Assembly: GCA_964521405.1 (NCBI GenBank)
Contig: CAZFRR010000065.1
Coordinates: 357 to 64,356 of the forward strand
Length of the DNA: 64,000 nt
Direction: 5' to 3'
DNA from: an uncultured Streptomycetaceae bacterium
GTDB lineage: Bacteria; Pseudomonadota; Gammaproteobacteria; Burkholderiales; SG8-41
In this document: one piece after another, positions 1 to 64,000 of the stretch
Numbering within the stretch: position 1 is the stretch's first letter
Layout of the letters: every line of letters begins with the position of its first letter
Made by a program: the position numbers and the translations under genes
Notes under the pieces: model-generated
Told to the model about the DNA's origin: nothing
Database searches by the model: none
The model's input: the letters and a program-made list of their open reading frames with translations, nothing else

Positions 1-127
1 CGATCGCGCCGGCCTCGCCCATCCCGTTCATCATCACATTGCAGCCCTGCGCCGCGAACGCGCGCGCGAAGGCTTCACCGATGCCGCCGGTCGAGCCGGT
101 GACCAGCGCGGTCTTCCCCTTGAGCAT
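1..127 (-). CDS. SDR-family oxidoreductase (3-hydroxybutyrate dehydrogenase-like), N-terminal fragment running off the window
   Basis: Reverse translation from the ATG (complement of 125-127) gives MLKGKTALVTGSTGGIGEAFARAFAAQGCNVMMNG, a Rossmann TGxxxGIG SDR N-terminus. It is too short for the ORF track. Confidence 0.65.
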   Translation of the reverse strand, partial: MLKGKTALVTGSTGGIGEAFARAFAAQGCNVMMNGMGEAGAI

Positions 128-211
128 GGATTCTCCCGTGGCGTTTTTATTCCGCTGTAATCGTCTCCGAGTATACTCGCACCGATAGACTGGAATTTCG
201 TGGGGGAAGTC

Positions 212-1177
212 ATGAAAATCGCTTCAGGAATCGTTGTCTATTGTTTCATCCTCGCTGGATTGCCCGCGCTGGCCGCGGACGGATTTCCGAACCGGCCGGT
301 GCGCTGGATCATCCCGGCGCCGCCGGGCGGCGGCACCGACGCGGTGTCCCGTATTGTTGCCCCGAAACTCATCGAGATGTGGAAGCACCAGGTCATAATC
401 GACAATCGCGGCGGCGTGCAAGGCAGCCTCGGCACGGCGCTTGCCGCAAAATCACCGCCCGACGGCTACACCATCGTGTTCGCCTTTTCCGGCCCCGTTG
501 TTGTGAACCCGCACATCTACCGCGAGGTCGGCTACGACACCCTGCGCGACTTCGCAGCGATCTCGCGGCTCACGCAGCAACCGATGATCATGACCGCGCA
601 CCCCAGCCTGCCGGTGGCGTCGCTGAAGGAGCTTGCCGCCCACGCCAGGCAGAATCCGGGCCGGATAACGTTTGCCTCGAGCGCGTCGCTGCAGCACCTT
701 GCGGGCGAGCTGTTCAAGCTCTCCGCGGGCGTCAATCTCCTGCACGTGCCCTACAAGGGCGCGGGGCCGGCGGTGATCGACTTGCTGGGCGGCAATGTCA
801 ACACCATGATCTCCAACCCCACATCGGTCGTGCCGCACATCAAGTCAGGCAGGCTGCGCGCCATCGGCATCATCGGCGCGAATCGCATCGACGCGCTGCG
901 CGACGTGCCCACCGCGGCGGAGTCCGGTTTCCCCGAGTTCGCCAACGTGATCGAGTGGTACGGGGTGCTGGCGCCCGCCGCCACGCCGCGTCCCATTGTC
1001 GAAGCGTTGAATGGCGCCTTCGTGCGCGCGCTGCAGATGCCCGACGTGCAGAGCCGCATCCAGGACCTCGGCATGACCCCGTCCACCAGCACGCCGGCCG
1101 AGTACGACAGGCAGATTCGGGCGGACTATGCGCTTTGGGGCAAAGTGGTGAAAGCGGCGGGGGTAAAAGCGGAGTAA
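212..1177 (+). CDS. Bug/TctC-family tripartite tricarboxylate transporter substrate-binding protein
   Basis: ORF 200..1177. The ATG at 212 gives the signal peptide MKIASGIVVYCFILAGLPALA. Family-typical segments PNRPVRWIIPAPPGGGTD and HVPYKGAGPAV are present. Confidence 0.9.
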   Translation: MKIASGIVVYCFILAGLPALAADGFPNRPVRWIIPAPPGGGTDAVSRIVAPKLIEMWKHQVIIDNRGGVQGSLGTALAAKSPPDGYTIVFAFSGPVVVNPHIYREVGYDTLRDFAAISRLTQQPMIMTAHPSLPVASLKELAAHARQNPGRITFASSASLQHLAGELFKLSAGVNLLHVPYKGAGPAVIDLLGGNVNTMISNPTSVVPHIKSGRLRAIGIIGANRIDALRDVPTAAESGFPEFANVIEWYGVLAPAATPRPIVEALNGAFVRALQMPDVQSRIQDLGMTPSTSTPAEYDRQIRADYALWGKVVKAAGVKAE

Positions 1178-1201
1178 TTACTTGATGCTGTAATCGCGAG
1201 G

Positions 1202-1233
1202 GTCACCCGTCACTGCGTCACTGCATCACTGCC
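1202..1233. repeat. Lone tandem array, 4 x 8 nt (GTCACCCG TCACTGCG TCACTGCA TCACTGCC)
   Basis: Read directly. It fills the convergent gap between the TctC stop (1177) and the thrC stop (1234) and ends 1 nt before the thrC stop codon. Confidence 0.8.
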
Positions 1234-2352
1234 TTACTTCATCCGCTCCCGTATGGCACGCTCGATGGCGGTCAACTCGGCATCCACCGTCAGCGGCTTG
1301 GCGCTCTGCGCGATGGCAACGTCGGGGTCCTTCAGGCCGTGACCGGTGAGCGTGCAGACGATGGTGCTGCCCTCGCCCACCTTTCCCAGCTCGAGATCCT
1401 TCAGCAGCCCGGCCAATGATATGGCCGACGCCGGCTCGCAGAAGATGCCTTCGGCCTGCGCCAGCAGCTTCTGCACGCGCAGGATCTCCTCGTCGGTGCA
1501 CTCCGCGAACCAGCCGCCGGACTCGCGGCTCGCCGCGAGCGCCTGCTGCCACGACACGGGGTTGCCGATACGGATGGCGGTGGCAATGGTCTCGGGATTC
1601 TCTACCGCTCGTCCCCTCACGATTGGCGCAGCGCCGGAAGCCTGATATCCCAGCATTATCGGCCGGCGCTCCACCAGCTTCTGCCTGCGGTACGGGCGCA
1701 TCCCCTCCGGCAGCTTCAGCGCAAGCGTGTCGGCGCCAGCCGATTCGCAGTAGCCGATCCAGTGCGCGGTGATGTTGCCCGCGTTGCCGACCGGCAGGGC
1801 ATGGTAATCCGGCACCTCGCCCAGTTCCTCGATCACCTCGAAAGCGATGGTCTTCTGGCCCTGGATGCGGTAAGGGTTGATGGAATTCACGATGTTGACC
1901 GGCGTCGTCCTTGCAACCTCCTGGACGAGGCGCATGCCGTCGTCGAAGTTGCCGCGGATCTGCAGCACCGTCGAGCCGTGCATCATCGCCTGCGACAGCT
2001 TGCCGAGCGCGATCTTGCCCTCCGGGATCAGCACGAAACAGGCGATGCCCGCGCGCGCGGCGTAGGCGGCGGCCGATGCCGAAGTGTTCCCGGTGGAGGC
2101 GCAGATGATCGCCCGGGCGCCTTCTTCCACCGCCCGCGTGACCGCCATCGTCATGCCGCGGTCCTTGAACGAGCCGGTGGGATTCAACCCCTCGAACTTG
2201 GCGAGGATGCGGACCTTCTTCCGCACCAGCCCCGGGAGGTTCTTCAACTCGATCAGCGGCGTCGCGCCCTCGTTCAACGAGATCACGCGCGCGCCCGCCG
2301 CGACCGGCAGACGGTCCCGGTATTTATCTATGAGGCCGGTGTAGTGCGCCAT
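1234..2352 (-). CDS. thrC: Threonine synthase
   Basis: 372-aa ORF with PLP-lysine context GSFKDRG. It lies downstream of hom, as in the classic hom-thrC arrangement. Confidence 0.95.
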   Translation of the reverse strand: MAHYTGLIDKYRDRLPVAAGARVISLNEGATPLIELKNLPGLVRKKVRILAKFEGLNPTGSFKDRGMTMAVTRAVEEGARAIICASTGNTSASAAAYAARAGIACFVLIPEGKIALGKLSQAMMHGSTVLQIRGNFDDGMRLVQEVARTTPVNIVNSINPYRIQGQKTIAFEVIEELGEVPDYHALPVGNAGNITAHWIGYCESAGADTLALKLPEGMRPYRRQKLVERRPIMLGYQASGAAPIVRGRAVENPETIATAIRIGNPVSWQQALAASRESGGWFAECTDEEILRVQKLLAQAEGIFCEPASAISLAGLLKDLELGKVGEGSTIVCTLTGHGLKDPDVAIAQSAKPLTVDAELTAIERAIRERMK

Positions 2353-2360
2353 CTCAAGGG

Positions 2361-2467
2361 GTGACTCGTTGCTCGTTTCTCGTGACTCGTGACTGATGCT
2401 TTTCGCCTCGTGGTTTGCAGCTGGTGGACAACGGCTGACGAGAAACGAGTAACGAGAAACGAGTCAC
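2361..2467. repeat. Short-period array hairpin, GTNNCTC / GAGNNAC flavour
   Basis: Left arm 2361-2395: GTGACTC GTTGCTC GTTTCTC GTGACTC GTGACTG. Right arm 2438-2467: GAC GAGAAAC GAGTAAC GAGAAAC GAGTCAC. The outermost units are perfectly complementary. The core is about 42 nt. Confidence 0.85.
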
Positions 2468-3777
2468 TAGTTCAGCTCTTCGAGTCGTATGCGGGTGACC
2501 TTGCCGACCACCACCGGCAGCTGCTCGATCTTCGCGATCGCCGCGTTCACGTGCTTCTCGACCGTGAGATGGGTCAGCAGGATGATGTCCACCTGGTCCT
2601 CGCCCTCGTGCGGCTCCTTCTGCACCATGGCATCGATGGAAATCGAAAGGTCGGCCAGGATGCGGGTGATGTCCGCGAGCACGCCCGGCCGGTCCTGGAC
2701 CCGCAGGCGCAGGTAGTAGGAGGTCTCGACCTCGCCCATCGGCAGGATCGGGGTGTCGGCAAGCCGGTCCGGCTGGAACGCAAGATGGGGCACGCGGTGC
2801 TCGGGGTCAGCCGTCAGCGTGCGCGCCACGTCCACCAGGTCCGCCACCACCGACGAGGCGGTCGGCTCGGCGCCAGCGCCAGCGCCGTAGTACAGGGTCT
2901 GCCCCACGGCATCGCCCTTCACCAGGATTGCATTCATCACGCCTTCGACATTGGCGATCAGGCGGCGCGCGGGTATCAGCGTCGGGTGCACCCGCAGCTC
3001 GATGCCGTTGCCCTTGCGCTTGGTGATGCCGAGCAGCTTGATGCGGTAACCCAGCTCCTCCGCGTAGCGGATATCCACCTGGGCCAGCTTCGAGATGCCC
3101 TCGGTATAGACCGCCTTGAACTGCATCGGGATGCCGAAGCCGATCGCCGCCATGATGGTCAGCTTGTGCGCGGCGTCCACGCCCTCGATGTCGAAAGTCG
3201 GGTCGGCCTCGGCATAGCCGCGGGCCTGCGCCTCCTTCAGCACCTCGGCGAAGCTCGACCCCTTGTCGCGCATTTCCGACAGGATGAAATTGCTGGTGCC
3301 GTTGATGATGCCGGCGATCCACTCGATGCGGTTGGCGGCGAGCCCCTCGCGCAGCGCCTTGACGATGGGGATCCCGCCGCCCACGGCGGCCTCGAACGCC
3401 ACCATCACGTCCTTCTTTTGGGCCGCGGCGAAAATCTCGTTGCCGTGCTGGGCGAGCAGCGCCTTATTGGCGGTGACGATGTGCTTGCCGTTGGCGATGG
3501 CCTTCAGCATGAGGTCCTTAGCGATGCCGGTGCCGCCGATCAACTCGACCACGATGTCGATTTCGGGGTTGCTCACGACCTCGTTGGCGTCGGCCGTCAC
3601 GGCGGCCTTGCCTCCGACCAGACGGCGTGCCCGGTCGAGATCCTTGTCCGCGACCATCTTCATGGTGATGGCGCAGCCGGCGCGACGGGCAATTTCCTCC
3701 TGGTTACGGGCGAGCACGGCAAACGTGCCGCCGCCCACGGTGCCGATGCCGAGCAGCCCGACGTTAATTGTTTTCAT
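2467..3777 (-). CDS. hom: Homoserine dehydrogenase
   Basis: 436 aa with NAD-binding N-terminus INVGLLGIGTVGGG and a C-terminal ACT-like region. Synteny with thrC supports the call. Confidence 0.95.
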   Translation of the reverse strand: MKTINVGLLGIGTVGGGTFAVLARNQEEIARRAGCAITMKMVADKDLDRARRLVGGKAAVTADANEVVSNPEIDIVVELIGGTGIAKDLMLKAIANGKHIVTANKALLAQHGNEIFAAAQKKDVMVAFEAAVGGGIPIVKALREGLAANRIEWIAGIINGTSNFILSEMRDKGSSFAEVLKEAQARGYAEADPTFDIEGVDAAHKLTIMAAIGFGIPMQFKAVYTEGISKLAQVDIRYAEELGYRIKLLGITKRKGNGIELRVHPTLIPARRLIANVEGVMNAILVKGDAVGQTLYYGAGAGAEPTASSVVADLVDVARTLTADPEHRVPHLAFQPDRLADTPILPMGEVETSYYLRLRVQDRPGVLADITRILADLSISIDAMVQKEPHEGEDQVDIILLTHLTVEKHVNAAIAKIEQLPVVVGKVTRIRLEELN

Positions 3778-3936
3778 AATGATGAATGATGAATGATGAA
3801 TGATGAACGGAAGAAATGGCCTGTCATGTTTCCGTCGATCACATCAATATTCATCAATGTCCTTTTTTGCCCACACTGCTCGCTTTTCATCGGTCCAATT
3901 TTCATTCCGCATTCATCATTCATCATTCATCATTCA
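3778..3936. repeat. Short-period array hairpin, AATGATG / CATTCAT flavour
   Basis: Left arm 3778-3807: 4 x AATGATG plus AA. Right arm 3903-3936: CATTCCG, then 3 x CATTCAT, then CATTCA. The core is about 95 nt and relatively AT-rich. The right arm contains the aminotransferase stop codon. Confidence 0.85.
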
Positions 3937-5118
3937 AAGCAGTCCGTCCTTCTTGAACATGTCCTTGATGCCCCGCAGCGCCTGCCGGCTGCGCGCCTCG
4001 TTTTCGATGAGCGCGAAGCGCACGTGGCCGTCGCCGTAATGGCCGAAGCCGATGCCCGGCGCCACCGCGATCTTCGCATCCGCCAGGAGCTTCTTGGAGA
4101 ATTCGAGCGAGCCCATCTTGCGATACGGCCCGGGTATCGGCGCCCAGATGTACATGGTCGCCTTGGGCACCTCGACTTTCCAGCCCATCGCGTTCATGCC
4201 GCTGCACATGACGTCGCGGCGGCTCTGGTACAGCCTGCGCGCGGTCTCCACGCAATCCTGCGGGCCCTCCAGCGCGATGATCGATGCCACCTGGATCGGC
4301 GTGAACGTGCCGTAATCGTGATAGCTCTTCATGCGCGCCAGCGCCGTGACCAGATCGCGGTTGCCGACCATGTAGCCCACGCGCCAGCCCGCCATGTTGT
4401 AGCTCTTCGACATGGTGAAGAATTCGACCGCGATCTCGCGTGCGCCGGGCACCTGCAGGATCGACGGCGCCTTGTAGCCGTCGAACACGATGTCCGCATA
4501 GGCGAGGTCGTGCACGATGTAGACGTGGTGCTCCCGCGCCAGCGCGACCAGCCGCTCGAAAAAAGCGAGGTCCACGCACTGGGTGGTCGGGTTGCTGGGA
4601 AAGTTGACGATCAGCATCTTCGGCTTGGGATAGGAATCCTTGAAGGCGCGCTCGACCGCCTCGAAGAAGTCGACGTCCGGCGACATCGGCACGTGCCGGA
4701 TGTCCGCGCCGGAGATCACCGGCCCGTAAATGTGGATCGGGTAGCTCGGATTCGGCACCAGCACGATGTCGCCGGTGTCGAGGGTGGCGAGCGCGAGGTG
4801 AGCGATGCCCTCCTTCGAGCCGATGGTGACGATCGCCTCGGAGTCGGGGTCGAGCTCGACGTTGTAGCGCGATTGGTACCAGCCGCAGATCGCGCGGCGC
4901 AGGCGAATGATGCCCTTCGACACCGAATAGCCGTGGGTGTCGGGACGTTGCACGGTCTCGACCAGCTTATCCACGATGTGACGCGGCGTCGGCTGGTCGG
5001 GGTTACCCATGCTGAAGTCGATGACGTCCTCGCCGCGCCGGCGCGCGGCGAGCTTCAACTCGCCGGTCACGTTGAACACGTACGGCGGCAGACGTTTTAT
5101 TCTTGCAAACTCTTCCAT
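3934..5118 (-). CDS. Class I/II PLP-dependent aminotransferase (AlaC/aspartate aminotransferase-like)
   Basis: ORF 3934..5163. The likely start is the ATG at 5118 ([16 protein letters not shown]). PLP-lysine context [13 protein letters not shown] is present. It lies upstream of hom-thrC. Confidence 0.88.
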
Positions 5119-5135
5119 TGGCTGCTTTTCTTCTA

Positions 5136-5169
5136 AGAAGTTTGTCGGAACGGAATCCGACAAACTTCT
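5136..5169. promoter_or_regulatory. Perfect 14-bp inverted repeat (AGAAGTTTGTCGGA-N6-TCCGACAAACTTCT) in the aminotransferase leader / divergent promoter region
   Basis: Read directly. It starts 18 nt upstream of the ATG at 5118 on the minus strand. Confidence 0.5.
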
Positions 5170-5230
5170 CGGCGCTGGATAAAGCGTGATATTCTATCGG
5201 AGCGACTAACCTTAAGCAAATCAGCAGGTT

Positions 5231-5602
5231 ATGAAGTTGCAACTGATTCCCAACGCGGGACTGCAGCTGTTCTCCGGATACGGGACGGGGTATGTCGCCA
5301 TCAATAACGTGCGCTATGAAAAGTGCGTGGTGGTGACGCCACAGGCGGTCAGGCCATGGGCGGTCGGCAGCTTCGAGTCGCTCACCGCGGCCGACTTCGG
5401 GTTCGTCGCGGAACTGAAGCCGGAAATCCTGATCCTCGGCACCGGCGCGCTGCAGCGCTTCCCGCAGCCCGAACTCGCGCGGGTGCTGGCCGGAAGCGGA
5501 GCGGGCGTTGAGGTGATGGACACCCGCGCCGCCTGCCGCACCTACAACATTCTCGCCGCCGAAGGCCGCAAGGTCGTCGCAGCCATCCTGCTCGAGACGT
5601 GA
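5231..5602 (+). CDS. Mth938-like (DUF498) small protein
   Basis: 123-aa ORF. The assignment rests on recalled family resemblance only. Confidence 0.55.
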   Translation: MKLQLIPNAGLQLFSGYGTGYVAINNVRYEKCVVVTPQAVRPWAVGSFESLTAADFGFVAELKPEILILGTGALQRFPQPELARVLAGSGAGVEVMDTRAACRTYNILAAEGRKVVAAILLET

Positions 5603-5642
5603 CTCGCGACGGGCAGCCCTTCACCCTCCAGTAGTCGCCAGA

Positions 5643-8600
5643 CTATCCCGTAGCGCCTCGCGCCACAGGACTCTCGCGCGCGAAAAGGGATTTGGCCTGC
5701 ACCGCCTCGCGCACGCTGGCACGCAAGACTTCATCGGTGCCGTCCTTGGGCAGGCAGCGGAAAATCCCGCCCTTGTTGACCGCAGCGGCCATGGTCTTGA
5801 AGTCGGCGTAGCGGGTCGTCAGGATGCGCATCGTTTTCGGCGACAGCGATTGCACGCACTGCAGGAAGTCCACCCCGGACATGCCCGGCATGTTCTGGTC
5901 GGAGACCACCACATCCACGAGGTGATCGCGCAGCAACGCGAGCCCTTCGCGCGCATTGCGCGCCGCGAGAATCCGGTAGCCGTCCTTCGCCAGGATGCGC
6001 TGGATGTGCGCGAGCGCGTCTTCCTCATCGTCCAGGAGCAGGACCACTGGCACGCTCGAGTCGGAGGCCGGTTTTGGCAGCTCGAGGCGGCGGCGCTCCC
6101 TCACCCAGGCGCTGCAATCCTCGGCCGCCATCGGGTGCGAGAAGTAATAGCCCTGGATCTCGTTGCAGCCATACTCGGCGAGAAACTCGAGCTGGGCCCG
6201 GGTTTCCACCCCTTCCGCTATCACTTTGAGCCCCAGGCTGTGCGCCATCGAGATGACCGCGCGCGTGATCGTCGCATCGTCGCCATCCGAGGTGATATCG
6301 CGCACGAAGGTGCGGTCGATCTTGAGCGCGGAGAGCGGGAAGCGCTTGAGATAACCCAGGCTCGAGTAACCCGTGCCGAAATCGTCAATGGAAAGGCTGA
6401 CGCCAAGCCGGTCCAGATACTCCAGGGTGCGCGCCGCCTCCTCGGTATTTGCCATCAGCGAGCTTTCCGTGATCTCCAGCTCGATCAGGGTGGCATCCAC
6501 CTGGTGCTCCTCGAGAATGCGCTTGATGGTCGGACCCAGGTCTTTTGCCGCGAACTGGCGGGCCGAGAGGTTGACCGCCACCGGGATCGGCCTCACGCCG
6601 GCGCGCTCCCAGTCCTTGATCTGCGAGCAGACCGCCCTGAGAACCCATTCTCCCACCTGAATGATAAAACCCGTCTCCTCCAGCAGCGGGATGAATTCCG
6701 CCGGCGAAACCAACCCGCGTTCGGGGTGCCGCCAGCGCAACAACGCTTCCAGGCCCGTCATGTCGCCATCCGCGACGCTGGCCTTGGGCTGGTAATACAT
6801 CAGGAACTCGTTGCGCTCCAGCGCGTGCCGCAGGCTGCTCTCCATGCCCAGAAACTGGACCGCGCTTGCGTTCATCTCGGGCGTGTAGAACTGGTAGCTG
6901 TTGCGGCCGAGTTCCTTGGCACGGTACATCGCCGCATCCGCGTTCCTGATCAATATGTCCTGATCGCTGCTGTCGTCGGGAAACAACGTGATGCCGATGC
7001 TGACCGTCACGTAAACCTCGGTGCCTTCCAGCCGGAACGGCTCGTTGAAGGCCGTCATAATCTTCTGCGCGACGATGTTCACGTCCTGGGCGCTGGCCAG
7101 CGTCGACAGGACGATCGAGAACTCGTCCCCGCCGAGCCGCCCCACGGTGTCGCCGGAGCGCACCGAGCGCGTCAGGCGCCCCGCAATCTGCTGCAACAGA
7201 TCGTCGCCGACGGCGTGCCCCAGCGTGTCGTTCACGTTCTTGAAGCGATCCACGTCGATGAACATGATGCCCATCGTCCACCGATTGCGCTTGGCCTGGA
7301 CCAGCGCATGCTTCAACCGGTCGTAGAACAGGACGCGGTTTGGCAGATTGGTCATGACATCGTAGTGCGCCAGGTGCTCCAGCCTTTCCTCGGCCTGTTT
7401 ACGGTCGGTCACGTCCTCGGCAATGCCGGCAATGCGGTACACCCTGCCATCGCCATCACGCACCGGGAACGCGCGATCATGCACCCAGCGCGTGGAGCCG
7501 TCCGCTCGCACGATGCGGTAGGTCTCGTCGTACCCCGATTCCACCGCGCTCTTGCGCGCGCTGTAGACCCGCGCCCGGTCCGCCTTGTGCACCGCGCGGA
7601 CCAGCGCCCGGGGGTCGGAGAGAATATCCTGGAGCGGCCGCCCCAGCATGGTTTCGGCCGCGGGGCTGACGTACAACGTCTGGCGGTGGGAAGTGTCGGT
7701 TATCCAGAACACCTGCGGAATATTGCCGGCCAGCTGGCGGAACTGTTCCTCGCTTTCCCGCAGGGCGGCTTCCGCGCGCACGCGCTCGGAGACGTCGTTC
7801 ACCAGGGTCAGCCACACCGGGCGCCCGTCGAGAGTAAAGAGCCGCGCCGTGACTTCGGTGTCGAGGAGGGTGCCGTCCTTGGTCCGGTGCCTGCGCTGCA
7901 TCTGCAGCGTCTGCTCGCCCGTGCGGTTGCGGATATTCTTCTCATAACGCGTCGCCTCGCCAGGCGCCCAGACATCGCGCACGTTCATGCGCAGAAATTC
8001 GTCCCGGCTGTAGCCGTAACGGGCGGTCGCAGCCTGGTTGACGGCGAGGATGTCGAGCGTCTCGTCGTCCCACACCCACATCGGCAGCGGGCTCGCCTCA
8101 AACACGTCCCGATAGCGCTCCTCGCTCGTGCGCAACGCCTGCTCTGCTTCCTTGCGCTGAATGAACTGGCCGATCTGGCTGCCAATCGAACTCACGACCT
8201 GCAGCAGCATCGCGTCCGGCTGGCGCGTTTCACGACCGAAGAACTCCATCACGCCGATGACAAGTCCGCCGGCGACGATCGGGAAGGCAAAGGCGCTGTG
8301 CAGCCCGAGCTTGCTTGAGCTTGCCTGACGGCGGAAGGAGGGATGCTGCCCGATATCGGCAAGCCACGTGGGTTCGTTCTGACGCCAGGCCCGACGCAGC
8401 AGCACCATGGATCCGTCCAAACCCTGCCGCATCCAGAGTTCGCGATCTTGAGGGTCGAATTCGGGCTCGAAATCGGCCCAATAATCGGCGCGGACCATGC
8501 CTTCTTCGTCGTTACAGATCCAGCGCGCGCCGTAGGCCCAATTCATTGCCCGACAGATGGTGTCCAGCAGCTTCGGCATCGCCTCATCCACCGAAGCCGC

Positions 8601-9539
8601 CTCGCTGATCACCTTCGTCACTGCGTGCTCCATTTCCTGGCGCAGCGCGATAAGCTTGCGCTCGGTTATGTCGCGGCTGATGCCGACCGTGCCGACGATC
8701 TTGCCCGACGGATCCCGCATCGGCACTTTCGATATAGCGGCCCACCGGCTGTCATCCAGCTTCCCATCCGGCGTGTTCAGGATGATCCTCTGCTCCCGCT
8801 CGGGCATCGGCACCCCGGTCCTGACGACGGCGGCGTCCTGGGCCTCCATCTTCTCGGCCATATCGCGGGTAAAGAAGTCGAACACGGTCTTGCCGGCAAT
8901 GTCATCGTCAGCCCGCCCGCGCGCCTTCAACCACGACTGGTTGGCCAGCACGAAACGTCCCTGCGCATCCTTGACGTAGATGTAATCGGGAACGGTGTCG
9001 ATGATCGTGCGCAATAGCACCCGCTCCCTGGCGGCGGCTTCCAGCGCCTGCTTGCGCTCGTTGATGTCCTCCATCATGCTGATGAAATAACGCGGCTTGC
9101 CTTCCGCATCTCTCACCAGCGATACGGTGCGGTTCAACCATAGCGGCGAGCCGTCCTTGCGCTGGTACATCCGTTCCGAAGAATAGGTCTCTAATTCTCC
9201 CAGCAGCACTTTGTTGTGTCTGCGGTGGCGATTCGTGCCGCGGCCATCGGGATGGCGTATATCATCCGCGGTCATGCCGAGCAGCTCGCCGGGAGCGTAT
9301 CCCAGCATCGTGGCGAGCCGCGCGTTCGCGTGCAGGATCCGGTCGTCCTCAATCGAGGTATGCATGATGCCGACAGGCGCGTAATCAAACGTCGCCCGGA
9401 AGCGGTCTTCGCTTTCGAGCAGCGCCTGCCAGATGCGGCTGCGGCCGGGAATATCCTGCGCCTGCGTCGGGGGACGCTTGGTCCGCCGACGCTCCTTACG
9501 CACCGGCTTCTCACTGATTTTTTGAAACGGCCTTGCCAT
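5643..9539 (-). CDS. Cytoplasmic c-di-GMP signalling protein, PAS-PAS-GAF-PAS-PAS-GGDEF-EAL-REC
   Basis: 1298 aa. Motifs: RLGGDEF, EALLRWRHP, DDFGTGYSSL, and a C-terminal receiver with DQNMPGMSG. No transmembrane segment is evident. Confidence 0.9.
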   Translation of the reverse strand: MARPFQKISEKPVRKERRRTKRPPTQAQDIPGRSRIWQALLESEDRFRATFDYAPVGIMHTSIEDDRILHANARLATMLGYAPGELLGMTADDIRHPDGRGTNRHRRHNKVLLGELETYSSERMYQRKDGSPLWLNRTVSLVRDAEGKPRYFISMMEDINERKQALEAAARERVLLRTIIDTVPDYIYVKDAQGRFVLANQSWLKARGRADDDIAGKTVFDFFTRDMAEKMEAQDAAVVRTGVPMPEREQRIILNTPDGKLDDSRWAAISKVPMRDPSGKIVGTVGISRDITERKLIALRQEMEHAVTKVISEAASVDEAMPKLLDTICRAMNWAYGARWICNDEEGMVRADYWADFEPEFDPQDRELWMRQGLDGSMVLLRRAWRQNEPTWLADIGQHPSFRRQASSSKLGLHSAFAFPIVAGGLVIGVMEFFGRETRQPDAMLLQVVSSIGSQIGQFIQRKEAEQALRTSEERYRDVFEASPLPMWVWDDETLDILAVNQAATARYGYSRDEFLRMNVRDVWAPGEATRYEKNIRNRTGEQTLQMQRRHRTKDGTLLDTEVTARLFTLDGRPVWLTLVNDVSERVRAEAALRESEEQFRQLAGNIPQVFWITDTSHRQTLYVSPAAETMLGRPLQDILSDPRALVRAVHKADRARVYSARKSAVESGYDETYRIVRADGSTRWVHDRAFPVRDGDGRVYRIAGIAEDVTDRKQAEERLEHLAHYDVMTNLPNRVLFYDRLKHALVQAKRNRWTMGIMFIDVDRFKNVNDTLGHAVGDDLLQQIAGRLTRSVRSGDTVGRLGGDEFSIVLSTLASAQDVNIVAQKIMTAFNEPFRLEGTEVYVTVSIGITLFPDDSSDQDILIRNADAAMYRAKELGRNSYQFYTPEMNASAVQFLGMESSLRHALERNEFLMYYQPKASVADGDMTGLEALLRWRHPERGLVSPAEFIPLLEETGFIIQVGEWVLRAVCSQIKDWERAGVRPIPVAVNLSARQFAAKDLGPTIKRILEEHQVDATLIELEITESSLMANTEEAARTLEYLDRLGVSLSIDDFGTGYSSLGYLKRFPLSALKIDRTFVRDITSDGDDATITRAVISMAHSLGLKVIAEGVETRAQLEFLAEYGCNEIQGYYFSHPMAAEDCSAWVRERRRLELPKPASDSSVPVVLLLDDEEDALAHIQRILAKDGYRILAARNAREGLALLRDHLVDVVVSDQNMPGMSGVDFLQCVQSLSPKTMRILTTRYADFKTMAAAVNKGGIFRCLPKDGTDEVLRASVREAVQAKSLFARESPVARGATG

Positions 9540-9669
9540 CCCCCCTCCGCAACGGCCACCGGCCCTTGTTCCCGCTAGACTTAATGCAAAAAAAGTTCAA
9601 AGATACCGTAAGTTACCATCAAATCCTCACCCTGAACAGGAACTATAACCTGCCCCCTATAACCTCGAT

Positions 9670-10635
9670 ATGGCAAACTCGGCGCAACCTCCGGTTACGG
9701 TCATCATGACTCAGATCATGACTCAGCACATCGAAAAGGTCATCGCACAAGTCGGCAGCATCATCCTGGGCAAGGAAGGGCAGATCCGGCTTGCCATCGC
9801 CTGCCTGCTGGCGCGCGGCCACCTGTTGATCGAGGACATACCGGGCGTGGGGAAAACCATGCTGGCGCACGCGCTGGCGACTTCACTCGGGCTGGCGTTC
9901 CAGCGCATCCAGTTCACCAGCGATCTCCTTCCCGCCGACATCATCGGGGTCTCCACCTACAACCGCGACAGCGGCGGCTTCCAGTTCCACCCCGGCCCGA
10001 TCTTCAGCCAGGTCGTGCTGGCCGACGAGGTCAACCGGGCGACACCCAAGGCGCAGAGCGCGCTGCTCGAGGCGATGGAGGAGCACCAGGTGACGACCGA
10101 GGGCGAAACCCGGCACCTGCCCGAGCCGTTCTTCGTGATCGCAACGCAGAATCCCTCCTACCAGGTGGGCACGTTCCCGCTGCCCGAGTCGCAGCTTGAC
10201 CGCTTCCTCATGCGCATCCACCTGGGCTACCCGGACGGAGAGGCGGAACGCGCGCTGTTGCAGGGCGTGGACCGGCGCGATCTCCTCGCAACGCTCAAGC
10301 CCGTCATGAACCCGCAGGAATTGGCGGCGCTTCAGCTGAGCGCGCAGCAGGTCCACGCTTCGAATGCCCTGCTCGATTACGTGCAGGCGCTGACCGACCA
10401 TACCCGCCGTTCAGCGGACTACATCAACGGGCTGTCGCCGCGCGCCGCGCTTGCGCTGCTGCACGCCGCCCGCGCCTGGGCCTTGATGGCGGGACGTTCC
10501 CACGTCGTGCCGGAGGACGTGCAAGCCGTGCTGCCCGTGGTCGTCGGCCATCGCCTGGTCCCCACCGCCGAAATCACCCGGGCCAATGGCGCCGACGTGG
10601 CGCAGCAACTCATCAAACAGGTCGCCATACCATAA
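9670..10635 (+). CDS. MoxR-family AAA+ ATPase
   Basis: 321 aa. Walker A PGVGKT, Walker B LADEVNR and VIATQNP are present, with typical MoxR length. Confidence 0.92.
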   Translation: MANSAQPPVTVIMTQIMTQHIEKVIAQVGSIILGKEGQIRLAIACLLARGHLLIEDIPGVGKTMLAHALATSLGLAFQRIQFTSDLLPADIIGVSTYNRDSGGFQFHPGPIFSQVVLADEVNRATPKAQSALLEAMEEHQVTTEGETRHLPEPFFVIATQNPSYQVGTFPLPESQLDRFLMRIHLGYPDGEAERALLQGVDRRDLLATLKPVMNPQELAALQLSAQQVHASNALLDYVQALTDHTRRSADYINGLSPRAALALLHAARAWALMAGRSHVVPEDVQAVLPVVVGHRLVPTAEITRANGADVAQQLIKQVAIP

Positions 10636-10636
10636 T

Positions 10637-10712
10637 GTTCCGGGTTCCGGGTTCCGGGTTGATGTGAACCTTGAACCTTGAACCTTGAACTCGGAACTCG
10701 GAACTCGGAACC
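10637..10712. repeat. Short-period array hairpin, GGTTC / GAACC flavour
   Basis: Left arm: 3 x GTTCCGG plus GTT (10637-10660). Loop: GATGT. Right arm: 3 x GAACCTT, 3 x GAACTCG, then GAACC (10666-10712). It fills the whole 81-nt moxR-DUF58 spacer. Confidence 0.9.
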
Positions 10713-10716
10713 AGGT

Positions 10717-11682
10717 ATGTACGCCGCCCTCAAGAACCGCTTCTACGACTGGCTGTTTCGGCTGCAGGGACGGGAGTCCGGCGTGATCGTGCTGGTGCAG
10801 CGGCGGGTTTTCATCCTGCCCTCGCGCCAGGGCCTGATGTTCGCCGTGGTGCTCCTGGTCATGCTCACCGGCTCGATCAATTACACGCTGGGCCTGGGCT
10901 TCGTGCTCACTTTTCTGCTGGTCGCGCTGGGCGTGAACGCCATGGTCCATACTTTCCGCAACCTGGCGAACCTCAGGGTGACGGCCGGCCGCTCGCATCC
11001 CGTGTTCGCCGGCGACATCGCGCAATTCATGGTTTACCTGGAAAACGGGGCCGATAACACCCGCTACGCCATCGGCCTCACCCAGGACCGGCAGCAAGCG
11101 ACATTCGTCGACGTGCCACCCCGGGCGATCGTGCCGGCATCGATTGGAATTCCCGCCCCGCGCCGCGGCGTGCTGCAACCGGGCCGGCTGACCCTCTTTA
11201 CCCGCTTCCCCCTCGGCCTCTATTACTCCTGGTCGTACGTCGAGTTCGACATGCGCTGCCTTGTCTATCCCCGCCCGGCAACCCCGGGCATCCCGCTGCC
11301 GCCCGCGACAGCGAGCTCCGGCACCGGCGCAGAGCACGGGCGGGGGCAGGAGGATTTTTCCGGATTGCGCCAGTACCATCTGGGCGATTCGCCGCGCCAT
11401 ATCGCGTGGAAAGCAGCCGCCCGGGACCAGGGGCTGCTCACCAAGCAGTTCAGCGGGCGCGCCGACACCGAGTTGTGGCTCGACTGGACCCAGCTGCCCC
11501 CGCAAATGGGTGTGGAGGAACGCCTGTCCCACCTGGCCCGCTGGGTGCTGGATGCGCATGCTGCCGCGATTTCCTACGGCCTGCGGCTGCCGGGCGTAAC
11601 GGTGGACCTGGCCGCCGGCGAGGCGCAGCGGGAGCGCTGCCTGGAAGCGCTTGCGCTTTTTGATCAAGAGCGTGATTCGTGA
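10717..11682 (+). CDS. DUF58 (vWA-like) protein
   Basis: ORF 10678..11682. The ATG at 10717 (MYAALKNRF) avoids the repeat-derived N-terminus. The DUF58-typical segment DFSGLRQYHLGDSPRHIAW is present. Confidence 0.88.
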   Translation: MYAALKNRFYDWLFRLQGRESGVIVLVQRRVFILPSRQGLMFAVVLLVMLTGSINYTLGLGFVLTFLLVALGVNAMVHTFRNLANLRVTAGRSHPVFAGDIAQFMVYLENGADNTRYAIGLTQDRQQATFVDVPPRAIVPASIGIPAPRRGVLQPGRLTLFTRFPLGLYYSWSYVEFDMRCLVYPRPATPGIPLPPATASSGTGAEHGRGQEDFSGLRQYHLGDSPRHIAWKAAARDQGLLTKQFSGRADTELWLDWTQLPPQMGVEERLSHLARWVLDAHAAAISYGLRLPGVTVDLAAGEAQRERCLEALALFDQERDS

Positions 11683-11783
11683 TGGGTGATTCGTCCCGTT
11701 CCAATGTCCACTTCCGGAGACGTGCGCGTAGGTCATCGACCAATTACTCGATAGAAATCATTGGAACGGGATTCGTGAATCGG
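11672..11783. repeat. Hairpin element with GTGATTC-type arms and a perfect 12-bp stem
   Basis: GTGATTC GTGATGG GTGATTC (11672-11692) overlaps the DUF58 stop. The perfect stem is CCCGTTCCAATG (11695-11706) paired with CATTGGAACGGG (11759-11770), followed by GATTCGTGAATCGG. Confidence 0.8.
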
Positions 11784-11796
11784 AATACGGCACTCA

Positions 11797-11838
11797 GAAC
11801 CTGAAACTCGAATCCCGGAACTCGGAACGCGGAACGTG
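11797..11838. repeat. Lone 7-nt array (GAACCTG AAACTCG AATCCCG GAACTCG GAACGCG GAACGTG)
   Basis: Read directly. The last unit contains the GTG start codon (11836) of the transglutaminase-like gene. Confidence 0.8.
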
Positions 11839-13791
11839 ACTGACCAGAAACAGCCGATCGCCTGGCACCACGTGGTCTACCTGCTGGTGTCGCTGACGAT
11901 GGTTGCGGCGCCGCACAGCTACCATTTGCCGTGGTGGACGATCGCGCTCGTATCCACCCTCATCGCATGGCGCGCCTACCTGGGATACGCCAGCCTCTCC
12001 CTGCCGAACCGCTGGTTCCTGTTCCTGATCGCCGCGGGCGCGACCCTTGGCGTCTTCGTGAGTTACCGGACCATCTTCGGGCGTGATGCGGGAGTGGCGT
12101 TGCTCGTGGTCATGCTCGGGCTGAAGTTTCTCGAGACGCGCACGCTGCGCGATGCGGTGCTCCTGATCTTCCTCGGTTACTTCCTGGTGATCACCAATTT
12201 CCTGCGCGACCAGACCATACCCACCGCGTTCTACATGCTCGCCTGCACGCTGGTCATCACCGCGACCATGATCAGCCTGAATTACGCGCGCACCGAGCCT
12301 CCCTTCCGCGTTCAACTTCGCCAGGCGGGGGTCATGCTCGCCCAGTCAGTGCCGCTGATGCTGGTGCTGTTCCTGCTCTTTCCCCGCGTCCCCGGGCCGC
12401 TCTGGGGCCTGCCCCAGGACACTTTCACCGGTGTGAGCGGCTTGTCCGATACCATGACCCCCGGCAGCCTTTCCCGGCTCACCCTGTCCGACGAAGTCGC
12501 TTTCCGGGTGAAGTTCGAGTCCGAGATCCCGCGCCTGAGGAACCTCTACTGGCGCGGCCCGGTGATGTGGGATTACGACGGCCGGGGCTGGAAAGTGTCG
12601 CGTTTCTTCTACAACGTTCCGAGAATCGAGGTATCGGGCGATCCGGTCGAGTACGAAATCACGCTCGAAGCGCACAACCGGCGCTGGCTGTTCGCGCTCG
12701 ATGTGCCCGGCAAAGTGCCGCCGCTCGCTTTCGTGGGCGGGGACTTCCAGCTCTTCTCCAGCGATCCGGTGGTGAAGCGCATGCGCTACGGCATGCTCTC
12801 CTACCTGAATGCCACGTATGGACAGGCGGAGAACCGATTCGCGATCCGCCGTGCCTTGGAACTGCCTGACGGCTCCAACCCGCAGGCCCGGTCGCTCTCG
12901 CGCGAGCTGCGAAAAAAGCACGCCGACGACCTGGCCCTCGTTTACGAGGTGCTGCAGATGTTCCGCGGCCAGGATTTCTTCTACACCCTCGAGCCGCCGC
13001 TCCTCGGCGATCACCCGGTGGACGAGTTCCTGTTCAAGACCCGCGCCGGATTCTGCGAGCACTACGCGTCCGCCTTCGCGGTGCTGATGCGGGGAGCGGG
13101 AATCCCCGCGCGCATCGTGACCGGTTACCAGGGCGGGCAAATCAACGACTTCGGCAACTATCTGATCGTGCGCCAGGCGGATGCCCACGCCTGGACCGAG
13201 ATCTGGCTGAAGGACCGGGGCTGGATGCGCATCGATCCGACTTCCGCGGTCTCGCCATTACGGGTGGAGTCAGGCCTCTCCGCCGCGGTGCCGGGCAGCG
13301 ATATCCTGCCCCTGATGGTGCGCGGCGGCTTCGAGTGGATGTTCCAGTTGCGCTTGAGCTGGGACTTCATGGCCAACTCCTGGAACCAGTGGGTGCTGGG
13401 CTACACCCCGGAGCGGCAGGTGTGGCTGCTGTCCCGCGCCGGCATCGACAACGCCACCTGGCAGAAGTTGACGGCGATGCTCTTTTTCCTGGGAGGCGTC
13501 ATCGTCGCCGTGTTCATTGCGCTGGCGCTGCGCCAGTTGAAAGGCCGGGTGCGCGACCCGGTCAAGGCCGCTTACCTGCGGTTTTGCGACAAGCTGCGGC
13601 GCAAGGGGCTGCCGCGCTCGCCCGCGGAAGGCCCCGTGGACTATGCGCGCCGGGTGGAAACCGCACGGCCCGATCTCACCCCCGCCGTCTCCGCCATTAC
13701 CCGGCTCTACATCATGCTTCGCTACAGCACGGAATCAGGCGCCGCGGCGCTGGCTGAATTACAGCTTCGGGTCCGGCAGTTCAGCGCCTGA
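11836..13791 (+). CDS. Transglutaminase-like membrane protein (DUF3488-type N-terminus plus TGase core)
   Basis: 651 aa with several N-terminal hydrophobic helices. Cys-His-Asp core context: GFCEHYASAF, DAHAWTEIW, RIDPT. Confidence 0.9.
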   Translation: MTDQKQPIAWHHVVYLLVSLTMVAAPHSYHLPWWTIALVSTLIAWRAYLGYASLSLPNRWFLFLIAAGATLGVFVSYRTIFGRDAGVALLVVMLGLKFLETRTLRDAVLLIFLGYFLVITNFLRDQTIPTAFYMLACTLVITATMISLNYARTEPPFRVQLRQAGVMLAQSVPLMLVLFLLFPRVPGPLWGLPQDTFTGVSGLSDTMTPGSLSRLTLSDEVAFRVKFESEIPRLRNLYWRGPVMWDYDGRGWKVSRFFYNVPRIEVSGDPVEYEITLEAHNRRWLFALDVPGKVPPLAFVGGDFQLFSSDPVVKRMRYGMLSYLNATYGQAENRFAIRRALELPDGSNPQARSLSRELRKKHADDLALVYEVLQMFRGQDFFYTLEPPLLGDHPVDEFLFKTRAGFCEHYASAFAVLMRGAGIPARIVTGYQGGQINDFGNYLIVRQADAHAWTEIWLKDRGWMRIDPTSAVSPLRVESGLSAAVPGSDILPLMVRGGFEWMFQLRLSWDFMANSWNQWVLGYTPERQVWLLSRAGIDNATWQKLTAMLFFLGGVIVAVFIALALRQLKGRVRDPVKAAYLRFCDKLRRKGLPRSPAEGPVDYARRVETARPDLTPAVSAITRLYIMLRYSTESGAAALAELQLRVRQFSA

Positions 13792-13797
13792 AATCAT

Positions 13798-13920
13798 GTT
13801 CCGGGTTCCGGGTTCCGGGTTCCGGGTTCCGGGTTCCGGGTTCCGGGTTCAAGATTGGAGTGGGCTGCAAATGGAGGATTCCGACTTTGAACTCGGAACT
13901 TTGAACTCGGAACCTTGAAC
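13798..13920. repeat. Short-period array hairpin, GGTTC / GAACC flavour
   Basis: Left arm: 7 x GTTCCGG plus GTTCAAG (13798-13853). The core is 29 nt. Right arm: GACTTTG AACTCGG AACTTTG AACTCGG AACCTTG AAC (13883-13920). The copy number was checked against the translation of ORF 13643..13918. Confidence 0.9.
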
Positions 13921-13927
13921 GCCTGTT

Positions 13928-14818
13928 TTAGGCGGGCGGGAGCAGCTTGACCGGATCCACCGGCTTGCCAAAGCGGCGGATCTCGAAGTGGAGCTTGACC
14001 TGATCGGTGTCGGTCGAGCCCATCTCCGCGATCCTCTGGCCCTTGGAGACGGCCTGCCCTTCCTTCACCAGCAGTTCGTTGTTGTGCGCGTAGACGCTCA
14101 AGAAGGTGTCGTTGTGCTTGATCACGATCAGCTTGCCGAAGCCGCGTATGCCGGTGCCGCTGAAGATCACCCGGCCCGGTGCGCTCGCCAGCACCGGCTG
14201 GCCCAGCTTGCCGGCGATGCCAATGCCTTTCAGGTTGGCACTGTCGTTGAAAGTGCTGACCACCTTGCCGCTGGCCGGCCAGCTCCAGGCAACACCCTCG
14301 CCCCCTTCTTCGCGGGCGGCAGGGCGAGCTTCCGGCTTGGCCAGCTGGGCGTAAGCCTGGTCCGAGTATGGCGCCCGTACCGCCTTGGGCTGGGTCTTGA
14401 CGTTGTCGCCGGCAGCCGCCGTCTCTCCGATCGGGCGTCCCTGCACTCCAGGGGCCGCCTTGAACGGCGCAGCCGTCGCCGCGGATGAAGGCGAACTCAG
14501 CCGCAACTGCTGGCCGATACGGATGACCCCGGGGTCCGTAATGTTGTTCCACTGGGCCAGCTCGCGATAATCGAGGCCGTGGTCGAGCGCGATGCTGAAA
14601 AGGGTATCGCCCTTCCTGACAGTATAGAAGTCAGGGCGTGTATCCGCTGGCTTCAAGGCGGGCGTGACCGGTGCGAGCTTGATCGGCGTGGGCTTCGCCG
14701 CCGCCGGTCTCGCCTCGGGCGATCGATCTGAAACGGGTGCGCCGCTGCGGGTGGAGCAACCTGCCGCAAACGCCGCTACCAGCACGAATGCCAGCGCAAT
14801 TTCTTGAACTCGGAACAT
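13928..14818 (-). CDS. nlpD: LysM / M23-peptidase lipoprotein NlpD
   Basis: Lipobox AAGC, LysM segment YTVRKGDTLFSIA, and a C-terminal M23 domain. surE-pcm-nlpD synteny supports the call. Confidence 0.92.
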   Translation of the reverse strand: MFRVQEIALAFVLVAAFAAGCSTRSGAPVSDRSPEARPAAAKPTPIKLAPVTPALKPADTRPDFYTVRKGDTLFSIALDHGLDYRELAQWNNITDPGVIRIGQQLRLSSPSSAATAAPFKAAPGVQGRPIGETAAAGDNVKTQPKAVRAPYSDQAYAQLAKPEARPAAREEGGEGVAWSWPASGKVVSTFNDSANLKGIGIAGKLGQPVLASAPGRVIFSGTGIRGFGKLIVIKHNDTFLSVYAHNNELLVKEGQAVSKGQRIAEMGSTDTDQVKLHFEIRRFGKPVDPVKLLPPA

Positions 14819-14840
14819 TGAACTCGGAACTCGGAACGGG
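14806..14840. repeat. Lone 7-nt array (GAACTCG GAACATT GAACTCG GAACTCG GAACGGG) spanning the nlpD start codon
   Basis: Read directly. The complement of CAT at 14816-14818, inside unit 2, is the nlpD ATG. Confidence 0.8.
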
Positions 14841-14848
14841 GGTGTCGT

Positions 14849-15511
14849 CTAGCCGACACCCCGCAGCAAGGGCACGAAGACGACCGGGTCCATGCGCCTT
14901 TCGACAAAGCCTTTTTCATTGCGTTCGATCACGTAGAGATGCTGTTCGTTCTTGATTTCCATGGGCAAAATCATTCTACCACCGAGCTCGAGCTGCTCGA
15001 TCAGCGCCTTGGGCGCCTGCGTCGCTGCAGCGGTAATGACGATCGCGTCGAACGGCGCGACTTCAGGCATGCCCACGTGCCCGTCGCCGTGGCGCAGGTG
15101 CACCTTGGTGATGCCCGCCTCGCGCAGGTGCTTGCGCGCCTTGCGGATCAACGCGGCGATGCGCTCCATCGAGTACACCTGCCTCGCGATCTTGGCGAGC
15201 ACCGCCGTCTGGTAGCCGCAGCCGGTGCCGATCTCCAGCACCTTGGCGAGCGGCCGGCCGTTGCGCGCCAGCTCCGTCATGCGCGCGACGGTATGGGGGC
15301 TGGATATGGTCTGCCCGAAACCGAGCGGCAGCGCGATGTCCTCGTAGGCGCGGCTCGCGATGGCCTCGTCCACGAAGATGTGGCGGGGCAGCTCCCCCAT
15401 GACCGCCAGGACCGTCTCGTCGCGGATGCCCAGTCCGCGCAGGCGCTCGATCATGCGCAGCCGCGTGCGCTGCGACGTCATCCCGATGCCGGGGTGCCGT
15501 TCCGAAGCCAT
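14849..15511 (-). CDS. pcm: Protein-L-isoaspartate O-methyltransferase
   Basis: 220 aa with SAM-binding segment [13 protein letters not shown]. Synteny supports the call. Confidence 0.95.
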
Positions 15512-15554
15512 TAGAACCCGACTCTGCTCCAGGAGGAATCGCCTGGAGCCCTCA

Positions 15555-16301
15555 TCACTGGTCCACCAGCCAGGAGCTGACCGATTCGAGCTGGGCGTAA
15601 CGCGTCAAGTCCATTTGCAGCGGCGTGATCGAGACGCGGTCCGCGGCAATGGCATGAAAGTCGGTGCCTTCACCTGCGTCCTGCGCACCGCCGGCGGCGC
15701 CGACCCAGTACACCTTCTCACCTCGCGGCGTGGTGGACTTCACCACCCGCTCCGCCTTGTGCCGCTTGCCGAGCCGCGTCACCTGGAAGCCGCGCAACTT
15801 CGAGTACTCGACGTCGGGAACGTTGACATTGAGCAGTACGGGCGCACCGAGCGGCTTGCGCTGAAAGCGGCCGACCAACTCCACCGCAACCTGCCCGGCG
15901 GTGCGGAAATGGTCCCCGCCCTCGGCCACCAGGGAGATCGCGATCGAGGGTATGCCCAGCAGGAACCCTTCCGTCGCCGCCGCGACCGTTCCCGAATAAA
16001 TCGTGTCATCACCCATGTTGGCGCCGTGATTGATGCCGGCGATGACGATATCAGGCAACTCCTTCAGCAACCCAGTCACCGCCAAGTGCACGCAGTCCGT
16101 GGGAGTGCCATTGACGTAATAGAGGCGGCCCTGCGCGCGGCGCACCGTGAGCGGGCGATCGAGCGTCAGTGAGTTGCTCGAGCCGCTGCGGTCGCGCTCC
16201 GGCGCCACCACCGTGACCTCCGCCAGGGGCGCAAGCATCTCCGCCAGCAGCGTGATGCCCGGCGCAAAATAGCCGTCGTCGTTACTCAACAGGATGCGCA
16301 T
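15555..16301 (-). CDS. surE: 5'/3'-nucleotidase SurE
   Basis: 248 aa with N-terminus [15 protein letters not shown]. Synteny supports the call. Confidence 0.95.
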
Positions 16302-16477
16302 GGGAAGAGTGCCTGACTGCCGGATTTACCAAGGGTGAGCCCGCTTACCGGCATGCAGGTCGCGGTGGGTTGAAGTCATCATGGCAGCGCAAAAATTGTA
16401 ACATGCCACATCTGCTCGCCGGCTCAATCAGTGGGATCCCAGGCGTTTTTTCAATCAGGAAATTGGCGGCCCTGCCG

Positions 16478-17374
16478 TCAATTTCCTACTACGTCGCTCC
16501 AGCGCGGACATTCCCTCTCACCCAGCGGCTTGTCCCAGGGCTGGTAATTGGAGCGGTCGACGATGCTCACCGGCAAGATGATCTCGGCGGGCACAGCCTC
16601 GCCCCGCAAGTGGCGTAGCGCAGCCTCGGTGGCGATGCAGCTGATCTTCAACGCGTCAAAGTCCACGGTGGCCAGCAGTTTCCCGGCCTTGATCGAGTCG
16701 ATTGCTTCGGGCAGCGCATTGACGCCTATGACCGGCACGCGGCGGCCGGCGGCTTCGAGCGCTGAGAGTATGCCGAGAGACATGACGTCGTTCGCCGAGA
16801 GCACACCGTCCATGCGGGACGAACCCTGGAGCCACTCCGCCATTACCCGCCTCGCCGTGTCCTCCTGGTAATCTCCGGTCAGGTTGGCGACGATGCGCAC
16901 GCCCGGGCATTCCTTGACGGCGTCGAGGAAGCCGCGCACCCGATCCAGGCTGGTGACCGACCCCGGCACGCCTCCCATCATTACCACGTCGCCCTTGCCG
17001 CCCAGATGCCGGAACAGGTAAGCGGCGATATCGCGGGCGAGCCGGTAATCGTCCGACCCCACGAAGCTGACGAAGCGGCCTTCGGCAAGCCGGTTTATAT
17101 AGTTGACGACCGGTATGCCGGCGGCGTTCAACTGGCGCACCGAGGCATTGAGCGCGGTCAAGTGCACCGGCACGAACACCACGGCGTCGGGACGCGCGGC
17201 GATCGCCTGCTCGACCAGCGCGATTTGCTCTTCGACGTCGTCCGGCTTGACCGGAACGAAATGGAGGATGCGCGCCTCATTCCGCGCGGCAGTCCTTTCG
17301 GCGCCGAGGCGCGCGGCCTCGTAGGCCGGGTTAGTGCGGTTCTTGGTGAAAACCGCGATCGTTTCATCAGCCAC
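16478..17374 (-). CDS. Periplasmic-binding-protein/LacI-fold sugar-binding-like protein without a signal peptide
   Basis: 298 aa with a GTG start. It shows an RbsB-like type I PBP fold pattern. The N-terminus MADETIAVFTKNRTNPAY has no hydrophobic leader. No ABC permease or ATPase gene is adjacent. Confidence 0.7.
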   Translation of the reverse strand: MADETIAVFTKNRTNPAYEAARLGAERTAARNEARILHFVPVKPDDVEEQIALVEQAIAARPDAVVFVPVHLTALNASVRQLNAAGIPVVNYINRLAEGRFVSFVGSDDYRLARDIAAYLFRHLGGKGDVVMMGGVPGSVTSLDRVRGFLDAVKECPGVRIVANLTGDYQEDTARRVMAEWLQGSSRMDGVLSANDVMSLGILSALEAAGRRVPVIGVNALPEAIDSIKAGKLLATVDFDALKISCIATEAALRHLRGEAVPAEIILPVSIVDRSNYQPWDKPLGERECPRWSDVVGN

Positions 17375-17396
17375 TAAAAACCCCGAACAATAATAG

Positions 17397-17486
17397 CCAC
17401 AGAGGGCACAGAGGACACAGAGATTTCAAATGCGGGCGCGGACCGGTTGGTCTTGATTCCCTCTGTGATCTCTGTGTTCTCTGTGG
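17397..17486. repeat. Short-period array hairpin, 9-nt period, CACAGAG+NN / CTCTGTG+NN flavour
   Basis: Left arm: CCACAGAGGGCACAGAGGACACAGAGAT (17397-17424). Right arm: CCCTCTGTGATCTCTGTGTTCTCTGTGG (17459-17486). The core is 34 nt. Confidence 0.85.
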
Positions 17487-17503
17487 CAGAAGTGTTTGCG
17501 ATT

Positions 17504-18358
17504 TCAAACCCCAGGCGGAGCGAACGGCCGGTCGTGGGTCAGCGAGGGCAGCATCCCGCGCACCTTCCCGACCTGGTCAAGGTCGAGTTCGGCGTACACC
17601 ACGCCCGGCACGTCTCCGCCATCGGCAAGCACCTCGCCCCACGGGTCGATCACCAGCGAGTGGCCATAAGTCGTGCGCTTGCCCGGGTGATCGCCGCACA
17701 ATGCCGGCGCAATGACGAAACTCGCATTCTCGATCGCGCGCGCGCGGAGCAACACGTGCCAGTGCGCTTTGCCGGTCTCGCGCTGGAAGGACGAAGGTAT
17801 CGCCAGCATCACCGCGCCGCGCTGGGCGAGCGCCCGGTAGAGTTGCGGAAAGCGCAGGTCATAGCACACCGTCATCCCGAGCCCGCCCCACGGCGTCGCG
17901 GCCACCACCGCGCGCTCACCCGGCCGGTAGGCGCTCGACTCCTTGATCACCGTGCCGCTGGGAAGCGTCGCGTCGAACATGTGGATCTTGTCGTAGGAGG
18001 CGACGACCTGGCCTTCCGCCGAGATGAGGAACGAGCGGTTGTAGATCCGGCCGTCGTCGCTCAGGAGCGTGAGCGACCCCACCAGCTGCCAGATCCCCAG
18101 CTCCCGCGAGAGCGCGGTGAGCCTGGAGAGCGCGGGCTCGCCACTTTCCTTCAAAGCCTTTTCGCGCATGGTGCGGCCGCTGCCGTCCATCATCAGCGCG
18201 TATTCAGCGGAAAAGACGAACTTCGCGCCGCCGGCCGCCGCCTCGCGCGTCATCGCGGTCAGCGTCGCCAGATTCGCTTCGAAATCGTTTCCCGAGTTGG
18301 TTTGCAGACAGGCGATACGGACGGTACGTCCCGTCTCGGGAGCGGGAGCGTCGCTCAT
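17504..18358 (-). CDS. Carbon-nitrogen hydrolase family protein (Nit / omega-amidase-like)
   Basis: ORF 17504..18442. The likely start is the ATG at 18358 (MSDAPAPETGRTVRIACLQ), overlapping the GST stop as ATGA. Catalytic Glu-Lys-Cys contexts: FSAEY, KIHMFD, VCYDLRFP. Confidence 0.85.
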   Translation of the reverse strand: MSDAPAPETGRTVRIACLQTNSGNDFEANLATLTAMTREAAAGGAKFVFSAEYALMMDGSGRTMREKALKESGEPALSRLTALSRELGIWQLVGSLTLLSDDGRIYNRSFLISAEGQVVASYDKIHMFDATLPSGTVIKESSAYRPGERAVVAATPWGGLGMTVCYDLRFPQLYRALAQRGAVMLAIPSSFQRETGKAHWHVLLRARAIENASFVIAPALCGDHPGKRTTYGHSLVIDPWGEVLADGGDVPGVVYAELDLDQVGKVRGMLPSLTHDRPFAPPGV

Positions 18359-18966
18359 CACTGGGGCACAGTCGCCTTCACCGACGGCCGCTGCGCGATC
18401 TTCGCGTACCATTTCTCGAGCGCAGGATGCTGCGCGCGCCACTTTTCATCCGGGAAGCGGAAATCCAGGTAACCCAGCACGCAGGCCGCGGTGATCCCGC
18501 CGATGGCAAAGCGCTCGCCCCAGCCGGCGCACTCCTTCTCCAGCGCATCCAGGCCGCCCCTGACTTTGCCGAACTGGCCCGCAACCCAATCGCCCCATTG
18601 CAGCGCCTGCGGCCGCACCGCGCCCTCGTAGCGCATGAGAACCGCGGCCTCGAGTATGCCGTCGCCGAGCGCCTGCAGCCGCAGCTCGCGCCAGCGCTCC
18701 GTCCCCGCTTTCGGAAACAGTGGCTTGCCGCCGTGCAGGCTGTCGAGGTACTCGCAGATCACCGCCGAGTCATAGAGCGTACCCTCGCCCGGCGTGGACA
18801 GCGCCGGAATCTTGACCAGCGGATTCTCCTGCTCCAGCTCCACATGCGGCTTGACCGGGCTCACCATGATGCTGACCTCCTCGATGCGGCCATCGAGGCC
18901 GGTTTCCCGGGCCAAGATGCGCACCTTGCGCGCAAACGGTGATAGAGGATTCATCCAGAGTCGCAT
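18358..18966 (-). CDS. Glutathione S-transferase family protein
   Basis: ORF 18358..19032. The likely start is at 18966 (MRLWMNPLSPFARKV). It has a thioredoxin-like N-terminal domain plus a helical GST C-terminal domain. Confidence 0.85.
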   Translation of the reverse strand: MRLWMNPLSPFARKVRILARETGLDGRIEEVSIMVSPVKPHVELEQENPLVKIPALSTPGEGTLYDSAVICEYLDSLHGGKPLFPKAGTERWRELRLQALGDGILEAAVLMRYEGAVRPQALQWGDWVAGQFGKVRGGLDALEKECAGWGERFAIGGITAACVLGYLDFRFPDEKWRAQHPALEKWYAKIAQRPSVKATVPQ

Positions 18967-18983
18967 GTGCCACCTCTCCTTAA

Positions 18984-19970
18984 TTAATTGCCGTCGCCCT
19001 TGATACCAGCATCGCGAATCAGCTTGCCCCATCTCGCATAGTCGGACTTGATCATGGCATGGAATACATCGGGGTCGCTCGGCTCCGCATCCAGTCCGAG
19101 GTCCTCCAACTGCGTTTGCACCTCGCGCAGGTTGAGGACCGCGACCGTCTCCTTGTGAATGCGGTCGACGATCGCCCTCGGCGTCCTCGCCGGGAACGCA
19201 AGCCCCAGCCAGCCACTCGCCTCGAATCCGGGATAGCCGGATTCACCGATGGTCGGCACCTGCGGCAGCGCCGCCGACCGTTTCGTGCTGCTCACCGCGA
19301 GCGCGTTGAGCTTCCCGGCTCTCACGTGCGGCGTCTGGGTCGAAATCAGGGAGAAAATGCTCTCGACGTGGCCCGCTATGGCATCCACCACTGCCGGTCC
19401 GCCACCCTTGTACGGAACGTGAATCAGCTTGATGGCCGCGGTGTTCCAGAAAAGTTCGGCCGAAAGATGCGCGATGCTGCCCGCCCCCGGCGTGGCGTAG
19501 TTCATCTTGCCCGGCGCTTTTTTCGCCAGCGCCACGAACTGCTTCAGCGAGTTTGCCGGAAGAGACGGATGCGCCGACAGGAGACTCGTCACCAGCGCAG
19601 TCTGCGTGACCGGCGCGAAGTCGTTGATCGGGTCGAACGGCACTTTGCCGAGCATCGCGGGGCTCATCGCAAAAGAGGCCACCGACGCGAGCAGCAGGGT
19701 GTAGCCATCCGGCGCGGCGCGTGCCACCAGCTCGGTGGCGATATTGCCGCCCGCCCCGGCGCGGTTTTCCACGACGACCTGCTGGCCCAACCGGGGGCTG
19801 AGCCGCACCGCCACCGCCCGCGCGACGAGATCGTTGGCGCCTCCCGGGGCGAAACCGACCACCAGCCGGATCGGTTTGGCTGGATACGCATCGGCCGCCT
19901 GCGCTGACGGCAGCGCGCCGAATCCCAGCAGGACACTCGGGAAGAAAACAGCGACGGCTGCGCGTCGCAT
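18984..19970 (-). CDS. Bug/TctC-family tripartite tricarboxylate transporter substrate-binding protein
   Basis: ORF 18984..20108. The ATG at 19970 gives the signal peptide MRRAAVAVFFPSVLLGFGALPSAQA. Family segments PIRLVVGFAPGGAND and HVPYKGGGPAV are present. Confidence 0.88.
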   Translation of the reverse strand: MRRAAVAVFFPSVLLGFGALPSAQAADAYPAKPIRLVVGFAPGGANDLVARAVAVRLSPRLGQQVVVENRAGAGGNIATELVARAAPDGYTLLLASVASFAMSPAMLGKVPFDPINDFAPVTQTALVTSLLSAHPSLPANSLKQFVALAKKAPGKMNYATPGAGSIAHLSAELFWNTAAIKLIHVPYKGGGPAVVDAIAGHVESIFSLISTQTPHVRAGKLNALAVSSTKRSAALPQVPTIGESGYPGFEASGWLGLAFPARTPRAIVDRIHKETVAVLNLREVQTQLEDLGLDAEPSDPDVFHAMIKSDYARWGKLIRDAGIKGDGN

Positions 19971-20119
19971 GGTGCATGTCGGCAAGTGTTTTCTCCTCGA
20001 TATTCTTTCGAACCCGAGGCGACATTCTATAGCAATCACGTTGGATTTTTCCGGGGTACCGGCTACCATGTCGAGGACCACCGAATGTAATGAGCGCTCG
20101 GCAATCAAGGGAGCCCGAA

Positions 20120-20587
20120 ATGTCCGAAGTCACGCTGGAGCAGTCCGAGCGCATCATCGACGCCATCCTGGCGCGAGGGCGCGAGCTGAAATGCCGTCCC
20201 TTGAGCGTCGCCGTCACCGACCCCGGCGCCCACGTGAAAGCCTTCCGGAAGGAAGACGGCTCGGCGATGATGCGGTTCGAAATGGCGATGGGCAAGGCCT
20301 ATGCCGCGCTCGCGCTGGGGCGCTCGTCGAGCCTGGTGCGCGTGCGCAACGAGGAGAAGCCGCGGTTCATGAACTTCCTCATCAACGCCTCGGACGGAAA
20401 AATCTTCCCGGAAGGCGGCGGGCGCCTCATCCGCGACGAGCGCGGCGAGGTGATCGGCGCCGTCGGCGTCACCGGCGACACCGAAACGCGCGACGAGGAA
20501 CTCGCGGCGCACGGCATCCATGCCGCGGGACTCAAAACCGACGAGGACTGCGCGCAGCTGGGGCAACAAGTGCGCCTGAAGAACTGA
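20120..20587 (+). CDS. GlcG/HbpS-like heme-binding protein (DUF336)
   Basis: ORF 20090..20587, with ATG at 20120 (MSEVTLEQSERIIDAIL). The DUF336-typical segment GAVGVTGDTETRDEE is present. Confidence 0.8.
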   Translation: MSEVTLEQSERIIDAILARGRELKCRPLSVAVTDPGAHVKAFRKEDGSAMMRFEMAMGKAYAALALGRSSSLVRVRNEEKPRFMNFLINASDGKIFPEGGGRLIRDERGEVIGAVGVTGDTETRDEELAAHGIHAAGLKTDEDCAQLGQQVRLKN

Positions 20588-20593
20588 GAATAT

Positions 20594-20693
20594 GTGACTC
20601 GTTATTCGTTTCTCGTTCCTGGTGACCCGGCTGAGCCGGAGCTTCACTCGAATCGGCAATTACGAGGAACGAGCGACGAGAAACGAGGGACGG
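20594..20693. repeat. Short-period array hairpin, GTNNCTC / GAGNNAC flavour, abutting the tRNA-Pro 3' end
   Basis: Left arm: GTGACTC GTTATTC GTTTCTC GTTCCTG GTGACCC (20594-20628). Right arm: ACGAGGA ACGAGCG ACGAGAA ACGAGGG ACGG (20662-20693). The core contains the mini-hairpin CCGGC-TGA-GCCGG. Confidence 0.85.
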
Positions 20694-20696
20694 AAT

Positions 20697-20773
20697 TGGT
20701 CGGGGCGGTGAGATTTGAACTCACGACCACCGGCACCCCATGCCGGTACGCTACCAGGCTGCGCTACGCCCCG
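20697..20773 (-). tRNA. tRNA-Pro (anticodon GGG)
   Basis: The reverse complement folds as CGGGGCG-UA-GCGC...GCGU-A-CCGGC-AUGGGGU-GCCGG-UGGUC-GUGAG-UUCAAAU-CUCAC-CGCCCCG-ACCA. CCA is encoded. Confidence 0.93.
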
Positions 20774-20820
20774 AGGCCGCGAATTATATCTTATGTACTA
20801 CTAGGGAGTTTGCGCGGCGT

Positions 20821-21198
20821 TCAGCCGCGCAGGACTTCGATGACGCCCTGGATTTCCTTGCGCACGACGGTGGCGAGGTTGGGGCGGGATGACGAGGACG
20901 AGCGCGCCGACTTGGTGGGTTCGGAGACCAACTCGTCCAGGCGGTTCCGCGCGCCGCTGATGGTGAAACCCTGGTCGTAGAGTAACTCCCGGATGCGGCG
21001 GATCAGCAGTACTTCGTGGTGCTGGTAGTAGCGCCGGTTGCCGCGGCGCTTGACCGGCTTCAACTGGGTGAATTCCTGCTCCCAATAGCGCAGCACGTGC
21101 GGCTTCACGCCGCACAGCTCGCTCACCTCACCGATGGTGAAGTAGCGCTTCGCCGGAATCGGCGGCAGCTGAACCCTGGGGTTATGACTTGCTTCCAT
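20821..21198 (-). CDS. MerR-family transcriptional regulator
   Basis: 125 aa with HTH segment [22 protein letters not shown]. The position downstream of ihfA is typical. It overlaps the ihfA 3' end by 17 nt. Confidence 0.85.
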
Positions 21199-21484
21199 GA
21201 TAGCTCTGCTCCACCATCGCCTTCAGCTTCTGCGAAGCATGGAACGTCACGACGCGGCGCGCCGTGATCGGGATCTCTTCCCCTGTTTTGGGATTCCTGC
21301 CCGGGCGCTGCGGCTTGTCGCGCAACTGGAAATTGCCGAAGCCGGAGAGCTTCACGCCCTTCCCGTTCTCGAGCGCGGTCCTCACTTCTTCGAAGAACGA
21401 TTCGACCATGTCCTTCGCTTCGCGCTTGTTGAACCCGACCTTCTCGAACAGAAGGTCGGCGAGTTCGGCCTTGGTTAACGTCAT
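21182..21484 (-). CDS. ihfA: Integration host factor subunit alpha
   Basis: ORF 21182..21499, with ATG at 21484 ([18 protein letters not shown]). The arm segment is [12 protein letters not shown]. Confidence 0.93.
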
Positions 21485-21495
21485 GTTTTCCCCTT

Positions 21496-23514
21496 TCAAC
21501 GGAATTTCGCGTTGAATTGATGCTGTAGTGTCCGGCGTAGTTGAGAGATGGCGGATTCGACTTCCGCGTCGGTTAGTGTCTTGCGAGTATCCTGTAATAA
21601 CACCCTGAAAGCAAGACTCTTTTTTCCTTTTTCTACACCCGTACCGCGGTAGATGTCAAACAGCCCTATTTCGGTCACGATCGCGGGCTGCCCCCGGCGC
21701 AGCCCCTCCAGGACCGCCTGATAGCTGACTTCCTCGTCGATTTCGGCGGCGATGTCGCGCCGCACCGGCGGGAATTTCGATGTCTCCTGGAATGCCGGCA
21801 GGCCCCGCTCGCTGATGGCTTCAAAGTCGAGTTCGAACAGGACCGGAACGAGCGGCAAATCATACTTCTGCTGCCAGCGCGGGTGCAATTCCCCGATCCA
21901 TCCCGCCGTCATACCCCCGATCAGGATGCGCGCCGACCTGCCCGGATGCAGGGCCGGATGCTCCGCCGGGCGGAATTCCCCCTCGAGCGGCGCGAGAAAC
22001 GCCTCGATATCGCTCTTGATGTCGTAAAAATCACCGGGCCGGCCCTTCAGACCCCATTGCTCGTGGCGGGCATCGCCGTAGGAGATTCCTCCTACGCGCA
22101 ACGGCTGGTGATAACCGCCCGATGCATTCTTCATGAAGCAGCAGCCGACCTCGAACAGCCGGGCGCGCGCATGCTTGTGGCTGAGGTTGTGTGCCAGGCA
22201 GTTGACCAGCCCGCCGGCCAGCGTCGAGCGCATGACGCTCATCTGGCTTGCAATCGGGTTGGCCAGCGCCACGGGATTCGTGTTGCCTGCAAAATCCGCT
22301 TCCCACGCCGCGTCCACGAAGCTGTAGCTCACGATTTCCTGGTAGTCGCGCGCCACGAGCAGCCTGCGAATGGCGGCAACGTCGCGCTTGCCCTCCGGCA
22401 CCGGCAGCATGCCCGCCAGCGTTACCGGCAGCGAGGCGGGTATCCGGTCGTAACCGTGGATGCGCGCCAGTTCCTCGATCAGGTCTTCTTCGATCGCGAT
22501 GTCGAAACGGTGGCTCGGCGGCGTCACCCGGAATTCCCCCTCGGCCGCGGTGAACTCGAAGCGCAGCCGGCGCAGGATGTCGCTCACCTGGGTGCCGTCG
22601 AGCTTGATGCCGAGCATGCGCTCGACGCGCGCCAGCCGCAGGCGCACCGGGTCGCGCGCCGGCAGCGCCGCGCGCGCTTCCGTGACCGGCCCCGCCGCGC
22701 CCCCGCAGATTTCCAGGACGAGCTGGGTGGCGCGCTCCAGCGCCGCCGCCGTTCCCGCAAAATCGACGCCGCGCTCGAAGCGGTAGGAGGAATCCGACGC
22801 GAAGTTGAGCAGGCGGGCTTTCCCGGCGATCGCCTCGGGGCTGAAGAATGCGCTCTCGAGAAATGCGTCGCGCGTGACTTCACTCACCGAGGTATCCAGC
22901 CCGCCCATGATGCCCGCCAACGCCACGGCCTTGGCTTCGTCGGCGATGACCAGGAAGGCGGGCGTGAGCGGCGGCGCCGCGCCGTTGAGCAGCGTCAGCT
23001 TTTCCCCCGCCTTCGCATGTCGCACTCGGATGCCGCCCTCGAGCTTGCCCGCATCGAAGGCATGGAGCGGCTGGCCAAGCTCGAGCATGACGTAATTGGT
23101 GATGTCGACCAGCGCGCTGATCGGGCGGATGCCACCCCGTGCCAGACGCTGAGCCATCCATTCCGGCGTTGCAGCGGCCGCATTGATCCCTTTCACCAGC
23201 CGCCCGCAGTAGCGCGGGCACGCCTGCGGCGCTTCCAGGGTGACGGTCAGCCGGTCGGCAATCGTGGCGCGCGCCGTCTTGATGTCGGGCAGAAGGAGGG
23301 GCGCGCCTGTCACCGCCGCCACTTCACGGGCGATTCCGACGAGGCTCAGGCAATCTCCGCGATTGGGCGTGGGCTTTAACGTCAGCACCTGATCGTCGAG
23401 ATCGCGCTCGATGTTTTCCACCTCGACCCCGCTCATCGTGACCGCTTCAGCCAGCTCGCGCGTGGCAAGCGGGGGATTGACGAACGTGCGGAGCCAGTTT
23501 TCGGAGAACTTCAT
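21496..23514 (-). CDS. pheT: Phenylalanine--tRNA ligase beta subunit, short form lacking the N-terminal tRNA-binding (OB-fold) domain
   Basis: ORF 21496..23547, with ATG at 23514 ([14 protein letters not shown]). It gives 672 aa and is collinear with recalled E. coli PheT, except that roughly residues 37-150 are missing. Confidence 0.9.
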
Positions 23515-23522
23515 ATCTAGAT

Positions 23523-23665
23523 AACCGCCATGACGCCAAGACGCCAAGCAATTCCAACGAAACCAATAAAAAACAGATTCATTATTGCGATAGGCATTCC
23601 ACCAGCGCCCTGTCTGGTTGAATTTTGAAATAATTGCTGTTCCTGGCGCCTTGGCGTCATGGCGG

Positions 23666-23667
<2 letters not shown>
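23523..23667. repeat. Hairpin element inside the pheS-pheT spacer (GCCAAG / CTTGGC flavour)
   Basis: Left arm: AACCGCCATGACGCCAAGACGCCAAG (23523-23548). Right arm: CCTGGCGCCTTGGCGTCATGGCGGTT (23642-23667). The outer 18 bp are perfectly complementary. The core is 93 nt and AT-rich. Confidence 0.9.
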
Positions 23668-24755
<1,088 letters not shown>

Positions 24756-24783
24756 CCCAATTTTGGGAAACCGGGATCTGCGA

Positions 24784-24815
24784 GTCCCTGATCCCTGCTC
24801 CTTAATCCTTGCCTG
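24784..24815. repeat. 7-nt array (GTCCCTG ATCCCTG CTCCTTA ATCCTTG CCTG) directly after the rplT stop
   Basis: Read directly. It is partially complementary to the array at 24666-24728 (CAGGGAT versus CTGGGAA-type units). Confidence 0.7.
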
Positions 24816-25175
24816 TCAGGCGCCGAGACTCGCTTTGGCTTTTTCCACGAACTTCAGGAACGCCGGCTTGTCGAGGACGGCGATGTCGGCAAGCACCTTG
24901 CGGTCCACGGCGACTGCCGCCTTCTTCAGGCCGTTCATGAAGCGGCTGTAGCTCATGCCGTGCTCGCGGGCGGCGGCGTTGATGCGCGCGATCCACAGCG
25001 CGCGGAACACCCCCTTGCGGTCGCGGCGGTCGCGGTAGGCGTACTGCCCGGCCCGCATCACTGCTTCGTTGGCGATGCGGAAAACGTTCTTGCGGCGGCC
25101 GCGGAAACCCTTGGCCTTCTGGAGAACCTTCTTGTGGGCGGCGCGGGCGGTGACGCCGCGTTTGACTCGTGGCAT
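24816..25175 (-). CDS. rplT: 50S ribosomal protein L20
   Basis: 119 aa with N-terminus [17 protein letters not shown]. Confidence 0.97.
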
Positions 25176-25189
25176 GGCGGTCTCCCCCC

Positions 25190-25384
25190 TTAGTACGGCA
25201 GCATCACGCCGACGGAACGCCTGTCGGCATCATGAACGCCGGTGCTGCCGCGCAGATGGCGCTTGCGCTTGGAGTTCTTCTTGGTGAGGATGTGGCGCGT
25301 GAAAGCCTTGCCGCGCTTGATGCTGCCTCCGGCGCGCTTACGAAAGCGCTTGGCGGCGCCGCGCTTGGTCTTCAACTTCGGCAT
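25190..25384 (-). CDS. rpmI: 50S ribosomal protein L35
   Basis: 64 aa with N-terminus [14 protein letters not shown]. Confidence 0.97.
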
Positions 25385-25462
25385 GACAACTCCTTTTTTA
25401 ACATAGCGCCGGGTGCCTCCGGATGGAGATCTTGAAACCCGGACAACTACTTCTTCTAGAAA

Positions 25463-26098
25463 CTACTTATTCTCGATTTCGGCCGCAACTTCCGCCGCGG
25501 CCATTGGGGCCGCCGCTTTCGCGGGAGCCGCCGCCTTCTTTGGCGCCGCAGGCTTCGCAGCGCTCTTCGCGACAGGTTTCCCGGTTTTCTTCGGGGCCAG
25601 CACCATGATCAGCTGGCGGCCTTCCATCTTCGGATACTGCTCGACCGTGCTGTACGCTTCGAGATCGCCCCTCACCCGCTCGATCAGGCGGTGCCCCAGT
25701 TCCTGGTGGGCCATCTCGCGCCCGCGGTAGCGCAGGGTAATCTTGGCTTTGTCGCCCTCTTCCAGGAAGCGCGTCAGGTTGCGCAGCTTGATCTTGTAAT
25801 CACCCTCGTCGGTGCCGGGACGGAACTTGATCTCCTTGACGATAATCTGCTTCTGCTTCAGCTTCGCCTCGTGGCGCTTCTTGGCCTCACGGTACTTGTA
25901 TTTCCCGTAATCCATGACGCGGCACACCGGCGGCACTGCCGTAGGCGCGATTTCAACGAGGTCGAGCTCGGCCTCTTCGGCCAGCTTGTTGGCTGCAGCG
26001 AGACTCACTACGCCTACCTGCTCGCCGCTGGCGCCTATCAACCGGACTTCTGGTGCATTGATCTCGGTGTTGATCCGCGGTTCTTTTTCCTGTGCGAT
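25463..26098 (-). CDS. infC: Translation initiation factor IF-3 with a non-canonical AUC start and a Lys/Ala/Pro-rich C-terminal tail
   Basis: The ORF track starts at an internal TTG (26041). Extending in frame gives [27 protein letters not shown]. This starts at ATC 26098-26096, 6 nt after AGGGGG and 20 nt after the thrS stop. Confidence 0.85.
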
Positions 26099-26118
26099 GT
26101 AGCGCCCCCTGTGTCCCG

Positions 26119-28041
26119 TTAAATTTGCGCCGTGCGTCCCAGCCGGGCTTCCTCGGTTCTGAGCCTGGTGACGAAATCGGCCAGACTCATCTGGCCGAGA
26201 TCCTCGCCCTTGCGGGTGCGCACGGCAACCATTTGCGCCACCTTTTCCTTGTCACCGATGATGACCTGGTAGGGCAGCTTTTGCAGACTATGTTCCCGAA
26301 TTTTATAGGAAATTTTCTCATTCCTCAAGTCGGCCACGGCGCGCAATCCGGCCTGCCTGAGCCCGTCCCTGACGCTCTTGGCGTAGTCCGACTGATGCTC
26401 GGTGATGCTCAGCACCGCCACCTGGACCGGCGCGAGCCACACCGGCATCGCTCCCGCGTAGTGCTCGATCAGGATGCCAATGAAACGCTCGAAGGAACCC
26501 AGGACCGCCCGGTGCAGCATCACCGGCACGTGGCGCGCGTTGTCCTCCCCGACGTATTCGGCCCCGAGGCGGCCCGGCATCGAAAAATCGAGCTGCATGG
26601 TGCCGCACTGCCACACCCGGCCGATGCTGTCCTTCAGCGAGAACTCGATCTTGGGGCCATAGAACGCCCCTTCACCGGGTTGCAGGTCGTATTGCAGGCC
26701 CTTGCGCTCGAGCGCTATTTTCAGCGCCGCTTCGGCCTTGTCCCACTGCTCGTCGGTGCCGACGCGCTTCACCGGACGGGTGGAGAGCTTGACCAGGATC
26801 TCGTCGAAGCCGAAATCGGCGTAGACGCGCTGCAGGAGGTCGATGAAGCGGATCACTTCCGGCTCGACCTGGGCCTCGGTGCAGAAGATATGGGCGTCGT
26901 CCTGGGTAAATCCCCGCACGCGCATCAGCCCGTGCAGGGCGCCCGAGGGCTCGTTGCGGTGGCAGGAGCCGAATTCGGCGAGCCGCAGCGGCAGGTCCCG
27001 GTAACTCTTCAGCCCCTGGTTGAAGATCTGGACGTGCCCCGGGCAGTTCATCGGTTTCACCGCGTAATCGCGCGACTCCGACTCGGTGAAAAACATGTTC
27101 TCGCGAAAGTTGTCCCAGTGCCCCGAGCGCTTCCACAGCGAGACATCGAGCACCTGCGGCGCCCGCACCTCGGCATAGCCGTTCTCGTCGAGGATGCGCC
27201 GCATGTATTGCTCGATGCACTGCCAGATCACCCAGCCCCGGGGATGCCAGAACACCATGCCCGGCGCCTCGTCCTGGGTGTGGAACAGCTCGAGCTGTTT
27301 TCCGAGCTTGCGGTGGTCGCGCTTTTCCGCCTCCTCGAGCCGTCGCAGGTAGGCGTCCTGGCCCTCCTTGCTGCCCCAGGCGGTGCCGTAGATCCGCTGC
27401 AGCATCTCGTTCTTCGAGTCGCCGCGCCAGTACGCGCCCGCCACCCGCATCAGCTTGACCACCTTCAGCTTGCCGGTCGAGGGCACGTGCGGCCCGCGGC
27501 AGAGATCGATGAAATTATTCTGCCGGTAGAGCGAGATCGCCTCGCCGCCCGGGATCGCCGCGATGATCTCGGCCTTGTAATGCTCGCCCTGGTCCCTGAA
27601 GAACTTGACCGCCTCGTCACGCGGCATCACCTGGCGCTCGACCAGGATGTCGCGCTTGGCGATCTCCTGCATGCGCTTCTCGATGGCGGCGAGATCTTCC
27701 GGCGTGAACGCCCGCTTGTAGGAAAAATCGTAGTAGAAGCCGTCCTCGATCACCGGGCCGATGGTGACCTGCGCGTCGGGGAACAATTCCTTTACCGCGT
27801 GCGCCAGCAGGTGCGCCGTGGAGTGCCGCAGGAGCTCCAGCCCCTCCGGAACTTTCTCGGTGATGATGGCGACTTCGGCGTCCGAATCGATGCGATGGGA
27901 CGTATCCACCAGCCTGCCGTTGACCTTGCCGGCTAGCGCGGCGCGCGCGAGACCGGGGCCGATCGCCTGAGCGAGCTCGGCCACGGTCACGGGCTGGTCG
28001 AATTTCCTGACCGACCCGTCGGGTAGACGGATATCCGGCAT
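26119..28041 (-). CDS. thrS: Threonine--tRNA ligase
   Basis: 640 aa with TGS, editing and class II core domains. thrS-infC-rpmI-rplT synteny supports the call. Confidence 0.96.
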
Positions 28042-28203
28042 AATCCTATGACACCAAAATAAATCCGCGCGTTGAACGGCGAGGCCATGTACGAGAGCCG
28101 CGGCTCCCGTGCCCTAGGCGCCCGTTCGAACGCGCGGAGTTAAACCGGCGCCCAGGTTGGGGGAACCACTGCCCCCGCAAGCTGGGCGTCCGGATTTAAC
28201 AAC
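28042..28203 (-). promoter_or_regulatory. Structured leader between tRNA-Val and thrS (two long stem-loops, the second followed by a U-rich run)
   Basis: Plus-strand 28148-28191 forms a GC-rich hairpin. Segment 28064-28081 pairs with 28119-28138, and on the minus strand this stem is followed by AUUUAUUUU. The SD AGGA lies 4 nt before the ATG. Confidence 0.45.
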
Positions 28204-28280
28204 TGGTAGGCGCGATTGGAATCGAACCAACGACCTCATCCATGTCAAGGATGCGCTCTAGCCAACTGAGCTACGCGCCT
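28204..28280 (-). tRNA. tRNA-Val (anticodon GAC)
   Basis: The reverse complement folds as AGGCGCG-UA-GCUC-AGUUGGCUA-GAGC-G-CAUCC-UUGACAU-GGAUG-AGGUC-GUUGG-UUCGAUU-CCAAU-CGCGCCU-ACCA. CCA is encoded. Confidence 0.93.
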
Positions 28281-28328
28281 GGGAAGCACGGATTGTAGCG
28301 GAACGCCAAGATTGGTTCAAATAAAATC

Positions 28329-29135
28329 ATGGACTTGCACAACAAACCTGCCCCCCGCCCGCGATCGTGGGTGGCGCTGGCGCTCGGCCTCGCGCTCGCG
28401 TCAGCGCTGCACGCGGCAGAGGACATGGTCCCGGTTCCGGGCGGGGCCTTCATCATGGGCAGCGACAGCGGCCCCGCCGATGAGCGTCCCGCGCACCGCG
28501 TAACCCTGCCCGCCTTTTCCATCGACCGGCACCCGGTGACCAACGCCGCGTTCGCCGAATTTCTCAACGCATCGGGCCCGTTCAACGCCGGACGAGAGAG
28601 GCTGTTTGATTTCGACGACCCCGATTCGCGCGTGCATCGCGTGCAAGGCAAGTGGGTCGCCGATGCCGGGTTCGATCAGCACCCGGTCGTCGAAGTGACC
28701 TGGGCCGGCGCGCGCGACTATTGCGCCTGGCGCGGCAAGCGGTTGCCGACCGAAGCCGAATGGGAAAAAGCGGCGCGCGGCACCGATGGCCGCCGCTATC
28801 CCTGGGGCAATTCACTCCCCGACCGGACGCGCGCGCAGTTCTCGGCGCGCTTCAACGAAACCGCTCTGGTCCACGCATTTCCGCTGGGCGCGAGCCCGTT
28901 CGGCGCGCAGGACATGGCGGGCAACGCCTGGGAATGGGTTGCCAGCGCCTATCGTCCCTACCCCTACGAGGCGAAAGACGGCCGGGAGGATTCGATTGCG
29001 GGGCCGGTGCGCGGCACGCGCGGCGGCGGGCACGACTCGCCGGCGGACGAACTCACGACGACGCAGCGCGGACGCAATCTGTCGCGCAACCCCGCTTCGG
29101 GGCACCATAATATCGGCTTCCGCTGCGCGAATTAA
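28329..29135 (+). CDS. Formylglycine-generating-enzyme (SUMF1/FGE) family protein, secreted
   Basis: 268 aa with a signal-peptide-like N-terminus. Segments HRVTLPAFSIDRHPVTN, GNAWEWVAS and RGGGHDS are present. Confidence 0.85.
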   Translation: MDLHNKPAPRPRSWVALALGLALASALHAAEDMVPVPGGAFIMGSDSGPADERPAHRVTLPAFSIDRHPVTNAAFAEFLNASGPFNAGRERLFDFDDPDSRVHRVQGKWVADAGFDQHPVVEVTWAGARDYCAWRGKRLPTEAEWEKAARGTDGRRYPWGNSLPDRTRAQFSARFNETALVHAFPLGASPFGAQDMAGNAWEWVASAYRPYPYEAKDGREDSIAGPVRGTRGGGHDSPADELTTTQRGRNLSRNPASGHHNIGFRCAN

Positions 29136-29147
29136 GGAGACTTCCCG

Positions 29148-29969
29148 TTGCATTTTTCCCGAATCATCGTCGCCGAACTGATCGACGCTCTCGACCGCGG
29201 CAAGGTCATTTCCTCGGTCATCGAGCGCAATCCGCAATTTGACTGGGATGCGGCCTACCGGGTCGCAGCCGACATCGTCAAGCTGCGGCGGGCACGCGGT
29301 GAGAAGACCATTGGGCGCAAGATCGGCTTCACCAACCGCAACATCTGGGCGGAGTACGGCGCCACCGCGCCGATCTGGGCGCACGTCTACGATCGCACCG
29401 TGCAGTTCGCGGACGGCGATCGCGCCACCGTTTCGCTGGAAGGCAGTGTGCAACCGCGGCTCGAGCCCGAGATCGCGTTCAAGCTCAAGGCTCCGCTGCG
29501 CCCGGGCGTCAATCATCCCGCGCTGGTTCTCGAGGCGATCGAGTGGTTGGCGCCGAGCTTCGAGATCGTGGACTGCCACTTCGCCGGCTGGAAGTTCGGG
29601 CCGGCGGAATCAGCAGCTGATTTTTCATTCCACTGGAAGCTCATCGTTGGCACGCCCTGCCCTATTCGGCGCGACGCGATCGCCGATCTCGTGGACCGGC
29701 TCCGCGACTGCAACGTCGAGCTCAGCAGGAATGGGCAAGTCGCGGATCGGGGCACGGGCGCGAACGCGTTGGGACACCCCGCGCTCGCTCTCGCCTTTCT
29801 CGCCGATATCCTGATGCGGCAGCCGCAGTTCGAGCCGCTCGCGGCGGGAGAGATCATCACCACCGGCACGCTGACAGCCGCGATGCCGATCCGGCCGGGT
29901 GAGTCGTGGTCCTCGCGCTATGAGGGCTTGCCCGGCGTAACAGGCCTTTCACTCGTCTTCACCGAGTGA
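29148..29969 (+). CDS. 2-keto-4-pentenoate hydratase / 4-oxalocrotonate decarboxylase family (MhpD-like) protein
   Basis: 273 aa. The TTG start lies 8 nt after the SD AGGAG. Segments IGRKIGFTNRNIW and GEIITTGTLT are present. Confidence 0.75.
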   Translation: MHFSRIIVAELIDALDRGKVISSVIERNPQFDWDAAYRVAADIVKLRRARGEKTIGRKIGFTNRNIWAEYGATAPIWAHVYDRTVQFADGDRATVSLEGSVQPRLEPEIAFKLKAPLRPGVNHPALVLEAIEWLAPSFEIVDCHFAGWKFGPAESAADFSFHWKLIVGTPCPIRRDAIADLVDRLRDCNVELSRNGQVADRGTGANALGHPALALAFLADILMRQPQFEPLAAGEIITTGTLTAAMPIRPGESWSSRYEGLPGVTGLSLVFTE

Positions 29970-29975
29970 AAGACC

Positions 29976-30062
29976 AATGAGGAATGATGAATGCAAAATG
30001 ATGACCTGAAGACCTAAAACCGACCTTCCGTTCATCATTCATCATTCATCATTCATCATTCC
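29976..30062. repeat. Short-period array hairpin, AATGATG / CATTCAT flavour (second copy)
   Basis: Left arm: AATGAGG AATGATG AATGCAA AATGATG A (29976-30004). The core is about 24 nt. Right arm: CG, then 4 x TTCATCA, then TTCC (30029-30062). The right arm supplies the last comEC codons and its stop. Confidence 0.85.
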
Positions 30063-32453
30063 GAATTCCAGGGGATCCGGCACCGGGTCCCCGATCAGTG
30101 GCGTCTGCCAGTAGCGCCGGTAAATCGCGCGGTAGGGCGTCACGCTGATCATGCCTTCCGCGCTGATCGCGATCGTCACAGCGCCATCGCGATCACTGCG
30201 GTAGATGCGCGTGCCGGCGTCGCGGTAGCGCTCCACCACTTCGCGGTGAGGATGACCCAGCCGGTTGCGGTAGCCGGCCGTGAACACCGCCAGCTTCGGC
30301 TCGACTGCGCGCACGAACTCGGGGGTCGACGAAGTGCGGCTGCCGTGATGCGGCACCACCAGCACATCGGAGCGCAAACGATCGCGCGAGCGGGCCAGCA
30401 GCTCCTCTTCGGAGCGGCGCTCGATGTCGGCGGACAGCAAGATCCGGCCGCCCGCCGCCTCGACCGTGAGCACGCAGCCGCGGTCGTTGTCCTTCACTGC
30501 AGGATCTCCGTAGCTTGCCCGCGAAGGGTGCAGAATCTCGAAGCGCACGCCATCCCATTCCCATTGCTGCCCGGCCTCGCAGCGCAACGCCGGGTTGGCC
30601 TGCACCACCAGGGGATCGAGATCGGGCAACGACGTCAGCAGCCAGTCCATGGGTAACGCCTGCAGGACCGATGCCGCCCCGCCCCAGTGATCGTCGTCGT
30701 CGTGAGTGACGATCATGCCGTCGAGCCGCCTCACCCCGACCGCCCGCAGGTAGGGCACGATGATGCGGGTGCCGCTGTCCGCGCCCGGCCCGAACGCAGG
30801 ACCGGCGTCGTAGAGCAGAGCGTGATTCGCGGTGCGAACCACTGCGGAGAGCCCCTGCCCGACGTCGAGGATGGCGAGCTCGACGTCTCCCGTTCTCAAG
30901 GCCGACGGCGCCACTGCGAACAGGGGCAGCAACCCGATCACGCCCAGCCAGCGCGCTGGCATCCCGCGCGGAGCGAGCAGCCAGGCCAGCGCAGAGACCG
31001 CGACGACCACGGCCCAGGCCGGGGGCGCGCGCTGCTCCCACACCACGTCGGGCAGCAGGGCGAGCCACTCGAGCAGCGTCATGCACCCGCTCATCATGAG
31101 ATGCGCGCAATGGAGGATGAAATCGAACGGCACCGCGACCCCGATCAGCGCCAGTGGTGCGACGGCGAGGCTCACCACCGGGATCGCCACGGCGTTGGCA
31201 AGCGGCGAGACAATCGATACCTGCTGGAACATCGCCAGCAGTGGCGGGATCAGCGCCAGCGTCACCGCGATCTGCACCCTGGCCCAGCTCGCGAGCCAGT
31301 GGCTGCGGCCGATGCGGCCCACCGTGACGTACATGATGACGGCCACGGCGCCGAACGACAGCCAGAATCCCGCCGCCAGCACCGCCCAGGGATCGATCAG
31401 CATGACCACAAGCAGCGCCACGCACAGCACGATCGACGCCGACTCGATGACGCCCAGCCACAGCGCGGCCGCGACCACGGCCAGCATGTAGACCGTGCGC
31501 TGCGCCGGCACCGCGAAACCCGCCAGCAGCGCATAGAGCAGCGCGGCGCCCAGCGCCCCGGCCGCCGCGGCCTTCAACGCAGGCAGCGCCAGCGTCAGCC
31601 GGGGAATGCGCCGCCACAGGCCGTAGACCAGCGCGAACACGAGGCCCGAGACCATGGTGACGTGCAGGCCCGAGATGCTCATCAGGTGGTTGACGCCGGT
31701 GCGGGTGAATGTCTGCCATTGTTCCGGCGGGATGGCGCGCTGGTCCCCGATCGCGAGCGCAACGATGACGCCGGCGTACGGCGCCTCCGGCAATGCGGCC
31801 TGGATGCGCGAGCGAATCATGCCGCGGGCGCGCTCGACCCAGTAGCCGGGCTCGTGCACCATCGTCGCCAGGCGCTCGCGGGCCGTTCTCGGCCGCACAT
31901 AACCTGTCGCGCGGAGATTGCGTTCGAACAGCCACGCCTCGTAGTCGAAGCCGTGGGGATTGGCCGTGCCGCGCGGGCGCTTCAGCCTCACGGTCAATTG
32001 CCAGCGTTCGCCCGGCTCGAGCGAAGGAATGGTGGCGGGCCGGTCCTCGCGCGCTGGCGTGCCCCACCACGACAATACGATATGCCGCGGCACCCGCGCG
32101 TCCGGGGTCAGCACGCGCTCGACGTTGAACTCGAAGCGCACACCTCGCTCGTAAGCCTGCGGCAGCCCGGACACGACGCCGATGACCGCGATGTCGCGCC
32201 CTTCCCATTCCGCCGGCAGCGCGTCGGCGAGCCGCTCGCCCGCGCACCACGCCGCCCAGGAGAAACCCAGAGCGATGCACGCCGCCTTCACGGTTGCTTC
32301 GCGCAGCAGGCGCGCCATCCAGCCCTCGGGGCGGGCAGCGGCCGCCACGACTCCTGCCGCGCCGAACGCCAGCACCCAGCCGAACTCCGGCAGCGCGGCC
32401 TGCTGCTGCAGCCACCACGCGCCCGCCGCGAAGCACAGAACGTTGAGCCTCAT
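30042..32453 (-). CDS. comEC: DNA internalization competence protein ComEC/Rec2
   Basis: 803 aa with a polytopic competence domain and a C-terminal metallo-beta-lactamase-like domain (IVTHDDDDHWGGA). Confidence 0.92.
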   Translation of the reverse strand: MRLNVLCFAAGAWWLQQQAALPEFGWVLAFGAAGVVAAAARPEGWMARLLREATVKAACIALGFSWAAWCAGERLADALPAEWEGRDIAVIGVVSGLPQAYERGVRFEFNVERVLTPDARVPRHIVLSWWGTPAREDRPATIPSLEPGERWQLTVRLKRPRGTANPHGFDYEAWLFERNLRATGYVRPRTARERLATMVHEPGYWVERARGMIRSRIQAALPEAPYAGVIVALAIGDQRAIPPEQWQTFTRTGVNHLMSISGLHVTMVSGLVFALVYGLWRRIPRLTLALPALKAAAAGALGAALLYALLAGFAVPAQRTVYMLAVVAAALWLGVIESASIVLCVALLVVMLIDPWAVLAAGFWLSFGAVAVIMYVTVGRIGRSHWLASWARVQIAVTLALIPPLLAMFQQVSIVSPLANAVAIPVVSLAVAPLALIGVAVPFDFILHCAHLMMSGCMTLLEWLALLPDVVWEQRAPPAWAVVVAVSALAWLLAPRGMPARWLGVIGLLPLFAVAPSALRTGDVELAILDVGQGLSAVVRTANHALLYDAGPAFGPGADSGTRIIVPYLRAVGVRRLDGMIVTHDDDDHWGGAASVLQALPMDWLLTSLPDLDPLVVQANPALRCEAGQQWEWDGVRFEILHPSRASYGDPAVKDNDRGCVLTVEAAGGRILLSADIERRSEEELLARSRDRLRSDVLVVPHHGSRTSSTPEFVRAVEPKLAVFTAGYRNRLGHPHREVVERYRDAGTRIYRSDRDGAVTIAISAEGMISVTPYRAIYRRYWQTPLIGDPVPDPLEFGMMNDE

Positions 32454-32498
32454 TGCCCTGTAACGCGCGAGGCGCTTGCCGGTGGACGCTTAAAGACC

Positions 32499-32596
32499 GT
32501 GATTCGTGAATCGAGCATCCCCTCACCCTGCTCTCTCCCCCACTGTGGGGGAGAGGGAAGTTGAGGTCGAATCACGATTCACGAATCACGATTCAC
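32499..32596. repeat. Array hairpin (GTGATTC / GAATCAC flavour) enclosing a GC-rich palindrome
   Basis: Left arm: GTGATTC GTGAATC (32499-32512). Right arm: GAATCAC GATTCAC GAATCAC GATTCAC (32569-32596). The core 32519-32566 contains CTCTCCCCCAC-T-GTGGGGGAGAG. Confidence 0.85.
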
Positions 32597-32629
32597 GATT
32601 TTTGGGAAACTAATCAGTAAAATGCCCCA

Positions 32630-33190
32630 ATGCCCCGCAAGTACTTCCGCAAGCTCCTGCCCAGCCACGAAACCATACGGGCGAACCGCCACATCGCCCG
32701 GCTCGGGCCGTGGCTCCAGCATCACAACCTGTGGCACCTGCACCGCCGGTCGGTGGCGGGCGGCGTCGCGGCCGGCCTGTTCGCGGGCCTCATACCCGGC
32801 AGCAACCCGGTCCAGTTCACAGCGGGGGCGCTGCTGGCGATCGCGGGCCGGGTCAACCTGCCGATCGCGGTGCTGGTGACGCTGTACTCCAACCCGCTCA
32901 CCATCGTTCCGCTCTACTACGTCGCTTTCAAACTCGGGCAACTGGCCCTGCTGCAATCGGGTGACGAGCTGCCTCCGCTCGCATTCGGACTGGAGGGCAA
33001 GGGTTTCGGCGAATGGCTGCCGACGGCGCTGGAATGGCTGGGGTCCGTCGGCAAGCCGCTGGCGATCGGCCTGCCCTTGCTGGCGCTCACGCTGGCGTTG
33101 GTCGGCTATTTCGCGGTGGACTGGACGTGGCGCCTCTACGTGCGCTGCGCCTGGCAGCGCCGCCAACGGCGGCGCGCTGTAAAGCAATAA
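32630..33190 (+). CDS. DUF2062 membrane protein
   Basis: 186 aa with N-terminus MPRKYFRKLLPSHETI and hydrophobic segments. It lies next to comEC. Confidence 0.75.
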   Translation: MPRKYFRKLLPSHETIRANRHIARLGPWLQHHNLWHLHRRSVAGGVAAGLFAGLIPGSNPVQFTAGALLAIAGRVNLPIAVLVTLYSNPLTIVPLYYVAFKLGQLALLQSGDELPPLAFGLEGKGFGEWLPTALEWLGSVGKPLAIGLPLLALTLALVGYFAVDWTWRLYVRCAWQRRQRRRAVKQ

Positions 33191-33209
33191 ACCTAGAAAA
33201 AGCCGCTTG

Positions 33210-33338
33210 CCACAGAGGACACGGAGTTCACAGAGGAAAATCATTTCCGTATGTCATTATCGAGCCTCACCCATCAGGTGAGCGTGGCGCGCTGACTCAA
33301 CCTTTTGAATCTCTCTGTGTTCTCTGTGACCTCTGTGG
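33210..33338. repeat. Short-period array hairpin, 9-nt period, CACAGAG+NN / CTCTGTG+NN flavour (second copy)
   Basis: Left arm: CCACAGAGGACACGGAGTTCACAGAGG (33210-33236). Right arm: TCTCTCTGTGTTCTCTGTGACCTCTGTGG (33310-33338). The core is 73 nt and has an inner CTCACC/GGTGAG hairpin. Confidence 0.85.
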
Positions 33339-33368
33339 CTGAATGACAGTCTTTTTTGCGAACATGCA

Positions 33369-33989
33369 ATGAGAACACCTGATTACTGGCCCCAGGCAAC
33401 GCGAGAACTGGCGCAGCGCGATGCGGTGCTGCGGGAACTGATCGCGCGTTTCCAGGGCCTTGCACTGGGTAGCCGCGGCGATGCGTTTTCCACGCTCGCG
33501 CGCTCCATCGTCGGCCAGCAGATCTCGGTGAAGGCGGCGCAAAGCGTGTGGAACAGGCTTTCTGGCCGCCTCTCCGCCGTATCGCCGGCAGCCGTAAGCC
33601 GCACTCGCATTTCCACTTTGCGGGCATGCGGGTTATCAGGCCAGAAAGCCTTATATCTGCGGGACCTTTCCCGAAACTTCCTCGACGGCACGCTCGATGC
33701 GCATCGCTGGCACTCCCTCGGGGATGAGGCCGTGATTGCCGAGCTGACTCTTGTCAAAGGCATCGGCCGCTGGACCGCCGAGATGTTCCTCATGTTTTTC
33801 CTCGCGCGCCCCGACGTGCTGCCGCTCGCTGATCTCGGACTGCAACGGGCGATGCGGTTGCATTACAACCGTGCCCGCCCCTTGACTGCCGCGCGCATGC
33901 AAAAAATCGGAGCGGCGTGGGCGCCGTGGCGTTCGGTGGCCACGTGGTATATGTGGCGGTCGCTGGATCCGATACCGGTCGAGTACTGA
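33369..33989 (+). CDS. DNA-3-methyladenine glycosylase II family (AlkA-like, HhH-GPD)
   Basis: 206 aa with HhH segment LVKGIGRWTAEMFLMF and the conserved Asp context LPLADLG. Confidence 0.85.
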   Translation: MRTPDYWPQATRELAQRDAVLRELIARFQGLALGSRGDAFSTLARSIVGQQISVKAAQSVWNRLSGRLSAVSPAAVSRTRISTLRACGLSGQKALYLRDLSRNFLDGTLDAHRWHSLGDEAVIAELTLVKGIGRWTAEMFLMFFLARPDVLPLADLGLQRAMRLHYNRARPLTAARMQKIGAAWAPWRSVATWYMWRSLDPIPVEY

Positions 33990-33997
33990 CTAAATGC

Positions 33998-34099
33998 GTG
34001 ATTCGTGATTGATGATTCGTGAGTCGAGCGTTCTTGCGCCATCCTATTCCCGCATGGGCAGAGAAAAACAAAAAATCGATTCACGACTCACGATTCACG
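33998..34099. repeat. Short-period array hairpin, GTGATTC / GAATCAC flavour
   Basis: Left arm: GTGATTC GTGATTG ATGATTC GTGAGTC (33998-34025). Right arm: TC GATTCAC GACTCAC GATTCAC G (34076-34099). The core is 50 nt. Confidence 0.85.
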
Positions 34100-34112
34100 C
34101 CTTTTCAAGACG

Positions 34113-34469
34113 ATGACGCACGCCGAATTCACCGCCGCCCACTCGCGCGGCGAAATCAAGATCGAGATCGACCCGAAAGCCGCGGCGCGCCATCTGTCGG
34201 CGCGCCTGCTGCTGCCGTTCGTGATGATGCCGGTGCTGGGGATCGGCGTGGCGCTGGCGCTGACCGGCTGGATCTTCACCGGTCTCGCCGTCATCGCCGC
34301 CGGCATCCTCGCGCCCCGGCTCATCAAGCGCGCCGCGCCGCATTTCATCCTGACCCAAGCGCTGCAAGATCCAGCCGTATACGAGGAAGTCACTCAATCC
34401 GGCTTGCTGCGTTCCACACGGCTGACGACTGACGGTGAAACTTCACCGCCAAGACGCGAAGAACGCTAA
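34113..34469 (+). CDS. Small hypothetical membrane protein
   Basis: 118-aa ORF with two hydrophobic segments (LLLPFVMMPVLGIGVALALTGWIFTGLAVIAAGIL). The last roughly 8 codons are repeat-derived. Confidence 0.5.
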   Translation: MTHAEFTAAHSRGEIKIEIDPKAAARHLSARLLLPFVMMPVLGIGVALALTGWIFTGLAVIAAGILAPRLIKRAAPHFILTQALQDPAVYEEVTQSGLLRSTRLTTDGETSPPRREER

Positions 34470-34777
34470 GGAAGGATTACGACGGGTCGCTAAGGACGCA
34501 AAGGCCGCGAAGGAAATAATAATTACAACAAAGGTCGCTAAGACAGCGCCAAGGGTGCTATCGGCAGGACAATTTGGAATAGATTTGAACCACGGCCGAA
34601 CCGGATTACTAAACATTACAATTCCGACAGCGTTTCCTATTCCCCGCTTGGCGCTGTCTTCGCGTCCTTTGGTTGGTTTTCGATAATGTATTCCTTCGCG
34701 GCCTTGGCGGCCTTTGCGTTGAGGCTTCTATTTTCCTTCGCGGCCTTGGCGGCCTTCGCGTTGAAGCTTTGCTGTCA
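34444..34777. repeat. Composite nested-palindrome element (CGCGAAGGA / TCCTTCGCG, GCCAAG / CTTGGC units)
   Basis: It starts CACCGCCAAG and ends AAGCTTTGCTGTCA. The inner perfect 14-bp pair is AAGACAGCGCCAAG (34540-34553) with CTTGGCGCTGTCTT (34647-34660). The core is AT-rich. The last 62 nt are about 85% identical to 40194-40254. Confidence 0.8.
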
Positions 34778-35506
34778 CCGCTCCGACTGGAGCGTCCCGT
34801 CGACCAGCCGCAGGATGCGATCGGCCCGCCGGGCGATCTCGGGGTCATGCGTCACGATCACGAGGCTCGTCCCGCTGCTGCGATTCAACTCCAGCATCAG
34901 TTCGAACACGGTTTCCGCCGTGTGCCGGTCGAGGTTCCCGGTGGGCTCATCCGCGAGCACGCAGGCCGGCCGGGTCACCAGCGCCCGCGCGAGCGCGGCG
35001 CGCTGGCGCTCGCCGCCCGAGAGCTCCCCGGGACGATGCTGCAGGCGGTGATCGAGACCGACCTGCTTCAGCAAGCCTGCCGCCGCGCCGTAAGCCGCGC
35101 TCTTCTCCACGCGCCGGATAAGAAGCGGCATCGCCACGTTCTCCAGCGCCGAGAATTCCGCCAGCAGATGATGGAACTGGTAGACGAAGCCTAGCGACCG
35201 GTTGCGCGTCGCACCGCGCTCCGCCTCGCTTTGCCGGCTCAGGTCCTGCCCCAGCACCTTCACCTCGCCTTGCGTGGCGTCATCCAGCCCGCCGAGGAGA
35301 TGAAGCAGCGTGCTCTTGCCCGAGCCCGAGGCGCCGACAATCGCCACGCGCTCTTGCGCCGCGATGTCGAGATCCACCCCCGCCAGCACCGGCACCGCCA
35401 CCTTGCCCTGGTGAAACGTCTTGCGGAGGTTGCGGCAGGAAATTACCGGCACGCCGGCTGCGCCGGAGTGCTGAGTGCTGAGTGATGAGTGCTGAGCGCT
35501 ATTCAT
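34775..35506 (-). CDS. lolD: Lipoprotein-releasing system ATP-binding protein LolD
   Basis: Walker [10 protein letters not shown], signature LSGGERQR, Walker [11 protein letters not shown]. The start is uncertain: either ATG 35506 (overlapping the lolC/E stop as ATGAATAG) or GTG 35452. Confidence 0.9.
35466..35500. repeat. Lone 7-nt array (GAGTGCT GAGTGCT GAGTGAT GAGTGCT GAGCGCT) at the lolC/E-lolD junction
   Basis: Read directly. It is translated as [12 protein letters not shown] if the ATG at 35506 is used. Confidence 0.8.
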
Positions 35507-36740
35507 ACCGCAAAGCTTCCGCGGGATTGATCTTCGCTGCGCGCCAGCTCGGATAGATCGTGGCGGCCAGCGACAGCGCGAACGAGACCGCGGCAGTGAT
35601 CAGCACATCGGGCAGCTGCAGCTCGGATGGCAGGTCGCTGATGTAGTAAACATCCTTGGAGAGAAATTTCATGCCGAAAAGGCCCTCGATGAATGGCACC
35701 ACCGTCTCGACGTTCAACGCGAGCGCAATGCCGCCCGCCAGCCCCAGCAACGTGCCGGCGACGCCGATCAGCGTGCCCTGGATCATGAAGATCCGGGTAA
35801 TGCTCGAGGGCGCCGCCCCCAGCGTGCGCAGGATCGCGATGTCCGCCTGCTTGTCGGTGACCACCATCACCAGGCTCGAGACGATGTTGAACGCCGCCAC
35901 CGCGATGATGAGTATCACCACGATGAACATCATCCGCTTCTCGATCTGCACCGCGCGGAAGAAGTTGGCGTGCTGCTGGGTCCAGTCGCTGGCATAGATG
36001 TCGGGGCCGAGCGAGCGGGACAGGTCGCGCGCGACGCGCGTCGCCTCGAAGAGATCCTTCAGCTTCAACCGCACCCCGGACACCGCCTCGCCCAGGCGGA
36101 ACAGGCGCTGCGCATCCTCGACGTGGACCAGCGCCAGGCCGGAATCGTATTCGTAATGGTCCACCGCGAAGATGCCCACCACCGTGAACTGCCGCAACCG
36201 CGGAATGACCCCGGCCGGCGTCACCTGCCCCTGCGGCGCGACCATCACCACCTTGTCGCCCTGCGCCGCCCCCAGCGCCCGCGCGAGCTCGACGCCCAGC
36301 ACGACGCCGTATTCGCCCGATTTCAGGTTTTCAAGACGGCCGCTCCGCATGTGCCGGCCGATGTCAGCGACTTTCTCCTCGTGCTCCGGCAGAACACCGC
36401 GCACGTATGCGCCCCGCACCGCCGAGCCGTTGGTCAGCAGCCCCTGCGCGGTCACGTAGGGGGCGGTGGCCAGCACCTGGTCGTGGCGCGCCGCCGCGGC
36501 TGCGACGCCCTTCCAGTCGCCCAGCGTCCCGCTCCCGCCGGAGAGCTGCACGTGGGAAGCCACGCCCAGTATCCGCGTGCGGATCTCGCGCTGAAAACCG
36601 TTCATCACCGACAGCACTGTGATCAGCACCGTCATGCCGAGCGCGATGCCGGCCACCGAGATCAGCGCGATGAAGGAGATGAAATGATTGCGGCGCTTGG
36701 CGCGCGTGTAGCGAAGGCCGATGAAGAATTCGTACGACAC
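35499..36740 (-). CDS. Lipoprotein-releasing system permease LolC/E family
   Basis: ORF 35499..36845. The likely GTG start at 36740 ([23 protein letters not shown]) matches the recalled LolC N-terminus. FtsX-type permease. Confidence 0.85.
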
Positions 36741-36857
36741 CGCGTCGGTCTGGAAGGAAAAAATGGGAATGGCACAGTGTGCCACACGCCTTGCGCCACG
36801 CCAAGAATTTGCCGGGACCCGGAAAATTCCTGGAGCACGCAACAAAATGACAAAACC

Positions 36858-37023
36858 GGTGAAACCACCCCCATCCCAACCTTCCCCCTGAGGGGGAAGG
36901 GGAATTTTTTCTTCCCCCTGAGGGGGAGGAGAACTCTTTTCTGCGCGAGAAAAAACATTCCCTCCCCCTCAGGGGGAGGGCCAGGGTGGGGGTGGTTCGT
37001 TTGCTTCGCGACCACTCATTCTG
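36858..37023. repeat. GC-rich nested-palindrome element, copy 1
   Basis: The outer stem ACCACCCCCATCCC / GGGTGGGGGTGGT encloses three hairpins: CCTTCCCCC-TGA-GGGGGAAGG, CTTCCCCC-TGA-GGGGGAGG and CCCTCCCCC-TCA-GGGGGAGGG. It is the reverse complement of 59782-60022. Confidence 0.85.
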
Positions 37024-37061
37024 CTACCAGTTCTTAGTGCTACACTGCGCCTGCCCTCAAC

Positions 37062-38072
37062 ATGCACGTAACACTCCTCGTTCCCGATCTGTTCTGGCCG
37101 CGCGACGACGGCGGGGGGGCGTACCGGGAACTGGAATTGCCGGCGCTGGCAAGATTTCTCTCTCGTTCCCGGCGGCGCAGCCTTCCTCCACTCGGCCTCG
37201 AAGCGTGGCTGTGCCAGGCTTTCGGGGTCGAGCGCCAGCAGGACTGGCCCGTCGCCCCGATCACACTCGGCTTCGACGGCGGTGATGCCGGCGACGATTA
37301 CTGGCTGCGCGCCGACCCGGTACACCTGGTCACCCGCCGGGACCAGCTGACGCTGGTCGATTCCGAAGTGCTGCAACCCGGCGAAGAAGAAGCGGCCGAA
37401 CTCATCGCAGCTATTAACCGCCACTTTGCCGGCGATGGCCTGGTTTTCCAGGCGCCACAGCCGGCGCGGTGGTATTTGCGCGTTCCCGGCTCGCCGCGCC
37501 TGGCGACGCGCGAGATCTCCGCGGTGGCGGGCCAGGATGTCGGCGGCGCACTCCCCTCCGGCGAGGACGGCCCGCGCTGGCGGCGGCTGTTCAACGAGAT
37601 CCAGATGCTGCTGCACGAGCATCCCGTGAATCAGCGCCGGGAATCCAGCGGGAAACTGCCAATCAATAGTGTGTGGTTGTGGGGCGGCGGGCAGCGGCAG
37701 GCAGCTTCCGGGCGACCGTTCTCGCACGTGGGTGGCAAGAACGCGCTCGCCCTTGCCCTCGCCGCGAGATGCGGCGCCGAGACGACAGTCCCAGGTAGCG
37801 TGCCTGACCGGGCGGCGCGCACGCTCATAGTGGCAGAAGCGCCCGCCGCGCGTTATGGAAATGACGAGGCCTGGCGGCAGGCGCTCGCGGAAATCGAGCG
37901 CGACTGGTTCGAGCCGCTAGTCTCGGCTCTGCGCCGCCGCACACTCGAGGGACTTGCCGTGGTTGCCCTGCATCCGCGCGCCTGCGAGCGCTTCGAGGCG
38001 ACGGCCACGGATCTGCTCAAGTTCTGGCGGCCGGTTCGCGAACTTTCCGTCCATGCCCCGGGGGACCGCTAA
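37062..38072 (+). CDS. Conserved hypothetical protein (possibly RpfE-type / phosphoglycerate-mutase-like, by position next to recJ)
   Basis: 336-aa ORF with coding-like composition. Its stop overlaps the recJ start (TAATG). The functional guess comes only from the recalled Xanthomonas rpfE-recJ-prfB-lysS neighbourhood. Confidence 0.6.
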   Translation: MHVTLLVPDLFWPRDDGGGAYRELELPALARFLSRSRRRSLPPLGLEAWLCQAFGVERQQDWPVAPITLGFDGGDAGDDYWLRADPVHLVTRRDQLTLVDSEVLQPGEEEAAELIAAINRHFAGDGLVFQAPQPARWYLRVPGSPRLATREISAVAGQDVGGALPSGEDGPRWRRLFNEIQMLLHEHPVNQRRESSGKLPINSVWLWGGGQRQAASGRPFSHVGGKNALALALAARCGAETTVPGSVPDRAARTLIVAEAPAARYGNDEAWRQALAEIERDWFEPLVSALRRRTLEGLAVVALHPRACERFEATATDLLKFWRPVRELSVHAPGDR

Positions 38073-39817
38073 TGCCGCAGGTCATCACTCGTGAAGTGCC
38101 CCGGGGCGCCGCTGATTCGCTGGTTGCTGACGGCGTGCCGCCGTTGCTGGCGCGTGTCTACGCCGCCCGCGGCATTTTGACGGCACGCGACCTCGCGCAG
38201 GAATTCGAGCACCTCGCGCCTCTCGCCGCCATGCTCAATCTGCGGGAAATGGCCGCGCGGCTGGCCGATGCGATCGCGGAGCGCAGAAAGCTGCTGATCG
38301 TCGCCGACTACGACGCCGATGGCGCCACCGCGTGCGCCGTGGGCTTGCGCGCGCTGCGCGCCTTTGGCGCGTCGGTCGAATTCCTGGTGCCGAACCGTTT
38401 CGAATACGGCTACGGGCTCTCTCCGGAGATCGTGCGTCTCGCCCACGCGCAATTCCGCCCCGACATCCTGATCACGGTGGACAACGGCATCTCGAGCCTC
38501 GAGGGCGTCGCGGAAGCGAACCGCCTGGGGATGGCGACGCTGATCACCGATCACCATTTGCCCGGAGAACGGCTGCCGGATGCCACCTGCATCATCAATC
38601 CCAATCAGCCCGGCTGCGCCTTCCCGAGCAAGAACCTGGCCGGCGTCGGTGTCATGTTCTACCTCATGCTGGCCCTCAGGGCCGAGCTCCGCGAGCGCGG
38701 CGCGTTCGGCCAAAGTCGAAAGGAAGACGGGTCATCCTTCATCCTTCATCCTTCATCCTTGGGTTCGGCGGAGCCGAACCTCGCCGACCTCCTCCCGCTC
38801 GTCGCTCTGGGCACCGTGGCCGACGTAGTGCCACTAGATCGCAACAACCGCATCCTGGTGCAGCAGGGTCTCGCCCGCATCCGCGCGGGCCGCATGCAGC
38901 CGGGTATCGCAGCACTGTTCCAGGTCGCGGATCGCGATCCGCGCCGCACCGCGGCGCGCGACCTGGGTTTCGTGCTGGGCCCGCGGTTGAACGCCGCCGG
39001 ACGGCTCACCGACATGGCGCTCGGCATCGAGTGCCTCGCCACGGATGACGCCGGCCGGGCACACACCATCGCAACCGAGCTCGATCGCTTGAATCGCGAG
39101 CGGCGAGGGATCCAGTCCGACATGCAGGATGAAGCGCTCGCGGCGGTAGAAGCGCAGGATTTCGGAGAGAGCTACACGCTCGCCCTCTTCGATCCCGCCT
39201 GGCACCAAGGGGTGGTCGGCATCGTGGCCGGGCGCATCAAGGACCGCTTTCACCGCCCTGCCATCGCGTTCGCGCGCGGCAATCCGGGCGAGATCCGGGG
39301 CTCGGGGCGCTCGATCACCGGCCTTCACTTGCGCGACGCGCTCGACCGGGTCGCAGTGTCGCACCCCGGGCTCATTGCGAAGTTCGGCGGTCACGCCGCT
39401 GCAGCAGGCCTGACTATCAGGGAAAGCGACTTCGAGCGCTTCCGCGCGGCTTTCGAGCAAGCGGCGCAATCACTGCTCTCACCAGCCGACCTTGAGCGCG
39501 TCATCGAAACCGACGGCGGCCTAGCCCCCGAGGATTGCACCACTGAGACCGTTCAACTGCTGTCAGGCCCGGTGTGGGGGCAGGGATTTCCCCCGCCGCG
39601 GTTCTGCGACGAGTTCGAGGTTGCGGCCCAGCGCATCGTGGGTGGCAAACATCTCAAGATGACGCTCGCACGTGGCGCTCTCCGCATCGACGCCATACGC
39701 TTCCAGAGCACGGAGGCTGCCCCGCCCCGCATCCGCGCGGTCTACCAGCCTTCGCTCAACGAATGGAATGGCCGCATCTCGGTGCAGCTTACGGTCGAGC
39801 ACTGGGAGGAAGCCTGA
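38072..39817 (+). CDS. recJ: Single-stranded-DNA-specific exonuclease RecJ
   Basis: 581 aa with DHH motifs IVADYDADG, ITVDNGI and LITDHH, plus a DHHA1 GGH context. Confidence 0.95.
   Translation: MPQVITREVPRGAADSLVADGVPPLLARVYAARGILTARDLAQEFEHLAPLAAMLNLREMAARLADAIAERRKLLIVADYDADGATACAVGLRALRAFGASVEFLVPNRFEYGYGLSPEIVRLAHAQFRPDILITVDNGISSLEGVAEANRLGMATLITDHHLPGERLPDATCIINPNQPGCAFPSKNLAGVGVMFYLMLALRAELRERGAFGQSRKEDGSSFILHPSSLGSAEPNLADLLPLVALGTVADVVPLDRNNRILVQQGLARIRAGRMQPGIAALFQVADRDPRRTAARDLGFVLGPRLNAAGRLTDMALGIECLATDDAGRAHTIATELDRLNRERRGIQSDMQDEALAAVEAQDFGESYTLALFDPAWHQGVVGIVAGRIKDRFHRPAIAFARGNPGEIRGSGRSITGLHLRDALDRVAVSHPGLIAKFGGHAAAAGLTIRESDFERFRAAFEQAAQSLLSPADLERVIETDGGLAPEDCTTETVQLLSGPVWGQGFPPPRFCDEFEVAAQRIVGGKHLKMTLARGALRIDAIRFQSTEAAPPRIRAVYQPSLNEWNGRISVQLTVEHWEEA
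38732..38759. repeat. Perfect 4 x 7-nt tandem repeat (TCATCCT) inside the recJ coding sequence
   Basis: Codons S221-S229 (SSFILHPSS) are encoded by TCATCCT x 4. The position was computed from the recJ start at 38072. Confidence 0.9.
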
Positions 39818-39824
39818 ACAGCCT

Positions 39825-40254
39825 CACCGCCAAGGTAGCCAGGGACGCGAAGGAGCAGAAAAGCCTCGACACGAAGGACACAAAGGACACAAAGGACACT
39901 AAGGAAAAACGAATCAGAATTGATTCGGTGACCAGTCGCACCTGACCGGCCGCCGGACGGTTTACGGCTTTTGATCTTGGGGCCCCTGTGCGCTGCCGAG
40001 TAGCGCCCTGCCCCGGTGATGAGTGATAGGTGATGGGTGATGGGTCTTTTATTCCGAATCTCTGAACCAGTAGTGTCTCTTGTAGGCCACCCTTGGCGCG
40101 TTTCCTTCGCGACCTTCAGGTTTTGCCTTTGACCTTATTATTCTTCCCTTCGCGGTAAAGCTTTTATTTTCCTTGGCGACCTCCGCGTCCTTCGCGGTGA
40201 GGCTTTTCTGTTCCTTCGCGGCCTTGGCGTCCTTCGCGGTAAAGCTTTACGTCA
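39825..40254. repeat. Composite nested-palindrome element (same family as 34444-34777) with internal arrays
   Basis: It starts CACCGCCAAG and ends AAGCTTTACGTCA. It contains 3 x (N)AAGGACAC with a 9-nt period near 39873-39907, a CGAATC/GATTCG hairpin, GTGATGA GTGATAG GTGATGG GTGATGG (40016-40045), and TCCTTCGCG units on the right. Confidence 0.8.
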
Positions 40255-40310
40255 ATCGGCTCTAACAGCCTCACCCACTGTATAATTTGGTATTTTCAGG
40301 CGCCGAATTC

Positions 40311-41415
40311 ATGGAAGCAGAACGTATCAATGCGATCGTCCGCCAGCTCTCCGACGTCGAAGGACGCGCGGCCGAGCTACGGAGGTATCTTTGACTTCGA
40401 GGCCAAGCAGCGCCGCCTAGCCGAGGTCGCCAGGCTCGCCGAAGACCCCGCCGTGTGGAGCGACAACAAGCGCGCGCAGGAGCTCGGCCGGGAGCGGAAA
40501 ACCCTTGAATCCCTGGTGGGCACGTTCGACCGGCTCGACTCCGGGCTGCGCGACGCCAAGGAACTCTTCGAGATTGCCAAGTCCGAGCGCGACGATGCCA
40601 CGCTGGTTGCGCTCGAGGGAGACGCACGCTCGCTGGAGAGCACCGTGGCGGGCCTGGAATTCCGCCGCATGTTTTCCCACCCGATGGACCCCAGCAATTG
40701 TTTCCTCGACATCCAGTCAGGCTCGGGCGGAACGGAAGCGCAGGATTGGGCGCAGACGCTACTGCGCATGTATACGCGCTACTGCGAGCGCAAGGGTTTC
40801 CGCGTGGAACTGCTCGAGGAGTCGCCCGGCGAAGTCGCGGGGTTGAAGAGCGCGGCGCTCAAGGTGGCGGGCGACTACGCCTACGGCCATCTGCGAACGG
40901 AATCCGGCGTGCACCGGCTGGTGCGCAAATCCCCGTTCGACGCCAACAGCCGCCGCCACACCTCGTTCGCCAGCGTGTTCGTCTATCCCGAGGTGGACGA
41001 ATCCATCGAGATCACGATTAACCCGGCCGACTTGCGGATCGACACCTTCCGCTCCTCGGGGGCGGGCGGCCAGCACGTCAACAAGACCAACTCGGCGATC
41101 CGCATCACGCATATCCCGACCAACACCGTCGTGCAGTGCCAGAACGACCGCTCGCAGCACCGTAACAAGGCTGAGGCGATGGCGATGTTGAAGTCGAAGC
41201 TCTACGAGATCGAGTTGCGCAAGCAGCTGGACGAAAAGCAGGCGATGGAGGACTCCAAGACCGACATCGGCTGGGGCCACCAGATCCGCTCCTACGTGCT
41301 TGACCAGTCCCGCATCAAGGATCTGCGCACCGGCGTCGAGATCGGCAACACGCAGTCCGTGCTGGACGGCAACCTCGACGTTTTCATCGAAGCGAGCCTC
41401 AAAAAGGGTTCGTAA
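40311..41415 (+). CDS. prfB: Peptide chain release factor 2, requiring a programmed +1 frameshift
   Basis: Frame 0 runs 40311-40391 ([27 protein letters not shown]) to an in-frame TGA at 40392. The +1 frame continues from 40393 (DFEAKQRRL...) to 41415. SPF (RKSPFD) and GGQ ([11 protein letters not shown]) motifs are present. Confidence 0.95.
40381..40395 (+). promoter_or_regulatory. RF2 autoregulatory +1 frameshift site (GGAGG-TAT-CTT-TGA-C)
   Basis: An internal SD-like GGAGG lies 3 nt upstream of the CTT TGA C slippery/stop context, as in E. coli prfB. Confidence 0.9.
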
Positions 41416-41429
41416 CCGGGCCGACACCC

Positions 41430-42959
41430 ATGTCAAAGAAACCGATCGGACCCTCCGCTCCGGAGGGAGAGGCCGACACCCCCCAGGATCGCGAGCGACT
41501 GGTCGCCGAGCGCCGCGCCAAGCTCGCGGCACTGCGCGAAAAGGGCGCGGCGTATCCCAACGATTTCGGGCGCGAGCATTTCGCGGCCGACCTTGCCTCC
41601 CGCTACGGCGCACTCGACAACGCCGCGCTCGAAGCGACCCCCATCAAGGTCAGGATCGCGGGCCGCCTCATGTTGAAGCGCGTGATGGGCAAGGCGAGCT
41701 TCGCTTTGATCCGCGACATGACCGGCGCAATCCAGGTCTTCGTCTCGGATAGCGACACCGGGCAGGAAAACCACGCGGCGTTCAAGCATTGCGACATCGG
41801 CGACATCATCGGCGTCGAGGGCGAACTCTTTCGCACCCGCACCGGCGAGCTGACGGCTCGCGCGCGGGCGCTCAGGCTGCTCGCGAAATCGCTGCGCCCG
41901 CTGCCCGAGAAATGGCACGGCTTGACCGACCAGGAAACGAAGTATCGCCAGCGCTACGTCGACCTCATCATGAACGAGGACACGCGGCGCGTTTTCCAGA
42001 CGCGGTCGCGGATCGTCGGCGCCATGCGCGAGTTCCTGGTGGGCGAGCGCTTCCTGGAAGTCGAGACGCCGATGATGCAGCCGATCCCCGGCGGCGCCAC
42101 CGCGCGCCCGTTCGTGACGCATCACAACGCGCTCGACATGGACCTCTACCTGCGGATCGCGCCGGAGCTCTACCTCAAGCGGCTGGTGGTGGGCGGCTAC
42201 GAGCGGGTGTTCGAGATCAACCGCAATTTCCGCAACGAGGGCATCTCGACCCGGCACAATCCCGAATTCACCATGCTCGAGTTCTACGCGGCCTACACCG
42301 ACTACGAGTACATGATGGCCGTGATCCCGCGCCTCATCGCCCACGCGGCGCAAACGGCGCTGGGGGCTGCACGCGTCGCCTATCAAGGGCACGAGATCGA
42401 TTTTTTGCGTCCCTACGAGCGCCTCTCCATCGCGCAGGCCATCCGCAAGCACCATCCCGAGGTCACCGACGCCATTCTCAACGACCGCGCCGCGCTGATT
42501 GCCCGGTTGAACCAGGGCAACATTGCCTTTCGCGCCGCGGACGGCATCGGCGGCCTGCAACTGACGCTGTTCGAGAACACGGTCGAGGACAAGCTGATCC
42601 AGCCGACATTCATCGTGGATTACCCCACCGAAGTGTCGCCGCTCGCCCGGGCGAGCGACCGGAATCCCGAGATCACCGAGCGCTTCGAGCTCTACATTGC
42701 CGGGCGCGAGATCGCCAACGGCTTCTCCGAGCTGAACGACCCGGAGGACCAGGCCGCGCGCTTCGCCCAGCAGGTGAGTCAAAAGGATGCGGGGGACGCC
42801 GAGGCCATGCACTTCGACGCCGATTACATCCGCGCGCTCGAATACGGGATGCCGCCCGCCTCCGGCGCCGGGATCGGCATCGACCGGCTGGTGATGCTGC
42901 TCACCGACAGCCCGTCGATCCGCGATGTGATCCTGTTCCCGCACATGCGCCCCGAGTAA
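41430..42959 (+). CDS. lysS: Lysine--tRNA ligase (class II)
   Basis: 509 aa. prfB-lysS synteny supports the call, and the class II motif context is present. Confidence 0.95.
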
Positions 42960-42999
42960 GAAATTAGAAACTCTCACTGCAGAGGACTCAGGCAATACC

Positions 43000-43096
43000 A
43001 GTTTTGAGTTTTGAATGTTGAGTTTTGAGTTGGATTGCGCCCGTTATTCGAACTCAGCACTCAGCACTTAACACTCAACACTCAAAACTCAAAACT
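43000..43096. repeat. Short-period array hairpin, AGTTTTG / CACTCAA flavour
   Basis: Left arm: AGTTTTG AGTTTTG AATGTTG AGTTTTG AGTT (43000-43031). The loop is 18 nt. Right arm: GAACTCA GCACTCA GCACTTA ACACTCA ACACTCA AAACTCA AAACT (43050-43096). Confidence 0.85.
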
Positions 43097-43100
43097 GTCC

Positions 43101-45071
43101 ATGAACATGGACCAACCGCTGTGGCAGCCCTCCCCTGACCGCGTCAGGAACGCCAGCCTGACCGCTTTCATGCGCGAGGCCCATGCAAAATGGGGCATCA
43201 CCGCGCAGGATTACGCCGCTCTGCACCGCTGGTCCGTCACCCAGCCGGGTGAGTTCTGGCAATCGGTGTGGTCCTTTTGCGGCGTGATCGGCGACGGTCA
43301 CGAGGGGCCGGCGCTGGTGGACGGCAACCGGATGCCGGGAGCCCGCTGGTTCCCCGGGGCGAAGCTGAACTTCGCGGAAAACCTGCTGCGGCGCCGCGAT
43401 CGCTCGACCGCCATCGTGTTCTGGAGCGAAGACCGGCTGAAGACGACGGTCACTTACGCCGAGCTCTACGCCGAAGTCTCGCGTCTCTCCCAGGCGTTGC
43501 GGGCCGCCGGCGTGAAGCCCGGCGACCGCGTTGCCGGCTACCTGCCCAACGTGCCCGGCACGATCATCGCGATGCTGGCGGCAACCAGCCTTGGCGCGAT
43601 CTGGTCCTCGTGCTCTCCCGATTTTGGCGTGCAGGGGGTGCTCGACCGCTTCGGCCAGATCGAGCCCAGGGTGCTGTTCGCCGCCGACGGCTATTTCTAC
43701 AACGGCAAGTCGATCGATCTCGTCGACCGGTTGAAGGAAATAGCCACGAACCTGCCATCGGTGGAGAGAATCGTCGTCGTGCCCTACACCCGTCCGCGCC
43801 CGCCGCTATCAGGCATACCCCGGGCGGTCAACGTCCACGACCTGATGGCGCCGTGGCGCGCCCGGGACATTGCCTTCGAGCGCTTCCCGTTCGATCACCC
43901 GCTCTACATCCTGTATTCCTCCGGCACCACCGGCGTGCCGAAGTGCATCGTGCACGGCGCCGGCGGCACGCTGCTGCAGCACCTGAAGGAGCACCAGCTT
44001 CACGTCGATCTCAAGCCCGGCGAGCGGCTGTTCTACTTCACGACCTGCGGCTGGATGATGTGGAACTGGCTCGCCTCCGCGCTCGCCTCGCGCGCCGCCG
44101 TCATGCTCTACGACGGCTCTCCGATGATGGCGGGCGGACGCATCCTGTTCGATTTCGCGGATGCCGCGCGCGTCACCGTCTTCGGCACCTCCGCCAAGTT
44201 CATCGACGCAACCGCCAAGGCGGGCCTGAAGCCGCGCCTCACGCACCGGCTGACGGCGCTGAAGGCCGTGCTCTCCACCGGCTCGCCGCTGGTGCCCGAG
44301 GGTTTCGACTACATCCACCGCGAGGTAAAGAGCGATCTCCATCTCGCCTCCATCTCGGGGGGCACCGACATCATCTCCTGTTTCGTCCTCGGCAACCCCA
44401 CGGCCCCGGTTTGGCGCGGTGAGATCCAGTGTCCCGGGCTCGGCATGAAAGTCGAAGTCTTCGACGAGCAGGGCCGGCCGGTCCGCGGCGAAAAAGGCGA
44501 GCTGGTCTGCAGCGCGCCCTTCCCCTCGATGCCGGTCGGCTTCTGGAACGATCCCGGCGACGCCAAGTACCGCGCCGCCTACTTCGAGAAGTTTCCCGGC
44601 GTGTGGTGCCACGGCGATTACATCGAGCAGACCCCGCGCGGTGGCTTCGTGATCTACGGGCGCTCGGACGCTGTCTTGAATCCCGGGGGCGTGCGCATCG
44701 GCACCGCCGAGATCTACCGCCAGGTCGAGAGTCTCGACGAAGTGGTTGAGAGCATCGTCATCGGCCAGGACTGGCCTCCCGCCAACCCGACCGACGTGCG
44801 CGTGGTGCTGTTCGTGCGGCTGCGCGAGGGCCTGCGGCTCGATGACGCGCTCGCCGAGAAAATCAAGCGTCGGATCCGCGATAACACGACGCCCCGGCAC
44901 GTGCCCGCTCGCATCGCGCAAGTTGCCGACATTCCCCGCACCAAGAGCGGCAAGATCGTCGAGCTGGCGGTGCGCAACGTGGTGCACGGGCGCCCCGTGA
45001 AGAACCTGGAAGCCCTTGCGAATCCTGAAGCCCTGGCCCATTTCCGGGACCGGTCCGAACTGCAGGCCTGA
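43101..45071 (+). CDS. Acetoacetate--CoA ligase (acetoacetyl-CoA synthetase)
   Basis: ORF 43035..45071. The ATG at 43101 ([15 protein letters not shown]) avoids the repeat-derived N-terminus. AMP-binding segment [10 protein letters not shown] is present. Confidence 0.88.
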
Positions 45072-45217
45072 GGTTTCTGCCGCAATGGCTGTAGTCGGAC
45101 CAGCCGCGCGCCCGGGCGCATCAGCGCAGTGAGGCGCATAATAAAGGTCCAGACTTGACCTCATCCCGGAACATGAATCCGCGTCGTACTGTCCAGGTAA
45201 TAACCCAGGAGGCTGCC

Positions 45218-45928
45218 ATGCCCGAAACCACCAGCAAGGTCAGCCCGCTCGTAGCGATCGCTGCAGTAGCGGTGACCATTTTCTGCGCCGTCGGTGTGGG
45301 AGTGATGACCGGGATCATCCCGAGTACCAGTTCCAAAACCGGGGAACAACCGGTCAAGCCAGAGGCGCCCCAGGCCACAGCACCGGCACCGGCGCCAGCC
45401 CCGGCCGCAGCGCCAGCATCCGTCCCGGCCGAAAAGCCGAAAGCAGCGACCGTGGCGCCGAAGAAGCCATCGACCGAACGGGTCCGGGTAGCCACTGCGG
45501 AGCCAGCCCGAGTGCCAGAGCCAGCCCGGTTGCCGGAGCCAGTCCAAACGCCGGAGCCGGCCCGGGCCCCGGAACCGGCCCGGATCGTTCAGGTGTGCAC
45601 GAACTGCGGCAGCGTCATTTCAGTCAACGTGATCAAGCAGGAAGGTGAAGGCAGCGGCCTCGGTGCCATCGGCGGCGCCGTGGTCGGCGGCGTGCTCGGC
45701 CACCAGATCGGGGGGGGCCGCGGCCGGGACGTCGCGACCGTGGTCGGTGCCGGCGCCGGCGCCTACGCCGGTCACCAGATCGAGAAAAACGTGAAGACGA
45801 CCCAAACCTACAACGTCGCGGTGCGCATGGACGATGGCTCAACGCGTAGTTTCCCGTACCAGACCGAACCCGGATTCAGGGCCGGCGACAAGGTCAAGGT
45901 TGTCGAGGGCAAGCTGGTCGGTAACTAG
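45218..45928 (+). CDS. Membrane-anchored glycine-zipper (Rick_17kDa_Anti/SlyB-like) protein with a Pro/Ala-rich linker
   Basis: ORF 45155..45928. The ATG at 45218 lies 6 nt after the SD AGGAGG. It has a TM helix, a PA-rich linker, CTNCG, and the glycine zipper GAIGGAVVGGVLGHQIGGG. Confidence 0.75.
   Translation: MPETTSKVSPLVAIAAVAVTIFCAVGVGVMTGIIPSTSSKTGEQPVKPEAPQATAPAPAPAPAAAPASVPAEKPKAATVAPKKPSTERVRVATAEPARVPEPARLPEPVQTPEPARAPEPARIVQVCTNCGSVISVNVIKQEGEGSGLGAIGGAVVGGVLGHQIGGGRGRDVATVVGAGAGAYAGHQIEKNVKTTQTYNVAVRMDDGSTRSFPYQTEPGFRAGDKVKVVEGKLVGN
45500..45589 (+). repeat. In-frame 18-nt tandem repeat x5 encoding EPARVP EPARLP EPVQTP EPARAP EPARIV
   Basis: Read from the translation. The position was computed from the ORF start. 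Confidence 0.8.
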
Positions 45929-45968
45929 TACCGCCCATCGCTCACCAACGGCAAATTGATTTCCGAAC

Positions 45969-45991
45969 ACCCCGGATCGCCGGGGCTTTTT
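45969..45991 (+). terminator. Rho-independent terminator after the glycine-zipper gene
   Basis: ACCCCGG-ATCG-CCGGGG followed by CTTTTT. Confidence 0.7.
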
Positions 45992-46059
45992 GTCGCGCCT
46001 GGTGAGCTTTCAATGCAACCGGCCACAGGGGCCGGGCTGCATTCCCTGCGCCGACCGTT

Positions 46060-46920
46060 ATGACTTCCTTAGCCCTGTCGCTGATCCTCGCCGCCGCCGT
46101 CATCCACGCGAGCTGGAACTACCTCCTCAAGCGCTCGGGCGGCGGTGTCGTATTCGTGTGGCTGTTCGCCAGCCTCTCCGCGCTCATCTACCTGCCACTG
46201 GCGGGGCTCATCATCTGGTGGGAAAAGCCTCAATTCGGGTGGGTGCATTACGGCCTGATGTTCGCGAGCGCGGTCCTGCATACCGTTTATTACCTGCTGC
46301 TCGACCGCGGCTACCGCAGCGGCGACCTGTCGGTGGTCTACCCCATCGCCCGCGGCACTGGCCCGCTCATCACCGTGCTGTGCGCCGTGCTGCTGCTGGG
46401 CGAGCACCCGAGCGCGATCGCGATTGCCGGGGCGCTGCTCATCGGCGGCGGCGCGATCGCGCTGACGGGCGACCCGCGCAAGCTTCGCCAGTCCGGGAAT
46501 CTTCACGCGGTCGGCTTCGCATTGCTGACCGGATGCATGATCGCCAGCTACACGCTGGTGGACAAGATCGCCGTCGCCGCCTGGCTGATCCCGCCGCTGG
46601 TGCAGGACTGGGCCACCAACGTCGGCCGCGTGCTGCTGATGACGCCGATGGCGCTGAAGCGCAAGGCGGAGATCGCGCCCACCTGGCATCGCGCCAAAAA
46701 GGAAATCCTCGCGGTGGCGGTGCTTTGCCCGCTGTCCTACATCCTGGTGCTGACGGCGATGGTGTTCACGCCGGTAAGCTATGTCGCGCCGGCGCGCGAA
46801 ATCAGCATTCTCGTTGCGGCGTTCATGGGAACGCAGTGGCTGGCGGAAGGCGACGTCAGGCGCCGGCTGGCCGCCGCCGGCGCGATGGTCGCCGGCATCA
46901 TCTGCTTAGCCGTGGGCTGA
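46060..46920 (+). CDS. DMT-superfamily (EamA-like) transporter
   Basis: 286 aa, about 10 hydrophobic helices, N-terminus MTSLALSLILAAAVIHASWNYLLK. Confidence 0.85.
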   Translation: MTSLALSLILAAAVIHASWNYLLKRSGGGVVFVWLFASLSALIYLPLAGLIIWWEKPQFGWVHYGLMFASAVLHTVYYLLLDRGYRSGDLSVVYPIARGTGPLITVLCAVLLLGEHPSAIAIAGALLIGGGAIALTGDPRKLRQSGNLHAVGFALLTGCMIASYTLVDKIAVAAWLIPPLVQDWATNVGRVLLMTPMALKRKAEIAPTWHRAKKEILAVAVLCPLSYILVLTAMVFTPVSYVAPAREISILVAAFMGTQWLAEGDVRRRLAAAGAMVAGIICLAVG

Positions 46921-46930
46921 CCGCTGCCAC

Positions 46931-47129
46931 GTTCAAAGTTCAAGGTTCAAGGTTCAAGGTTCAAAGTTCAAGGTTCAAGATTGTCAGTGCGAGCTGCCGC
47001 TCGCGATTTTGAACCCGGAACCCGGAACCCGGAACCCGGAACCCGGAACACGGAACCCGGAACCCGGAACCCGGAACCTGGAACCTGGAACCTGGAACTC
47101 GAAACTCGGAACCCGGAACCCGGAACTCA
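46931..47129. repeat. Largest array hairpin in the window, GGTTC / GAACC flavour (7 + 17 units)
   Basis: Left arm, 7 units of GTTCAA(A/G) (46931-46979). The 31-nt core carries the hairpin GCGAGC-TGCC-GCTCGC followed by GATTTT. Right arm, 17 units (47011-47129): 5 x GAACCCG, GAACACG, 3 x GAACCCG, 3 x GAACCTG, GAACTCG, AAACTCG, 2 x GAACCCG, GAACTCA. Checked against ORF translations. Confidence 0.9.
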
Positions 47130-47151
47130 ATCGCCGACAATGTCGGCGATT
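47129..47151. other. Perfect 10-bp hairpin AATCGCCGAC-AAT-GTCGGCGATT overlapping the bamD stop codon
   Basis: Read directly. There is no flanking T-run on the bamD strand. Confidence 0.6.
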
Positions 47152-47953
47152 ACCAGTTCCAGATCTGCCACCACGGAACGTCCTTCTTCGGGCCGCCCTT
47201 CAGGTAAACGCTATTCGGGAAATTTCTCATCATCACGCGTTCGGCGTCGTCCCGCAGGTCATTCATGCCCAGGGCATCGTAGGCCTTGACCAGGATCAGC
47301 AGCCCTTCCTCGTTCGCCGGCGCCTGGGGGTAGGTCTTGAGCGCATACTGGGCGCGGTTGGCCGCCGCGACAAAGGCGCTGCGCTTCATGTAATAGCGCG
47401 CGACGTGCACCTCATGCGAGGCGAGCGCATTCAGGAGATAATTCATCCGGGCAATGGCGTCCGGCGTGTAGCGGCTCTCCGGGAAACGGATCGCCAGGTC
47501 CTTGAACGCCTGGAACGCCTCGGCTGCCGCCTTCGGGTCGCGCTCGGTGAGATCCTGCCCGCTCACGTAGCCCGCCCATCCCAGGTCATCGTTGAAATTG
47601 GCGAGACCCTTCAGATAGTAGGCGTAGTCGACGTTGGGATGGTTGGGGTGGAGCTTGATGAAACGATCCGTAGCGGCCACGGCCTGCACCGGTTCGTTAT
47701 CCTTGTAATAGGCGTAGGCGACCTCGATCTGGGCCTGCTGGGCAAAACGCCCGTACGGATAACGGGCCTCGAGCTTCTGATAGTACTTGATCGCCTGCTC
47801 GTAATTCCGGTTGTTGAGGTTGTCCTTCGCTTCGTTGTAGAGCTTCTGCGCCGACCAGCCCTTGGTTTCGTCCTCTGCCTCGCCCAGCAGGCCGCACGCG
47901 CCGATCAGCACGCCGATGAGTAGCGCTAGAATAGAACGAACGATGAACGACAT
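47150..47953 (-). CDS. bamD: Outer membrane protein assembly factor BamD
   Basis: 267 aa with lipobox LIGACG and a TPR-like body. It is divergent from rluD, as in E. coli. Confidence 0.93.
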
Positions 47954-48950
47954 TGTGAAACCTCCGACAGCTGCAGAAAATTATAACTCAACCGATCCCG
48001 GCACGACTCCCATCAGGCTCGCCGTGCCCGCCGGGTGCGCCGGCATGCGGTTGGACCAGGCCCTGGCGCACTTGTTGCCGGCGCATTCGCGAAGCCGGCT
48101 CGCACAGTGGATCAAGGCCGGCCGCGTCAGCCTCGCCGGTCGCGCCGCGCCGCCCAAGAAAAAAGTCCGGGAGGGCGAAGCGATCGAGGTCCTGCCCTCC
48201 CTGGATCCGGCAGCGGCGGCGCATCGCGCGGAAGACATTCCGCTCGAAATCGTGCACGAGGACGGCGCACTGCTGGTCGTCAACAAGCCGGCCGGGCTTG
48301 TCGTTCACCCCGGCAGCGGCAACTGGCAGGGCACGCTGTTGAATGCCCTGCTGGGACATGCGCCGGCGCTTGCCGGCATACCGCGTGCGGGGATCGTACA
48401 TCGCCTGGACAAGGACACCAGCGGCCTCCTGGTCGTCGCCAGGACGCTCCCCGCCCAGACCCATCTCGTGCGTCAGCTCCAGGCGCGCAGCGTGAAGCGG
48501 GAATATCTTGCAGTGGTTCACGGCCGCATCGCGCGTGGCGGCAGGATCGACGCCCCCATCGGCCGCCATCCGGTCAAGCGCACAAAAATGGCGGTGAGCG
48601 CGCGCGGCCGCTCGGCGGTGACGCACTATGAGGTGCTCGAACGTTTTGCCCAGGCCACGCTGCTGCGCTGCCGGCTCGAAACCGGGCGCACCCACCAGAT
48701 ACGCGTGCATCTCGCTTCGCTGGGCCATCCGCTGATCGGTGACCCTGCTTATGGCAAACGCAACAGCACGATTCCCTTCAGCCGTCAGGCGCTGCACGCG
48801 GAACGGCTCGGACTGGTGCATCCGCAAACCGGAAAACCGATGAGCTGGCACGCCGAGCCCCCCGCCGACCTGCGGCAGTTGCTAGAAACCCTGCGCGAAA
48901 CGCAAGGACAGCACGAGAAACGAGCAACGAGCAACGAGTCACGCCGTTGA
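47943..48950 (+). CDS. rluD: 23S rRNA pseudouridine synthase RluD
   Basis: ORF 47862..48950 with an S4 domain and the catalytic segment HRLDKDTSG. The start is uncertain: ATG 47943 overlaps the bamD start, and GTG 47955 is the alternative. Confidence 0.88.
48913..48947. repeat. Lone 7-nt array (ACGAGAA ACGAGCA ACGAGCA ACGAGTC ACGCCGT) forming the last 12 rluD codons
   Basis: Read directly. It ends at the rluD stop (48948-48950) and encodes [12 protein letters not shown]. Confidence 0.8.
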
Positions 48951-48952
48951 CG

Positions 48953-49738
48953 ATGAAATCGCCACACCCGGACTGGATCGTTCCCGACTGGCCCGCGCCG
49001 GCCAACGTCAAGGCCTTCATCACCACGCGGTCCGGTGGCGTCAGTGGCGGCGCCTTTGCCAGCCTGAATCTCGGGCTGCGCACGGATGACGACGCTCAGG
49101 CGGTCGCCGCCAACCGCAAACGATTGTGCGAGTCGCTGCCGCAGCAGCCGCAATGGCTGAAGCAGGTGCACGGCGCCAGCGTCGTCGAGGCCGACCGGCT
49201 TGCCGGGGTGCCCGAGGCTGATGCGGCGATTGCCCGCCAACCGGATACGGTCTGCGCGGTGCTGGTGGCCGATTGCATACCGGTGCTGCTCGCCGACCGC
49301 GCCGGCACCACCGTCGCCATGGCTCACTGCGGATGGCGCGGGCTGGCAGGCGGGATCCTGGAAAACACGCTAATGCGAATGTCTCAGCCGCCTGGGCAAA
49401 TCCTCGCCTATCTCGGCCCCGGCATCGGCCCGCGCGCTTTCGAAGTGGGCGCGGACGTGCGCGACGCATTCCTGGCAGTCGATGCACAGGCGGAAATCGC
49501 ATTCAAACCACACGCCACCGGCAAATGGCTGGCCGACCTCTTTCTGCTCGCGCGCCAGCGCCTCGCCCGCGCCGGCCTGAGCAGCATTCACGGCGGAGAG
49601 CTGTGCACCTTTACCGACTCACAGCGCTTCTTCTCCTATCGCCGCGACCGCACGACCGGCCGGATGGCAGCGGTCATTTGGCTGTCCGCCGAAACGGCGA
49701 ACAGCCAAATGACCGGAGGGATGAAGGCGGAAGGATGA
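48953..49738 (+). CDS. pgeF: Peptidoglycan editing factor PgeF (YfiH, laccase-domain protein)
   Basis: ORF 48947..49738 with ATG at 48953. rluD-yfiH synteny supports the call. The segment HCGWRG is present. Confidence 0.88.
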   Translation: MKSPHPDWIVPDWPAPANVKAFITTRSGGVSGGAFASLNLGLRTDDDAQAVAANRKRLCESLPQQPQWLKQVHGASVVEADRLAGVPEADAAIARQPDTVCAVLVADCIPVLLADRAGTTVAMAHCGWRGLAGGILENTLMRMSQPPGQILAYLGPGIGPRAFEVGADVRDAFLAVDAQAEIAFKPHATGKWLADLFLLARQRLARAGLSSIHGGELCTFTDSQRFFSYRRDRTTGRMAAVIWLSAETANSQMTGGMKAEG

Positions 49739-49829
49739 AGGATGACCTTGCCCGGCGCGAGCCGGGAGAAGGCCCTTTCGCCTTTCCCCTTTTCCTTTTG
49801 CCTTTTGCCTTTTGCCTTTCGACTTCCGC
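49715..49829. repeat. Short-period array hairpin, GATGAAG / CTTTTGC flavour
   Basis: The left arm GGAGG GATGAAG GCGGAAG GATGAAG GATGACC (49715-49747) includes the pgeF stop. The core hairpin is CCCGGC-GCGA-GCCGGG. Right arm: CCTTTCG CCTTTCC CCTTTTC, 3 x CTTTTGC, CTTTCGA CTTCCGC (49774-49829). Confidence 0.85.
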
Positions 49830-49877
49830 CTTATCACGTATAATCCGCGCCTCGTCTGAAACCCTGCAAAGATCTTG

Positions 49878-50654
49878 ATGACCCTCGCGTGGATACTGGC
49901 AGCGACCGTGGCGGGCGGCGTGCTCTCGGTCATTGCCGCAGCGGCAGTCGCGTTGAACGCGCGCGCTTCATGGGTCCCCATCCTCATCAGCTACGCGGTG
50001 GGCGCGCTGCTCGGCGCGGCGTTCCTGGAGATAATCCCCCACGCCTTCCAGATGAGCGACAGCATGGAACAGACGGCGGGCACCATCCTCGCCGGCATCC
50101 TGCTGTTCTTCGTGCTCGAGAAGCTGGTGCTGTGGCGCCATTGCCACGTCGAGCAATGTGAAGCGCACGACCCCCCGACCGCGCTGCATCACGATCACGG
50201 CCGCAGCGGCATGATGATCATGATCGGCGACACCTTCCACAATTTCGTGGACGGGATCCTGATTGCCGCCGCGTTCCTCGCCAATCACGAGCTGGGCATC
50301 GTCACCGCGATCGCGATCATCGCCCACGAAGTGCCGCAGGAAGTGGGCGACTTTCTGATCCTGCTGCATTCAGGCTACAGCAAGAGCCGGGCGATGCTTC
50401 TCAACCTGCTCTCGAGCGCGGCAATGGTGGCTGGCGGCGTGCTCGCCTATTTTGCCCTGCAGACGCTGCAGCATTGGGTGCCGTCCCTGCTGGCGCTTGC
50501 CGCGGCGAGCATGCTCTACGTTTCGGTGGCCGACCTGATCCCCGGCCTGCACCGGCGCCCCGAGCTCGCCGCCACGCTGCAGCAGGTCGTGCTGATCGGG
50601 CTCGGCGTGCTCACCATCTGGCTGGTGGGCGGCCTCGCGCATACGCACGCCTGA
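49878..50654 (+). CDS. zupT: ZIP-family zinc transporter ZupT
   Basis: ORF 49875..50654 with ATG at 49878. His-rich loop HHDHGRSG and segment HEVPQEVGDF are present. Confidence 0.88.
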   Translation: MTLAWILAATVAGGVLSVIAAAAVALNARASWVPILISYAVGALLGAAFLEIIPHAFQMSDSMEQTAGTILAGILLFFVLEKLVLWRHCHVEQCEAHDPPTALHHDHGRSGMMIMIGDTFHNFVDGILIAAAFLANHELGIVTAIAIIAHEVPQEVGDFLILLHSGYSKSRAMLLNLLSSAAMVAGGVLAYFALQTLQHWVPSLLALAAASMLYVSVADLIPGLHRRPELAATLQQVVLIGLGVLTIWLVGGLAHTHA

Positions 50655-50771
50655 ACACGCGCCGGCAACGCACCCCGGCGAGGCCTGCCGCAAGAAAAGT
50701 ATTCACTGTCTTGAAATACTGTCATCGGCGCGCCTTATACTGGCAGGCTGGCAAGACCGCGACCGCATGTC

Positions 50772-52511
50772 ATGAGTAATTCCTCCGACAACCTGAATGC
50801 CGCATCCGGGCTGATTGAAGCCTTCAACCGTCAGTTGCTGGCGAGCGTCGCCAGGCCGCTCGACCTCGACGCCAGCTTCGATCTCACGGAGATCCTACGC
50901 TCGCTGACGGATGGCCTCGCCCAGGATAGCGGTCGCTGGTTTGAGATCCAGAATCGCTACTACCGCCAGCGGCTCGAGCTATGGGCGGCCTATGTCGAGC
51001 CGCATCCCGGAGAGCCGGAGCCACCCGTCGTCGAAGCCGCGGCGTCCGACCGCCGCTTCCGCGCGCCTGAATGGCGCCAGGAGCCCTATTTCGATTACCT
51101 CTCGAGGTCCTACCTGCTGACGGCGCAATGGCTGCGCGAAATCGTGGATGCCGCCAGACTCGAGCCGCAAGCGAAACGCAAGGTTGAGTTCTACACGCGG
51201 CAGTTTGTCGACGCCATGTCGCCCGCCAACTTCGCCTGGAGCAATCCCGAAGCGATAAGGCTCGCCACTGAGACCGATGGCGAAAGCGTGGCGAGCGGGA
51301 TGCGCAACCTCGCCGCCGACCTCGACCGCGGCATGATCTCGATGACCGACGAGTCCGCTTTCGAGGTCGGCCGCAATCTCGCCGTCACGCCGGGCGCGGT
51401 GATCTACCAGAATGATTTCATGCAGCTGATCCAGTACCGCCCGGCGACGGACACCGTTCACGAGCGCCCGCTCATCATGGTGCCGCCCTGCATCAACAAG
51501 TACTACATACTCGACCTCCAGCCGGAGAATTCCTTCGTGCGCTACGCCGTCGAGCGCGGGCACACCGTGTTCATGGTGTCGTGGCGGAACATGCCCCCCG
51601 AGATGGGGCGGGCAACCTGGGACGATTACCTCGAGCACGGGGTCATGAAGGCCCTGTCGGTCGCGGCCGGGGCGTGCGGCGCCGAAAAAGTGAACGCGCT
51701 GGGTTTCTGCGTCGGCGGCACGCTCCTCGGTGCGGCGCTCGCCGTGCTGCGCGCCCGGGGAGATGAAAGCGTCGCAAGCCTCACGCTGCTCGCCGCCATG
51801 CTCGATTTCAGCGACACCGGCGAGCTTTCCGTGTTCGTGGACGATGCCTACGTCGCGAAGCGCGAGCACGATTTCGCGGCGGGCGGCGTGCTGCCCGGGC
51901 GGGAGCTCGCCATCACCTTTGCCAGCCTGCGCGCGAACGACCTCATCTGGCATTACGTGGTCAATAACTATCTCAAGGGCCGCACCCCCGAGCCGTTCGA
52001 TCTCCTCTACTGGAACAGCGACAGCACCAACCTGCCCGGGGCGATGTACAGCTATTACATTCGCAACACCTACCTTGAAAACAACCTGCGGGTGCCCGGC
52101 AAGCTTGCCATGTGCGGCGTGCCGGTGGACCTGGGGAAAGTGGACATGCCGGCGTACCTCCTCGCGACCCGCGAGGATCACATCGTGCCCTGGCGCACCG
52201 CCTATGCCAGCACCCGGCTGCTTGGGAGTAAAATCGAGTTCGTGCTCTCGGCCAGCGGGCACATCGCCGGCGTCATCAACCCAGCCTCGAAAAACCGCCG
52301 CAACTTCTGGTTGAATCCGCAGCCGGAGGAAGACCCCGGAAAATGGCTGGCCGCGGCGAGCCCGCAGCCGGGCAGCTGGTGGAAGCACTGGGCTGACTGG
52401 CTTGCCCCGTTTGGCGGGCCGCAGGTTCCCGCGCGCGCGCGGCTGGGCGGTGAACAGTACCGGGAAATCGAACCGGCCCCGGGCCGTTACGTCAGGGAAA
52501 AAAGCGGATGA
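50772..52511 (+). CDS. phaC: Class I poly(3-hydroxyalkanoate) synthase PhaC
   Basis: 579 aa with lipase-box-like GFCVGG. phaC-phaB-phaR neighbourhood supports the call. Confidence 0.93.
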   Translation: MSNSSDNLNAASGLIEAFNRQLLASVARPLDLDASFDLTEILRSLTDGLAQDSGRWFEIQNRYYRQRLELWAAYVEPHPGEPEPPVVEAAASDRRFRAPEWRQEPYFDYLSRSYLLTAQWLREIVDAARLEPQAKRKVEFYTRQFVDAMSPANFAWSNPEAIRLATETDGESVASGMRNLAADLDRGMISMTDESAFEVGRNLAVTPGAVIYQNDFMQLIQYRPATDTVHERPLIMVPPCINKYYILDLQPENSFVRYAVERGHTVFMVSWRNMPPEMGRATWDDYLEHGVMKALSVAAGACGAEKVNALGFCVGGTLLGAALAVLRARGDESVASLTLLAAMLDFSDTGELSVFVDDAYVAKREHDFAAGGVLPGRELAITFASLRANDLIWHYVVNNYLKGRTPEPFDLLYWNSDSTNLPGAMYSYYIRNTYLENNLRVPGKLAMCGVPVDLGKVDMPAYLLATREDHIVPWRTAYASTRLLGSKIEFVLSASGHIAGVINPASKNRRNFWLNPQPEEDPGKWLAAASPQPGSWWKHWADWLAPFGGPQVPARARLGGEQYREIEPAPGRYVREKSG

Positions 52512-52568
52512 TGCTGAAGCAACCATCCGTGGATTGACTCAATTGGTTTTCAGCGTGGAGGAGCAAAC

Positions 52569-53312
52569 ATGGCACAAAGAGTAGCGGTCGTAACCGGCGG
52601 CATGGGCGGCCTGGGCGAGGCGATCTGCATCAAGCTCGCGCAGATGGGCAACATCGTGGTGACGACTTATTCCCCCAGCAATACCAAATCCGGTGAGTGG
52701 CTGAAGGAGATGAAGGCCAAAGGCCATCAAGTGCAGGCCGTGCCGGCAGACGTGGCTGATTTCGATTCCTGCCAGAAGGCGGTGGCGAGCATTGTGGCCC
52801 GGACCGGGCCCATCGACATCCTGGTCAACAACGCCGGCATCACCCGCGACATGACTTTCAAGAAAATGGGCAAGGTCGACTGGGATGCGGTGCTGCGCAC
52901 CAACCTCGACAGCGTGTTCAACATGACGAAGCCGGTGTGCGACGCGATGGTCGACCGCGGCTGGGGCCGGATCATCAACATCTCGTCCATCAACGGCCAG
53001 AAAGGCGCGTTCGGCCAGACTAATTACTCCGCGGCCAAAGCCGGCATGCATGGGTTCACCAAGGCGCTGGCGCTGGAAGTCGCGCGCAAAGGCGTGACCG
53101 TCAACACGGTCTCTCCCGGTTACATCGGAACCAAAATGGTGCTGGCGGTTCCCAAGGAAGTGCTCGACGCCAAGATCATCCCGCAGATCCCGGTGGGCCG
53201 CCTCGGCAAGCCGGAAGAGATCGCCGGTCTGGTGGCCTACCTGTGCTCGGAGGAAGCCGCGTTCGTCACCGGCGCCAACATCGCGATCAACGGCGGCCAG
53301 CACATGTATTAA
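52569..53312 (+). CDS. phaB: Acetoacetyl-CoA reductase PhaB
   Basis: 247-aa SDR with VTGGMGGLG and the YSAAK catalytic context. Confidence 0.92.
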   Translation: MAQRVAVVTGGMGGLGEAICIKLAQMGNIVVTTYSPSNTKSGEWLKEMKAKGHQVQAVPADVADFDSCQKAVASIVARTGPIDILVNNAGITRDMTFKKMGKVDWDAVLRTNLDSVFNMTKPVCDAMVDRGWGRIINISSINGQKGAFGQTNYSAAKAGMHGFTKALALEVARKGVTVNTVSPGYIGTKMVLAVPKEVLDAKIIPQIPVGRLGKPEEIAGLVAYLCSEEAAFVTGANIAINGGQHMY

Positions 53313-53345
53313 TGATGCGCCGCGAGATACCGGCCGCATCATTAA
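53309..53345 (+). terminator. 11-bp hairpin TTAATGATGCG-N15-CGCATCATTAA overlapping the phaB stop, followed by TTT
   Basis: Read directly. The T-run is weak, so it could instead be a regulatory hairpin. Confidence 0.45.
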
Positions 53346-53432
53346 TTTACCGATATTTTTCAATCCTTTAGCCTTGCATTCACCCCGTCTTGGTGAAATA
53401 ATGATGCACCCCGGTACCACACGGTCATCCTC

Positions 53433-54059
53433 ATGACGCAATCGCCCCGGATCGTCAAGAAGTACCCGAATCGCCGGCTTTACGACACCGAAACAAGCAG
53501 TTACATCACGCTTGCGGACGTCAAGAAGCTGGTGCTGGAAACGGTTGCCTTCAAGGTGGAGGATGCCAAGACCCACGAGGACCTGACGCGCAGCATCCTG
53601 CTGCAAATCATCCTCGATGAGGAAACCGCGGGGGCGCCGATGTTCTCGAGCGACATGCTGTCGCAGATCATCCGCTTCTACGGCAACGCCATGCAGGGGA
53701 TGATGGGCAGCTATCTCGAGAAGAACATCCACACCTTCATCGAAATGCAGAAGCGCCTGCAGGACCAATCGCGGCAGATCTATGGCGACAACCCCATACT
53801 GGGCGCGGACGCGTGGAGCGAGTTCATCAAGATGCAGGGCCCCGCGATGCAGGGGCTGATGGGGAGCTATCTGGATCAGAGCGCCAACGCCTTCATGGAA
53901 ATGCAGCAGAACCTGCAGCAGCAAACCCGCAATCTCTTCGGCAACTTCCCGTTCCCCACCTTCACGGGCGGCGCACCGCGCCCGACGGGCGACGCCAAAT
54001 CACCGGGGTCGCCGGCGCATGACAGCGGCAAAAAAGAAGGCGGCGAAGGCAAGCCCTGA
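53433..54059 (+). CDS. phaR: Polyhydroxyalkanoate synthesis repressor PhaR
   Basis: 208 aa with N-terminal segment [21 protein letters not shown]. Confidence 0.92.
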
Positions 54060-55422
54060 GCGGGCGGCGCGACCGCGCGCCCCGCACGCAGCACCCCAAC
54101 CCCGGGTCGGGTTTGTTTCCCTCGGTTGCCCCAAGGCGCTGGTGGATTCCGAGCGCATCCTCACCGAGCTGCGCGCCGAAGGCTACCTGATCTCTCCCAC
54201 TTACGAGGGCGCCGACCTCGTCGTGGTCAATACCTGCGGCTTCATCGATTCCGCCGTCGATGAATCGCTCGGCGCGATCGGCGAGGCGCTCTCGGCCAAC
54301 GGCAAGGTGATCGTCACCGGCTGCCTCGGCGCCAAGGGCGACATCGTCAGGAAAACCCACCCGCGAGTGCTCGCGGTGACCGGGCCGCATGCGACCGACG
54401 AAGTGATGCGCGCGGTCCACCGGCATCTGCCGCAACCCCCTTACGATCCGTTTGCGAGCCTGGTGCCGGTCCAGGGCATCAAGCTCACCCCGGCGCATTA
54501 CGCCTATCTCAAGATCGCCGAAGGCTGCAATCACCGCTGCACCTTCTGCATCATCCCCTCGATGCGGGGCGATCTCGTGAGCCGGCCGGTCGGAGAAGTC
54601 CTGCGGGAAGCGGAAAACCTGGTGAAAGCGGGCGTACGAGAGCTGCTCGTCATCTCGCAGGACACCAGCGCCTACGGCGTGGACGTCAAGTACCGCACCG
54701 GCTTCTGGAACGGCCGGCCGGTGAAGACGCGCATGACCGAGCTGGCCCGCGCGCTGGGCGGCCTCGGCGCGTGGGTGCGGCTGCACTACGTCTACCCCTA
54801 CCCGCACGTGGACGAAGTCATCCCGCTGATGGCGGAAGGCAGATTGCTGCCCTACCTGGATGTGCCGTTCCAGCACGCAAGCCGCAGGATATTGAAGCTC
54901 ATGAAGCGGCCGGCCAGCGCCGAGAATAATCTCGAGCGCATCCGCCGCTGGCGGGAGATCTGCCCGGAGATCACGCTGCGCAGCACATTCATCGCCGGCT
55001 TTCCGGGCGAGACGGCGTCCGAGTTCGAGGAATTGCTCGCTTTCCTCGAGCAAGCGCAACTCGACCGCGTCGGTTGCTTCGCCTATTCGGCGGTGGCTGG
55101 CGCCGCGGCCAACGCCCTGCCCGGCCCCGTGCCGGAAGCAGTGAAAGAAGAGCGTCGCGCCCGACTCATGAAGCTCCAGGAAAAAATCAGCGCCGGCCGG
55201 CTCCAGCGCAAAATCGGGAAAACACTGACCGTCCTGGTGGACGAGGTCAGTGCCGGGGGTGCGGTGGCGCGCTCCAGCGCCGATGCGCCCGAAATCGACG
55301 GCGTCGTCCACGTGGCGCCCGCTGCCGGGCTGAAACCCGGCGCCTTCGCCCGGGTCCGCGTGACGCGCGCCGATACCCACGATCTGTGGGCCGAATGGGT
55401 GAGTGATTCAGTGATTCAGTGA
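54019..55422 (+). CDS. rimO: Ribosomal protein S12 methylthiotransferase RimO
   Basis: Radical-SAM segment [11 protein letters not shown], with a UPF0004 N-terminal domain and a TRAM C-terminal domain. It is collinear with recalled E. coli RimO from [10 protein letters not shown] onward. The ATG at 54019 overlaps phaR by 41 nt. Confidence 0.9.
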
Positions 55423-55496
55423 TTGAGTGATTGAGTGCGAGAGGCCGCGCATTCAGCATAAGGCTACTGATCACCTAAACACCCAATCACCTAATT
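55401..55496. repeat. 8-nt-period array hairpin ((G/C)AGTGATT / AATCACCT flavour)
   Basis: The left arm GAGTGATT CAGTGATT CAGTGATT GAGTGATT GAGTGCGA (55401-55440) spans the rimO stop. Right arm: GATCACCT AAACACCC AATCACCT AATT (55469-55496). The array continues after the inserted element as AATTAATT ACCCAATC AC. Confidence 0.8.
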
Positions 55497-55647
55497 GCGC
55501 TGTGTCACAAGATAGATTCCCTCCCCCTCGACGGGGGAGGGTTAGGGTGGGGGTGAACCGCCTCAAGATGCGCAACTTTTTCACCCCCATCCCAGCCTTC
55601 CCCCATCAAGGGGGAAGGAGTTTCTCTGGTGTTTTGTGACACAGTGC
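55497..55647. mobile_element. 151-nt MITE-like element with 14-bp terminal inverted repeats and a candidate 4-bp AATT target duplication
   Basis: TIRs are GCGCTGTGTCACAA and TTGTGACACAGTGC (one G-T mismatch). AATT flanks both sides (55493-55496 and 55648-55651). The interior holds the same GC-rich hairpin modules as 36858-37023 but in permuted order. Confidence 0.6.
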
Positions 55648-55661
55648 AATTAATTACCCAA

Positions 55662-57608
55662 TCACTGGGCGACCCGGTCGCGAACTCGCGTGGTGAAAAA
55701 CGCCGCCGCCTCATTCACGTCGCGAGTGAGCTTCATGGGCGGCAGGCTCGCCAGCACGCGCTTGCCGTAACTGCGGGTGAGGAGCCGCGGATCGCAGATC
55801 ATGAGCACGCCGCGGTCGGTCTCATCCCGGATCAGCCGGCCCGCCCCCTGCTTCAGCATGATGACCGCCTCGGGCAGTTGATACTCGAAGAAGGCGCTGC
55901 GGCCCTCGCGGTTCATCCGGTCGATGCGCGCGGCGAGCACCGGGTCGTCGGGCGATGCAAACGGCAGCTTGTCGATTACGACCAGCGACAGCGCCTCGCC
56001 GCGCACGTCCACCCCTTCCCAGAACGAGTGGCTGCCCACCAGGACCGCGTTGCCGAGATCGCGGAAGCGCACCAGCATCTCCGAGCGCGAGCCCTCGCCC
56101 TGCGTGAGTAGCGGGTAATCGAGCCCGCGGGCCTCGAATGCCTGCCGCAGCAGCTGGTAGCCGTTTCGCATCGCGCGCAGGCTGGTGAAGAGCAGAAACG
56201 CCCCGCCGCCCGCCGCCTCGATGACCGGCAACGCGGCCTCCACCACGGCCTCCGTATGTTCAGTCGTATTGGGGTCGGGCAACCGCTCGGGGATACAAAG
56301 CAGGGCCTGCTCCGTAAAGTCGTAAGGGCTCGCCCAGCTCGCGGTACGCGCTTGCTCCAGCCCCATCTGGCCGCAGTAATGCGCGAAGTCGTTGTTGACC
56401 GACAGCGTCGCGGAAGTAAAGATCCACGCCCGCGCGTCGCCTTCGATCCGGGCTCCGAAGATCTCGGCGATCGACAGCGGGGTCGAGTTGAGATGCAGGG
56501 AATGGCTGAAGAGCTCGGCCCACTTCACGCGCGCCTCGTCCACCCCGCTCCTCCAGCGCTCGAGTCCTTCCGCCAGCGTGAGCGCCCGCTGCCAGCAGCG
56601 CTTGAGGCCTTCGCTGCGCTCGGCCTGGCTTTTCAGCCGGCCGGAAAGCTGGTCCAGCGCGGACAGCACGGCGTTCAACCCGGCCTCGAAATCCTTGTCG
56701 CCCTCGAGCATGCGCGCGGGCAGTCTGCCGCTCGCCTGGCTGAACGCCAGCCGGAGGTCGCGCGCGTATTTATCCAGCGCCTGCGCCGCCTCCGGCAACG
56801 GGGCATAGTCCTTAGCCGAGGCCGCTCCTTCCAGGCGAACGTCGCGAGCGAGCCCGGTCAGCTGGGAGGTTGAGATGCTTTCGCTGAAAAAAAGAGTCGC
56901 GGTCTCGGGCAGCTGGTGCGCTTCGTCGAAAATCACCGTGTTGCTGGCGGGCAGCAGCTCGGCCACGCCTTCGTCGCGCAACGCCAGGTCGGCGAAGAAC
57001 AGGTGATGGTTGACCACCACCACCTCGGCTGCCAGCGCCTTGCGGCGCGCCTCCATGACAAAGCACTTGTCGTAGTGCGGGCACGGCGAGCCGAGGCAGT
57101 TCTCGCGCGTGGAGGTGGCATGAAACCAGGCGCCCGAACTCTCCGGCACGCTGGAGCACTCGGCCTTGTCGCCGGTCAACGTGCTGCGGGCAAAGCGCTC
57201 GATCTCACTGAGATGCCGCACCTCCTCGCGCGTCGGCAGGCGGCCATCGTTCAACGCGCGCTCGAGATGGTAGTGGCAGACGTAGTTGGCACGGCCTTTC
57301 AGCAACGCCACCGTTACCGGCACCTTGAGCGCCTGGCGCACGGTGGGGATGTCGCGGTCGAACAGCTGGTCCTGCAGCGTCTTGGTGCCGGTGGAAATGA
57401 TGACCTTGCCGCCGGACAGCAGCGCCGGCACCAGGTAGGCGACGGTCTTGCCGGTGCCGGTGCCGGCCTCGGCGACCAACTGCCCCTTCCCGGCGATGGT
57501 TTCCGCCACCGCGTGCGCCATCTCGACCTGAAACGGCCGAGCGCGGAAATCCTGCATGACCCGCGCCAGCGGCCCCGCTGCGGAAAACAGGTGGTCGAGA
57601 TCGATCAA
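55662..57608 (-). CDS. DinG/YoaA-family Fe-S ATP-dependent DNA helicase
   Basis: ORF 55662..57734. A TTG start at 57608, 2 nt after the upstream stop, gives an N-terminus collinear with recalled E. coli YoaA. Walker A AGTGTGKT and DEAH (FDEAHQL) are present, with four Cys in CSS...C..SPC....KC. Confidence 0.88.
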   Translation of the reverse strand: MIDLDHLFSAAGPLARVMQDFRARPFQVEMAHAVAETIAGKGQLVAEAGTGTGKTVAYLVPALLSGGKVIISTGTKTLQDQLFDRDIPTVRQALKVPVTVALLKGRANYVCHYHLERALNDGRLPTREEVRHLSEIERFARSTLTGDKAECSSVPESSGAWFHATSTRENCLGSPCPHYDKCFVMEARRKALAAEVVVVNHHLFFADLALRDEGVAELLPASNTVIFDEAHQLPETATLFFSESISTSQLTGLARDVRLEGAASAKDYAPLPEAAQALDKYARDLRLAFSQASGRLPARMLEGDKDFEAGLNAVLSALDQLSGRLKSQAERSEGLKRCWQRALTLAEGLERWRSGVDEARVKWAELFSHSLHLNSTPLSIAEIFGARIEGDARAWIFTSATLSVNNDFAHYCGQMGLEQARTASWASPYDFTEQALLCIPERLPDPNTTEHTEAVVEAALPVIEAAGGGAFLLFTSLRAMRNGYQLLRQAFEARGLDYPLLTQGEGSRSEMLVRFRDLGNAVLVGSHSFWEGVDVRGEALSLVVIDKLPFASPDDPVLAARIDRMNREGRSAFFEYQLPEAVIMLKQGAGRLIRDETDRGVLMICDPRLLTRSYGKRVLASLPPMKLTRDVNEAAAFFTTRVRDRVAQ

Positions 57609-57610
57609 GC

Positions 57611-58510
57611 TCAGCGCACTTCCTCGACTTTGACCAGCACGCGCCGGCTGTCGCGCGTCGTCGTGGTGGTGCGCCCGAATAGGACCGACTGCTGCCCGCT
57701 GGCATCCTGGCCGATGCCGCCAATCTCCATCCATTCACCGAGCCGGCCGGAAACCGTCGTCACCACGCTCTGGACGTTCACGGCGCCCGGAACCTGCCGC
57801 GACAGCGACTCCCGCTGCGGGCTGATATCGAGCGTGACGCGATCGCCCGCGAGCCGGGGCAGCACGTAAAAGCCGGTATTGGCGTCGCGGTACTGGGTGC
57901 CCTCCACGACCTGCTCCACCACCTGCCCGTTGATGACGACGCGGCGCACCTGCCGCTCGCGCACGGGCACCGATTGGCCGACGGACACGAAGGCCTCGCG
58001 CCCCTCCATGACTCGCACCGCCTGCGTGCTGCGGTCGCTTTCCACGCGGCGATTCTCCACGGCCTGCGCACGCACCCGGTCGTCGCCTTCGCCGATGACC
58101 ACGCTGCCGCCTCTCGCATCGCGGCTGCCGGGTGGAATGGTTATCCGGCCCTGCTCGCCGCCCACGCTGCCCGACACTGAGGCGGAACTGCGGCTGCGGT
58201 CGATGTCGGCATCCTGCCGCACCGTGATCAGCAGCTGCCGCGGGGCGGTGTCGATGCTGGCGAGAATGCGCTTGATCTCTTCCAGGTTGGCGGGCGTGGT
58301 GCGAACGATCAACTGGCCCTGCAAGCCGCTCACGCTGCCTTCACGCGAGAGCATCGGCTGGATGATAGGGATCACTTCCGGCGCCGTGCGGTAGCGCAAC
58401 GGGATCACTTCGAGGACGGCGATCTGGGACAGAACCGCGCCAGCTGAGCAAAGCAATGCAACAGCAACGAAAATAGCGGTTGCGCGGATTGCCGAAAAAA
58501 ACAGTTTCAT
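57611..58510 (-). CDS. Short secretin-like periplasmic/outer-membrane protein (secretin N-domain plus truncated secretin-like C-region)
   Basis: ORF 57611..58624. The ATG at 58510 gives the signal peptide MKLFFSAIRATAIFVAVALLCSAGA. It has a Secretin_N-like segment VIPLRYRTAPEVIPIIQPML...LIVRTTPANLEEIKRILASID. It is about 299 aa. Confidence 0.6.
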   Translation of the reverse strand: MKLFFSAIRATAIFVAVALLCSAGAVLSQIAVLEVIPLRYRTAPEVIPIIQPMLSREGSVSGLQGQLIVRTTPANLEEIKRILASIDTAPRQLLITVRQDADIDRSRSSASVSGSVGGEQGRITIPPGSRDARGGSVVIGEGDDRVRAQAVENRRVESDRSTQAVRVMEGREAFVSVGQSVPVRERQVRRVVINGQVVEQVVEGTQYRDANTGFYVLPRLAGDRVTLDISPQRESLSRQVPGAVNVQSVVTTVSGRLGEWMEIGGIGQDASGQQSVLFGRTTTTTRDSRRVLVKVEEVR

Positions 58511-58627
58511 TTGCGACAAGATGCCTGTCTCAACGCGGATGGCCATCGCCAGTTTACGCCAGGCGAAATTGCCCCCGGCTCGTTTCAAAGCCGCCCGGGC
58601 AGGATCATCGTGGCTGGCGCACATGTG

Positions 58628-58656
58628 TTGTTAATGAGAATGATTCTTGATAGTAT
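58628..58656 (+). promoter_or_regulatory. Sigma70-type promoter (TTGTTA-N17-TAGTAT) with an overlapping Fur-box-like site
   Basis: TTAATGAGAATGATTCTTGATAG (58631-58653) matches about 13 of 18 positions of the GATAATGATAATCATTATC consensus. It lies about 50 nt upstream of the Fe(3+)-binding protein gene. Confidence 0.55.
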
Positions 58657-58705
58657 TGAACTCGCAGCCCCAGTTATTCGCCAGAATATTCACCATAGCT
58701 CTTTT

Positions 58706-59743
58706 ATGATCAAACACTTGCGTAGTATAGCCGGCTTTTTGCTGGCGCTGACATGCGTCATAGGGATGAATTCCACCAGCGCCCAGGAAAAAGTGTTGAA
58801 CCTCTATTCGTCCCGCCATTACGAGACGGACGAGGCGCTCTACACCCAGTTCACCCAGCAGACCGGCATCAAGTTGAACCGCATCGAGGGCGGCGAGGAC
58901 GCGCTGATCGAGCGCATCCGCAACGAGGGCGACAAGAGCCCGGCCGACGTGCTGATCACCGTGGACGCAGGCCGGCTGTGGCGCGCCGAACAACTGGGGC
59001 TGTTCCAGCCGGTCAAGTCCAGGGTGCTGGAAGCCCGCCTGCCCACCTCCTACCGTCATCCCGACGGCCTGTGGTTTGGCTACTCGGCGCGGGCGCGCAT
59101 CATCGCTTACAGCAAATTGCGGGTTAAGCCCGGCGAGATTGCCAGCTACGAAGATCTAGCCAACCCGAAATGGAAAGGCAGGATCTGCACGCGCTCCGCG
59201 GGACACGTCTACAACCTTTCGCTCATCAGTTCTCTGGTCAGTCACCTGGGCGAAGCCAGGACCGAGGAATGGGCCAGGGCCGTCGCTGCCAACCTCGCGC
59301 GCGCGCCCAAGGGCGGTGACTCCGACCAATTGAAGAGCGTGGCGGCCGGAGAATGCGATCTGGCGATCAGCAATACCTATTACTACGTCCGCCTGCTGAG
59401 ATCGAGTAAACCGGACGAGCGCGAGGTGGCGAAAAAAGTGGGCGTGATACTGCCGAACCAGAAGGACCGCGGCACACACGTCAATGTTTCAGGCGCGGGC
59501 ATGCTGAAGCACGCGCCCCATAAGGAAGCCGCCATGCTCTTCCTCGAGTACCTGGCGAGCGATGAAGCGCAGAATTACTTCGCCAACGGCAATAACGAAT
59601 GGCCGGTAGTGCCGACGGTCAAGCTCGATAACGCCGCGCTCGCCACGCTCGGCAAGTTCAAGACCGACTCCCTGAATGTCGCCGCGATCGGAAAAAATCA
59701 GCCGGTCGCGCAGAAAATCGCGGACCGCTCCGGCTTCAAATGA
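58706..59743 (+). CDS. Fe(3+) ABC transporter substrate-binding protein (FbpA/FutA-like)
   Basis: ORF 58511..59743. The ATG at 58706 gives the signal peptide MIKHLRSIAGFLLALTCVIGMNSTSAQ. The segment VLNLYSSRHYETDEALY is present. Confidence 0.88.
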   Translation: MIKHLRSIAGFLLALTCVIGMNSTSAQEKVLNLYSSRHYETDEALYTQFTQQTGIKLNRIEGGEDALIERIRNEGDKSPADVLITVDAGRLWRAEQLGLFQPVKSRVLEARLPTSYRHPDGLWFGYSARARIIAYSKLRVKPGEIASYEDLANPKWKGRICTRSAGHVYNLSLISSLVSHLGEARTEEWARAVAANLARAPKGGDSDQLKSVAAGECDLAISNTYYYVRLLRSSKPDEREVAKKVGVILPNQKDRGTHVNVSGAGMLKHAPHKEAAMLFLEYLASDEAQNYFANGNNEWPVVPTVKLDNAALATLGKFKTDSLNVAAIGKNQPVAQKIADRSGFK

Positions 59744-59781
59744 TGTACCGGGGGGGCCACTCCCTTCGTTAGAACCGGTAA

Positions 59782-60022
59782 CAGAATGAGTGGTCGCGGA
59801 GCAAACGAACCACCCCCACCCTGGCCCTCCCGGTCCCCCACTCCTTCCCTCTCCCCCGAAAGGGGAGAGGAAGCTCGAGCCTCCCCTCTCAGCTTGGGAG
59901 AGGGGCGAGGGGGAGGGAATGTTTATTTCCTCTCGCAGAAAAGAGTTCTCCTTCCCCCTGAGGGGGAAGAAAAAATTCCCCTTCCCCCTCAGGGGGAAGG
60001 TTGGGATGGGGGTGGTTTCACC
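59782..60022. repeat. GC-rich nested-palindrome element, copy 2 (inverted relative to copy 1, with a 78-nt nested insertion)
   Basis: It is collinear with the reverse complement of 36858-37023. The exception is that the loop of the first hairpin is replaced at 59831-59908 by two extra hairpins (TTCCCTCTCCCC-CGAA-AGGGGAGAGGAA and CCTCCCCTCTC-AGCT-TGGGAGAGGGG). Confidence 0.85.
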
Positions 60023-60033
60023 AGTCGTTTCAT

Positions 60034-61704
60034 TTATCGTCGTTCCGCCGCGATCCGGGCGCGCATCAGGGACCGCGACAGCAGTATCAGCGGCACCACG
60101 CCCACCGCCACGATGGTGAGCGCGGGGGCGGCCAATTCACTCAGGCGCTCGTCGCTCGCCAGGTTATAGGCATGAACCGCGAGCGTGTCGAAGTTGAACG
60201 GCCGCATCATGAACGTCACCGGCAGCTCCTTCATCACGTCCACGAACACCATCAGCGCGGCGATCATCAGGCTCGGCATCAACAGCGGCACGTGCACTCG
60301 CATCAGTATGCCGCGGGCATTGGCGCCGAGAATGCGCGCGGCGTCATCCATGCTGGGCGTGACCTTGGCGAGCCCCGCTTCCACGCTTTGCAGCGCAACC
60401 GCCAGGAAACGCACCAGGTAGGCGTACACCAGGGCCATCATCCCGCCGGTGAGTATCAAGCCGGTGGAGATTCCGAACAGGGATTGCAGCCAGCCTGACA
60501 GCGCGTGATCCAGCCGGGTCACGGGGATCAGGATGCCCACCGCGATCACGGCCCCGGGGACGGCATATCCCAGCGCAGCCAGGCGGTGCGCCGCGAGCCC
60601 GATGAGGTTGGCGCCGGCGCGCGCGGAGTAAGCGATCAGCAGGGCCAGGATCACGGCGCAGGCCGCCGTGACGGCGGATACCGACACGCTGTTCCAGACC
60701 AGCTTGAAGTAACGCGCGCCGAAATGGAGGTCACCGCCCGCCACCGACAGGTCGAGCAATAGGGCCGCGGGCAGGAGAAATCCGGCGGCGACCGGCACTG
60801 TGCATGCCAGCACTGCCGCACCAGCGGGCAAACCGCGCAATCGCTGCGGCACCAGGTGGCGGCGCACGGAGCGATCGTCGAATCGCGCCCGCCCGCGGCT
60901 CACGCGCTCCGCGATCAGCACCACCGCGACAAATCCCAGCAGCGCCGCGGCCAGCTGCGCGGCGGCGATGCGATCGCCCAGCGACAACCAGGCGCGATAA
61001 ATGCCGGTGGTGAAAGTGGGTAACGCGAAATACGATACGGTGCCGAAATCGGCAAGCGTCTCCATCAATGCCAGCGTCACACCCGCCGCGATACCCGGCC
61101 GGGCGAGCGGCAGCGCCAGCCTGAAAAAACTCCGCCACGGGCCGTAGCCCAGGCTGCGGCCGGCCTCGATCATCCCCGCCGCCTGTTCCAGGAACGCGGC
61201 GCGGGCCAGCAGATAGACGTAAGGATAGAAAACGAATGAAAAAATGACCGCGGCGCCGCCGAGCGAGCGCACCTCGGGAAACCAGTATTCCCTGGGGCCC
61301 CATCCGAACCAGGCGCGCAACCCGGTCTGCACCGGCCCGGTGAACTGGAAAAAATCGGTATAGGCATAGGCCATGACGTAGGCCGGAACCGCGAGCGGCA
61401 GGATCAGCGCCCATTCGAAGAAACCGTGCCCCGGAAAACGGCACATCGTCGTCAGCCAGGCCGTGGCGACACCGATCGCTGTCACGCCCATGCCGACCCA
61501 CAGCATGAGCCACAGTGTGTTGACGATGTACTCCGGCAGCACGGTCGCCGCGAGGTGCGCCCAGGTCTCGCCACTGGGCGTGAAAACGCTGCCCAGCACG
61601 ACCACGACCGGCACCGCCAGCACAGCGGCTGCCACACTGGCCAGGAGCGACAAGGTATTCCAACCCCGCCCCCGATATGCGGACTTATCCTCTATCGAAC
61701 TCAT
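60034..61704 (-). CDS. Fe(3+) ABC transporter permease (two-domain, FbpB-like)
   Basis: 556 aa with duplicated binding-protein-dependent permease domains. Confidence 0.88.
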   Translation of the reverse strand: MSSIEDKSAYRGRGWNTLSLLASVAAAVLAVPVVVVLGSVFTPSGETWAHLAATVLPEYIVNTLWLMLWVGMGVTAIGVATAWLTTMCRFPGHGFFEWALILPLAVPAYVMAYAYTDFFQFTGPVQTGLRAWFGWGPREYWFPEVRSLGGAAVIFSFVFYPYVYLLARAAFLEQAAGMIEAGRSLGYGPWRSFFRLALPLARPGIAAGVTLALMETLADFGTVSYFALPTFTTGIYRAWLSLGDRIAAAQLAAALLGFVAVVLIAERVSRGRARFDDRSVRRHLVPQRLRGLPAGAAVLACTVPVAAGFLLPAALLLDLSVAGGDLHFGARYFKLVWNSVSVSAVTAACAVILALLIAYSARAGANLIGLAAHRLAALGYAVPGAVIAVGILIPVTRLDHALSGWLQSLFGISTGLILTGGMMALVYAYLVRFLAVALQSVEAGLAKVTPSMDDAARILGANARGILMRVHVPLLMPSLMIAALMVFVDVMKELPVTFMMRPFNFDTLAVHAYNLASDERLSELAAPALTIVAVGVVPLILLSRSLMRARIAAERR

Positions 61705-61820
61705 CTTCCGTTCCGGCTCAAATCAAATCCAGCCTGCTAATAGGGCCTATCGCGTTGCTCGGCCCTTTGACTCGCGTAATAGTCTTAAAATCAATGGGTT
61801 CATTCTACCCCCCATCCATG

Positions 61821-61852
61821 ACAATGAGAATGCTTCTTGTTAACTGTATAAT
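61821..61852 (+). promoter_or_regulatory. Second Fur-box-like site (ACAATGAGAATGCTTCTTGTTAA) followed by TATAAT 6 nt upstream of the ATG
   Basis: It shares the core AATGAGAATGNTTCTTG with the site at 58631-58653. TATAAT lies at 61847-61852 and the ATG at 61859. Confidence 0.45.
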
Positions 61853-61858
61853 TGGGGT

Positions 61859-62941
61859 ATGGCTGCCCTATTGGAACTGACTGGCGTCCAGCACGGCTAC
61901 AACGGGCGACGGGTGCTCACCAATTTCTCGCTGACGCTCGCACGCGGCGAGATTGGCTGCGTGCTGGGCCCGAGCGGTTGCGGCAAGACCACAGTGCTGC
62001 GCTGCGTCGCCGGCTTCGAGAAGATTGCTGCCGGCCGCATCGCGTTGAACGGCGAGGAAGTGAGCCGTCCCGGCCGCACCGTCCCGCCCGAGCAGCGCCG
62101 GGTCGGCATGGTGTTTCAGGACTACGCCCTCTTTCCTCACCTCACCGTGGCGGAAAACGTGGCTTTCGGCTTGCGCAAGCTTGACGCTTCCGCCCGCGCC
62201 CGGCGGGTGGGCGAGACGCTCGAAGTGATCGGCATGACGCGCGCCGCGGAACGCTACCCGCACGAGTTGTCCGGCGGGCAGCAACAGCGCGTCGCGCTCG
62301 CGCGCGCGGTTGCGCCCCAGCCGGAGTTATTGCTGCTGGACGAGCCTTTCTCCAACCTGGACGTCGACCTGCGCGAGCGCCTCGGACTCGAGATCCGGGA
62401 CATCCTCAAGCAGCAGAACATGACTGCGATCCTGGTGACGCACGACCAGCACGATGCTTTTGCGATCGCCGATGCCATCGGCATCATGAGAAAAGGCCGC
62501 ATCGAGCAATGGGGCGCGCCCTACGATCTCTATCACAGGCCGGCGACCCGCTTCGTGGCGGACTTCGTCGGGCAAGGCGCGTTCCTGCCCGGCACGGTGC
62601 TGGATGACCACCGCATCCGGCTCGAGCTGGGAGTGTTCCAGGGCAACGTGACGGATACCTGGCCCCAGGGCGCCGTGGTGGACGTGCTGCTGCGCCCCGA
62701 TGACATCATTCACGATGACTCAAGCCCCCTGCAGGCGCAAGTGCTGCACAAGGCTTTCCGCGGCGCCCAGTTCCTCTACACCTTGCAACTACCGGGCGGC
62801 GGGCGCGTGCTGTCGCTGGTGCCGAGCCACCACAATCACGCCATCGGCGAGAGAATCGGCATCCGCCTGGAAATTGACCACCTCGTCGCTTTTCCGCGCG
62901 AAGCAGCGGAAAACAGCCCGGCCAGCGTCCTGAGTCACTAG
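61859..62941 (+). CDS. ABC transporter ATP-binding protein (FbpC/PotA-like)
   Basis: 360 aa with Walker A GPSGCGKTT, signature LSGGQQQRVALAR and Walker B LLLDEPFS. Confidence 0.9.
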   Translation: MAALLELTGVQHGYNGRRVLTNFSLTLARGEIGCVLGPSGCGKTTVLRCVAGFEKIAAGRIALNGEEVSRPGRTVPPEQRRVGMVFQDYALFPHLTVAENVAFGLRKLDASARARRVGETLEVIGMTRAAERYPHELSGGQQQRVALARAVAPQPELLLLDEPFSNLDVDLRERLGLEIRDILKQQNMTAILVTHDQHDAFAIADAIGIMRKGRIEQWGAPYDLYHRPATRFVADFVGQGAFLPGTVLDDHRIRLELGVFQGNVTDTWPQGAVVDVLLRPDDIIHDDSSPLQAQVLHKAFRGAQFLYTLQLPGGGRVLSLVPSHHNHAIGERIGIRLEIDHLVAFPREAAENSPASVLSH

Positions 62942-63924
62942 GGTTTGAACTGCGCCCGCACTGCTCGCGCGAGCTCGTAGACGGCAAGCGCATAGTTGAT
63001 GCTGCGGTTGTAGCGGGTGATCACGTAGAAATTGTTAAGACCGAGCCAGTAGCGCGGTCCGTTCTCAGTCTCCACCACGAACAGGGCCGCTTCGGCTTCA
63101 TCCTCGAGCGGAATGGCCGGCGTTACACCCAGACGCTTCAACTCGGCGATCTTAAATTGCGGCCGGATGCCGGCTTCCAGCGCGGCGTCCGCGCCGGCAC
63201 CCTCCACCCCCGCCGGCACGACGACCGCTTCGCCGCTCCGCCAGCCGTGGGCCTTGTAATAATTGGCGACACTGCCGATCGCATCCGCGGTCGTTCCCAT
63301 CAGGTCCCGCCTGCCATCGCCGTCGAAATCCACCGCGTAACGACGGTAGCTGCTGGGAAGAAATTGGGGAATCCCGATGGCTCCGGCATAGGAGCCCCTG
63401 ATCCTCGCTGCATCCAATCCCGTCTCGCGCGTGAGCAGCAGATACTCCTCGAGCTGCGCCCGGAACAGTTCGGCGCGCGGCGGATACTGGAATGCCAGCG
63501 TGGTCAGCGCATCGAGGACCCTGTGGCTGCCGGTGTTACGGCCATATAGCGTCTCCACGCCGATGGTGGCGACGATGATTTCCTCGGGCACGCCGTATTC
63601 GAGGCTCGCTCTTGCCAGGGTGGCCGCGTGCGCGCGCCAGAACGCGGCGCCGGCGTTGATACGCGCAGGGTCCACGTTCCGGCTGCGGAACTCGTGCCAC
63701 GGCCGCGCCGTCACAGGCGCGGAGATGGCCTGGAGAATGCCCGGGCGCGTCCGCGCCTGGCCGAACAGCCTGCGCAACGCGCTCTCCTCGAACCGGTGCT
63801 TTTGCACCATCTCCCCGATGAACGACTCGATCTCCGGAGAAAGCGGTTGCTGCGCCGAAACGGTTGCCGCCGCCTGGCTCAACAGGAAAATCAGTAGCGC
63901 GAGGGAACCGATGCGAGATCGCAT
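62938..63924 (-). CDS. mltB: Lytic murein transglycosylase B
   Basis: ORF 62938..63963. The ATG at 63924 gives the signal peptide MRSRIGSLALLIFLLSQAAATVSAQ. MltB-family segments GVETLYGRNTG and GAIGIPQFLPSSY are present. Confidence 0.88.
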   Translation of the reverse strand: MRSRIGSLALLIFLLSQAAATVSAQQPLSPEIESFIGEMVQKHRFEESALRRLFGQARTRPGILQAISAPVTARPWHEFRSRNVDPARINAGAAFWRAHAATLARASLEYGVPEEIIVATIGVETLYGRNTGSHRVLDALTTLAFQYPPRAELFRAQLEEYLLLTRETGLDAARIRGSYAGAIGIPQFLPSSYRRYAVDFDGDGRRDLMGTTADAIGSVANYYKAHGWRSGEAVVVPAGVEGAGADAALEAGIRPQFKIAELKRLGVTPAIPLEDEAEAALFVVETENGPRYWLGLNNFYVITRYNRSINYALAVYELARAVRAQFKP

Positions 63925-64000
63925 GGGATTGGAAGCGATCTCGGGATTATTCACCAGCCGCATTGTAGCCCCGCGCGGCCAGGAGCGGGTTGGGGATGTC

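Follow-up and report, generated by a model that had tools for sequence, protein, structure and literature searches.

What are the short tandem repeats that fill so many of the gaps between genes in this 64-kb stretch of DNA (the window, meaning all of the sequence analysed), and why do they so often face an array of their own reverse complement? The original prediction described about 28 loci of one shared architecture; that architecture stands, and recounting puts the loci at about 25, of which 17 are paired, an unrelated core being flanked by an array and its reverse-complement counterpart, and 8 consist of a solo array. The tandem-array system itself is real, and its inverted arrangement is borne out by find_repeats: 35 non-overlapping arrays (TRF and a filtered recount; period 7-9, at least 2.8 copies, score at least 38) are present in the window, against a mean of 0.15 over 20 dinucleotide-preserving shuffles. 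Their periods are 7 nt (n=24), 8 nt (n=4) and 9 nt (n=7), with 14-nt super-periods also called by TRF, and the longest array (47011-47126) has 16.6 copies, matching the 'up to 17' units described earlier. All ten listed unit flavours were found where they had been placed. Units containing TGA are in excess (23 of 42 arrays, 9.4 ± 2.7 expected). The loci at 36.9 kb and 59.8-60.0 kb, along with part of that at 55.5 kb, had also been taken for tandem arrays, but belong to a second repeat family in the window, G/C-rich palindromes that are distinct from the arrays. The array loci, none assigned to a strand, are listed with the supporting analysis in brackets.

1208..1243, no strand: solo 8-mer (GTCACTGC)x3-4, convergent tctC/thrC spacer (TRF)
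2361..2465, no strand: paired, 5 x GTNNCTC, 35-nt core, 5 x ACGAGNN; hom>thrC spacer (TRF; folding z -6.2, sense strand)
3778..3936, no strand: paired, (AATGATG)x4.3, 96-nt core, (TCATTCA)x5; aminotransferase>hom spacer, adjoining the hom start codon (TRF, folding)
10637..10713, no strand: paired, (GTTCCGG)x3.4, 7-nt core, (GAACCTT)x3.7 plus (GAACTCG)x3.6; takes up the whole moxR>DUF58 spacer (TRF, folding)
11671..11835, no strand: short CGTGATT array and degenerate solo (TCGGAAC)x8, the latter running up to the tgpA start codon (TRF)
13798..13920, no strand: paired, (GTTCCGG)x7.6, core, (GAACNNN)x5.3; convergent tgpA/nlpD spacer (TRF, folding)
14804..14837, no strand: solo (GAACTCG)x4.6; nlpD start, downstream of pcm (TRF)
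17396..17487, no strand: paired 9-mer, (CACAGAGGN)x3, 36-nt core, (CTCTGTGNN)x3 (TRF, folding)
20594..20696, no strand: paired, 5 x GTNNCTC, 33-nt core, 5 x ACGAGNN; between hbpS and tRNA-Pro (folding)
23522..23668, no strand: paired 8-mer, GACGCCAA / TTGGCGTC, AT-rich 95-nt core; fills the pheS>pheT spacer (folding)
24666..24725, no strand: solo (GGCTGGG)x7.6; between the pheS start and a terminator hairpin close to rplT (TRF)
29976..30068, no strand: paired, (AATGATG)x4, 23-nt core, (TCATCAT)x4.4; between convergent FAA-hydrolase and comEC genes (TRF, folding)
32498..32601, no strand: paired, CGTGATT / AATCACG, with a G/C-rich palindrome (second repeat family) as core; sole array locus in a divergent gap (folding)
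33209..33339, no strand: paired 9-mer, CACAGAGGN / CTCTGTGNN, 74-nt core (folding)
33997..34101, no strand: paired, CGTGATT / ATTCACG, 42-nt core (TRF, folding)
34488..34760, no strand: complex paired 9-mer, one CGCRAAGGN arm, two tandem CCTTCGCGG arms, inner hairpin (TRF, folding)
35466..35500, no strand: solo (GAGTGCT)x5; lolE/lolD junction (TRF)
38732..38760, no strand: solo (TCATCCT)x4.1; within recJ and translated in its frame; relative L097 has an insertion derived from an array at the same place, L120 none
39826..40250, no strand: complex, recJ>prfB spacer; GACRCGAAGG 9-mers, solo (GGTGATG)x4.4 and three 42-nt repeats, which contain TCCTTCGCG 9-mers (TRF, folding)
43000..43097, no strand: paired, (AGTTTTG)x4.6, 20-nt core, (ACTCAAC)x6.4; lysS>acs spacer (TRF, folding)
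46931..47129, no strand: paired, the largest, (GTTCAAG)x7, 31-nt core with mini-hairpin, (GAACCCG)x16.6; between convergent eamA and bamD (TRF, folding)
48913..48938, no strand: solo (ACGAGCA)x3.7; in the 3' end of rluD, immediately ahead of the yfiH start (TRF)
49714..49832, no strand: paired, (GGATGAA)x3.9, core with mini-hairpin, (CCTTTYG)x8.6; first arm overlaps the yfiH 3' end, + strand pairing rich in G-U (TRF, folding)
55401..55495, no strand: paired 8-mer, (AGTGATTC)x4.5, 29-nt core, (ATCACCTA)x3.2, followed by G/C-rich palindromes (TRF, folding)

On a gene map verified with Pfam, 28 of the 35 arrays lie entirely within the non-coding 9% of the window (binomial p about 2e-23). Hairpins begin 1-40 nt past stop codons and occupy the pheS-pheT, hom-thrC and moxR-DUF58 intercistronic spacers. 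When gaps of at least 50 nt are tallied by gene orientation, arrays are found in 7 of the 8 convergent gaps, in 12 of the 21 co-directional ones and in 1 of the 5 that are divergent, figures that replace those first proposed (about 22 of 30 tandem or convergent gaps against 2 of 10 divergent). The proposed depletion of divergent gaps is a trend in the window alone (Fisher p = 0.08, divergent versus other gaps) and becomes significant when the orthologous spacers of relatives are pooled (arrays in 24/166 non-divergent versus 1/59 divergent, p = 0.003).

Inversion is the rule among neighbouring arrays (gap of 160 nt or less): the window and 160 related loci together yield 24 pairs with reverse-complement units (consensi differing at no more than 2 positions) against 2 direct ones (p = 1e-5). 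Every one of the 17 paired loci has a better fold than its dinucleotide shuffles, z ranging between -2.4 and -11.7, and six that were refolded gave z -6.2 to -8.4, equalled by 0 of 200 shuffles, with the periodic mismatches of the original prediction visible as regularly spaced internal loops. The predicted complementarity of the arms thus surpasses dinucleotide shuffles, but it only equals that of arrays whose units are shuffled in order within each arm, which leaves folding energies unchanged. Because such unit-shuffled arrays pair equally well, the hairpin derives from complementary unit consensi and not from position-by-position compensation; the same test revealed no mirrored covariation of unit variants between arms. 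Arms are also unequal in length, with 7 versus 16.6 copies, 3.4 versus 7, and 5 versus 13 in relative L082.

Within arrays, adjacent units resemble one another more closely than chance allows (summed Hamming distance 164, versus 198 ± 7.6 when permuted, with 0 of 2000 permutations as low), which indicates slippage and agrees with both the adjacency of identical variants and the unit-by-unit expansion put forward originally. On balance, we consider the elements to be, probably, slippage-driven structured microsatellites, inverted pairs around a variable core that are tolerated in 3' and intercistronic spacers; among the roles first offered, a selfish, slippage-driven one fits best. The tests above show that each arm lengthens or shortens independently by replication slippage, one unit and sometimes two at a time, and that the arms, complementary solely in their unit consensus, have many pairing registers and periodic internal loops. 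Elements gather after genes and between cistrons, with nearly none in coding sequence or divergent promoter gaps, a bias that may chiefly reflect where such DNA is tolerated. The second arm could originate from fold-back or template-switch copying over a small earlier hairpin; cores often contain a mini-hairpin.

Entire spacers are also replaced very fast among close relatives. In related uncultured betaproteobacteria this architecture recurs at matching spacers, whether or not the units agree, and spacers are wholly different between relatives whose flanking genes are 93-98% identical. With arrays the hom/thrC spacer runs to 82-217 nt, against 2-30 nt in several relatives; L097 and L099 are 98.4% identical in bamD, yet a GGATGAG/TCATCCT pair occurs in one and a plain hairpin in the other, L096 by comparison having a GTTCCAA/CCTTGAA pair; and the spacers of L018 and L030 (96% identical) differ too. 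A single-copy AAGGTTC...GAACCTT stem stands in L081, L090 and L097 where the window, L082 and L096 have arrays of that unit. Since whole-spacer replacement at 93-98% identity exceeds what slippage does, recombination or some insertion must take part.

Pure slippage in situ, starting from arbitrary stems, would, moreover, predict units specific to each locus, against which, besides the excess of TGA-containing units, a limited repertoire recurs: CGTGATT, GACTCGT, GATGGGT, CATCATT, CAAGGTT and others reappear at non-orthologous loci and across genomes, each recurring heptamer holding one arm polarity throughout. This recurrence favours an alternative that we think possible but unlikely, namely that the loci fall into families of elements that are mobile or copied but not autonomous, with a loose likeness to REPINs, MITEs and cyanobacterial small dispersed repeats; arrays would serve as recognisable ends, an enzyme encoded elsewhere in the genome would seed intergenic hairpins, and later nested insertions would diversify the cores. 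Such an origin would accord with unit classes interlinked beyond random sets (52 one-mismatch links versus 25.5 ± 5), the GTTC/GAAC flavour in four adjacent spacers (10.6 to 14.8 kb), the termini GCCACAGAGG...CTCTGTGGC common to two CACAGAGG loci, the palindrome from the second family at the core of the 32498 locus, and near-identical relatives among which the element at a given spacer may be present, absent or replaced; L018 has one element, core included, on either side of hom, and L030 an apparent new hairpin nested in an older one. Yet cores of same-flavour loci are unrelated throughout the window and the 160 loci (except in L018 and at one orthologous spacer), target-site duplications are not visible at arm boundaries, arm lengths and unit variants vary freely among loci, and the 64-kb window has no transposase or RAYT-like gene (gene map, Pfam). 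The unrelated cores, the lack of target-site duplications and the absence of any Rfam match for the elements together rule out CRISPR, classical REP/BIME and MITE-like identities, the first two as originally stated.

Less likely still are selected cis-acting RNA elements of 3' UTRs and intercistronic regions, whose hairpin structure selection would maintain; they would stabilise mRNA, offer sites for processing by RNase III or RNase E, or serve as attenuators setting the relative expression of neighbours. The stability of the hairpins, their start just beyond stop codons, their scarcity in divergent gaps and the persistence of one architecture with differing units at orthologous spacers are consistent with this, as is the finding that spacers with arrays in the window bear them in relatives more often than other co-directional spacers (24/166 versus 3/68, p = 0.02); similar roles have been proposed for cyanobacterial STRR hairpins (PMC2670836). 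Three loci (10636, 13796, 49712) pair far better on one strand, via G-U pairs, but overall there is no sense-strand G-U bias in folding energies, either at window loci (sense 4, antisense 3, neutral 3) or in relatives (mean difference between strands -1.07 ± 7.3 kcal/mol; 8 loci versus 6), a DNA-level symmetry that favours the slippage reading. The grossly unequal arms and their lack of covariation also argue against it; at array sites the spacer is all but missing in many relatives, so the element is dispensable; and no regulatory effect was found for Xanthomonas arrays (PMC4692102). The terminator role suggested originally is poorly supported, because no U-tracts follow the stems and hairpins lie within obligate operons, pheS-pheT and hom-thrC among them.

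DNA-level binding sites for nucleoid-associated, regulatory or cold-shock-type single-strand binding proteins, one per heptamer, are very improbable: the limited repertoire of units, each a conserved 4-5-nt core plus 2-3 free positions at a fixed 7-9 nt spacing, and a report cited in PMC4679880 that CspB binds direct repeats of heptamers, each taken by one protein, speak for them, but at least ten unrelated unit cores would require many specificities, a 7-nt period cannot hold sites on one face of the helix, elements are freely gained and lost among close relatives, and solo, paired and unequal arms follow no dosage logic.

The novelty implied by the original prediction was overstated, as both Xanthomonas inverted heptamer pairs (PMC4692102) and STRR hairpins (PMC2670836) were known earlier. 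Xanthomonas genomes contain 186 GGGAATC heptamer arrays each, 70-75 as inverted pairs, convergently oriented right after ORFs and scarce between divergent genes (PMC4692102); the window elements are likewise inverted pairs of short-unit arrays (7-9 nt) with the same location bias. Cyanobacterial STRR heptamers, the nearest analogue named originally, are a good match, forming intercistronic hairpins such as that between hupS and hupL (PMC2670836), just as the window elements form short-unit hairpins between genes. The window elements therefore belong to a class already described in Xanthomonas and cyanobacteria, and such elements are unusually dense and varied in this betaproteobacterial stretch. 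By analogy with REP/BIME, we infer an effect on mRNA in which transcribed stem-loops would act as 3' exonuclease barriers and weak attenuators, rather than as efficient terminators, and a role in stabilising mRNA is possible.

The window has a G+C content of 64% and harbors ordinary housekeeping genes assigned with Pfam (thrC-hom, thrS-infC-rpmI-rplT-pheST-ihfA, recJ-prfB-lysS, bamD/rluD and phaCBR), along with two tRNAs. Scans of genome and metagenome collections identify uncultured betaproteobacterial MAGs, labeled Burkholderiales or Nitrosomonadaceae, as the nearest public sequences, the best protein identities to these relatives being 87% (homoserine dehydrogenase) and 90% (BamD).

The occurrence of short-period tandem arrays in this DNA is non-random. 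TRF reports dozens of them in the window, and 35 (24 of period 7, 4 of period 8 and 7 of period 9) satisfy thresholds of period 7-9, at least 2.8 copies and a score of at least 38, compared with 0.15 in block-wise dinucleotide shuffles, which served as control. The non-coding 9% of the window entirely contains 28 of these 35 arrays (p ~2e-23), and a repeat search of the window places a reverse-complement partner array 4-110 nt from many of them. Curation yields 17 paired loci, in which an array of 7-9 nt units is followed by a core and an array of the reverse-complement unit, and 8 solo arrays. The window-wide system of loci described in the original prediction is therefore real, at a count of approximately 25 rather than 28, and the ten unit families ('flavours') listed there are all found in the window, which carries about one locus per 2.6 kb and at least ten such families. 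The largest locus has the following structure:

46931-47129: (GTTCAAG)x7 / core / (GAACCCG)x16.6

The pairing is inverted: when the window is pooled with 160 related loci, adjoining arrays are reverse complements in 24 cases and direct repeats in 2 (p = 1e-5). The relatives are array-poor (~0.09 arrays/kb vs. 0.55/kb in the window), yet the identical architecture recurs at orthologous spacers.

All paired loci fold more stably than their dinucleotide shuffles (z from -2.4 to -11.7). Six loci were refolded (z from -6.2 to -8.4, with 0/200 shuffles equally stable), giving 5-9-bp helices interrupted at regular intervals by 1x1 or 2x2 internal loops, which bears out the earlier description of long imperfect hairpins with periodic mismatches. 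When the order of units is shuffled inside each arm, however, the energies are indistinguishable from those of the real sequences (a fraction of 0.07 to 1.0 of shuffles being at least as stable); this test gives no signal of mirrored compensation between the arms, which we accordingly reject, and the complementarity thus resides in the unit consensus rather than in mirrored variants. The stem is, in other words, register-free. In the fold of the 10636 locus (10637-10713, between moxR and DUF58), the second arm contributes only its distal half to pairing with the first, the remainder being looped out, and arm lengths are unequal, with 7 vs. 16.6 copies, 3.4 vs. 7, and, in the related locus L082, 5 degenerate vs. 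13 perfect units. Neighboring units resemble one another (summed distance 164 vs. 198 +/- 7.6 when permuted, with 0/2000 permutations as low), and TRF also detects 14-nt super-periods, both of which are signs of local slippage. On balance, we read these elements as slippage-driven inverted microsatellites, which are tolerated in 3' and intercistronic spacers and may be of slight use there; a fold-back or template switch across a small hairpin in the core would have produced the second arm.

The elements are dispensable, and turnover of the spacers that carry them is very fast among relatives. The hom>thrC spacer contains CTCGT/ACGAG units in the window and L002, GTTC/GAAC units in L001, and 9-mers of the CGCRRAGG type in L017, L018, L020 and L025, and is only 2-30 nt long in other genomes. 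The convergent bamD><eamA spacer carries AAGGTTC/GAACCTT units in the window, L082 (13 copies) and L096, four different unit pairs in L093, L095, L099 and L100, and a plain long hairpin in L081, L090 and L097, with one AAGGTTC...GAACCTT copy as its outer stem. Close relatedness does not preserve these spacers: L097 and L099, whose bamD genes are 98.4% identical, have wholly unlike versions, L096 (93% identical to L090 across eamA) has a third, and those of L018 and L030 differ at 96% identity. In L018, moreover, hom is flanked by two near-identical copies of a 120-nt element (9850-9990 and 11300-11420), alike in both arms and core. At 11320-11460 of L030, where the flanking genes are 96% identical to those of L018, a different 9-mer hairpin (ACAGGATTN / AAATCCTGT) appears to be nested in remnants of the downstream L018-type element.

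Such whole-spacer replacements between relatives, together with a shared unit repertoire, are what favors the main rival explanation, a family of copied or mobile elements, to which we assign a real but clearly minor probability. Single-linkage clustering of the units seemed to join everything, and was replaced by exact class counts with a randomized control. The repertoire is limited, with 51 heptamer unit classes, and is shared by non-orthologous loci and by different genomes; arm order is constant within each flavour. One-change links among the classes number 52, vs. 25.5 +/- 5 in random sets, a value inflated by paired arms and orthologous arrays. Units containing TGA account for 23 of 42 arrays (9.4 +/- 2.7 expected from composition), with TAA and TAG nearly absent; as 7 is not a multiple of 3, every reading frame of an array of TGA units meets a stop codon by the third unit. 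GTTC/GAAC units occupy four consecutive spacers between 10636 and 14837 (moxR>DUF58, DUF58>tgpA, tgpA><nlpD and nlpD/pcm) and are otherwise confined to the locus at 46.9 kb, a run (p ~0.01 by a rough, post-hoc estimate) that suggests local spread between neighboring spacers. Shared repertoire, fixed arm order, TGA excess, the GTTC/GAAC run and the L018 duplicate make pure in situ slippage insufficient, and keep a copying or mobile model alive. The cores of same-flavour loci, in contrast, are unrelated, whether aligned with one another or with all loci, and inspection of the flanks reveals no target-site duplications at the edges of the arms, so that classical MITE or REP behavior is unsupported, and a MITE was rejected on these grounds. 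At gathering thresholds, Rfam matches only the two tRNAs in the window; relaxing E to 0.1 adds only spurious matches to eukaryotic miRNA hairpin precursors.

The elements are also biased in location. With the gene map verified by Pfam and only gaps of 50 nt or more counted, arrays in the window occur in 7/8 convergent, 12/21 co-directional and 1/5 divergent gaps, which constitutes only a trend (p = 0.08); in orthologous spacers of relatives, the corresponding figures are 24/166 convergent or co-directional vs. 1/59 divergent (p = 0.003), where the divergent set consists of 59 copies of the DUF498/aminotransferase spacer. Spacers that bear arrays in the window have them more often in relatives (24/166) than do other co-directional spacers (3/68, p = 0.02). 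The first arm mostly starts 1-40 nt past a stop codon, and the element often occupies the entire spacer, while solo arrays lie mostly just 5' of start codons (11780, 14804, 24666 and 35466). A few arrays are translated: both the rluD and the yfiH reading frame terminate in array sequence, and one array lies within a gene:

38732-38760: (TCATCCT)x4 and an adjoining mini-hairpin, in frame in a loop of RecJ (recJ 38072-39817, + strand), encoding ...GSSFILHPSS...

At this site, the array-derived insertion of L097 (81% identical) is longer, and the segment is absent from L120. RecJ is a single-strand exonuclease whose substrates include slipped or displaced DNA strands.

Somewhat less probable than a mobile family, and in our view unlikely, is that the hairpins are RNA elements under selection. 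Among co-directional spacers of the window, the fold energy favors the sense strand in 4, the antisense strand in 3 and neither in 3, and in 17 array-bearing spacers of relatives the sense-antisense difference averages -1.07 +/- 7.3 kcal/mol. Neither set shows a consistent bias, and hence there is no G-U signature of transcript-level selection, on which grounds this candidate was set aside; the elements are symmetric at the DNA level. Nor do they resemble intrinsic terminators, in which a short G+C-rich stem-loop precedes a U-tract: terminator scans of the window do not detect the array hairpins, the consensus matches falling on separate G/C-rich palindromes, no T-run comes after any array hairpin, and array elements lie within obligate read-through operons (pheS>pheT, with the pheT start at 23514, hom>thrC and moxR>DUF58), which together argue that the array hairpins are not efficient intrinsic terminators. 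That the arrays are binding sites for a protein is very improbable.

The G/C-rich palindromes constitute a second, unrelated dispersed family (CCYTCCCCC-N3-5-GGGGGARGG, often followed by AGGGTGGGGGTG) of approximately 9 copies, found at:

32520-32565: palindrome that serves as core to the array hairpin with CGTGATT units at 32.5 kb
36863-36997: cluster in the divergent gap at 36.9 kb
55506-55631: cluster in the convergent gap at 55.5 kb
59790-60015: cluster in the convergent gap at 59.9 kb

Clusters at 36.9 kb and 59.9 kb are inverted copies of one another, and some palindromes have T-runs on both sides, resembling bidirectional terminators. Other observations concern individual genes. The start of PheT (21496-23514, - strand) lies at 23514 and reads MKFSENWLR. 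The protein has just 672 aa, and Pfam gives no match to the tRNA-binding (EMAP-like) domain that E. coli PheT carries at its N-terminus. The pheS-pheT spacer, a gap that is usually tiny, measures 151 nt here, and an array hairpin whose core is AT-rich fills it. Between rplT and pheS (24720-24760, - strand), a canonical stem-loop (GAGGCTGAAGGGCCTC) followed by TTTTTTT fits the attenuator that is usual for a pheST leader, and a (CCCAGCC)n array separates it from the pheS start. The prfB frame is open 5' of the ATG at 40330, from ~40243, possibly owing to the programmed +1 frameshift that is usual in release factor 2.

Among the long simple repeats of bacteria, heptamer microsatellites, known since 1990, are the most common. 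The closest counterpart to the window is provided by Xanthomonas campestris, in which Rehm et al. (2015, PLoS One) described 186 GGGAATC-type heptamer arrays, including 70-75 convergent inverted array pairs per genome with stem-loop potential (PMC4692102). Those arrays are 89-93% intergenic, lie on average 28 nt past the upstream ORF, are under-represented between divergent genes, and differ in length and sequence between related genomes at identical spacers; no regulatory effect was found, and the study focused on G-quadruplex formation (PMC4692102). As in the Xanthomonas (GGGANTN)n arrays, which have 2-26 copies (PMC4692102), the tandem 7-nt units of the window combine conserved and free positions, with 24 period-7 arrays of at least 2.8 copies, 17 paired loci among which inversion prevails (24 inverted vs. 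2 direct), a position behind ORFs (28/35 intergenic) and rarity in divergent gaps (p = 0.08 in the window, 0.003 in relatives). In contrast to the G-rich GGGANTN unit with its G-quadruplex potential, the units of the window are mixed in composition (~25% of each base), the GGCTGGG array (24666-24725) alone being G-rich: Xanthomonas has one G-quadruplex-forming unit, compared with at least ten families here, almost none with a G-tract. The window further differs in its uncultured betaproteobacterial host, in its additional periods of 8 and 9, and in a density roughly ten times higher (~1 locus per 2.6 kb vs. ~1 array per 27 kb).

Cyanobacterial short tandemly repeated repetitive (STRR) heptamers, reportedly described by Mazel et al. 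in 1990, likewise comprise several hairpin-capable heptamer types dispersed in intergenic and intercistronic DNA, as in the window. STRR units such as CCCCAGT, TTGGTCA and CAACAGT are absent from the 51 classes found in this betaproteobacterial, rather than cyanobacterial, lineage. According to Devine et al. (2009), STRRs, 'usually made up of 7 bp repeats', are capable of folding into hairpins, as between hupS and hupL, with proposed effects on transcript stability, translational coupling or termination (PMC2670836). Inverted pairs, the rule here (24 to 2), are few in Nostoc (PMC4692102). The survey of Mrazek et al. (2007), as related in later papers, found heptanucleotides to be the most abundant class of long SSRs (5-11 nt) in many prokaryote genomes, named Burkholderia (betaproteobacteria), Xanthomonas and cyanobacteria among the long-SSR-rich genomes, and proposed polymerase slippage as the cause (MacGregor 2015, PMC4679880; PMC4692102); unlike the window, the survey in these accounts concerns single arrays only, with no description of an array / core / reverse-complement-array layout. 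Intergenic TAACTGA arrays of marine Beggiatoaceae (2-6 copies) share heptamer units containing TGA, and occur as 169 direct sets and one indirect repeat (PMC4679880). They often directly precede start codons, as do the solo arrays of the window, but involve a single unit and nearly always direct repeats, as opposed to many units and inverted pairs here.

REP, BIME and REPIN elements of enterobacteria and pseudomonads are fixed, conserved palindromes of 20-40 nt moved by RAYT transposases. They resemble the elements of the window in being abundant imperfect palindromes that populate convergent gaps, intercistronic spacers and the 3' sides of genes. They also supply a plausible analogy for an influence on mRNA stability, and a REP-like effect of this kind may operate here. 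The arms in the window, unlike those palindromes, are expandable microsatellites around unrelated cores, no palindrome is conserved among them, and Pfam detects no RAYT (TnpA-REP) gene within the 64 kb. A CRISPR array, with repeats of 23-50 nt and unique spacers of similar length, was rejected, the units here being 7-9 nt and directly abutting. The window is thus another instance of an already described class, differing in its host, its many non-G-rich families, its 8- and 9-nt periods and its density.

A more speculative proposal, which we regard as doubtful, is that the lineage possesses a dedicated enzymatic process that seeds defined 7-9-nt units on both flanks of intergenic hairpins; a hairpin-targeting transposase or nuclease, a template-copying polymerase or a reverse transcriptase may be responsible. 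Under this proposal, each flavour would be a family that the system writes rather than an accident of slippage, which would explain the shared repertoire with its fixed arm polarity, the TGA excess and the replacement of spacers between near-identical strains.

In practical terms, arrays of this kind can lengthen ORF calls (at the starts of lolD and acs and the ends of rluD and yfiH), insert in frame into genes (recJ), and disrupt short-read assemblies. The window represents an extreme case of the paired hairpin architecture, and because this architecture exists here without G-tracts, G-quadruplex potential is not a defining property of the class. The recurrence of one architecture at the same spacers under different units, the differences between near-identical relatives, and the lack of both mirrored covariation and strand bias narrow the possible mechanisms, and the work identifies a clade of uncultured betaproteobacteria in which the gain, loss and expansion of such elements could be traced across close genomes.

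What the first reader, a model, noticed from the sequence alone, without database searches (positions are those of the whole stretch)
3778..3936. Two AATGATG/CATTCAT hairpins 26 kb apart share arms and a 12-nt arm-core junction but have unrelated cores
The elements at 3778-3936 and 29976-30062 use the same heptamer. Both carry GATGAACGGAAG at the inner edge of one arm: 3802-3813 on the plus strand, and 30025-30036 as the reverse complement. Their cores differ completely, at about 95 nt versus about 24 nt. A shared junction argues for common descent or a copying mechanism rather than independent local slippage. The unrelated cores argue against a simple MITE.
Basis: seen in the sequence. Interest (0 to 1): 0.6.

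Follow-up and report, generated by a model that had tools for sequence, protein, structure and literature searches.

The report
Two resident AATGATG heptamer-array gene-end hairpins
The two look-alike hairpins are real, but each has been inherited at its own gene boundary as part of a widespread class of gene-end hairpins built from 7-base repeats, and they are not copies of a jumping element.

Summary
The two loci share an exact 36-nt stretch: 4.3 AATGATG units plus CGGAAG. Their opposite arms also match at 23 of 26 positions, while the cores are unrelated.

Only 6 nt of the "12-mer" lie outside the repeat, and in both elements those 6 nt belong to the inner stem.

Each element has orthologues at its own site in related uncultured Burkholderiales. 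At site 1 the arm plus junction is 36/36 identical to the orthologue, against 61/88 for the core. At site 2 the junction reads CGGAAG, CGGAGG, CGGACG or CCCCCG among orthologues. Other relatives carry quite different heptamers at the same two spacers.

The junction is not a family hallmark: 1 of 162 AATGATG array ends in reference genomes has it. It does recur, in 91 metagenome contigs with varied cores.

AATGATG hairpins occur in at least three phyla and always in one polarity (79:0). This puts TGA stops in all frames at the gene-facing arm, and genes often use them.

Best reading: two resident members of a heptamer-array gene-end hairpin class, shaped by slippage and arm homogenisation. Ancient copying or arm exchange is not excluded. 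Function is inferred, not shown.

The parts
3775..3777 (-). Start codon ATG of homoserine dehydrogenase (hom). It directly abuts the last repeat unit, and no Shine-Dalgarno sequence precedes it.
3778..3807 (-). Element 1, perfect arm: AATGATG x4.3 on the + strand. On the alaC-hom mRNA (minus strand) this is the 3' arm, (UUCAUCA)n.
   Evidence: It is 30/30 identical in orthologues L317 and L325-L329.
3808..3813 (-). Element 1 junction CGGAAG (CUUCCG on the mRNA), part of the inner stem.
   Evidence: It is invariant in six site-1 sequences.
3814..3901 (-). Element 1 core, specific to this site. It is homologous to the core of the site-1 orthologues but diverged (61/88 identical). It holds the pairing partner of the junction at 3828-3841 (GTTTCCGTCGATCA on +).
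   Evidence: No Rfam family matches.
3902..3936 (-). Element 1 second arm, the 5' arm on the mRNA: UGA AUGAUG... x3, then AAUGCGG, then AAUGAAAA. The alaC stop codon TGA (3934-3936) is the first TGA of the array.
   Evidence: Length differs from orthologues in steps of 14-15 nt.
29967..29969 (+). Stop codon TGA of the FAA-hydrolase-family (2-oxopent-4-enoate hydratase-like) gene, 6 nt before element 2.
29976..30004 (+). Element 2 degenerate arm: AATGAGG AATGATG AATGCAA AATGATG A.
   Evidence: In orthologue L332 the third unit is AATGCGG.
30005..30024 (.). Element 2 core and loop (CCTGAAGACCTAAAACCGAC). It is unrelated to the core of element 1 and homologous to the core in L332.
30025..30030 (+). 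Element 2 junction CTTCCG (the reverse complement of CGGAAG), paired with GAAG at 30008-30011.
   Evidence: Orthologues read CCTCCG (L332), CCGTCCGC (L337) or GGGGG (L338).
30031..30061 (-). Element 2 perfect arm: TTCATCA x4.4 on +, which is AATGATG on the ComEC strand. The last five ComEC codons (MMNDE) and its stop TGA (30042-30044) are repeat units.

Best explanation
The two loci are resident, vertically inherited members of a class of gene-end palindromes whose arms are tandem heptamer arrays. The class is genome-wide here and, for this unit, spans several phyla. These two happen to carry the same unit, AATGATG. They are not transposed copies of one element.

Shown:
- Each fills a defined gene boundary. 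Element 1 runs from the alaC stop to the hom start. Element 2 lies between the converging hydratase-like and ComEC genes.
- Each has orthologues at the same boundary in relatives.
- Other relatives carry different units at the same boundary.
- Arm length changes in steps of 7 or 14 nt.
- Arm plus junction is conserved far more than the core.
- The AATGATG array always lies 5' of its CATCATT partner. Whichever gene runs into the hairpin therefore meets a TGA in every reading frame within 21 nt.

Inferred:
- The arms grow and shrink by replication slippage.
- The arms are kept complementary by selection for the hairpin and/or by intrastrand template switching.
- The shared 36-mer reflects the narrow, recurrent sequence repertoire of this unit. 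Occasional homologous exchange between same-unit arms may reinforce it.

Likely function (inferred): an RNA hairpin at gene 3' ends that ribosomes cannot read through, acting as an mRNA-end stabiliser, a processing site (for example RNase III) or a weak terminator. In the alaC-hom spacer, the stem base places the UGA stop next to the AUG start. This geometry would favour termination-reinitiation coupling in the absence of a Shine-Dalgarno sequence.
For: Class context: about two dozen 7-9-nt array hairpins with roughly ten different units lie in this 64-kb window, mostly in co-directional or convergent spacers.

Site 1:
- Orthologues L317 and L325-L329 (flanks 82-87% identical) keep the same arm, junction and a homologous core.
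- Arm plus junction is 36/36 identical against 61/88 for the core (Fisher p = 3e-5).
- Relatives with 87-92% Hom identity carry GAGGGTC/CGTCACT, AGGCGGA or TGAGTGC hairpins at the same spacer. All of them start at the stop codon.

Site 2:
- L332, L337 and L338 keep an AATGATG hairpin, with junction variants.
- L334, L339 and L340 have GGGATGA, GATACGA or AGTCGAA arrays at the ComEC end.

Recurrence elsewhere:
- (AATGATG)3 arrays are found in more than 119 reference-genome contigs. By record title, the hairpins come from Acidobacteriota, Bacteroidota and Betaproteobacteria.
- The exact 22-mer with the junction occurs in 91 metagenome contigs with varied cores. Only one of these (L317) shares flanks with the window.

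Polarity and stop codons:
- The partner array lies downstream in 40 (reference genomes) and 39 (metagenomes) cases, and upstream only in none.
- A long ORF ends at or in the 5' arm in 27/40 and 26/36 cases, mostly at the array's own TGA.
- ComEC homologues end either at ...DPEEF* or with array-encoded tails such as GMMNDE, GMQNDE and GGMRDEG.

Folding: z-scores of -5.0 and -4.6.
Against: - The match between the two elements goes beyond the unit: an exact 36 nt plus 23-25 of 26 nt in the other arm.
- The empirical collision rate for phase plus 6-mer is only 0.5% per comparison.
- Other same-unit pairs in the window share at most 2 nt past the array.
- A historical link between the two loci therefore remains plausible.
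- No transcript, processing or termination data were obtained. The RNA runs are assemblies that break at the repeat.
- Neither element has a canonical intrinsic terminator.
Confidence: 0.55

Rival explanations
1. Common descent by copying. At some time before the sampled relatives diverged, one hairpin's arms and junction were copied to the other boundary. The route could have been ectopic recombination or gene conversion between hairpins, or a hairpin-mobilising enzyme. The cores remained site-specific.
For: - Exact 36-nt identity, with the same 4.3-unit copy number at both sites and in the orthologues of both.
- The second arms share 25/26 nt, with the AATGCGG variant at the same position.
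- The chance rate is about 0.5% per comparison.
- This pair is an outlier among same-unit pairs in the window.
- The same site-2 hairpin is flanked by ComEC or by RelA on one side and by the hydratase or DUF2126 on the other in different relatives. The arms therefore sit at rearrangement break points and could recombine.
Against: - The cores are unrelated.
- There are no target-site duplications or terminal signatures.
- No transposase was found among the 20 flanking proteins scanned.
- Both elements are old at their own sites.
- The junction differs among site-2 orthologues, so the exact 12-mer identity is specific to this genome.
- The same junction and the AATGCGG variant recur in unrelated phyla, so they are weak markers of descent.
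Confidence: 0.27
2. Independent local origin with a purely coincidental junction. Two arrays arose separately by slippage from stop-codon-containing seeds, and the six extra shared bases are chance in a purine-rich, low-complexity context.
For: - The bases after AATGATG arrays are purine-rich: 61% A+G and only 12% C.
- An unrelated Blastocatellia genome has the identical 12-mer.
- Site-2 orthologues differ at one or two junction bases.
- Units change quickly at the same spacer among relatives.
Against: - The empirical collision rate is still low, at 0.5%.
- Similarity also exists in the other arm.
- The junction at site 1 is conserved 6/6 while the adjacent core diverged, so it is constrained rather than random filler.
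Confidence: 0.15

Closest known systems
Xanthomonas GGGAATC (and Nostoc GGGGA(C/T)T) heptamer repeats, including convergent inverted pairs (Rehm et al. 2015, PMC4692102)
   Same: - Tandem 7-nt units, mostly intergenic and close to the neighbouring ORF.
- 70-75 cases per genome of two arrays in convergent orientation that could form stem-loops.
[quoted passage not shown]
   Different: - The unit there is G-rich and was studied as a G-quadruplex former, with one dominant unit per genome.
- Here the unit is AATGATG among about ten units in one window.
- The arms carry stop codons in all frames and have a strict polarity.
- Genes borrow stop and start codons from the arrays.
TAACTGA intergenic heptamer direct repeats of Beggiatoaceae, Cyanobacteria and Bacteroidetes (MacGregor 2015, PMC4679880)
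   Same: - A heptamer containing stop codons.
- Arrays within a few nucleotides of start codons that lack a canonical ribosome-binding site.
- A patchy distribution across unrelated phyla with no evident transfer mechanism.
   Different: Those are direct repeats, with only one indirect repeat among 170 sets. The elements here are paired inverted arrays that form long hairpins.
REP/BIME/REPIN elements
   Same: Hairpin-forming extragenic repeats at gene 3' ends and between co-directional or convergent genes. From my own knowledge, their proposed roles are mRNA stabilisation and attenuation.
   Different: - REPs are single short imperfect palindromes with one conserved sequence per family, mobilised by a RAYT transposase.
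- Here the arms are tandem arrays, units differ from site to site, and cores are site-specific.
- Presence of a RAYT gene could not be tested.
MITEs
   Same: Terminal inverted repeats around a short non-coding interior.
   Different: - No target-site duplication.
- No conserved interior between copies.
- The element boundaries coincide with stop and start codons.

Membership tests
Heptamer-SSR convergent inverted pairs (Xanthomonas type, PMC4692102) | Tandem perfect or near-perfect 7-nt units | tested here: met
   AATGATG x4.3 and x3.9 in element 1, and x4.4 plus a degenerate x4.1 array in element 2.
Heptamer-SSR convergent inverted pairs (Xanthomonas type, PMC4692102) | Two arrays close together, one on each strand, able to form a stem-loop | tested here: met
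   Fold energies of -58 and -32 kcal/mol, with z-scores of -5.0 and -4.6.
Heptamer-SSR convergent inverted pairs (Xanthomonas type, PMC4692102) | Intergenic, next to an ORF end, with the same site occupied in relatives but varying in length and sequence | tested here: met
Heptamer-SSR convergent inverted pairs (Xanthomonas type, PMC4692102) | G-rich unit (GGGAATC) with G-quadruplex potential | tested here: not met
   The unit AATGATG has no G run.
MITE | Target-site duplication flanking the terminal inverted repeats | tested here: not met
   The flanks are TTTTCAT|...|CAAAGCA for element 1 and AAGACC|...|CCGAAT for element 2.
MITE | Copies share the internal sequence | tested here: not met
   Core alignment is no better than shuffles (823/2000).
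MITE | Empty sites in related genomes | tested here: inconclusive
   No clean empty site was found. Relatives have other hairpins at the same spacers, and L333 keeps only a short remnant.
REP/REPIN | One conserved palindrome sequence repeated across the genome | tested here: not met
   There are about ten different units in one window, and the unit differs at orthologous sites.
REP/REPIN | Cognate RAYT (Y1 HUH) transposase gene in the genome | not testable with these tools
None was found among the 20 window proteins scanned.
Intrinsic (Rho-independent) terminator | Short G+C-rich stem followed by a U tract | tested here: not met
   No terminator-like site was found at either locus.
Any Rfam RNA family | Match at the family's gathering score | tested here: not met
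   Only two tRNAs match in the whole window. At the locus there are only sub-threshold hits.

The most novel reading that the evidence does not exclude
AATGATG palindromes may be a sequence-specific gene-end module shared across phyla. In this reading:

- An all-frame translational stop (TGA every 7 nt on whichever strand a gene enters) is fused to a long hairpin.
- The module has recurrent sub-motifs: AATGCGG variant units, and an AAC-GGAAG(A/G) inner-stem junction.
- These are maintained by selection, for example through a protein or RNase that recognises them.
- The 30-nt perfect arms serve as portable substrates for homologous exchange. This spreads arm-plus-junction modules between loci and seeds rearrangements.

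The two window elements would then be linked by such an exchange.
Probability: 0.25. Interest if true: 0.7.

Novelty: new variant of a known kind. Interest (0 to 1): 0.42.

Why it matters
Heptamer arrays are known to be over-represented in bacterial genomes but have no accepted function (PMC4692102).

This case shows three things at single-site resolution:

- A hairpin is kept at a given gene boundary while its repeat unit is replaced.
- The arms are conserved much more strongly than the interior.
- Genes take stop and start codons, and short protein tails, from the arrays.

The strict polarity of AATGATG hairpins, together with their use as stop codons across phyla, gives a concrete and testable functional hypothesis: a translation-proof RNA hairpin at gene ends, which in operons could couple the upstream stop to the downstream start.

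It also cautions against reading shared arms or junctions of low-complexity palindromes as evidence of transposition.

Tried and rejected
- Exact look-up of the window's Hom protein found nothing, so relatives were reached through homologues instead.
- Viral-contig scan for AATGATGAACGGAAG gave 104 hits. None had an array in front, so this is chance noise.
- Rfam search found no family. The weak hits to archaeal C/D-box sRNAs (13-17 bits against cut-offs of 40-45) arise only because AUGAUGA equals the C-box consensus, and were rejected.
- Promoter and terminator scans gave one weak promoter-like site inside element 1 and no terminator.
- The core of element 1 has no similarity to the core of element 2.
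- Metatranscriptome runs X3 and X5 are assembled contigs that break at the arrays and come from a relative. They say nothing about transcript ends.
- The full-text literature search for the repeat letters found no bacterial report.

Full report
**Observation**

Element 1 (3778-3936) and element 2 (29976-30062) are as described.
- AATGATG dimers occur nine times in the window, only at these two loci. The chance expectation is 0.02.
- GATGAACGGAAG is present exactly twice, at 3802-3813 (+) and 30025-30036 (-).
- Six of the twelve bases (GATGAA) are still repeat, so the non-repeat junction is CGGAAG.
- The real exact match is longer than reported: 36 nt, 3778-3813 against the reverse complement of 30025-30060.
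- The opposite arms also match, at 23/26 positions. The match is 25/26 if the site-2 orthologue L332 is used, with an AATGCGG variant unit in the same place.
- The cores are unrelated.
- CGGAAG is paired in both predicted structures.
- Both elements fold far better than shuffled sequence, with z-scores of -5.0 and -4.6.

**Setting**

Element 1 fills the whole spacer between two genes on the minus strand: an aminotransferase (alaC-like) and homoserine dehydrogenase, with threonine synthase next in line.
- The alaC stop TGA is the first TGA of the array.
- The hom ATG follows the last unit directly, with no Shine-Dalgarno sequence.

Element 2 lies between a converging FAA-hydrolase-family gene and ComEC.
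- The last five ComEC codons (MMNDE) and its stop are repeat units.

The window holds about two dozen similar hairpins built from roughly ten different 7-9-nt units. They lie mostly in co-directional or convergent spacers. Earlier notes of this scan had flagged that class. I used them only as leads.

**Each element is old at its own site**

The organism is an uncultured Burkholderiales-type betaproteobacterium from freshwater sediment, judged from the names on homologues and from the runs that hold it.

Site 1:
- Six contigs of a related clade (flanks 82-87% identical) carry the same element with the same junction and a homologous core.
- Arm plus junction is 36/36 identical, while the core is 61/88 (Fisher p = 3e-5).
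- The other arm differs by 14-15-nt steps.
- Relatives with 87-92% Hom identity have hairpins of quite different units at the same spacer: GAGGGTC/CGTCACT, AGGCGGA and TGAGTGC. All begin at the stop codon.

Site 2:
- L332 (95% hydratase identity) has the same hairpin and core, but its junction is CGGAGG.
- L337 has GAGCGGACGG and L338 has GATGACCCCC.
- L334, L339 and L340 have GGGATGA, GATACGA or AGTCGAA arrays at the ComEC end.
- L333 keeps only a remnant.

The exact 12-mer identity is therefore specific to this genome, and there was no recent copying.

**Is the junction a family hallmark?**

No.
By record title, the hairpins among them come from Acidobacteriota, Bacteroidota and Betaproteobacteria.
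- Only 1 of 162 array ends there (a Blastocatellia genome) has GATGAA|CGGAAG.
- In the sediment runs that hold the exact element, the summed contig depth over the arm is 5,000-8,000, against about 15 in the flanks. Many contigs join the same arms to other cores. They diverge from element 1 at 3799-3812, and none of the listed ones reaches 3813.

The junction does recur, however.
- The 22-mer AATGATGAATGATGAACGGAAG is in 91 metagenome contigs with varied cores. Only one of them (L317) shares flanks with the window.
- The sequence after it is usually purine-rich (CGGAAGA...), with ...CTTCYGTTCATC on the other side.
- The AATGCGG variant is likewise the commonest double-mutant unit across phyla.

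These sub-motifs are therefore recurrent solutions and weak markers of descent. Still, the empirical rate at which two unrelated array ends share phase plus 6 nt is 0.5%. Other same-unit pairs in the window share at most 2 nt past the array. An old link or an arm exchange between the two loci therefore cannot be dismissed.

**Class properties found on the way**
- In hairpins, the AATGATG array always lies 5' of its CATCATT partner. The partner is downstream in 40 and 39 cases (reference genomes and metagenomes) and upstream only in none.
- Because 7 is not a multiple of 3, this orientation puts a TGA in every frame within 21 nt for a gene entering from either side. The opposite orientation has no stop in any frame.
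- A long ORF ends at or in that arm in 27/40 and 26/36 cases, mostly at the array's own TGA.
- ComEC homologues end either at ...DPEEF* or with array-encoded tails such as GMMNDE, GMQNDE and GGMRDEG.
- Many Hom homologues have array-encoded N-terminal extensions.
- The site-2 hairpin is flanked by ComEC or by RelA on one side, and by the hydratase or DUF2126 on the other, in different relatives. Synteny therefore breaks at these arms.

**Mechanism**

Shown:
- Residence at gene boundaries.
- Replacement of the unit over time.
- Length change in steps of 7 or 14 nt.
- Arms conserved more strongly than the core.
- Strict polarity.
- Use of the arrays as stop and start codons.

Inferred:
- Replication slippage changes the copy number.
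- Selection for the hairpin, and/or intrastrand template switching, keeps the two arms alike.
- Same-unit arms of about 30 nt can recombine.
- The transcript hairpin, protected from ribosomes by its built-in stops, acts as an mRNA-end stabiliser, a processing site or a weak terminator.
- In the alaC-hom spacer the stem base juxtaposes UGA and AUG. The same geometry is seen in three of the five unit variants at this site. It would favour termination-reinitiation.

No canonical terminator and no Rfam family is present, and no transcript data could be used.

**Comparison with known systems**
- The closest described systems are the Xanthomonas/Nostoc heptamer repeats with convergent pairs (PMC4692102) and the TAACTGA direct repeats (PMC4679880).
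- The elements fail the MITE tests: no target-site duplication and no shared interior.
- They fail the REP test of one conserved palindrome. The RAYT criterion could not be tested.
- No bacterial report of AATGATG arrays was found.

**Verdict**
- This is a new variant of a known kind.
- Interest is moderate.

Noticed in passing
window 3778-3933 and loci L224, L317, L325-L331: The same alaC-hom spacer carries five different heptamer-array hairpins among relatives with 87-92% Hom identity: AATGATG, AATGATG/AATGCGG, GAGGGTC/CGTCACT, AGGCGGA and TGAGTGC. All begin at the alaC stop codon. Three end exactly at the hom ATG.
   Followed up: partly
window 30042-30061; proteins P0241-P0360 and P0001-P0120: Arrays are partly translated. 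ComEC homologues end at ...DPEEF* or carry array-encoded tails (GMMNDE, GMQNDE, GGMRDEG, KDEG and others). Many Hom homologues have 8-47-residue N-terminal extensions such as MKAKGERRKAKASSRK, read from repeat units.
   Followed up: partly
window 29970-30062; L332, L334, L337, L338, L340: Synteny breaks at the hairpin. The hydratase gene faces ComEC in the window and in L337, but RelA in L332 and L334. ComEC faces DUF2126 in L338 and the tag glycosylase in L334 and L340. RelA and the roughly 10-kb block next to it in L334 are absent from this window.
   Followed up: partly
GTDB loci L001-L119 and metagenome loci L234-L324: AATGATG hairpins have a strict polarity: the AATGATG array is 5' and the CATCATT array is 3', in 79 cases against 0. 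Genes commonly stop at the array's own TGA.
   Followed up: yes
L015, L025, L027, L087 (Acidobacteriota): AATGATG hairpins from different acidobacterial genomes share a similar short core, TAAAGAC-N-GTCTTTA. The GAAGAC/GTCTTC inner stem also recurs in many metagenome hits. This hints at a conserved inner-stem motif.
   Followed up: no
window 36858-36919 and 59961-60022; L334 10823-10870: A different repeat family, CTTCCCCCTGAGGGGGAAGG-type G/C hairpins, forms a 62-nt exact inverted pair 23 kb apart in the window. The same type of hairpin replaces the AATGATG hairpin after the hydratase gene in L334 and L335.
   Followed up: no
window 3781-3817, sediment runs X1, X2, X3, X5: Summed contig depth over the AATGATG arm is 3,400-9,800, against about 15 for the flanks. 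AATGATG arrays are therefore very abundant in these sediment communities, including in metatranscriptome assemblies.
   Followed up: partly
window 13798-13850 and 47009-47126; 10637-10660: GTTCCGG/GAACCCG-type arrays at three loci share up to 41 nt exactly. Same-unit hairpins are common within this genome.
   Followed up: no

Follow-up and report, generated by a model that had tools for sequence, protein, structure and literature searches.

A heptanucleotide repeat module in a hypervariable loop of a betaproteobacterial recJ gene

The stretch of DNA analysed here (64,000 nucleotides, hereafter the window) contains an intact recJ gene that carries, in frame, a perfect tandem array of the heptamer TCATCCT. 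We consider it probable that a heptanucleotide repeat module is tolerated here in a permissive loop of the enzyme and filtered for reading frame, that the peptide it encodes is a passenger, and that replication slippage and cassette-swapping recombination change its content. Across some 50 recJ genes of related uncultured betaproteobacteria the same loop is hypervariable, and this hypervariability in the clade is new here. The array would be a natural example of a non-triplet repeat inside an essential-type enzyme, placed in a loop predicted to be disordered and present in the only orientation that is free of stop codons.

The recJ gene and its insert

The recJ coding sequence spans 38072..39817 on the plus strand and encodes 581 residues followed by a stop codon, as given by the list of open reading frames, Pfam and BLASTP. 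Pfam places DHH (8.8e-23), RecJ_OB (3.2e-20) and DHHA1 (1.1e-19) domains on the product, all well above the curated cut-offs. The domain order DHH, DHHA1, RecJ OB-fold is that of the RecJ family, and this order and the catalytic motifs are shared with the RecJs of E. coli, Thermus thermophilus (2ZXO, 1IR6) and Deinococcus radiodurans (5F54). E. coli K-12 RecJ is 48% identical to the window RecJ over the full length (BLASTP), RecJs in the PDB match it at E = 1e-68 to 8e-49, and its best public relatives are at most 87% identical, the exact protein being absent from the public gene-position collection. Residues D79/D81/D83, D137, D160-H161-H162, D251 and G439-G440-H441, which belong to the DxD, D, DHH, GTVAD and GGH motifs, are invariant in a 51-sequence alignment, and the catalytic motifs also align with those of E. 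coli RecJ. The gene order recJ-prfB-lysS is likewise as in E. coli. Judged by its domains and motifs, the product is RecJ, a DHH-family 5'-3' single-stranded DNA exonuclease.

Tandem Repeats Finder (TRF) reports TCATCCT x 4.1 at 38732-38760 on the plus strand with a period of 7 and 100% matches, in agreement with the raw sequence, and the perfect 4 x 7 repeat that an earlier note on this DNA had placed within recJ is thereby borne out. This 29-nt array, which we call the B arm, covers codons 221-230 and is translated as SSFILHPSSL, with the unit read in all three frames in turn (SSFILHP); the peptide SSFILHPSS sits within GQSRKEDGSSFILHPSSLGSAE, as the note had claimed. The reverse orientation of the unit, AGGATGA, would put TGA in frame, so only the present orientation can survive in the gene. 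The interval 38712..38731 (plus strand) contains what is left of a purine-rich A arm, about 1.3 units reading AAGTCGAAA, together with the GGG spacer of the module and its conserved core, GGAAGAC. At the A arm site, relatives have (AAGTCGA)x4 together with AAGGAAGAC, and the window A arm corresponds to that of one relative, L009, minus 21 nt. The core, in the form GGAAG[AG]C, is common to cassettes whose arm units differ. Directly 3' of the array, a small perfect 8-bp hairpin, GGTTCGGC-GGA-GCCGAACC, was read in the sequence and in the minimum free energy fold at 38762..38780 (plus strand). It pairs the 3' end of the insert with the conserved E-P-N codons, and it is not kept in the other cassette types among the relatives' loops that we compared.

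The insert itself comprises 15 codons at 38720..38764 on the plus strand (residues 217-231, KEDGSSFILHPSSLG). In the BLASTP alignment, E. coli K-12 RecJ has a single 15-residue gap relative to the window RecJ, located between ...LRDQGWFDERN and IAIPNLAELLDLVALGTVADVVPL, and the insert, 15-17 residues long, is also missing from Nitrosospira-type orthologues and from the solved RecJ structures. The insertion relative to E. coli RecJ that the earlier note had proposed is seen in each of these comparisons. The alignment of the PDB RecJs with the window protein falls into two blocks, with about residues 207-229 left out; in the solved RecJs the helix that ends in ...LRERG joins directly to the one that begins with PNLADLL, and the window RecJ has its extra residues at this junction. 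In an AlphaFold2 model, helices 191-208 and 237-250 are separated by coil (209-236), whose pLDDT is < 50 over residues 215-232. The loop connects the helix that follows the DHH motif with the one leading into the GTVAD motif. The insert is predicted to lie in a permissive, disordered surface loop of the DHH domain.

Heptamer arrays in the window and in relatives

TRF together with our own scan found 29 heptamer arrays of at least three units in the 64 kb, of which 27 lie outside gene bodies and nearly all at gene boundaries. The recJ array is the only one of the 29 deep inside a gene; it is in frame in an intact gene, which upholds the earlier statement that the arrays are not confined to non-coding DNA, yet it is the exception and not the rule. 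The 14-mer TCATCCTTCATCCT has four matches in the window, where dinucleotide-preserving shuffles give an expectation of 0.01 and at least four matches in none of 100 shuffles. The fourth match lies on the minus strand at 49732-49745 and confirms the reverse-complement relation to the AAGGATG units near 49.7 kb that had been pointed out before. These units belong to an intergenic module at 49714..49832 on the minus strand which, like that of recJ, has two arms: it reads as a (GGCRAAA)n arm, a CCCGGC/GCCGGG hairpin spacer and an arm of TCATCCT, TCATCCT, TCCGCCT and TCATCCC. The AAGGCGG/TCCGCCT variant units of this module also occur in the recJ module of a relative (L016). Unit sequences support placing the recJ array and the intergenic arrays in one heptamer family. 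Array pairs in the intergenic DNA of the window form long, register-matched hairpins when folded (z about -5), and we found nothing specific in the literature on paired inverted heptamer arrays. A search with the peptide (SSFILHP)n returned only hypothetical ORFs of 35-79 residues without Pfam domains, from several phyla, in a search that is insensitive to 10-residue segments in long proteins; these are probably ORFs called over intergenic arrays.

Among the relatives we collected 145 distinct loops, about 92 of baseline length and without an insert (including Nitrosospira and Nitrosovibrio) and 53 with one. The earlier note had allowed that the region might prove to be a common loop of the family, and this holds in part: most of the family has a short, unremarkable loop, and in this clade it is hypervariable and repeat-filled. 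The cassettes of relatives consist either of two heptamer arrays of about four units each (a purine-rich arm, the GGAAGAC core and a TCATCCT-like arm) or of REP-like palindromes. The 53 distinct insert-bearing loops use many different units, including TCATCCT, TCATCAT, TCATCCC, TCGTCAC, TCATCAC, CGCCTCA and GTCAGGC, or such palindromes, and there is therefore no conserved loop peptide; the translations range from charged or serine-rich to the proline/glycine products of REP sequences and have no common feature. Each cassette type has type-specific flanks, and the types recur across the tree. All motifs are retained in six close relatives (P0073, P0075, P0088, P0095, P0115 and P0119) that lack the insert or preserve no more than a remnant of it.

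The TCATCCT array also occurs in L005, L083 and, in degenerate form, L096, as well as in the proteins P0014, P0015, P0019 and P0087, and the four-unit state is kept in at least seven diverged lineages. Most arrays of relatives have 4-5 units, one reaches 10.6 (L094), and many alleles contain degenerate units. A strict quantisation of copy number (1, 4, 7, 10) was considered, for which 1 versus 4 units, 4 versus 7 in P0012 and 10.6 in L094 are suggestive; we did not retain it, as the degenerate array borders make the distribution uninformative. Between the window and L005, the array and its 3' flank are 93% identical at the DNA level and the whole genes 73%. Such a difference needs recent transfer, homogenisation or constraint, and not simple neutrality. 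These genomes, full of paired heptamer arrays, draw attention to an uncultured clade of betaproteobacteria from soil and groundwater.

Slippage, reading frame and cassette exchange

Slippage does occur in this loop, because near-identical genes differ by frame-preserving length changes within the arrays. L162 and L163 have one and four ACTCGTC units, respectively, a clean 21-nt (3-unit) indel accompanied by six other mismatched or gapped columns in 1.8 kb, and L166 and L167 differ by a 9-nt in-frame deletion within the array. The loop is in frame in 144 of the 145 distinct sequences, which come from independent assemblies and were sampled by tblastn, a procedure that would not exclude broken genes. 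The remaining one, L024, has exactly three units and is one unit short of the in-frame state; it derives from a long-read MAG and is unreliable because the gene contains a second frameshift about 60 codons downstream. We therefore rejected it as an OFF allele in favour of a pseudogene or indel errors. No credible OFF allele was found among the 145, and the length variants seen keep the frame (21 nt, 9 nt and cassette swaps).

Whole cassettes are also replaced. In each of three pairs of near-identical genes (L164/L165, L169/L170 and L171/L163), a divergent patch of 150-220 nt is centred on the cassette and includes synonymous differences in the flanking codons. The cassettes differ in 25 of the 40 closest pairs, a count that is biased by the selection of pairs. 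The three mosaic pairs were picked for low divergence elsewhere and different cassettes, which favours a single patch, and we drew no conclusion from them on a hotspot or selection, although very frequent replacement among near-identical genes could reflect either. As the patches come from metagenome assemblies, they could in principle be chimeras.

These observations can be arranged in a mechanism. The recJ array would be one arm of a module made of a purine-rich arm, the GGAAGAC core and a TCATCCT-type arm, drawn from a genome-wide, mostly intergenic family of heptamer arrays. We infer that the module was acquired in an ancestor of the uncultured betaproteobacterial clade; alternatively, the loop may have been colonised several times. 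Replication slippage within the arms would alter the copy number. As a 7-nt unit is not divisible by 3, only frame-restoring changes, namely ±3 units (21 nt, or 7 amino acids) or compensated deletions, would pass selection for RecJ function. Short patches of homologous recombination would in addition exchange whole cassettes between related lineages, so that the only changes open to the array would be the exchange of cassettes and steps of three units (7 residues) that restore the frame. Slips by a single unit are bound to occur and to produce recJ-null cells, which are apparently purged and not used as a switch; low-frequency OFF variants in the window strain are possible. The SSFILHP peptide would be a passenger without a specific function.

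Alternative readings and comparison with known systems

The earlier note had suggested that the array might switch recJ on and off by slipped-strand mispairing. On this reading, one unit lost or gained would cut RecJ short ahead of the GTVAD motif and DHHA1, a reverse change would restore it, and sub-populations would differ in recombination, repair or repeat stability. A change of one 7-nt unit at codons 221-230 of 581 does shift the frame, copy number does vary among relatives, and L024 is one unit short. E. coli can live without recJ, and OFF cells would accordingly be viable. The window array has only four units, however, and known phase switches usually have longer tracts. The four-unit array is kept at about 73% gene identity and in several diverged lineages, degenerate units in many alleles would damp slippage, the loops sampled are in frame except for the unreliable L024, and the change of whole units seen in relatives is by three. 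The slippage part of the suggestion is thus supported by the relatives, and the on/off part is not; the arithmetic of the repeat permits an adaptive phase switch, the alleles lend it no support, and we regard this reading as unlikely. RecJ reportedly helps to stabilise tandem repeats in E. coli (Feschenko, Rajman and Lovett, 2003). In a self-referential variant, the loop would be a mutator switch, reversible and of low frequency, or a cassette shuffled by recombination and kept under selection, or both. A one-unit slip would turn RecJ off and transiently destabilise the hundreds of heptamer arrays of the genome until a further slip or an imported cassette restored the gene. Repeat instability would then be linked to the repair nuclease that controls it, a variant that we hold to be quite improbable.

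Diversifying or balancing selection might instead act on the protein: the hypervariable loop would be a functional cassette, its diversity generated by the heptamer arrays, and could serve, for example, to evade a RecJ inhibitor encoded by a phage or plasmid or to tune an interaction. The frequent difference of cassettes between closest pairs, the recurrence of types with their flanks across the tree, the three pairs in which the cassette patch is the only divergent block of the gene, and the better conservation of array and flank than of the remainder of the gene between the window and L005 all point this way. Against it stand the close relatives that keep every motif with no insert or only a remnant, the heterogeneous content of the cassettes and the bias in the choice of pairs, and we know of no partner or inhibitor; this explanation, too, seems unlikely. 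A role at the DNA or RNA level, of the sort that the intergenic array pairs may have, would make the module a structure or a protein-binding site, for example one for pausing, attenuation or regulation from within the gene. It would fit the long hairpins of the intergenic array pairs, the 8-bp hairpin 3' of the array and the recJ module of L016, the only one with a true inverted AAGGATG/TCATCCT pair. The recJ module of the window, however, folds no better than shuffles (z = -1.1; L082 +0.5, L009 -1.6), it matches no Rfam family, and the unit sequence varies among relatives. No promoter-like site was found in 37900-40400; this interval has just two terminator-like sites, both located 3' of the recJ stop codon and far from the array. 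We rejected a hairpin or structural role of the module on these grounds, and a nucleic-acid function of any kind appears very unlikely. Short tandem repeats can be mis-assembled, but a 29-nt array is far below read length, the reading frame is intact through it, and assemblies made independently in different projects (L005, L083; P0014, P0015, P0019, P0087) contain the identical array with its flanks, so that we give hardly any credence to an artefact in the array or its copy number.

The non-triplet unit in a coding sequence, the change of copy number by slippage and the frame shift caused by one unit are shared with simple-sequence contingency loci, whose slipped-strand phase variation is treated, for example for Haemophilus influenzae and Neisseria, in several articles (PMC12721329; PMC4692102, PMC4679880). 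recJ differs in that it is not a surface or restriction-modification gene and encodes a cytoplasmic housekeeping repair nuclease, and in its mere four units and frame-preserving changes. Another comparison is with the long heptanucleotide simple sequence repeats (SSRs) of large high-G+C genomes and cyanobacteria, described by Mrazek et al. 2007 as summarised in PMC4679880 and PMC4692102, with TAACTGA of Beggiatoaceae and GGGNATC of Xanthomonas and Nostoc among the examples given there. With the window they share the 7-nt unit, many arrays per genome, a strongly intergenic location often by start or stop codons, and commonly about four units. The recJ array differs in lying in a gene body and in having units that do not form G-quadruplexes, and many of the window arrays are inverted pairs folding into long hairpins, of which we found no description in the articles consulted.

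The preferred reading, a tolerated and frame-filtered module, has a counterpart in repeat elements of the RPE/MITE type. Ogata et al. 2000 reportedly found Rickettsia palindromic elements in frame inside protein-coding genes. In-frame selfish repeats within protein-coding genes have been described as Rickettsia palindromic elements (PMC1779305) and as Coxiella MITEs (PMC5896051; reviewed in PMC10969869). These elements and the recJ module have in common a dispersed, mostly intergenic family, an in-frame position within a conserved protein, absence from orthologues and intact catalytic motifs; the permissive surface site of those elements would correspond to the predicted coil of the recJ loop. 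We saw no signs of transposition and no target-site duplication at the recJ module. The Rickettsia and Coxiella elements are palindromes of 100-150 bp, whereas the recJ element is a tandem heptamer array or pair of arrays that varies by slippage and recombination patches, and the recJ loop of relatives also holds true REP/MITE-like palindromes. On the preferred reading, the notion of selfish DNA inside genes would extend from palindromic elements to heptamer arrays.

The TCATCCT array and the RecJ loop

The recJ gene of the window (38072-39817, + strand) encodes a 581-aa protein with DHH, DHHA1 and RecJ_OB domains. The perfect 4 x 7-nt repeat that an earlier note had reported in this gene is present in frame as TCATCCT x 4.1 at 38732-38760, 660 nt from the start codon, with zero mismatches in the raw sequence and the repeat scan. 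The gene looks functional because it has these domains, shares 48% identity with E. coli K-12 RecJ along the full length, precedes prfB and lysS just as the E. coli gene does, and carries catalytic-motif residues (DxDxD 79-83, D137, DHH 160-162, D251 and GGH 439-441) that are invariant in an alignment of 51 sequences.

The same note had taken the array segment to be an insertion relative to E. coli RecJ, and the BLASTP alignment of the two proteins indeed contains a single gap, of 15 residues, at the array site. E. coli GWFDERN runs directly into IAIPNLAELL, whereas 15 extra residues (KEDGSSFILHPSSLG) lie between them in the window protein. The solved RecJs 8Y30, 5F54 and 2ZXO align in two blocks that skip residues ~207-229. 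When the DNA of 171 related loci was anchored on the conserved peptides at both sides, the baseline loop was 45 nt (KRGAFxxxxEPNLA; Nitrosospira, Nitrosovibrio and many other Burkholderiales MAGs) and that of the window 96 nt, 51 nt or 17 codons longer. An AlphaFold2 model (51 homologues as input, mean pLDDT 78.6) places a coil at 209-236, with pLDDT < 50 at 215-232, between a helix at 191-208 and another at 237-250 that leads into the GTVAD motif. In this prediction, the insert forms a disordered connector. All three frames of TCATCCT are free of stop codons, while its complement, AGGATGA, contains TGA; therefore, only the TCATCCT orientation can persist in a gene.

We also noticed a perfect 8-bp hairpin, GGTTCGGC-GGA-GCCGAACC (38762-38780), in which the 3' end of the insert pairs with the conserved Glu-Pro-Asn codons. 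It is weaker in the related recJ locus L005 and absent from other types of cassette (the whole repeat content of the loop between its conserved flanks), and may be a trace of the insert's origin or chance.

Heptamer arrays across the window

The window contains four matches to the 14-mer TCATCCTTCATCCT, against 0.01 expected from dinucleotide-preserving shuffles. Three matches are overlapping registers of the recJ array and the fourth, at 49732-49745 on the minus strand, confirms the proposed kinship with the AAGGATG array near 49.7 kb. The window scan found 29 heptamer arrays of at least three units in the 64 kb. Once start codons had been checked, 27 of them fell outside gene bodies, in many cases immediately before a start codon. 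The claim that the arrays are not restricted to non-coding DNA therefore holds, yet as a rare exception: the recJ array is the only one deep inside a gene. A second, terminal case is an ACGAGAA/ACGAGCA array (48913-48938, + strand) that codes for roughly the final twelve residues of an RluD-like pseudouridine synthase (S4 and PseudoU_synth_2 domains); this unit type recurs at 2438-2463 and 20662-20687. At 3778-3807 (- strand), a perfect CATCATT x 4 abuts the ATG of a homoserine dehydrogenase (Pfam Homoserine_dh, NAD_binding_3, ACT) and takes the expected position of the ribosome-binding site, resembling the start-codon-proximal TAACTGA repeats of Beggiatoaceae.

Many intergenic arrays are inverted pairs (13790-13925, 46920-47126, 29965-30070, 3778-3936, 10637-10711 and 43000-43096), such as GTTCCGG x 8 with GAACTYG, GTTCAAG x 7 with GAACCCG x 16, and AATGATG with TCATTCA, whose folds are long, register-matched hairpins around a small central one. 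Their RNA folds have z-scores of -5.0 to -5.4, a stability that 0 of 200 shuffles reached; the recJ module folds no better than its shuffles (z = -1.1). No description of paired inverted heptamer arrays was found in the literature searched.

The recJ-prfB spacer is itself packed with repeats (39868-39905, 40015-40045 and 40147-40248), comprising GACACAAAG x 4.2, which lies ~50 nt past the recJ stop, as well as GGTGATG x 4.4 and a 42-nt unit x 2.4 whose CCTTCGCGG motifs are also found at 34693-34760. prfB carries the canonical programmed +1 frameshift site at 40380-40395 (+ strand), a GGAGG Shine-Dalgarno-like element, 3 nt and CTT TGA C. A 30-nt tandem repeat (~2.1 copies) with the palindrome CCCCCTGAGGGGG / CCCCCTCAGGGGG, at 36881-36942 and 59937-59999, probably represents a REP-like family of this genome that differs from the ones in the recJ of relatives. 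In a search with little sensitivity to 10-residue segments of long proteins, matches to the peptide (SSFILHP)n (P0121-P0240) are only domainless 'hypothetical proteins' of 35-79 aa from Thermoanaerobaculia, Pyrinomonadaceae, Anaerolineae, a cyanobacterium, Halomonas and Pirellulales; therefore, TCATCCT-type arrays occur in several phyla, probably often mis-called as tiny genes.

Loop content and its variation among relatives

The 120 best protein matches (73-87% identical to the window RecJ, 561-618 aa) come from 'Burkholderiales bacterium' MAGs of soil and groundwater, and nearly all of their length variation lies within this loop. Its peptides are heptamer arrays translated through all three frames in turn: SSFILHPSSL from TCATCCT, a 10-residue peptide from TCATCAT, SSLIPHPSSL from TCATCCC, SSLVTRHSSP from TCGTCAC and, in the preceding arm, REKGKGKREKE from GGAAAAG and SRKSKVESRKE from GTCGAAA. 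In the DNA, the loops share one module, in which the conserved core GGAAG[AG]C and then a short spacer separate the purine-rich A arm from the B arm; each arm has ~4 units. The B arm of the window is full, and its A arm is contracted to 1.3 units (AAGTCGAAA), which equals the four-unit arm of L009 minus exactly 21 nt.

Other lineages carry REP/MITE-like palindromes in the loop, likewise in frame. AATCCCCCC...CCCCCCTTTGNCAAAGGGGGG...GGGGGGATT is translated as NPPYPPLSKGG..SAGGF and CCCTTCTCCC-GAAG-GGAGAAGGG as PSSPALLPEGEG. Loops of the CCCCCCTTTGNCAAAGGGGGG type are those of L004, L006, L020, L086, L095 and L102, and loops of the PSSPALLP..EGEG type those of L008, L010, L029, L048, L114 and L118; therefore, at least three unrelated repeat families have used this loop. 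The palindromes with AATCCCCCC...GGGGGGATT ends occur in 1-3 copies per loop and add up to ~156 nt. In a few close relatives (P0075, P0088, P0095, P0115, P0119 and P0073), the insert is gone or reduced to a remnant. In L016 (RecJ 65% identical), a true inverted pair, (AAGGATG)3.6-spacer-(TCATCCT)4.4, stands in place of the whole loop, and the variant units AAGGCGG/TCCGCCT are shared by this loop and the intergenic module of the window at 49714-49747, which ties the recJ insert to a dispersed element family. Separately, the loops of L120, L124, L022 and L026 contain a local tandem duplication of host sequence (AELRKRGAFE...AELRKRGAFE) in place of a repeat element; slippage or duplication may thus come easily to this site even where no array is involved.

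The modes of change were read from the DNA of almost identical gene pairs. L162 and L163 differ by a clean 21-nt indel: one of them has a single ACTCGTC unit and the other four, a change of three units (7 residues) in one step, with just 6 other mismatched or gapped columns over 1.8 kb, and L166 and L167 by a 9-nt in-frame deletion within a TCATCAT array. Three further pairs (L164/L165, L169/L170 and L171/L163) are nearly identical save for a 150-220-nt patch centred on the cassette, in which the units of both arms differ and synonymous differences are numerous in the conserved codons alongside. Such a patch is the signature of short homologous recombination, with the reservation that the sequences are contigs from metagenomes. 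Of the 40 pairs that lie closest in a neighbour-joining tree built with the loop masked (<4% amino-acid divergence outside the loop), 25 differ in the loop, and cassette types with type-specific 3' flanks (-KSD, -EGS, -G[SP]A, -GGS) recur across the tree. The window and L005 are 73% identical in recJ DNA and 93% in a 60-nt block of the TCATCCT array and its 3' flank, a pattern that fits a recent exchange or homogenisation of the cassette. Two points interest us most: how frequently cassettes are exchanged, and how the paired heptamer arrays of this clade arose.

Frame preservation and comparison with known systems

The earlier note had proposed the tract as a potential slipped-strand on/off switch. 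Its arithmetic is right, in that gain or loss of one unit shifts the frame before GTVAD and DHHA1, and single-unit slips surely arise. Moreover, recJ is dispensable in E. coli, so the one- versus four-unit pair L162/L163 could even have passed through OFF intermediates. However, we found no evidence for regular use as a switch: the tract is just four units long, at least seven diverged lineages (L005, L083, L096, P0014, P0015, P0019 and P0087) retain the TCATCCT array at four units, and 144 of 145 distinct loop sequences are in frame, among loci selected by tblastn in a way that does not exclude broken genes. The sole out-of-frame loop, in L024 (recJ 3001-4740; MFD05942, contig_4560), has exactly three CTCATCC units, one short of in frame. 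We rejected it as an OFF allele since a second indel restores the frame ~60 codons on; in this long-read MAG, recJ is either a pseudogene or affected by long-read indel errors. The alleles surviving in consensus genomes are frame-preserving. We class the recJ array as a heptamer-array module domesticated as a hypervariable, frame-filtered RecJ loop, and consider it rather likely to be a passenger that is tolerated and has been shaped by slippage, selection for frame and recombination.

The array shares features with three known systems. Rickettsia palindromic elements and Coxiella MITEs are dispersed repeats inserted in frame into conserved proteins, but the recJ module is without their palindrome and transposition features. 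SSR contingency loci are well known (PMC12721329), and the recJ array differs from them in having no credible OFF allele among the 145 distinct loop sequences. It is a full member only of the heptanucleotide long SSRs, which, according to the summaries of Mrazek 2007 in PMC4679880 and PMC4692102, are the most frequent class in large high-G+C genomes and cyanobacteria, are mostly intergenic and prefer ~four units.

What the first reader, a model, noticed from the sequence alone, without database searches (positions are those of the whole stretch)
46931..47151. Asymmetric 7 + 17-unit array hairpin with block-wise unit variants and about 20 GGA motifs
The right arm is 119 nt, comprising 17 heptamers. 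The variants occur in contiguous blocks: 5 x GAACCCG, GAACACG, 3 x GAACCCG, 3 x GAACCTG, GAACTCG, AAACTCG, 2 x GAACCCG, GAACTCA. This is the pattern expected from local duplication of neighbouring units. The left arm has only 7 GTTCAA(A/G) units and pairs only through the GGTTC/GAACC core, so much of the right arm would be unpaired if transcribed. Every unit junction in the right arm creates CGGAAC, so the GGA triplet recurs every 7 nt. One speculative role is a sponge for a GGA-binding regulator such as CsrA/RsmA. The core also holds a terminator-like GCGAGC-TGCC-GCTCGC-GATTTT. A separate perfect 10-bp hairpin overlaps the bamD stop.
Basis: partly seen in the sequence, partly recalled or inferred. 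Interest (0 to 1): 0.6.

Follow-up and report, generated by a model that had tools for sequence, protein, structure and literature searches.

The report
Seven-base repeat hairpin between two genes
The 220-base feature is one copy of a fast-changing family of hairpins whose two arms are tandem 7-base repeats, a type of intergenic repeat known from cyanobacteria, Xanthomonas and Geobacter, and nothing supports the idea that it soaks up the regulator CsrA.

Summary
The anatomy is real. Seven GTTCAAR units, a 31-nt core and 17 GAAC-type heptamers fill the gap between the converging EamA-transporter and bamD genes. A 10-bp hairpin overlaps the bamD stop. GGA occurs 15 times, not about 20.

It is one of roughly 20 such array hairpins in this 64-kb window of an uncultured Burkholderiales genome.
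- **Growth by local duplication:** the block order of unit variants is non-random (P about 0.01).
- **Fast turnover:** relatives at 96% and 84% BamD identity keep an array hairpin in the same gap, built on the same EamA-side unit. Their partner units, unit numbers (about 9+4; 5+13 or 5+11) and cores differ. More distant relatives have only a plain hairpin.
- **Exchange between sites:** the core (29/31 nt) with both arm types recurs at an unrelated site, 3' of a CHAD gene in another organism. Copies therefore spread or exchange sequence.

The CsrA-sponge reading is unsupported. The periodic GGA comes from one unit type, lies downstream of the core hairpin on its strand, is absent from an orthologous array, and has no Rfam match.

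Best reading: a slippage-driven, dispersed heptanucleotide array hairpin, tolerated at 3' ends and at most a generic transcript-end stem-loop.

The parts
46060..46920 (+). EamA-family transporter gene, stop TGA at 46918-46920. The left arm starts 10 nt after the stop.
   Evidence: Pfam PF00892, E 3.9e-14. ORF list. The ortholog sits in the same position in L083 and L086.
46931..46979 (+). Left arm: 7 heptamers GTTCAA(A/G). This is the conserved 'anchor' arm, also present (as CTTGAAN in the bamD sense) in orthologous spacers of relatives.
   Evidence: Orthologs L083, L086, L088.
46980..47010 (+). Core ATTGTCAGT-GCGAGC-TGCC-GCTCGC-GATTTT. A 6-bp hairpin (46989-47004) with a 4-T tail. It is shared 29/31 nt with a non-orthologous element (L209).
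   Evidence: Unique in the window. Fails the terminator scan. L209 match.
47011..47024 (+). Right-arm units R1-R2 (GAACCCG x2), predicted to pair with left units L7-L6.
   Evidence: Pair table of the MFE folds on both strands.
47025..47073 (+). Right-arm units R3-R9 (3 x GAACCCG, GAACACG, 3 x GAACCCG). These surplus units are predicted to fold on themselves as a side branch. On the - strand the loop falls on the variant unit R6.
47074..47108 (+). Right-arm units R10-R14 (3 x GAACCTG, GAACTCG, AAACTCG), predicted partners of left units L5-L1. They have the best Watson-Crick match to the left arm (32/42 against 28/42 for the inner units).
47109..47129 (+). Right-arm units R15-R17 (2 x GAACCCG, GAACTCA). 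In the folds they pair with the last bamD codons (GGAACT) and so extend the stop hairpin.
47129..47151 (-). 10-bp hairpin AATCGCCGAC-AAT-GTCGGCGATT overlapping the bamD stop. A hairpin at this position, with a different sequence, is kept in relatives that lack arrays.
   Evidence: Relatives L001, L003, L083, L085, L089. An RNA contig of the 96% relative ends inside it.
47150..47953 (-). bamD (YfiO) outer-membrane assembly lipoprotein gene, converging on the EamA gene.
   Evidence: Pfam PF13525, E 2.3e-65. Homologs named BamD.

Best explanation
The feature is one copy of a lineage-wide class of intergenic 'array hairpins': two inverted arrays of tandem heptanucleotides around a short core.

How it arises and changes:
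- Units are gained and lost by slipped-strand mispairing within each arm. This gives blocks of identical variants, independent arm lengths and the 7-versus-17 asymmetry.
- Copies at different sites exchange or spread sequence, either by ectopic recombination or conversion through the shared units or by transposition. This explains why the core matches an unrelated site better than its own orthologs.
- The element persists in spacers at gene 3' ends, where it is tolerated.

What it does (inferred, not shown): at most it serves as a generic transcript-end stem-loop for the EamA gene, acting as a barrier to read-through or to 3' exonucleases. This is the role proposed for cyanobacterial STRR hairpins and for REP elements. 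bamD has its own conserved stop-overlapping hairpin.

The periodic GGA is a by-product of the unit sequence and has no regulatory role.
For: Class membership:
- 26 of the 39 tandem arrays of at least 3 copies in the window have period 7.
- About 11 clear inverted pairs have arms that pair best with their own partner or a same-family partner.
- Arrays lie in 6/8 convergent, 13/25 same-direction and 2/8 divergent spacers.

Slippage:
- Non-random blocks of unit variants.
- 13 against 11 perfect CCTTGAA units in two samples with identical BamD.

Turnover:
- L083 (96% BamD) and L086 (84%) have array hairpins in the same spacer, with the same EamA-side unit but different partner units, numbers and cores.
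- 30 relatives at 64-82% BamD identity have none.

Spread or exchange:
- L209 shares 29/31 core bases and both arm types at a CHAD-gene 3' end (blastn 126 nt, 87%, no gaps, E 4e-36).
- L209's own ortholog L211 has another core.
- A further copy with a compensated core stem sits at the same depth as this organism in three runs.
- A 30/30-nt arm is shared by window 49719-49748 and a different spacer of L083.

Literature:
- Heptanucleotides are the commonest long simple-sequence repeat in bacteria (Mrazek 2007 as summarised in PMC4679880).
- Convergent inverted heptamer pairs occur in Xanthomonas (PMC4692102).
- Paired heptanucleotide sites occur in Geobacter (PMC2700814).
- 7-bp STRR hairpins occur in cyanobacteria (PMC2670836).
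Against: - No direct evidence of transcription through the arrays. Public runs are held only as contigs, which break in the repeats.
- The core is not a canonical intrinsic terminator.
- In 8 same-direction loci, the sense RNA is more stable than the antisense in only 3. So there is no sign of selection on the RNA fold.
- A purely neutral or selfish element fits the same data.
- The limited 'vocabulary' of units, and the presence of (GTTCAAG)n in many phyla, are not explained by slippage alone.
- The unit count of 17 rests on one assembly. Independent contigs confirm only the outer 4-5 units and the core.
Confidence: 0.62

Rival explanations
1. Purely selfish or neutral DNA. The array hairpin has no function for the cell. 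It is a mutational by-product (slippage plus ectopic conversion, or a non-autonomous mobile element) that survives only where it does no harm.
For: - Very fast turnover of units, numbers and cores between close relatives.
- No strand bias of RNA stability.
- Either arm can be the long one (7/17 here, 5/13 in L086, at least 17/8 in L209).
- Arrays are absent from the same conserved regulatory spacers in three genomes.
Against: - An array hairpin is kept in the same spacers in three genomes despite complete sequence replacement.
- Arms keep at least 5/7 complementarity through three different unit solutions.
- Both points could still be explained by tolerance and by common origin of the arms.
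Confidence: 0.3
2. CsrA/RsmA sponge. The right arm is transcribed and its 15 GGA motifs titrate a CsrA-family protein.
For: - 15 GGA at 7-nt spacing on one strand.
- The orthologous arm in L083 (GGGACTT on the same strand) also has one GGA per unit (my reading of the spacer).
Against: - The GGA strand lies downstream of the core hairpin and T-run, and antisense to bamD.
- No promoter-like site is found.
- The G residues are paired in CCGG helices in the fold.
- L086 arms carry at most one GGA on either strand (my reading of the spacer).
- Most arrays of the class lack GGA, and GAAC-type arrays carry it on either strand relative to genes.
- No Rfam match.
- Known CsrA sites are spaced more than 7 nt apart (Duss 2014 as cited in PMC4679880).
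- Presence of csrA could not be checked.
Confidence: 0.03
3. DNA-level element. The arrays are read as double-stranded or cruciform DNA by a protein (nucleoid-associated protein, gyrase, a recombinase or a RAYT-like transposase) that recognises the 5-nt GGTTC/GAACC core every 7 bp.
For: - A conserved 4-5-nt core with 2-3 variable linker bases in each unit family.
- A limited unit vocabulary recurs at many loci.
- The single-strand DNA fold is also highly significant.
- No RNA strand bias.
- Copies occur at non-orthologous sites.
- REP/BIME elements bind gyrase and IHF (from my own knowledge, not checked here).
Against:
- Several unrelated unit families coexist, which would need several readers.
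- The same unit occurs in many phyla.
Confidence: 0.05

Closest known systems
Cyanobacterial STRR (short tandemly repeated repetitive) heptamer hairpins, e.g. between hupS and hupL (as described in PMC2670836)
   Same: - Tandem 7-bp units in intergenic spacers that can fold into a hairpin.
- Placed close to the 3' end of the upstream gene.
- Function unknown. Proposed roles are transcript stability, translational coupling or termination.
   Different: - Different phylum and different units.
- Here several unit families coexist at high density (about 20 loci in 64 kb).
- The arms are often mismatched hybrids (5/7 complementarity).
- A shared core shows exchange between sites.
Xanthomonas GGGAATC heptamer repeats in convergent inverted pairs (Rehm et al. 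2015, PMC4692102)
   Same: - Heptameric arrays, about 90% intergenic and close to the upstream ORF's end.
- 70-75 convergent inverted pairs per genome.
- Repeats of comparable length are not located at the same sites in X. campestris and X. axonopodis.
   Different: - One G-rich unit family there, studied for G-quadruplex formation.
- Here the units are not G-tracts and many families coexist.
Geobacter metallireducens multicopy heptanucleotide elements (Aklujkar et al. 2009, PMC2700814)
   Same: - Families of four to five tandem heptanucleotides at tens of loci.
- One class is drawn as strand-switching pairs.
- Regulatory roles were predicted but not tested.
   Different: - Fixed small unit numbers (4-5).
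- Some copies lie inside genes.
- No shared core or 17-unit arms were described.
REP / BIME / REPIN elements and MITEs with internal tandem repeats (PMC3733652, PMC4596501)
   Same: - Dispersed intergenic palindromes at gene 3' ends.
- Proposed roles in termination and mRNA stabilisation.
- Copies occur at non-orthologous sites.
   Different: - REPs are single 20-40-bp palindromes with conserved GTAG/CGTC tags.
- No such tag, target-site duplication or associated transposase was seen or testable here.
- Here the arms are themselves simple-sequence arrays.
CsrB/RsmY/RsmZ-type CsrA sponge RNAs
   Same: Many GGA motifs in a short non-coding stretch.
   Different: - No promoter of its own, no terminator of its own and no Rfam match.
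- GGA spacing is a rigid 7 nt, and the motifs lie within helices.
- The motif is not conserved in orthologs.

Membership tests
Heptanucleotide array hairpin (STRR-like / Xanthomonas-type inverted heptamer pairs) | Tandem repeats with a 7-nt period | tested here: met
   TRF period 7, 7.0 and 16.6 copies. Unit parsing.
Heptanucleotide array hairpin (STRR-like / Xanthomonas-type inverted heptamer pairs) | Two arrays in inverted orientation, able to pair | tested here: met
   GGTTC/GAACC complementarity. Folds at z -7.2 to -7.9. Arm-pairing matrix.
Heptanucleotide array hairpin (STRR-like / Xanthomonas-type inverted heptamer pairs) | Intergenic, next to the 3' end of a gene | tested here: met
   Starts 10 nt after the EamA stop, between convergent genes.
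Heptanucleotide array hairpin (STRR-like / Xanthomonas-type inverted heptamer pairs) | Many copies per genome, poorly conserved between related genomes | tested here: met
   Window census. Orthologous spacers differ.
CsrA/RsmA sponge sRNA | Independent transcription unit (own promoter and terminator) | tested here: not met
   No promoter-like or terminator-like site in 46700-47400. This is a consensus scan only.
CsrA/RsmA sponge sRNA | GGA motifs exposed in loops or single strands, irregularly spaced more than 7 nt apart | tested here: not met
   Rigid 7-nt spacing. The G residues are paired in CCGG helices in the fold. Spacing rule as cited in PMC4679880.
CsrA/RsmA sponge sRNA | Match to a Csr/Rsm RNA family | tested here: not met
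   Only chance miRNA-like hits at E 2-9.
CsrA/RsmA sponge sRNA | csrA/rsmA gene in the genome | not testable with these tools
Intrinsic (Rho-independent) terminator | GC-rich stem followed by a U-tract | tested here: not met
   Core stem of 6 bp with tail GATTTTGA (4 T). Not called by the scan. The bamD stop hairpin has no T-run either.
REP/REPIN | 20-40-bp palindrome with a conserved GTAG/CGTC tag, associated with a RAYT gene | tested here: inconclusive
   I saw no GTAG or CGTC tag at the ends of the element on reading it. A RAYT gene could not be searched.
MITE | Terminal inverted repeats with target-site duplication; filled and empty sites | tested here: inconclusive
   - Copies at non-orthologous sites.
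- No target-site duplication visible at 46921-46930 / 47130-47139.
- Relatives without arrays are too diverged to define an empty site.
Contingency (phase-variation) locus | Repeat within a promoter or reading frame of the controlled gene | tested here: not met
   The arrays lie downstream of both stop codons.

The most novel reading that the evidence does not exclude
The array hairpins of this uncultured Burkholderiales lineage are a self-propagating element family. Core-plus-arm modules would move or convert between 3' spacers with the help of a dedicated protein (a RAYT-like or other hairpin- or heptad-reading enzyme). The heptamer arms would be the recognition or priming substrate. The near-identical core at the EamA/bamD and CHAD sites would then be a recent transfer event.
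Probability: 0.2. Interest if true: 0.7.

Novelty: new variant of a known kind. Interest (0 to 1): 0.4.

Why it matters
- **An unexplained repeat class.** Heptanucleotide arrays are the commonest long simple-sequence repeat in bacteria, yet they have no established function or mechanism.
- **A useful test locus.** In one orthologous spacer the hairpin architecture and one arm persist while the partner arm, the unit numbers and the core are replaced. A core also travels between unrelated sites.
- **What that separates.** Three processes can be told apart here: slippage, exchange between copies, and retention at 3' ends. Long reads and reporter assays could test each one.
- **A practical consequence.** These arrays end short-read contigs (six of the fetched contigs stop inside them). 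They therefore fragment metagenome-assembled genomes and are under-represented in databases.

Tried and rejected
- **CsrA presence:** A literature search for CsrA distribution in Betaproteobacteria gave nothing usable.
- **Known RNA families:** none at the gathering threshold in the window except two tRNAs. Only chance hits over the region at E <= 10.
- **Terminator or promoter consensus:** none in 46700-47400.
- **Second copy of the core in the window:** none within 3 mismatches. None in the first 89 loci. None in the genome-contig collection.
- **Strain-level count of the 17 units:** the same-strain runs are held only as k=31 contigs that break inside the arrays. The EamA protein is not on record under the start I chose.
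- **Transcription:**
  - The metatranscriptome contigs are swamped by cross-mapping arrays and carry no strand.
  - The only hint is that the bamD RNA contig of the 96% relative stops inside the stop hairpin.
  - DNA contigs of what appears to be the same variant (same base differences over bamD) carry 83 more bases beyond the point where they stop matching the window.
- **RNA-level selection:** comparing sense and antisense stability in 8 same-direction loci gave 3 against 5.
- **tRNA T-arm resemblance:** I considered that GGTTCAAG mimics a tRNA T-arm and dropped it, because other unit families in the window are unrelated to it.
- **Artefact:** rejected, because independent contigs from other samples carry the same outer units and core.

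Full report
**1. What is there**

- Seven GTTCAA(A/G) units occupy 46931-46979.
- A 31-nt core, ATTGTCAGT-GCGAGC-TGCC-GCTCGC-GATTTT, occupies 46980-47010.
- Seventeen heptamers occupy 47011-47129, in exactly the listed order: 5 GAACCCG, GAACACG, 3 GAACCCG, 3 GAACCTG, GAACTCG, AAACTCG, 2 GAACCCG, GAACTCA.
- A perfect 10-bp hairpin (47129-47151) overlaps the bamD stop codon.

The flanking genes are an EamA-family transporter (46060-46920, + strand) and bamD/yfiO (47150-47953, - strand). The element therefore fills the 229-nt gap between two converging 3' ends.

Three details need correction.
- GGA occurs 15 times, not about 20.
- By my count from the unit list, only 12 of the 16 junctions read CGGAAC.
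- The core hairpin has four T after it and is not called terminator-like by the consensus scan.

The region folds much better than dinucleotide shuffles: z -7.2 for + RNA, -7.7 for - RNA and -7.9 for single-stranded DNA.

**2. Fine structure**

On both strands the minimum-energy fold is a three-way junction, not a hairpin with a long unpaired tail.
- Left units L7-L6 pair with R1-R2.
- Left units L5-L1 pair with R10-R14. This is the block of GAACCTG/GAACTCG variants, which match the left arm better than the consensus unit does (32/42 against 28/42 Watson-Crick).
- The seven surplus units R3-R9 fold on themselves. On the bamD-sense strand, (CGGGUUC)n is self-complementary through G-U pairs, and the loop falls on the one variant unit R6.
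- R15-R17 pair with the last bamD codons.

The block-wise order of variants is unlikely by chance: P = 0.013 for identical neighbours and P = 0.007 for neighbour distance. This supports growth by duplication of adjacent units. One reading of the fold is that R3-R9 is a later one-sided expansion inside an older, roughly 7+8 hairpin. That is inference only.

**3. It is one of many**

The window has 64% G+C and comes from an uncultured Burkholderiales organism. The nearest species-level genome has 81% BamD identity.
- Among its tandem arrays of at least three copies, 26 of 39 have period 7.
- About 20 spacers hold arrays, mostly as inverted pairs around a short core.
- By a crude gene map, arrays lie in 6 of 8 convergent, 13 of 25 same-direction and 2 of 8 divergent spacers of at least 30 nt. 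The numbers are small, so this is a trend only.
- In a matrix of all left arms against all right arms, the cognate partner is best in 7 of 11 loci. In 3 more (10 of 11 in all) it is beaten only by arms of the same unit family.
- A few families recur: GAAC-type, AATGATG, CGTGATT, ACGAG, CACAGAGGA.
- The focal locus is a 'hybrid'. Its left arm would pair better with the right arms at 10665 and 13884. Its right arm would pair better with the GTTCCGG arms at 10637 and 13798.

**4. Relatives**

None of the 30 species-level relatives I printed (64-82% BamD identity) has an array after bamD. The closest two (L001, L003) have only a plain hairpin over the stop codon.

Closer relatives came from a protein search and exact look-ups.

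| Locus | BamD identity | bamD-side arm | Core | EamA-side arm |
|---|---|---|---|---|
| Window | 100% | 17 units, CGGGTTC type | 31 nt with GCGAGC hairpin | 7 x CTTGAAC |
| L083 | 96% | about 9 units, mainly CAAGTCC | short, no GCGAGC hairpin | about 4 x CTTGAAA |
| L086 (4.0-Mb contig) | 84% | 5 x NCAAGGN | a different core | 13 perfect CCTTGAA |
| L088 | same BamD protein as L086, another sample | as L086, plus one base change | as L086 | 11 units |
| L089 | 96% | degenerate CCCAA/TTGGG hairpin | | |

- The position, the architecture and the EamA-side unit are kept across these loci.
- The partner arm complements a different phase of that unit in each genome: GGTTC here, CAAGT in L083, CAAGG in L086.
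- All of these spacers fold significantly, with z from -4.6 to -7.7.
- Neighbouring orthologous spacers behave the same way. The lysS-acs and Cu-oxidase_4/Zip gaps hold array hairpins in the window, L083 and L086, but with different unit families. The Zip-phaC gap and the conserved regulatory gap before the phasin-like gene hold none in any of the three.

**5. Exchange between sites**

A scan of JGI metagenome contigs for the core found one hit, L209.
- It has at least 17 GTTCAAG units, then GGTTGTCAGC-GCGAGC-TGCC-GCTCGC-GATTTT (29 of 31 core bases identical), then eight GAACNNN units.
- These abut a hairpin over the stop of a CHAD-domain gene next to ppk.
- blastn aligns 126 nt at 87% identity without gaps, E 4e-36.
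- L209's flank occurs in other sequencing runs than the window's flank. Its CHAD protein is nearest to the same group of uncultured Burkholderiales genomes.
- L209's own ortholog, L211, has the same arm types but a different core.

So the focal core resembles an unrelated site in another organism more than it resembles its own orthologs.

Two further observations point the same way.
- A copy with a changed but still paired core stem (CAGCGAGC-TGTC-GCTCGC-GTTGTT) appears in three runs at the same depth as this organism: 5.5 against 5.8, 16.3 against 15.4, and 9.5 against 9.5. It is probably a second copy in the same genome.
- A 30/30-nt arm, including a variant unit, is shared by window 49719-49748 and the acs-EamA spacer of L083.

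Slippage alone cannot produce these patterns. Copies must move or convert one another. I could not tell which, and I saw no target-site duplication.

**6. Spread of the unit**

- In every DNA and RNA sediment run laid on the region, the array columns collect 100 to 2000 times the depth of the flanks.
- (GTTCAAG)x4 occurs exactly in more than 119 genome contigs from many phyla. Of 128 such arrays, 31 have an inverted heptamer partner within 200 nt.
- Period 7 dominates the bystander arrays in those contigs as well.
- This agrees with the report that heptanucleotides are the commonest long simple-sequence repeat in bacteria (Mrazek 2007 as summarised in PMC4679880).
- It also fits the weak repair of loops of 4 nt or more (PMC4060949).

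**7. The CsrA idea**

- The GGA repeats follow from the unit GAACCCG.
- On their strand they lie after the core hairpin and T-run. On the bamD strand they read UCC.
- No promoter-like site is present.
- In the fold the two G of each GGA are paired in CCGG helices.
- The L086 arms carry at most one GGA on either strand (my reading of the spacer printed).
- Most arrays in the window have none, and GAAC-type arrays carry it on either strand relative to the genes.
- No Rfam family matches.
- Known CsrA sites are spaced more than 7 nt apart (Duss 2014 as cited in PMC4679880).

I put this reading at about 3%.

**8. What it does**

Shown:
- It belongs to the class.
- It changes by local duplication.
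- It turns over quickly.
- It shares sequence with non-orthologous copies.

Inferred: in the EamA sense the left arm begins 10 nt after the stop, and the same is true in the orthologs. The hairpin is therefore the only 3' structure that gene has. A role as a generic transcript-end stem-loop is plausible and matches proposals for STRR hairpins (PMC2670836) and for REP elements.

bamD has its own stop-overlapping hairpin, kept with changed sequence in relatives that lack arrays.
- An RNA-run contig of the 96% relative ends inside that hairpin.
- DNA-run contigs of what appears to be the same variant (same base differences over bamD) carry 83 more bases beyond the point where they stop matching the window.
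- This is a weak hint that bamD mRNA ends before the arrays.

Against a selected RNA fold: in eight same-direction loci the sense RNA is the more stable in only three. A neutral or selfish element remains a serious rival, at about 30%.

**9. Comparison and novelty**

The closest known kinds are:
- cyanobacterial STRR hairpins;
- Xanthomonas GGGAATC convergent pairs (PMC4692102);
- Geobacter paired heptanucleotide sites (PMC2700814).

The locus meets all the features I could list for that kind. It fails those of a CsrA sponge, an intrinsic terminator and a contingency locus. REP/REPIN and MITE membership stays open.

What differs from the published cases:
- the density of the elements and the number of coexisting unit families;
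- the hybrid arms;
- the three-way junction;
- a core that travels between sites.

I rate it a new variant of a known kind, with interest 0.4.

**10. Caveats**

- The unit count of 17 rests on one assembly.
- The gene map is crude.
- All public runs were available only as contigs without strand.

Noticed in passing
window 49714-49832 and L083:7882-7911: The GGATGAA/TCATCCT array arm (30/30 nt, including the variant unit TCCGCCT) sits in the Cu-oxidase_4/Zip spacer here. In the 96% relative L083 it sits in the acs-EamA spacer, and L083's Cu-oxidase_4/Zip spacer holds CGTGATT-type arrays instead.
   Followed up: partly
window 45155-45928: A glycine-zipper (Rick_17kDa_Anti, PF05433) gene lies between acs and the EamA gene. 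It is absent from the syntenic regions of L083 and L086, whose acs-EamA spacers are 132 and 223 nt long.
   Followed up: no
window 40147-40248 and 34693-34760; L086:16997-17197 and 18659-18728: A different dispersed repeat, with about 42-nt units containing CCTTCGCGG 9-mers, has 83-88% matches near recJ in the 84% relative L086. It appears to be a second repeat class with longer units.
   Followed up: no
L081, L082, L087, L089, L209, L211 (contig ends): Six fetched short-read contigs end inside heptamer arrays. L081 is bounded by arrays at both ends. These repeats systematically fragment metagenome assemblies and will be under-counted in contig databases.
   Followed up: partly
L142:1438-1605 and other loci L090-L208: (GTTCAAG)n arrays of 4 to 24 perfect units occur in genomes from many phyla, including Pseudoalteromonas, Geobacter, Bacteroidota, Acidobacteriota, Chloroflexota and Patescibacteria. 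About a quarter have an inverted heptamer partner within 200 nt. Why the same unit recurs so widely is unexplained.
   Followed up: partly
window 47129-47160 (- strand) and the same position in L001, L003, L083, L085, L089: A hairpin overlapping the bamD stop codon is kept in relatives, with different stem sequences. The conserved last codons (TGG AAC TGG) can pair with the first array unit, so the GAAC-type unit might have been seeded from this stem.
   Followed up: partly
window 13798-13920: This is the mirror image of the focal locus. Here 7.6 perfect GTTCCGG units (the exact complement type of the focal right arm) face CTTTGAA/CTCGGAA units, and the left arm ends in GTTCAAGATTG, like the focal left-arm/core boundary.
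   Followed up: partly
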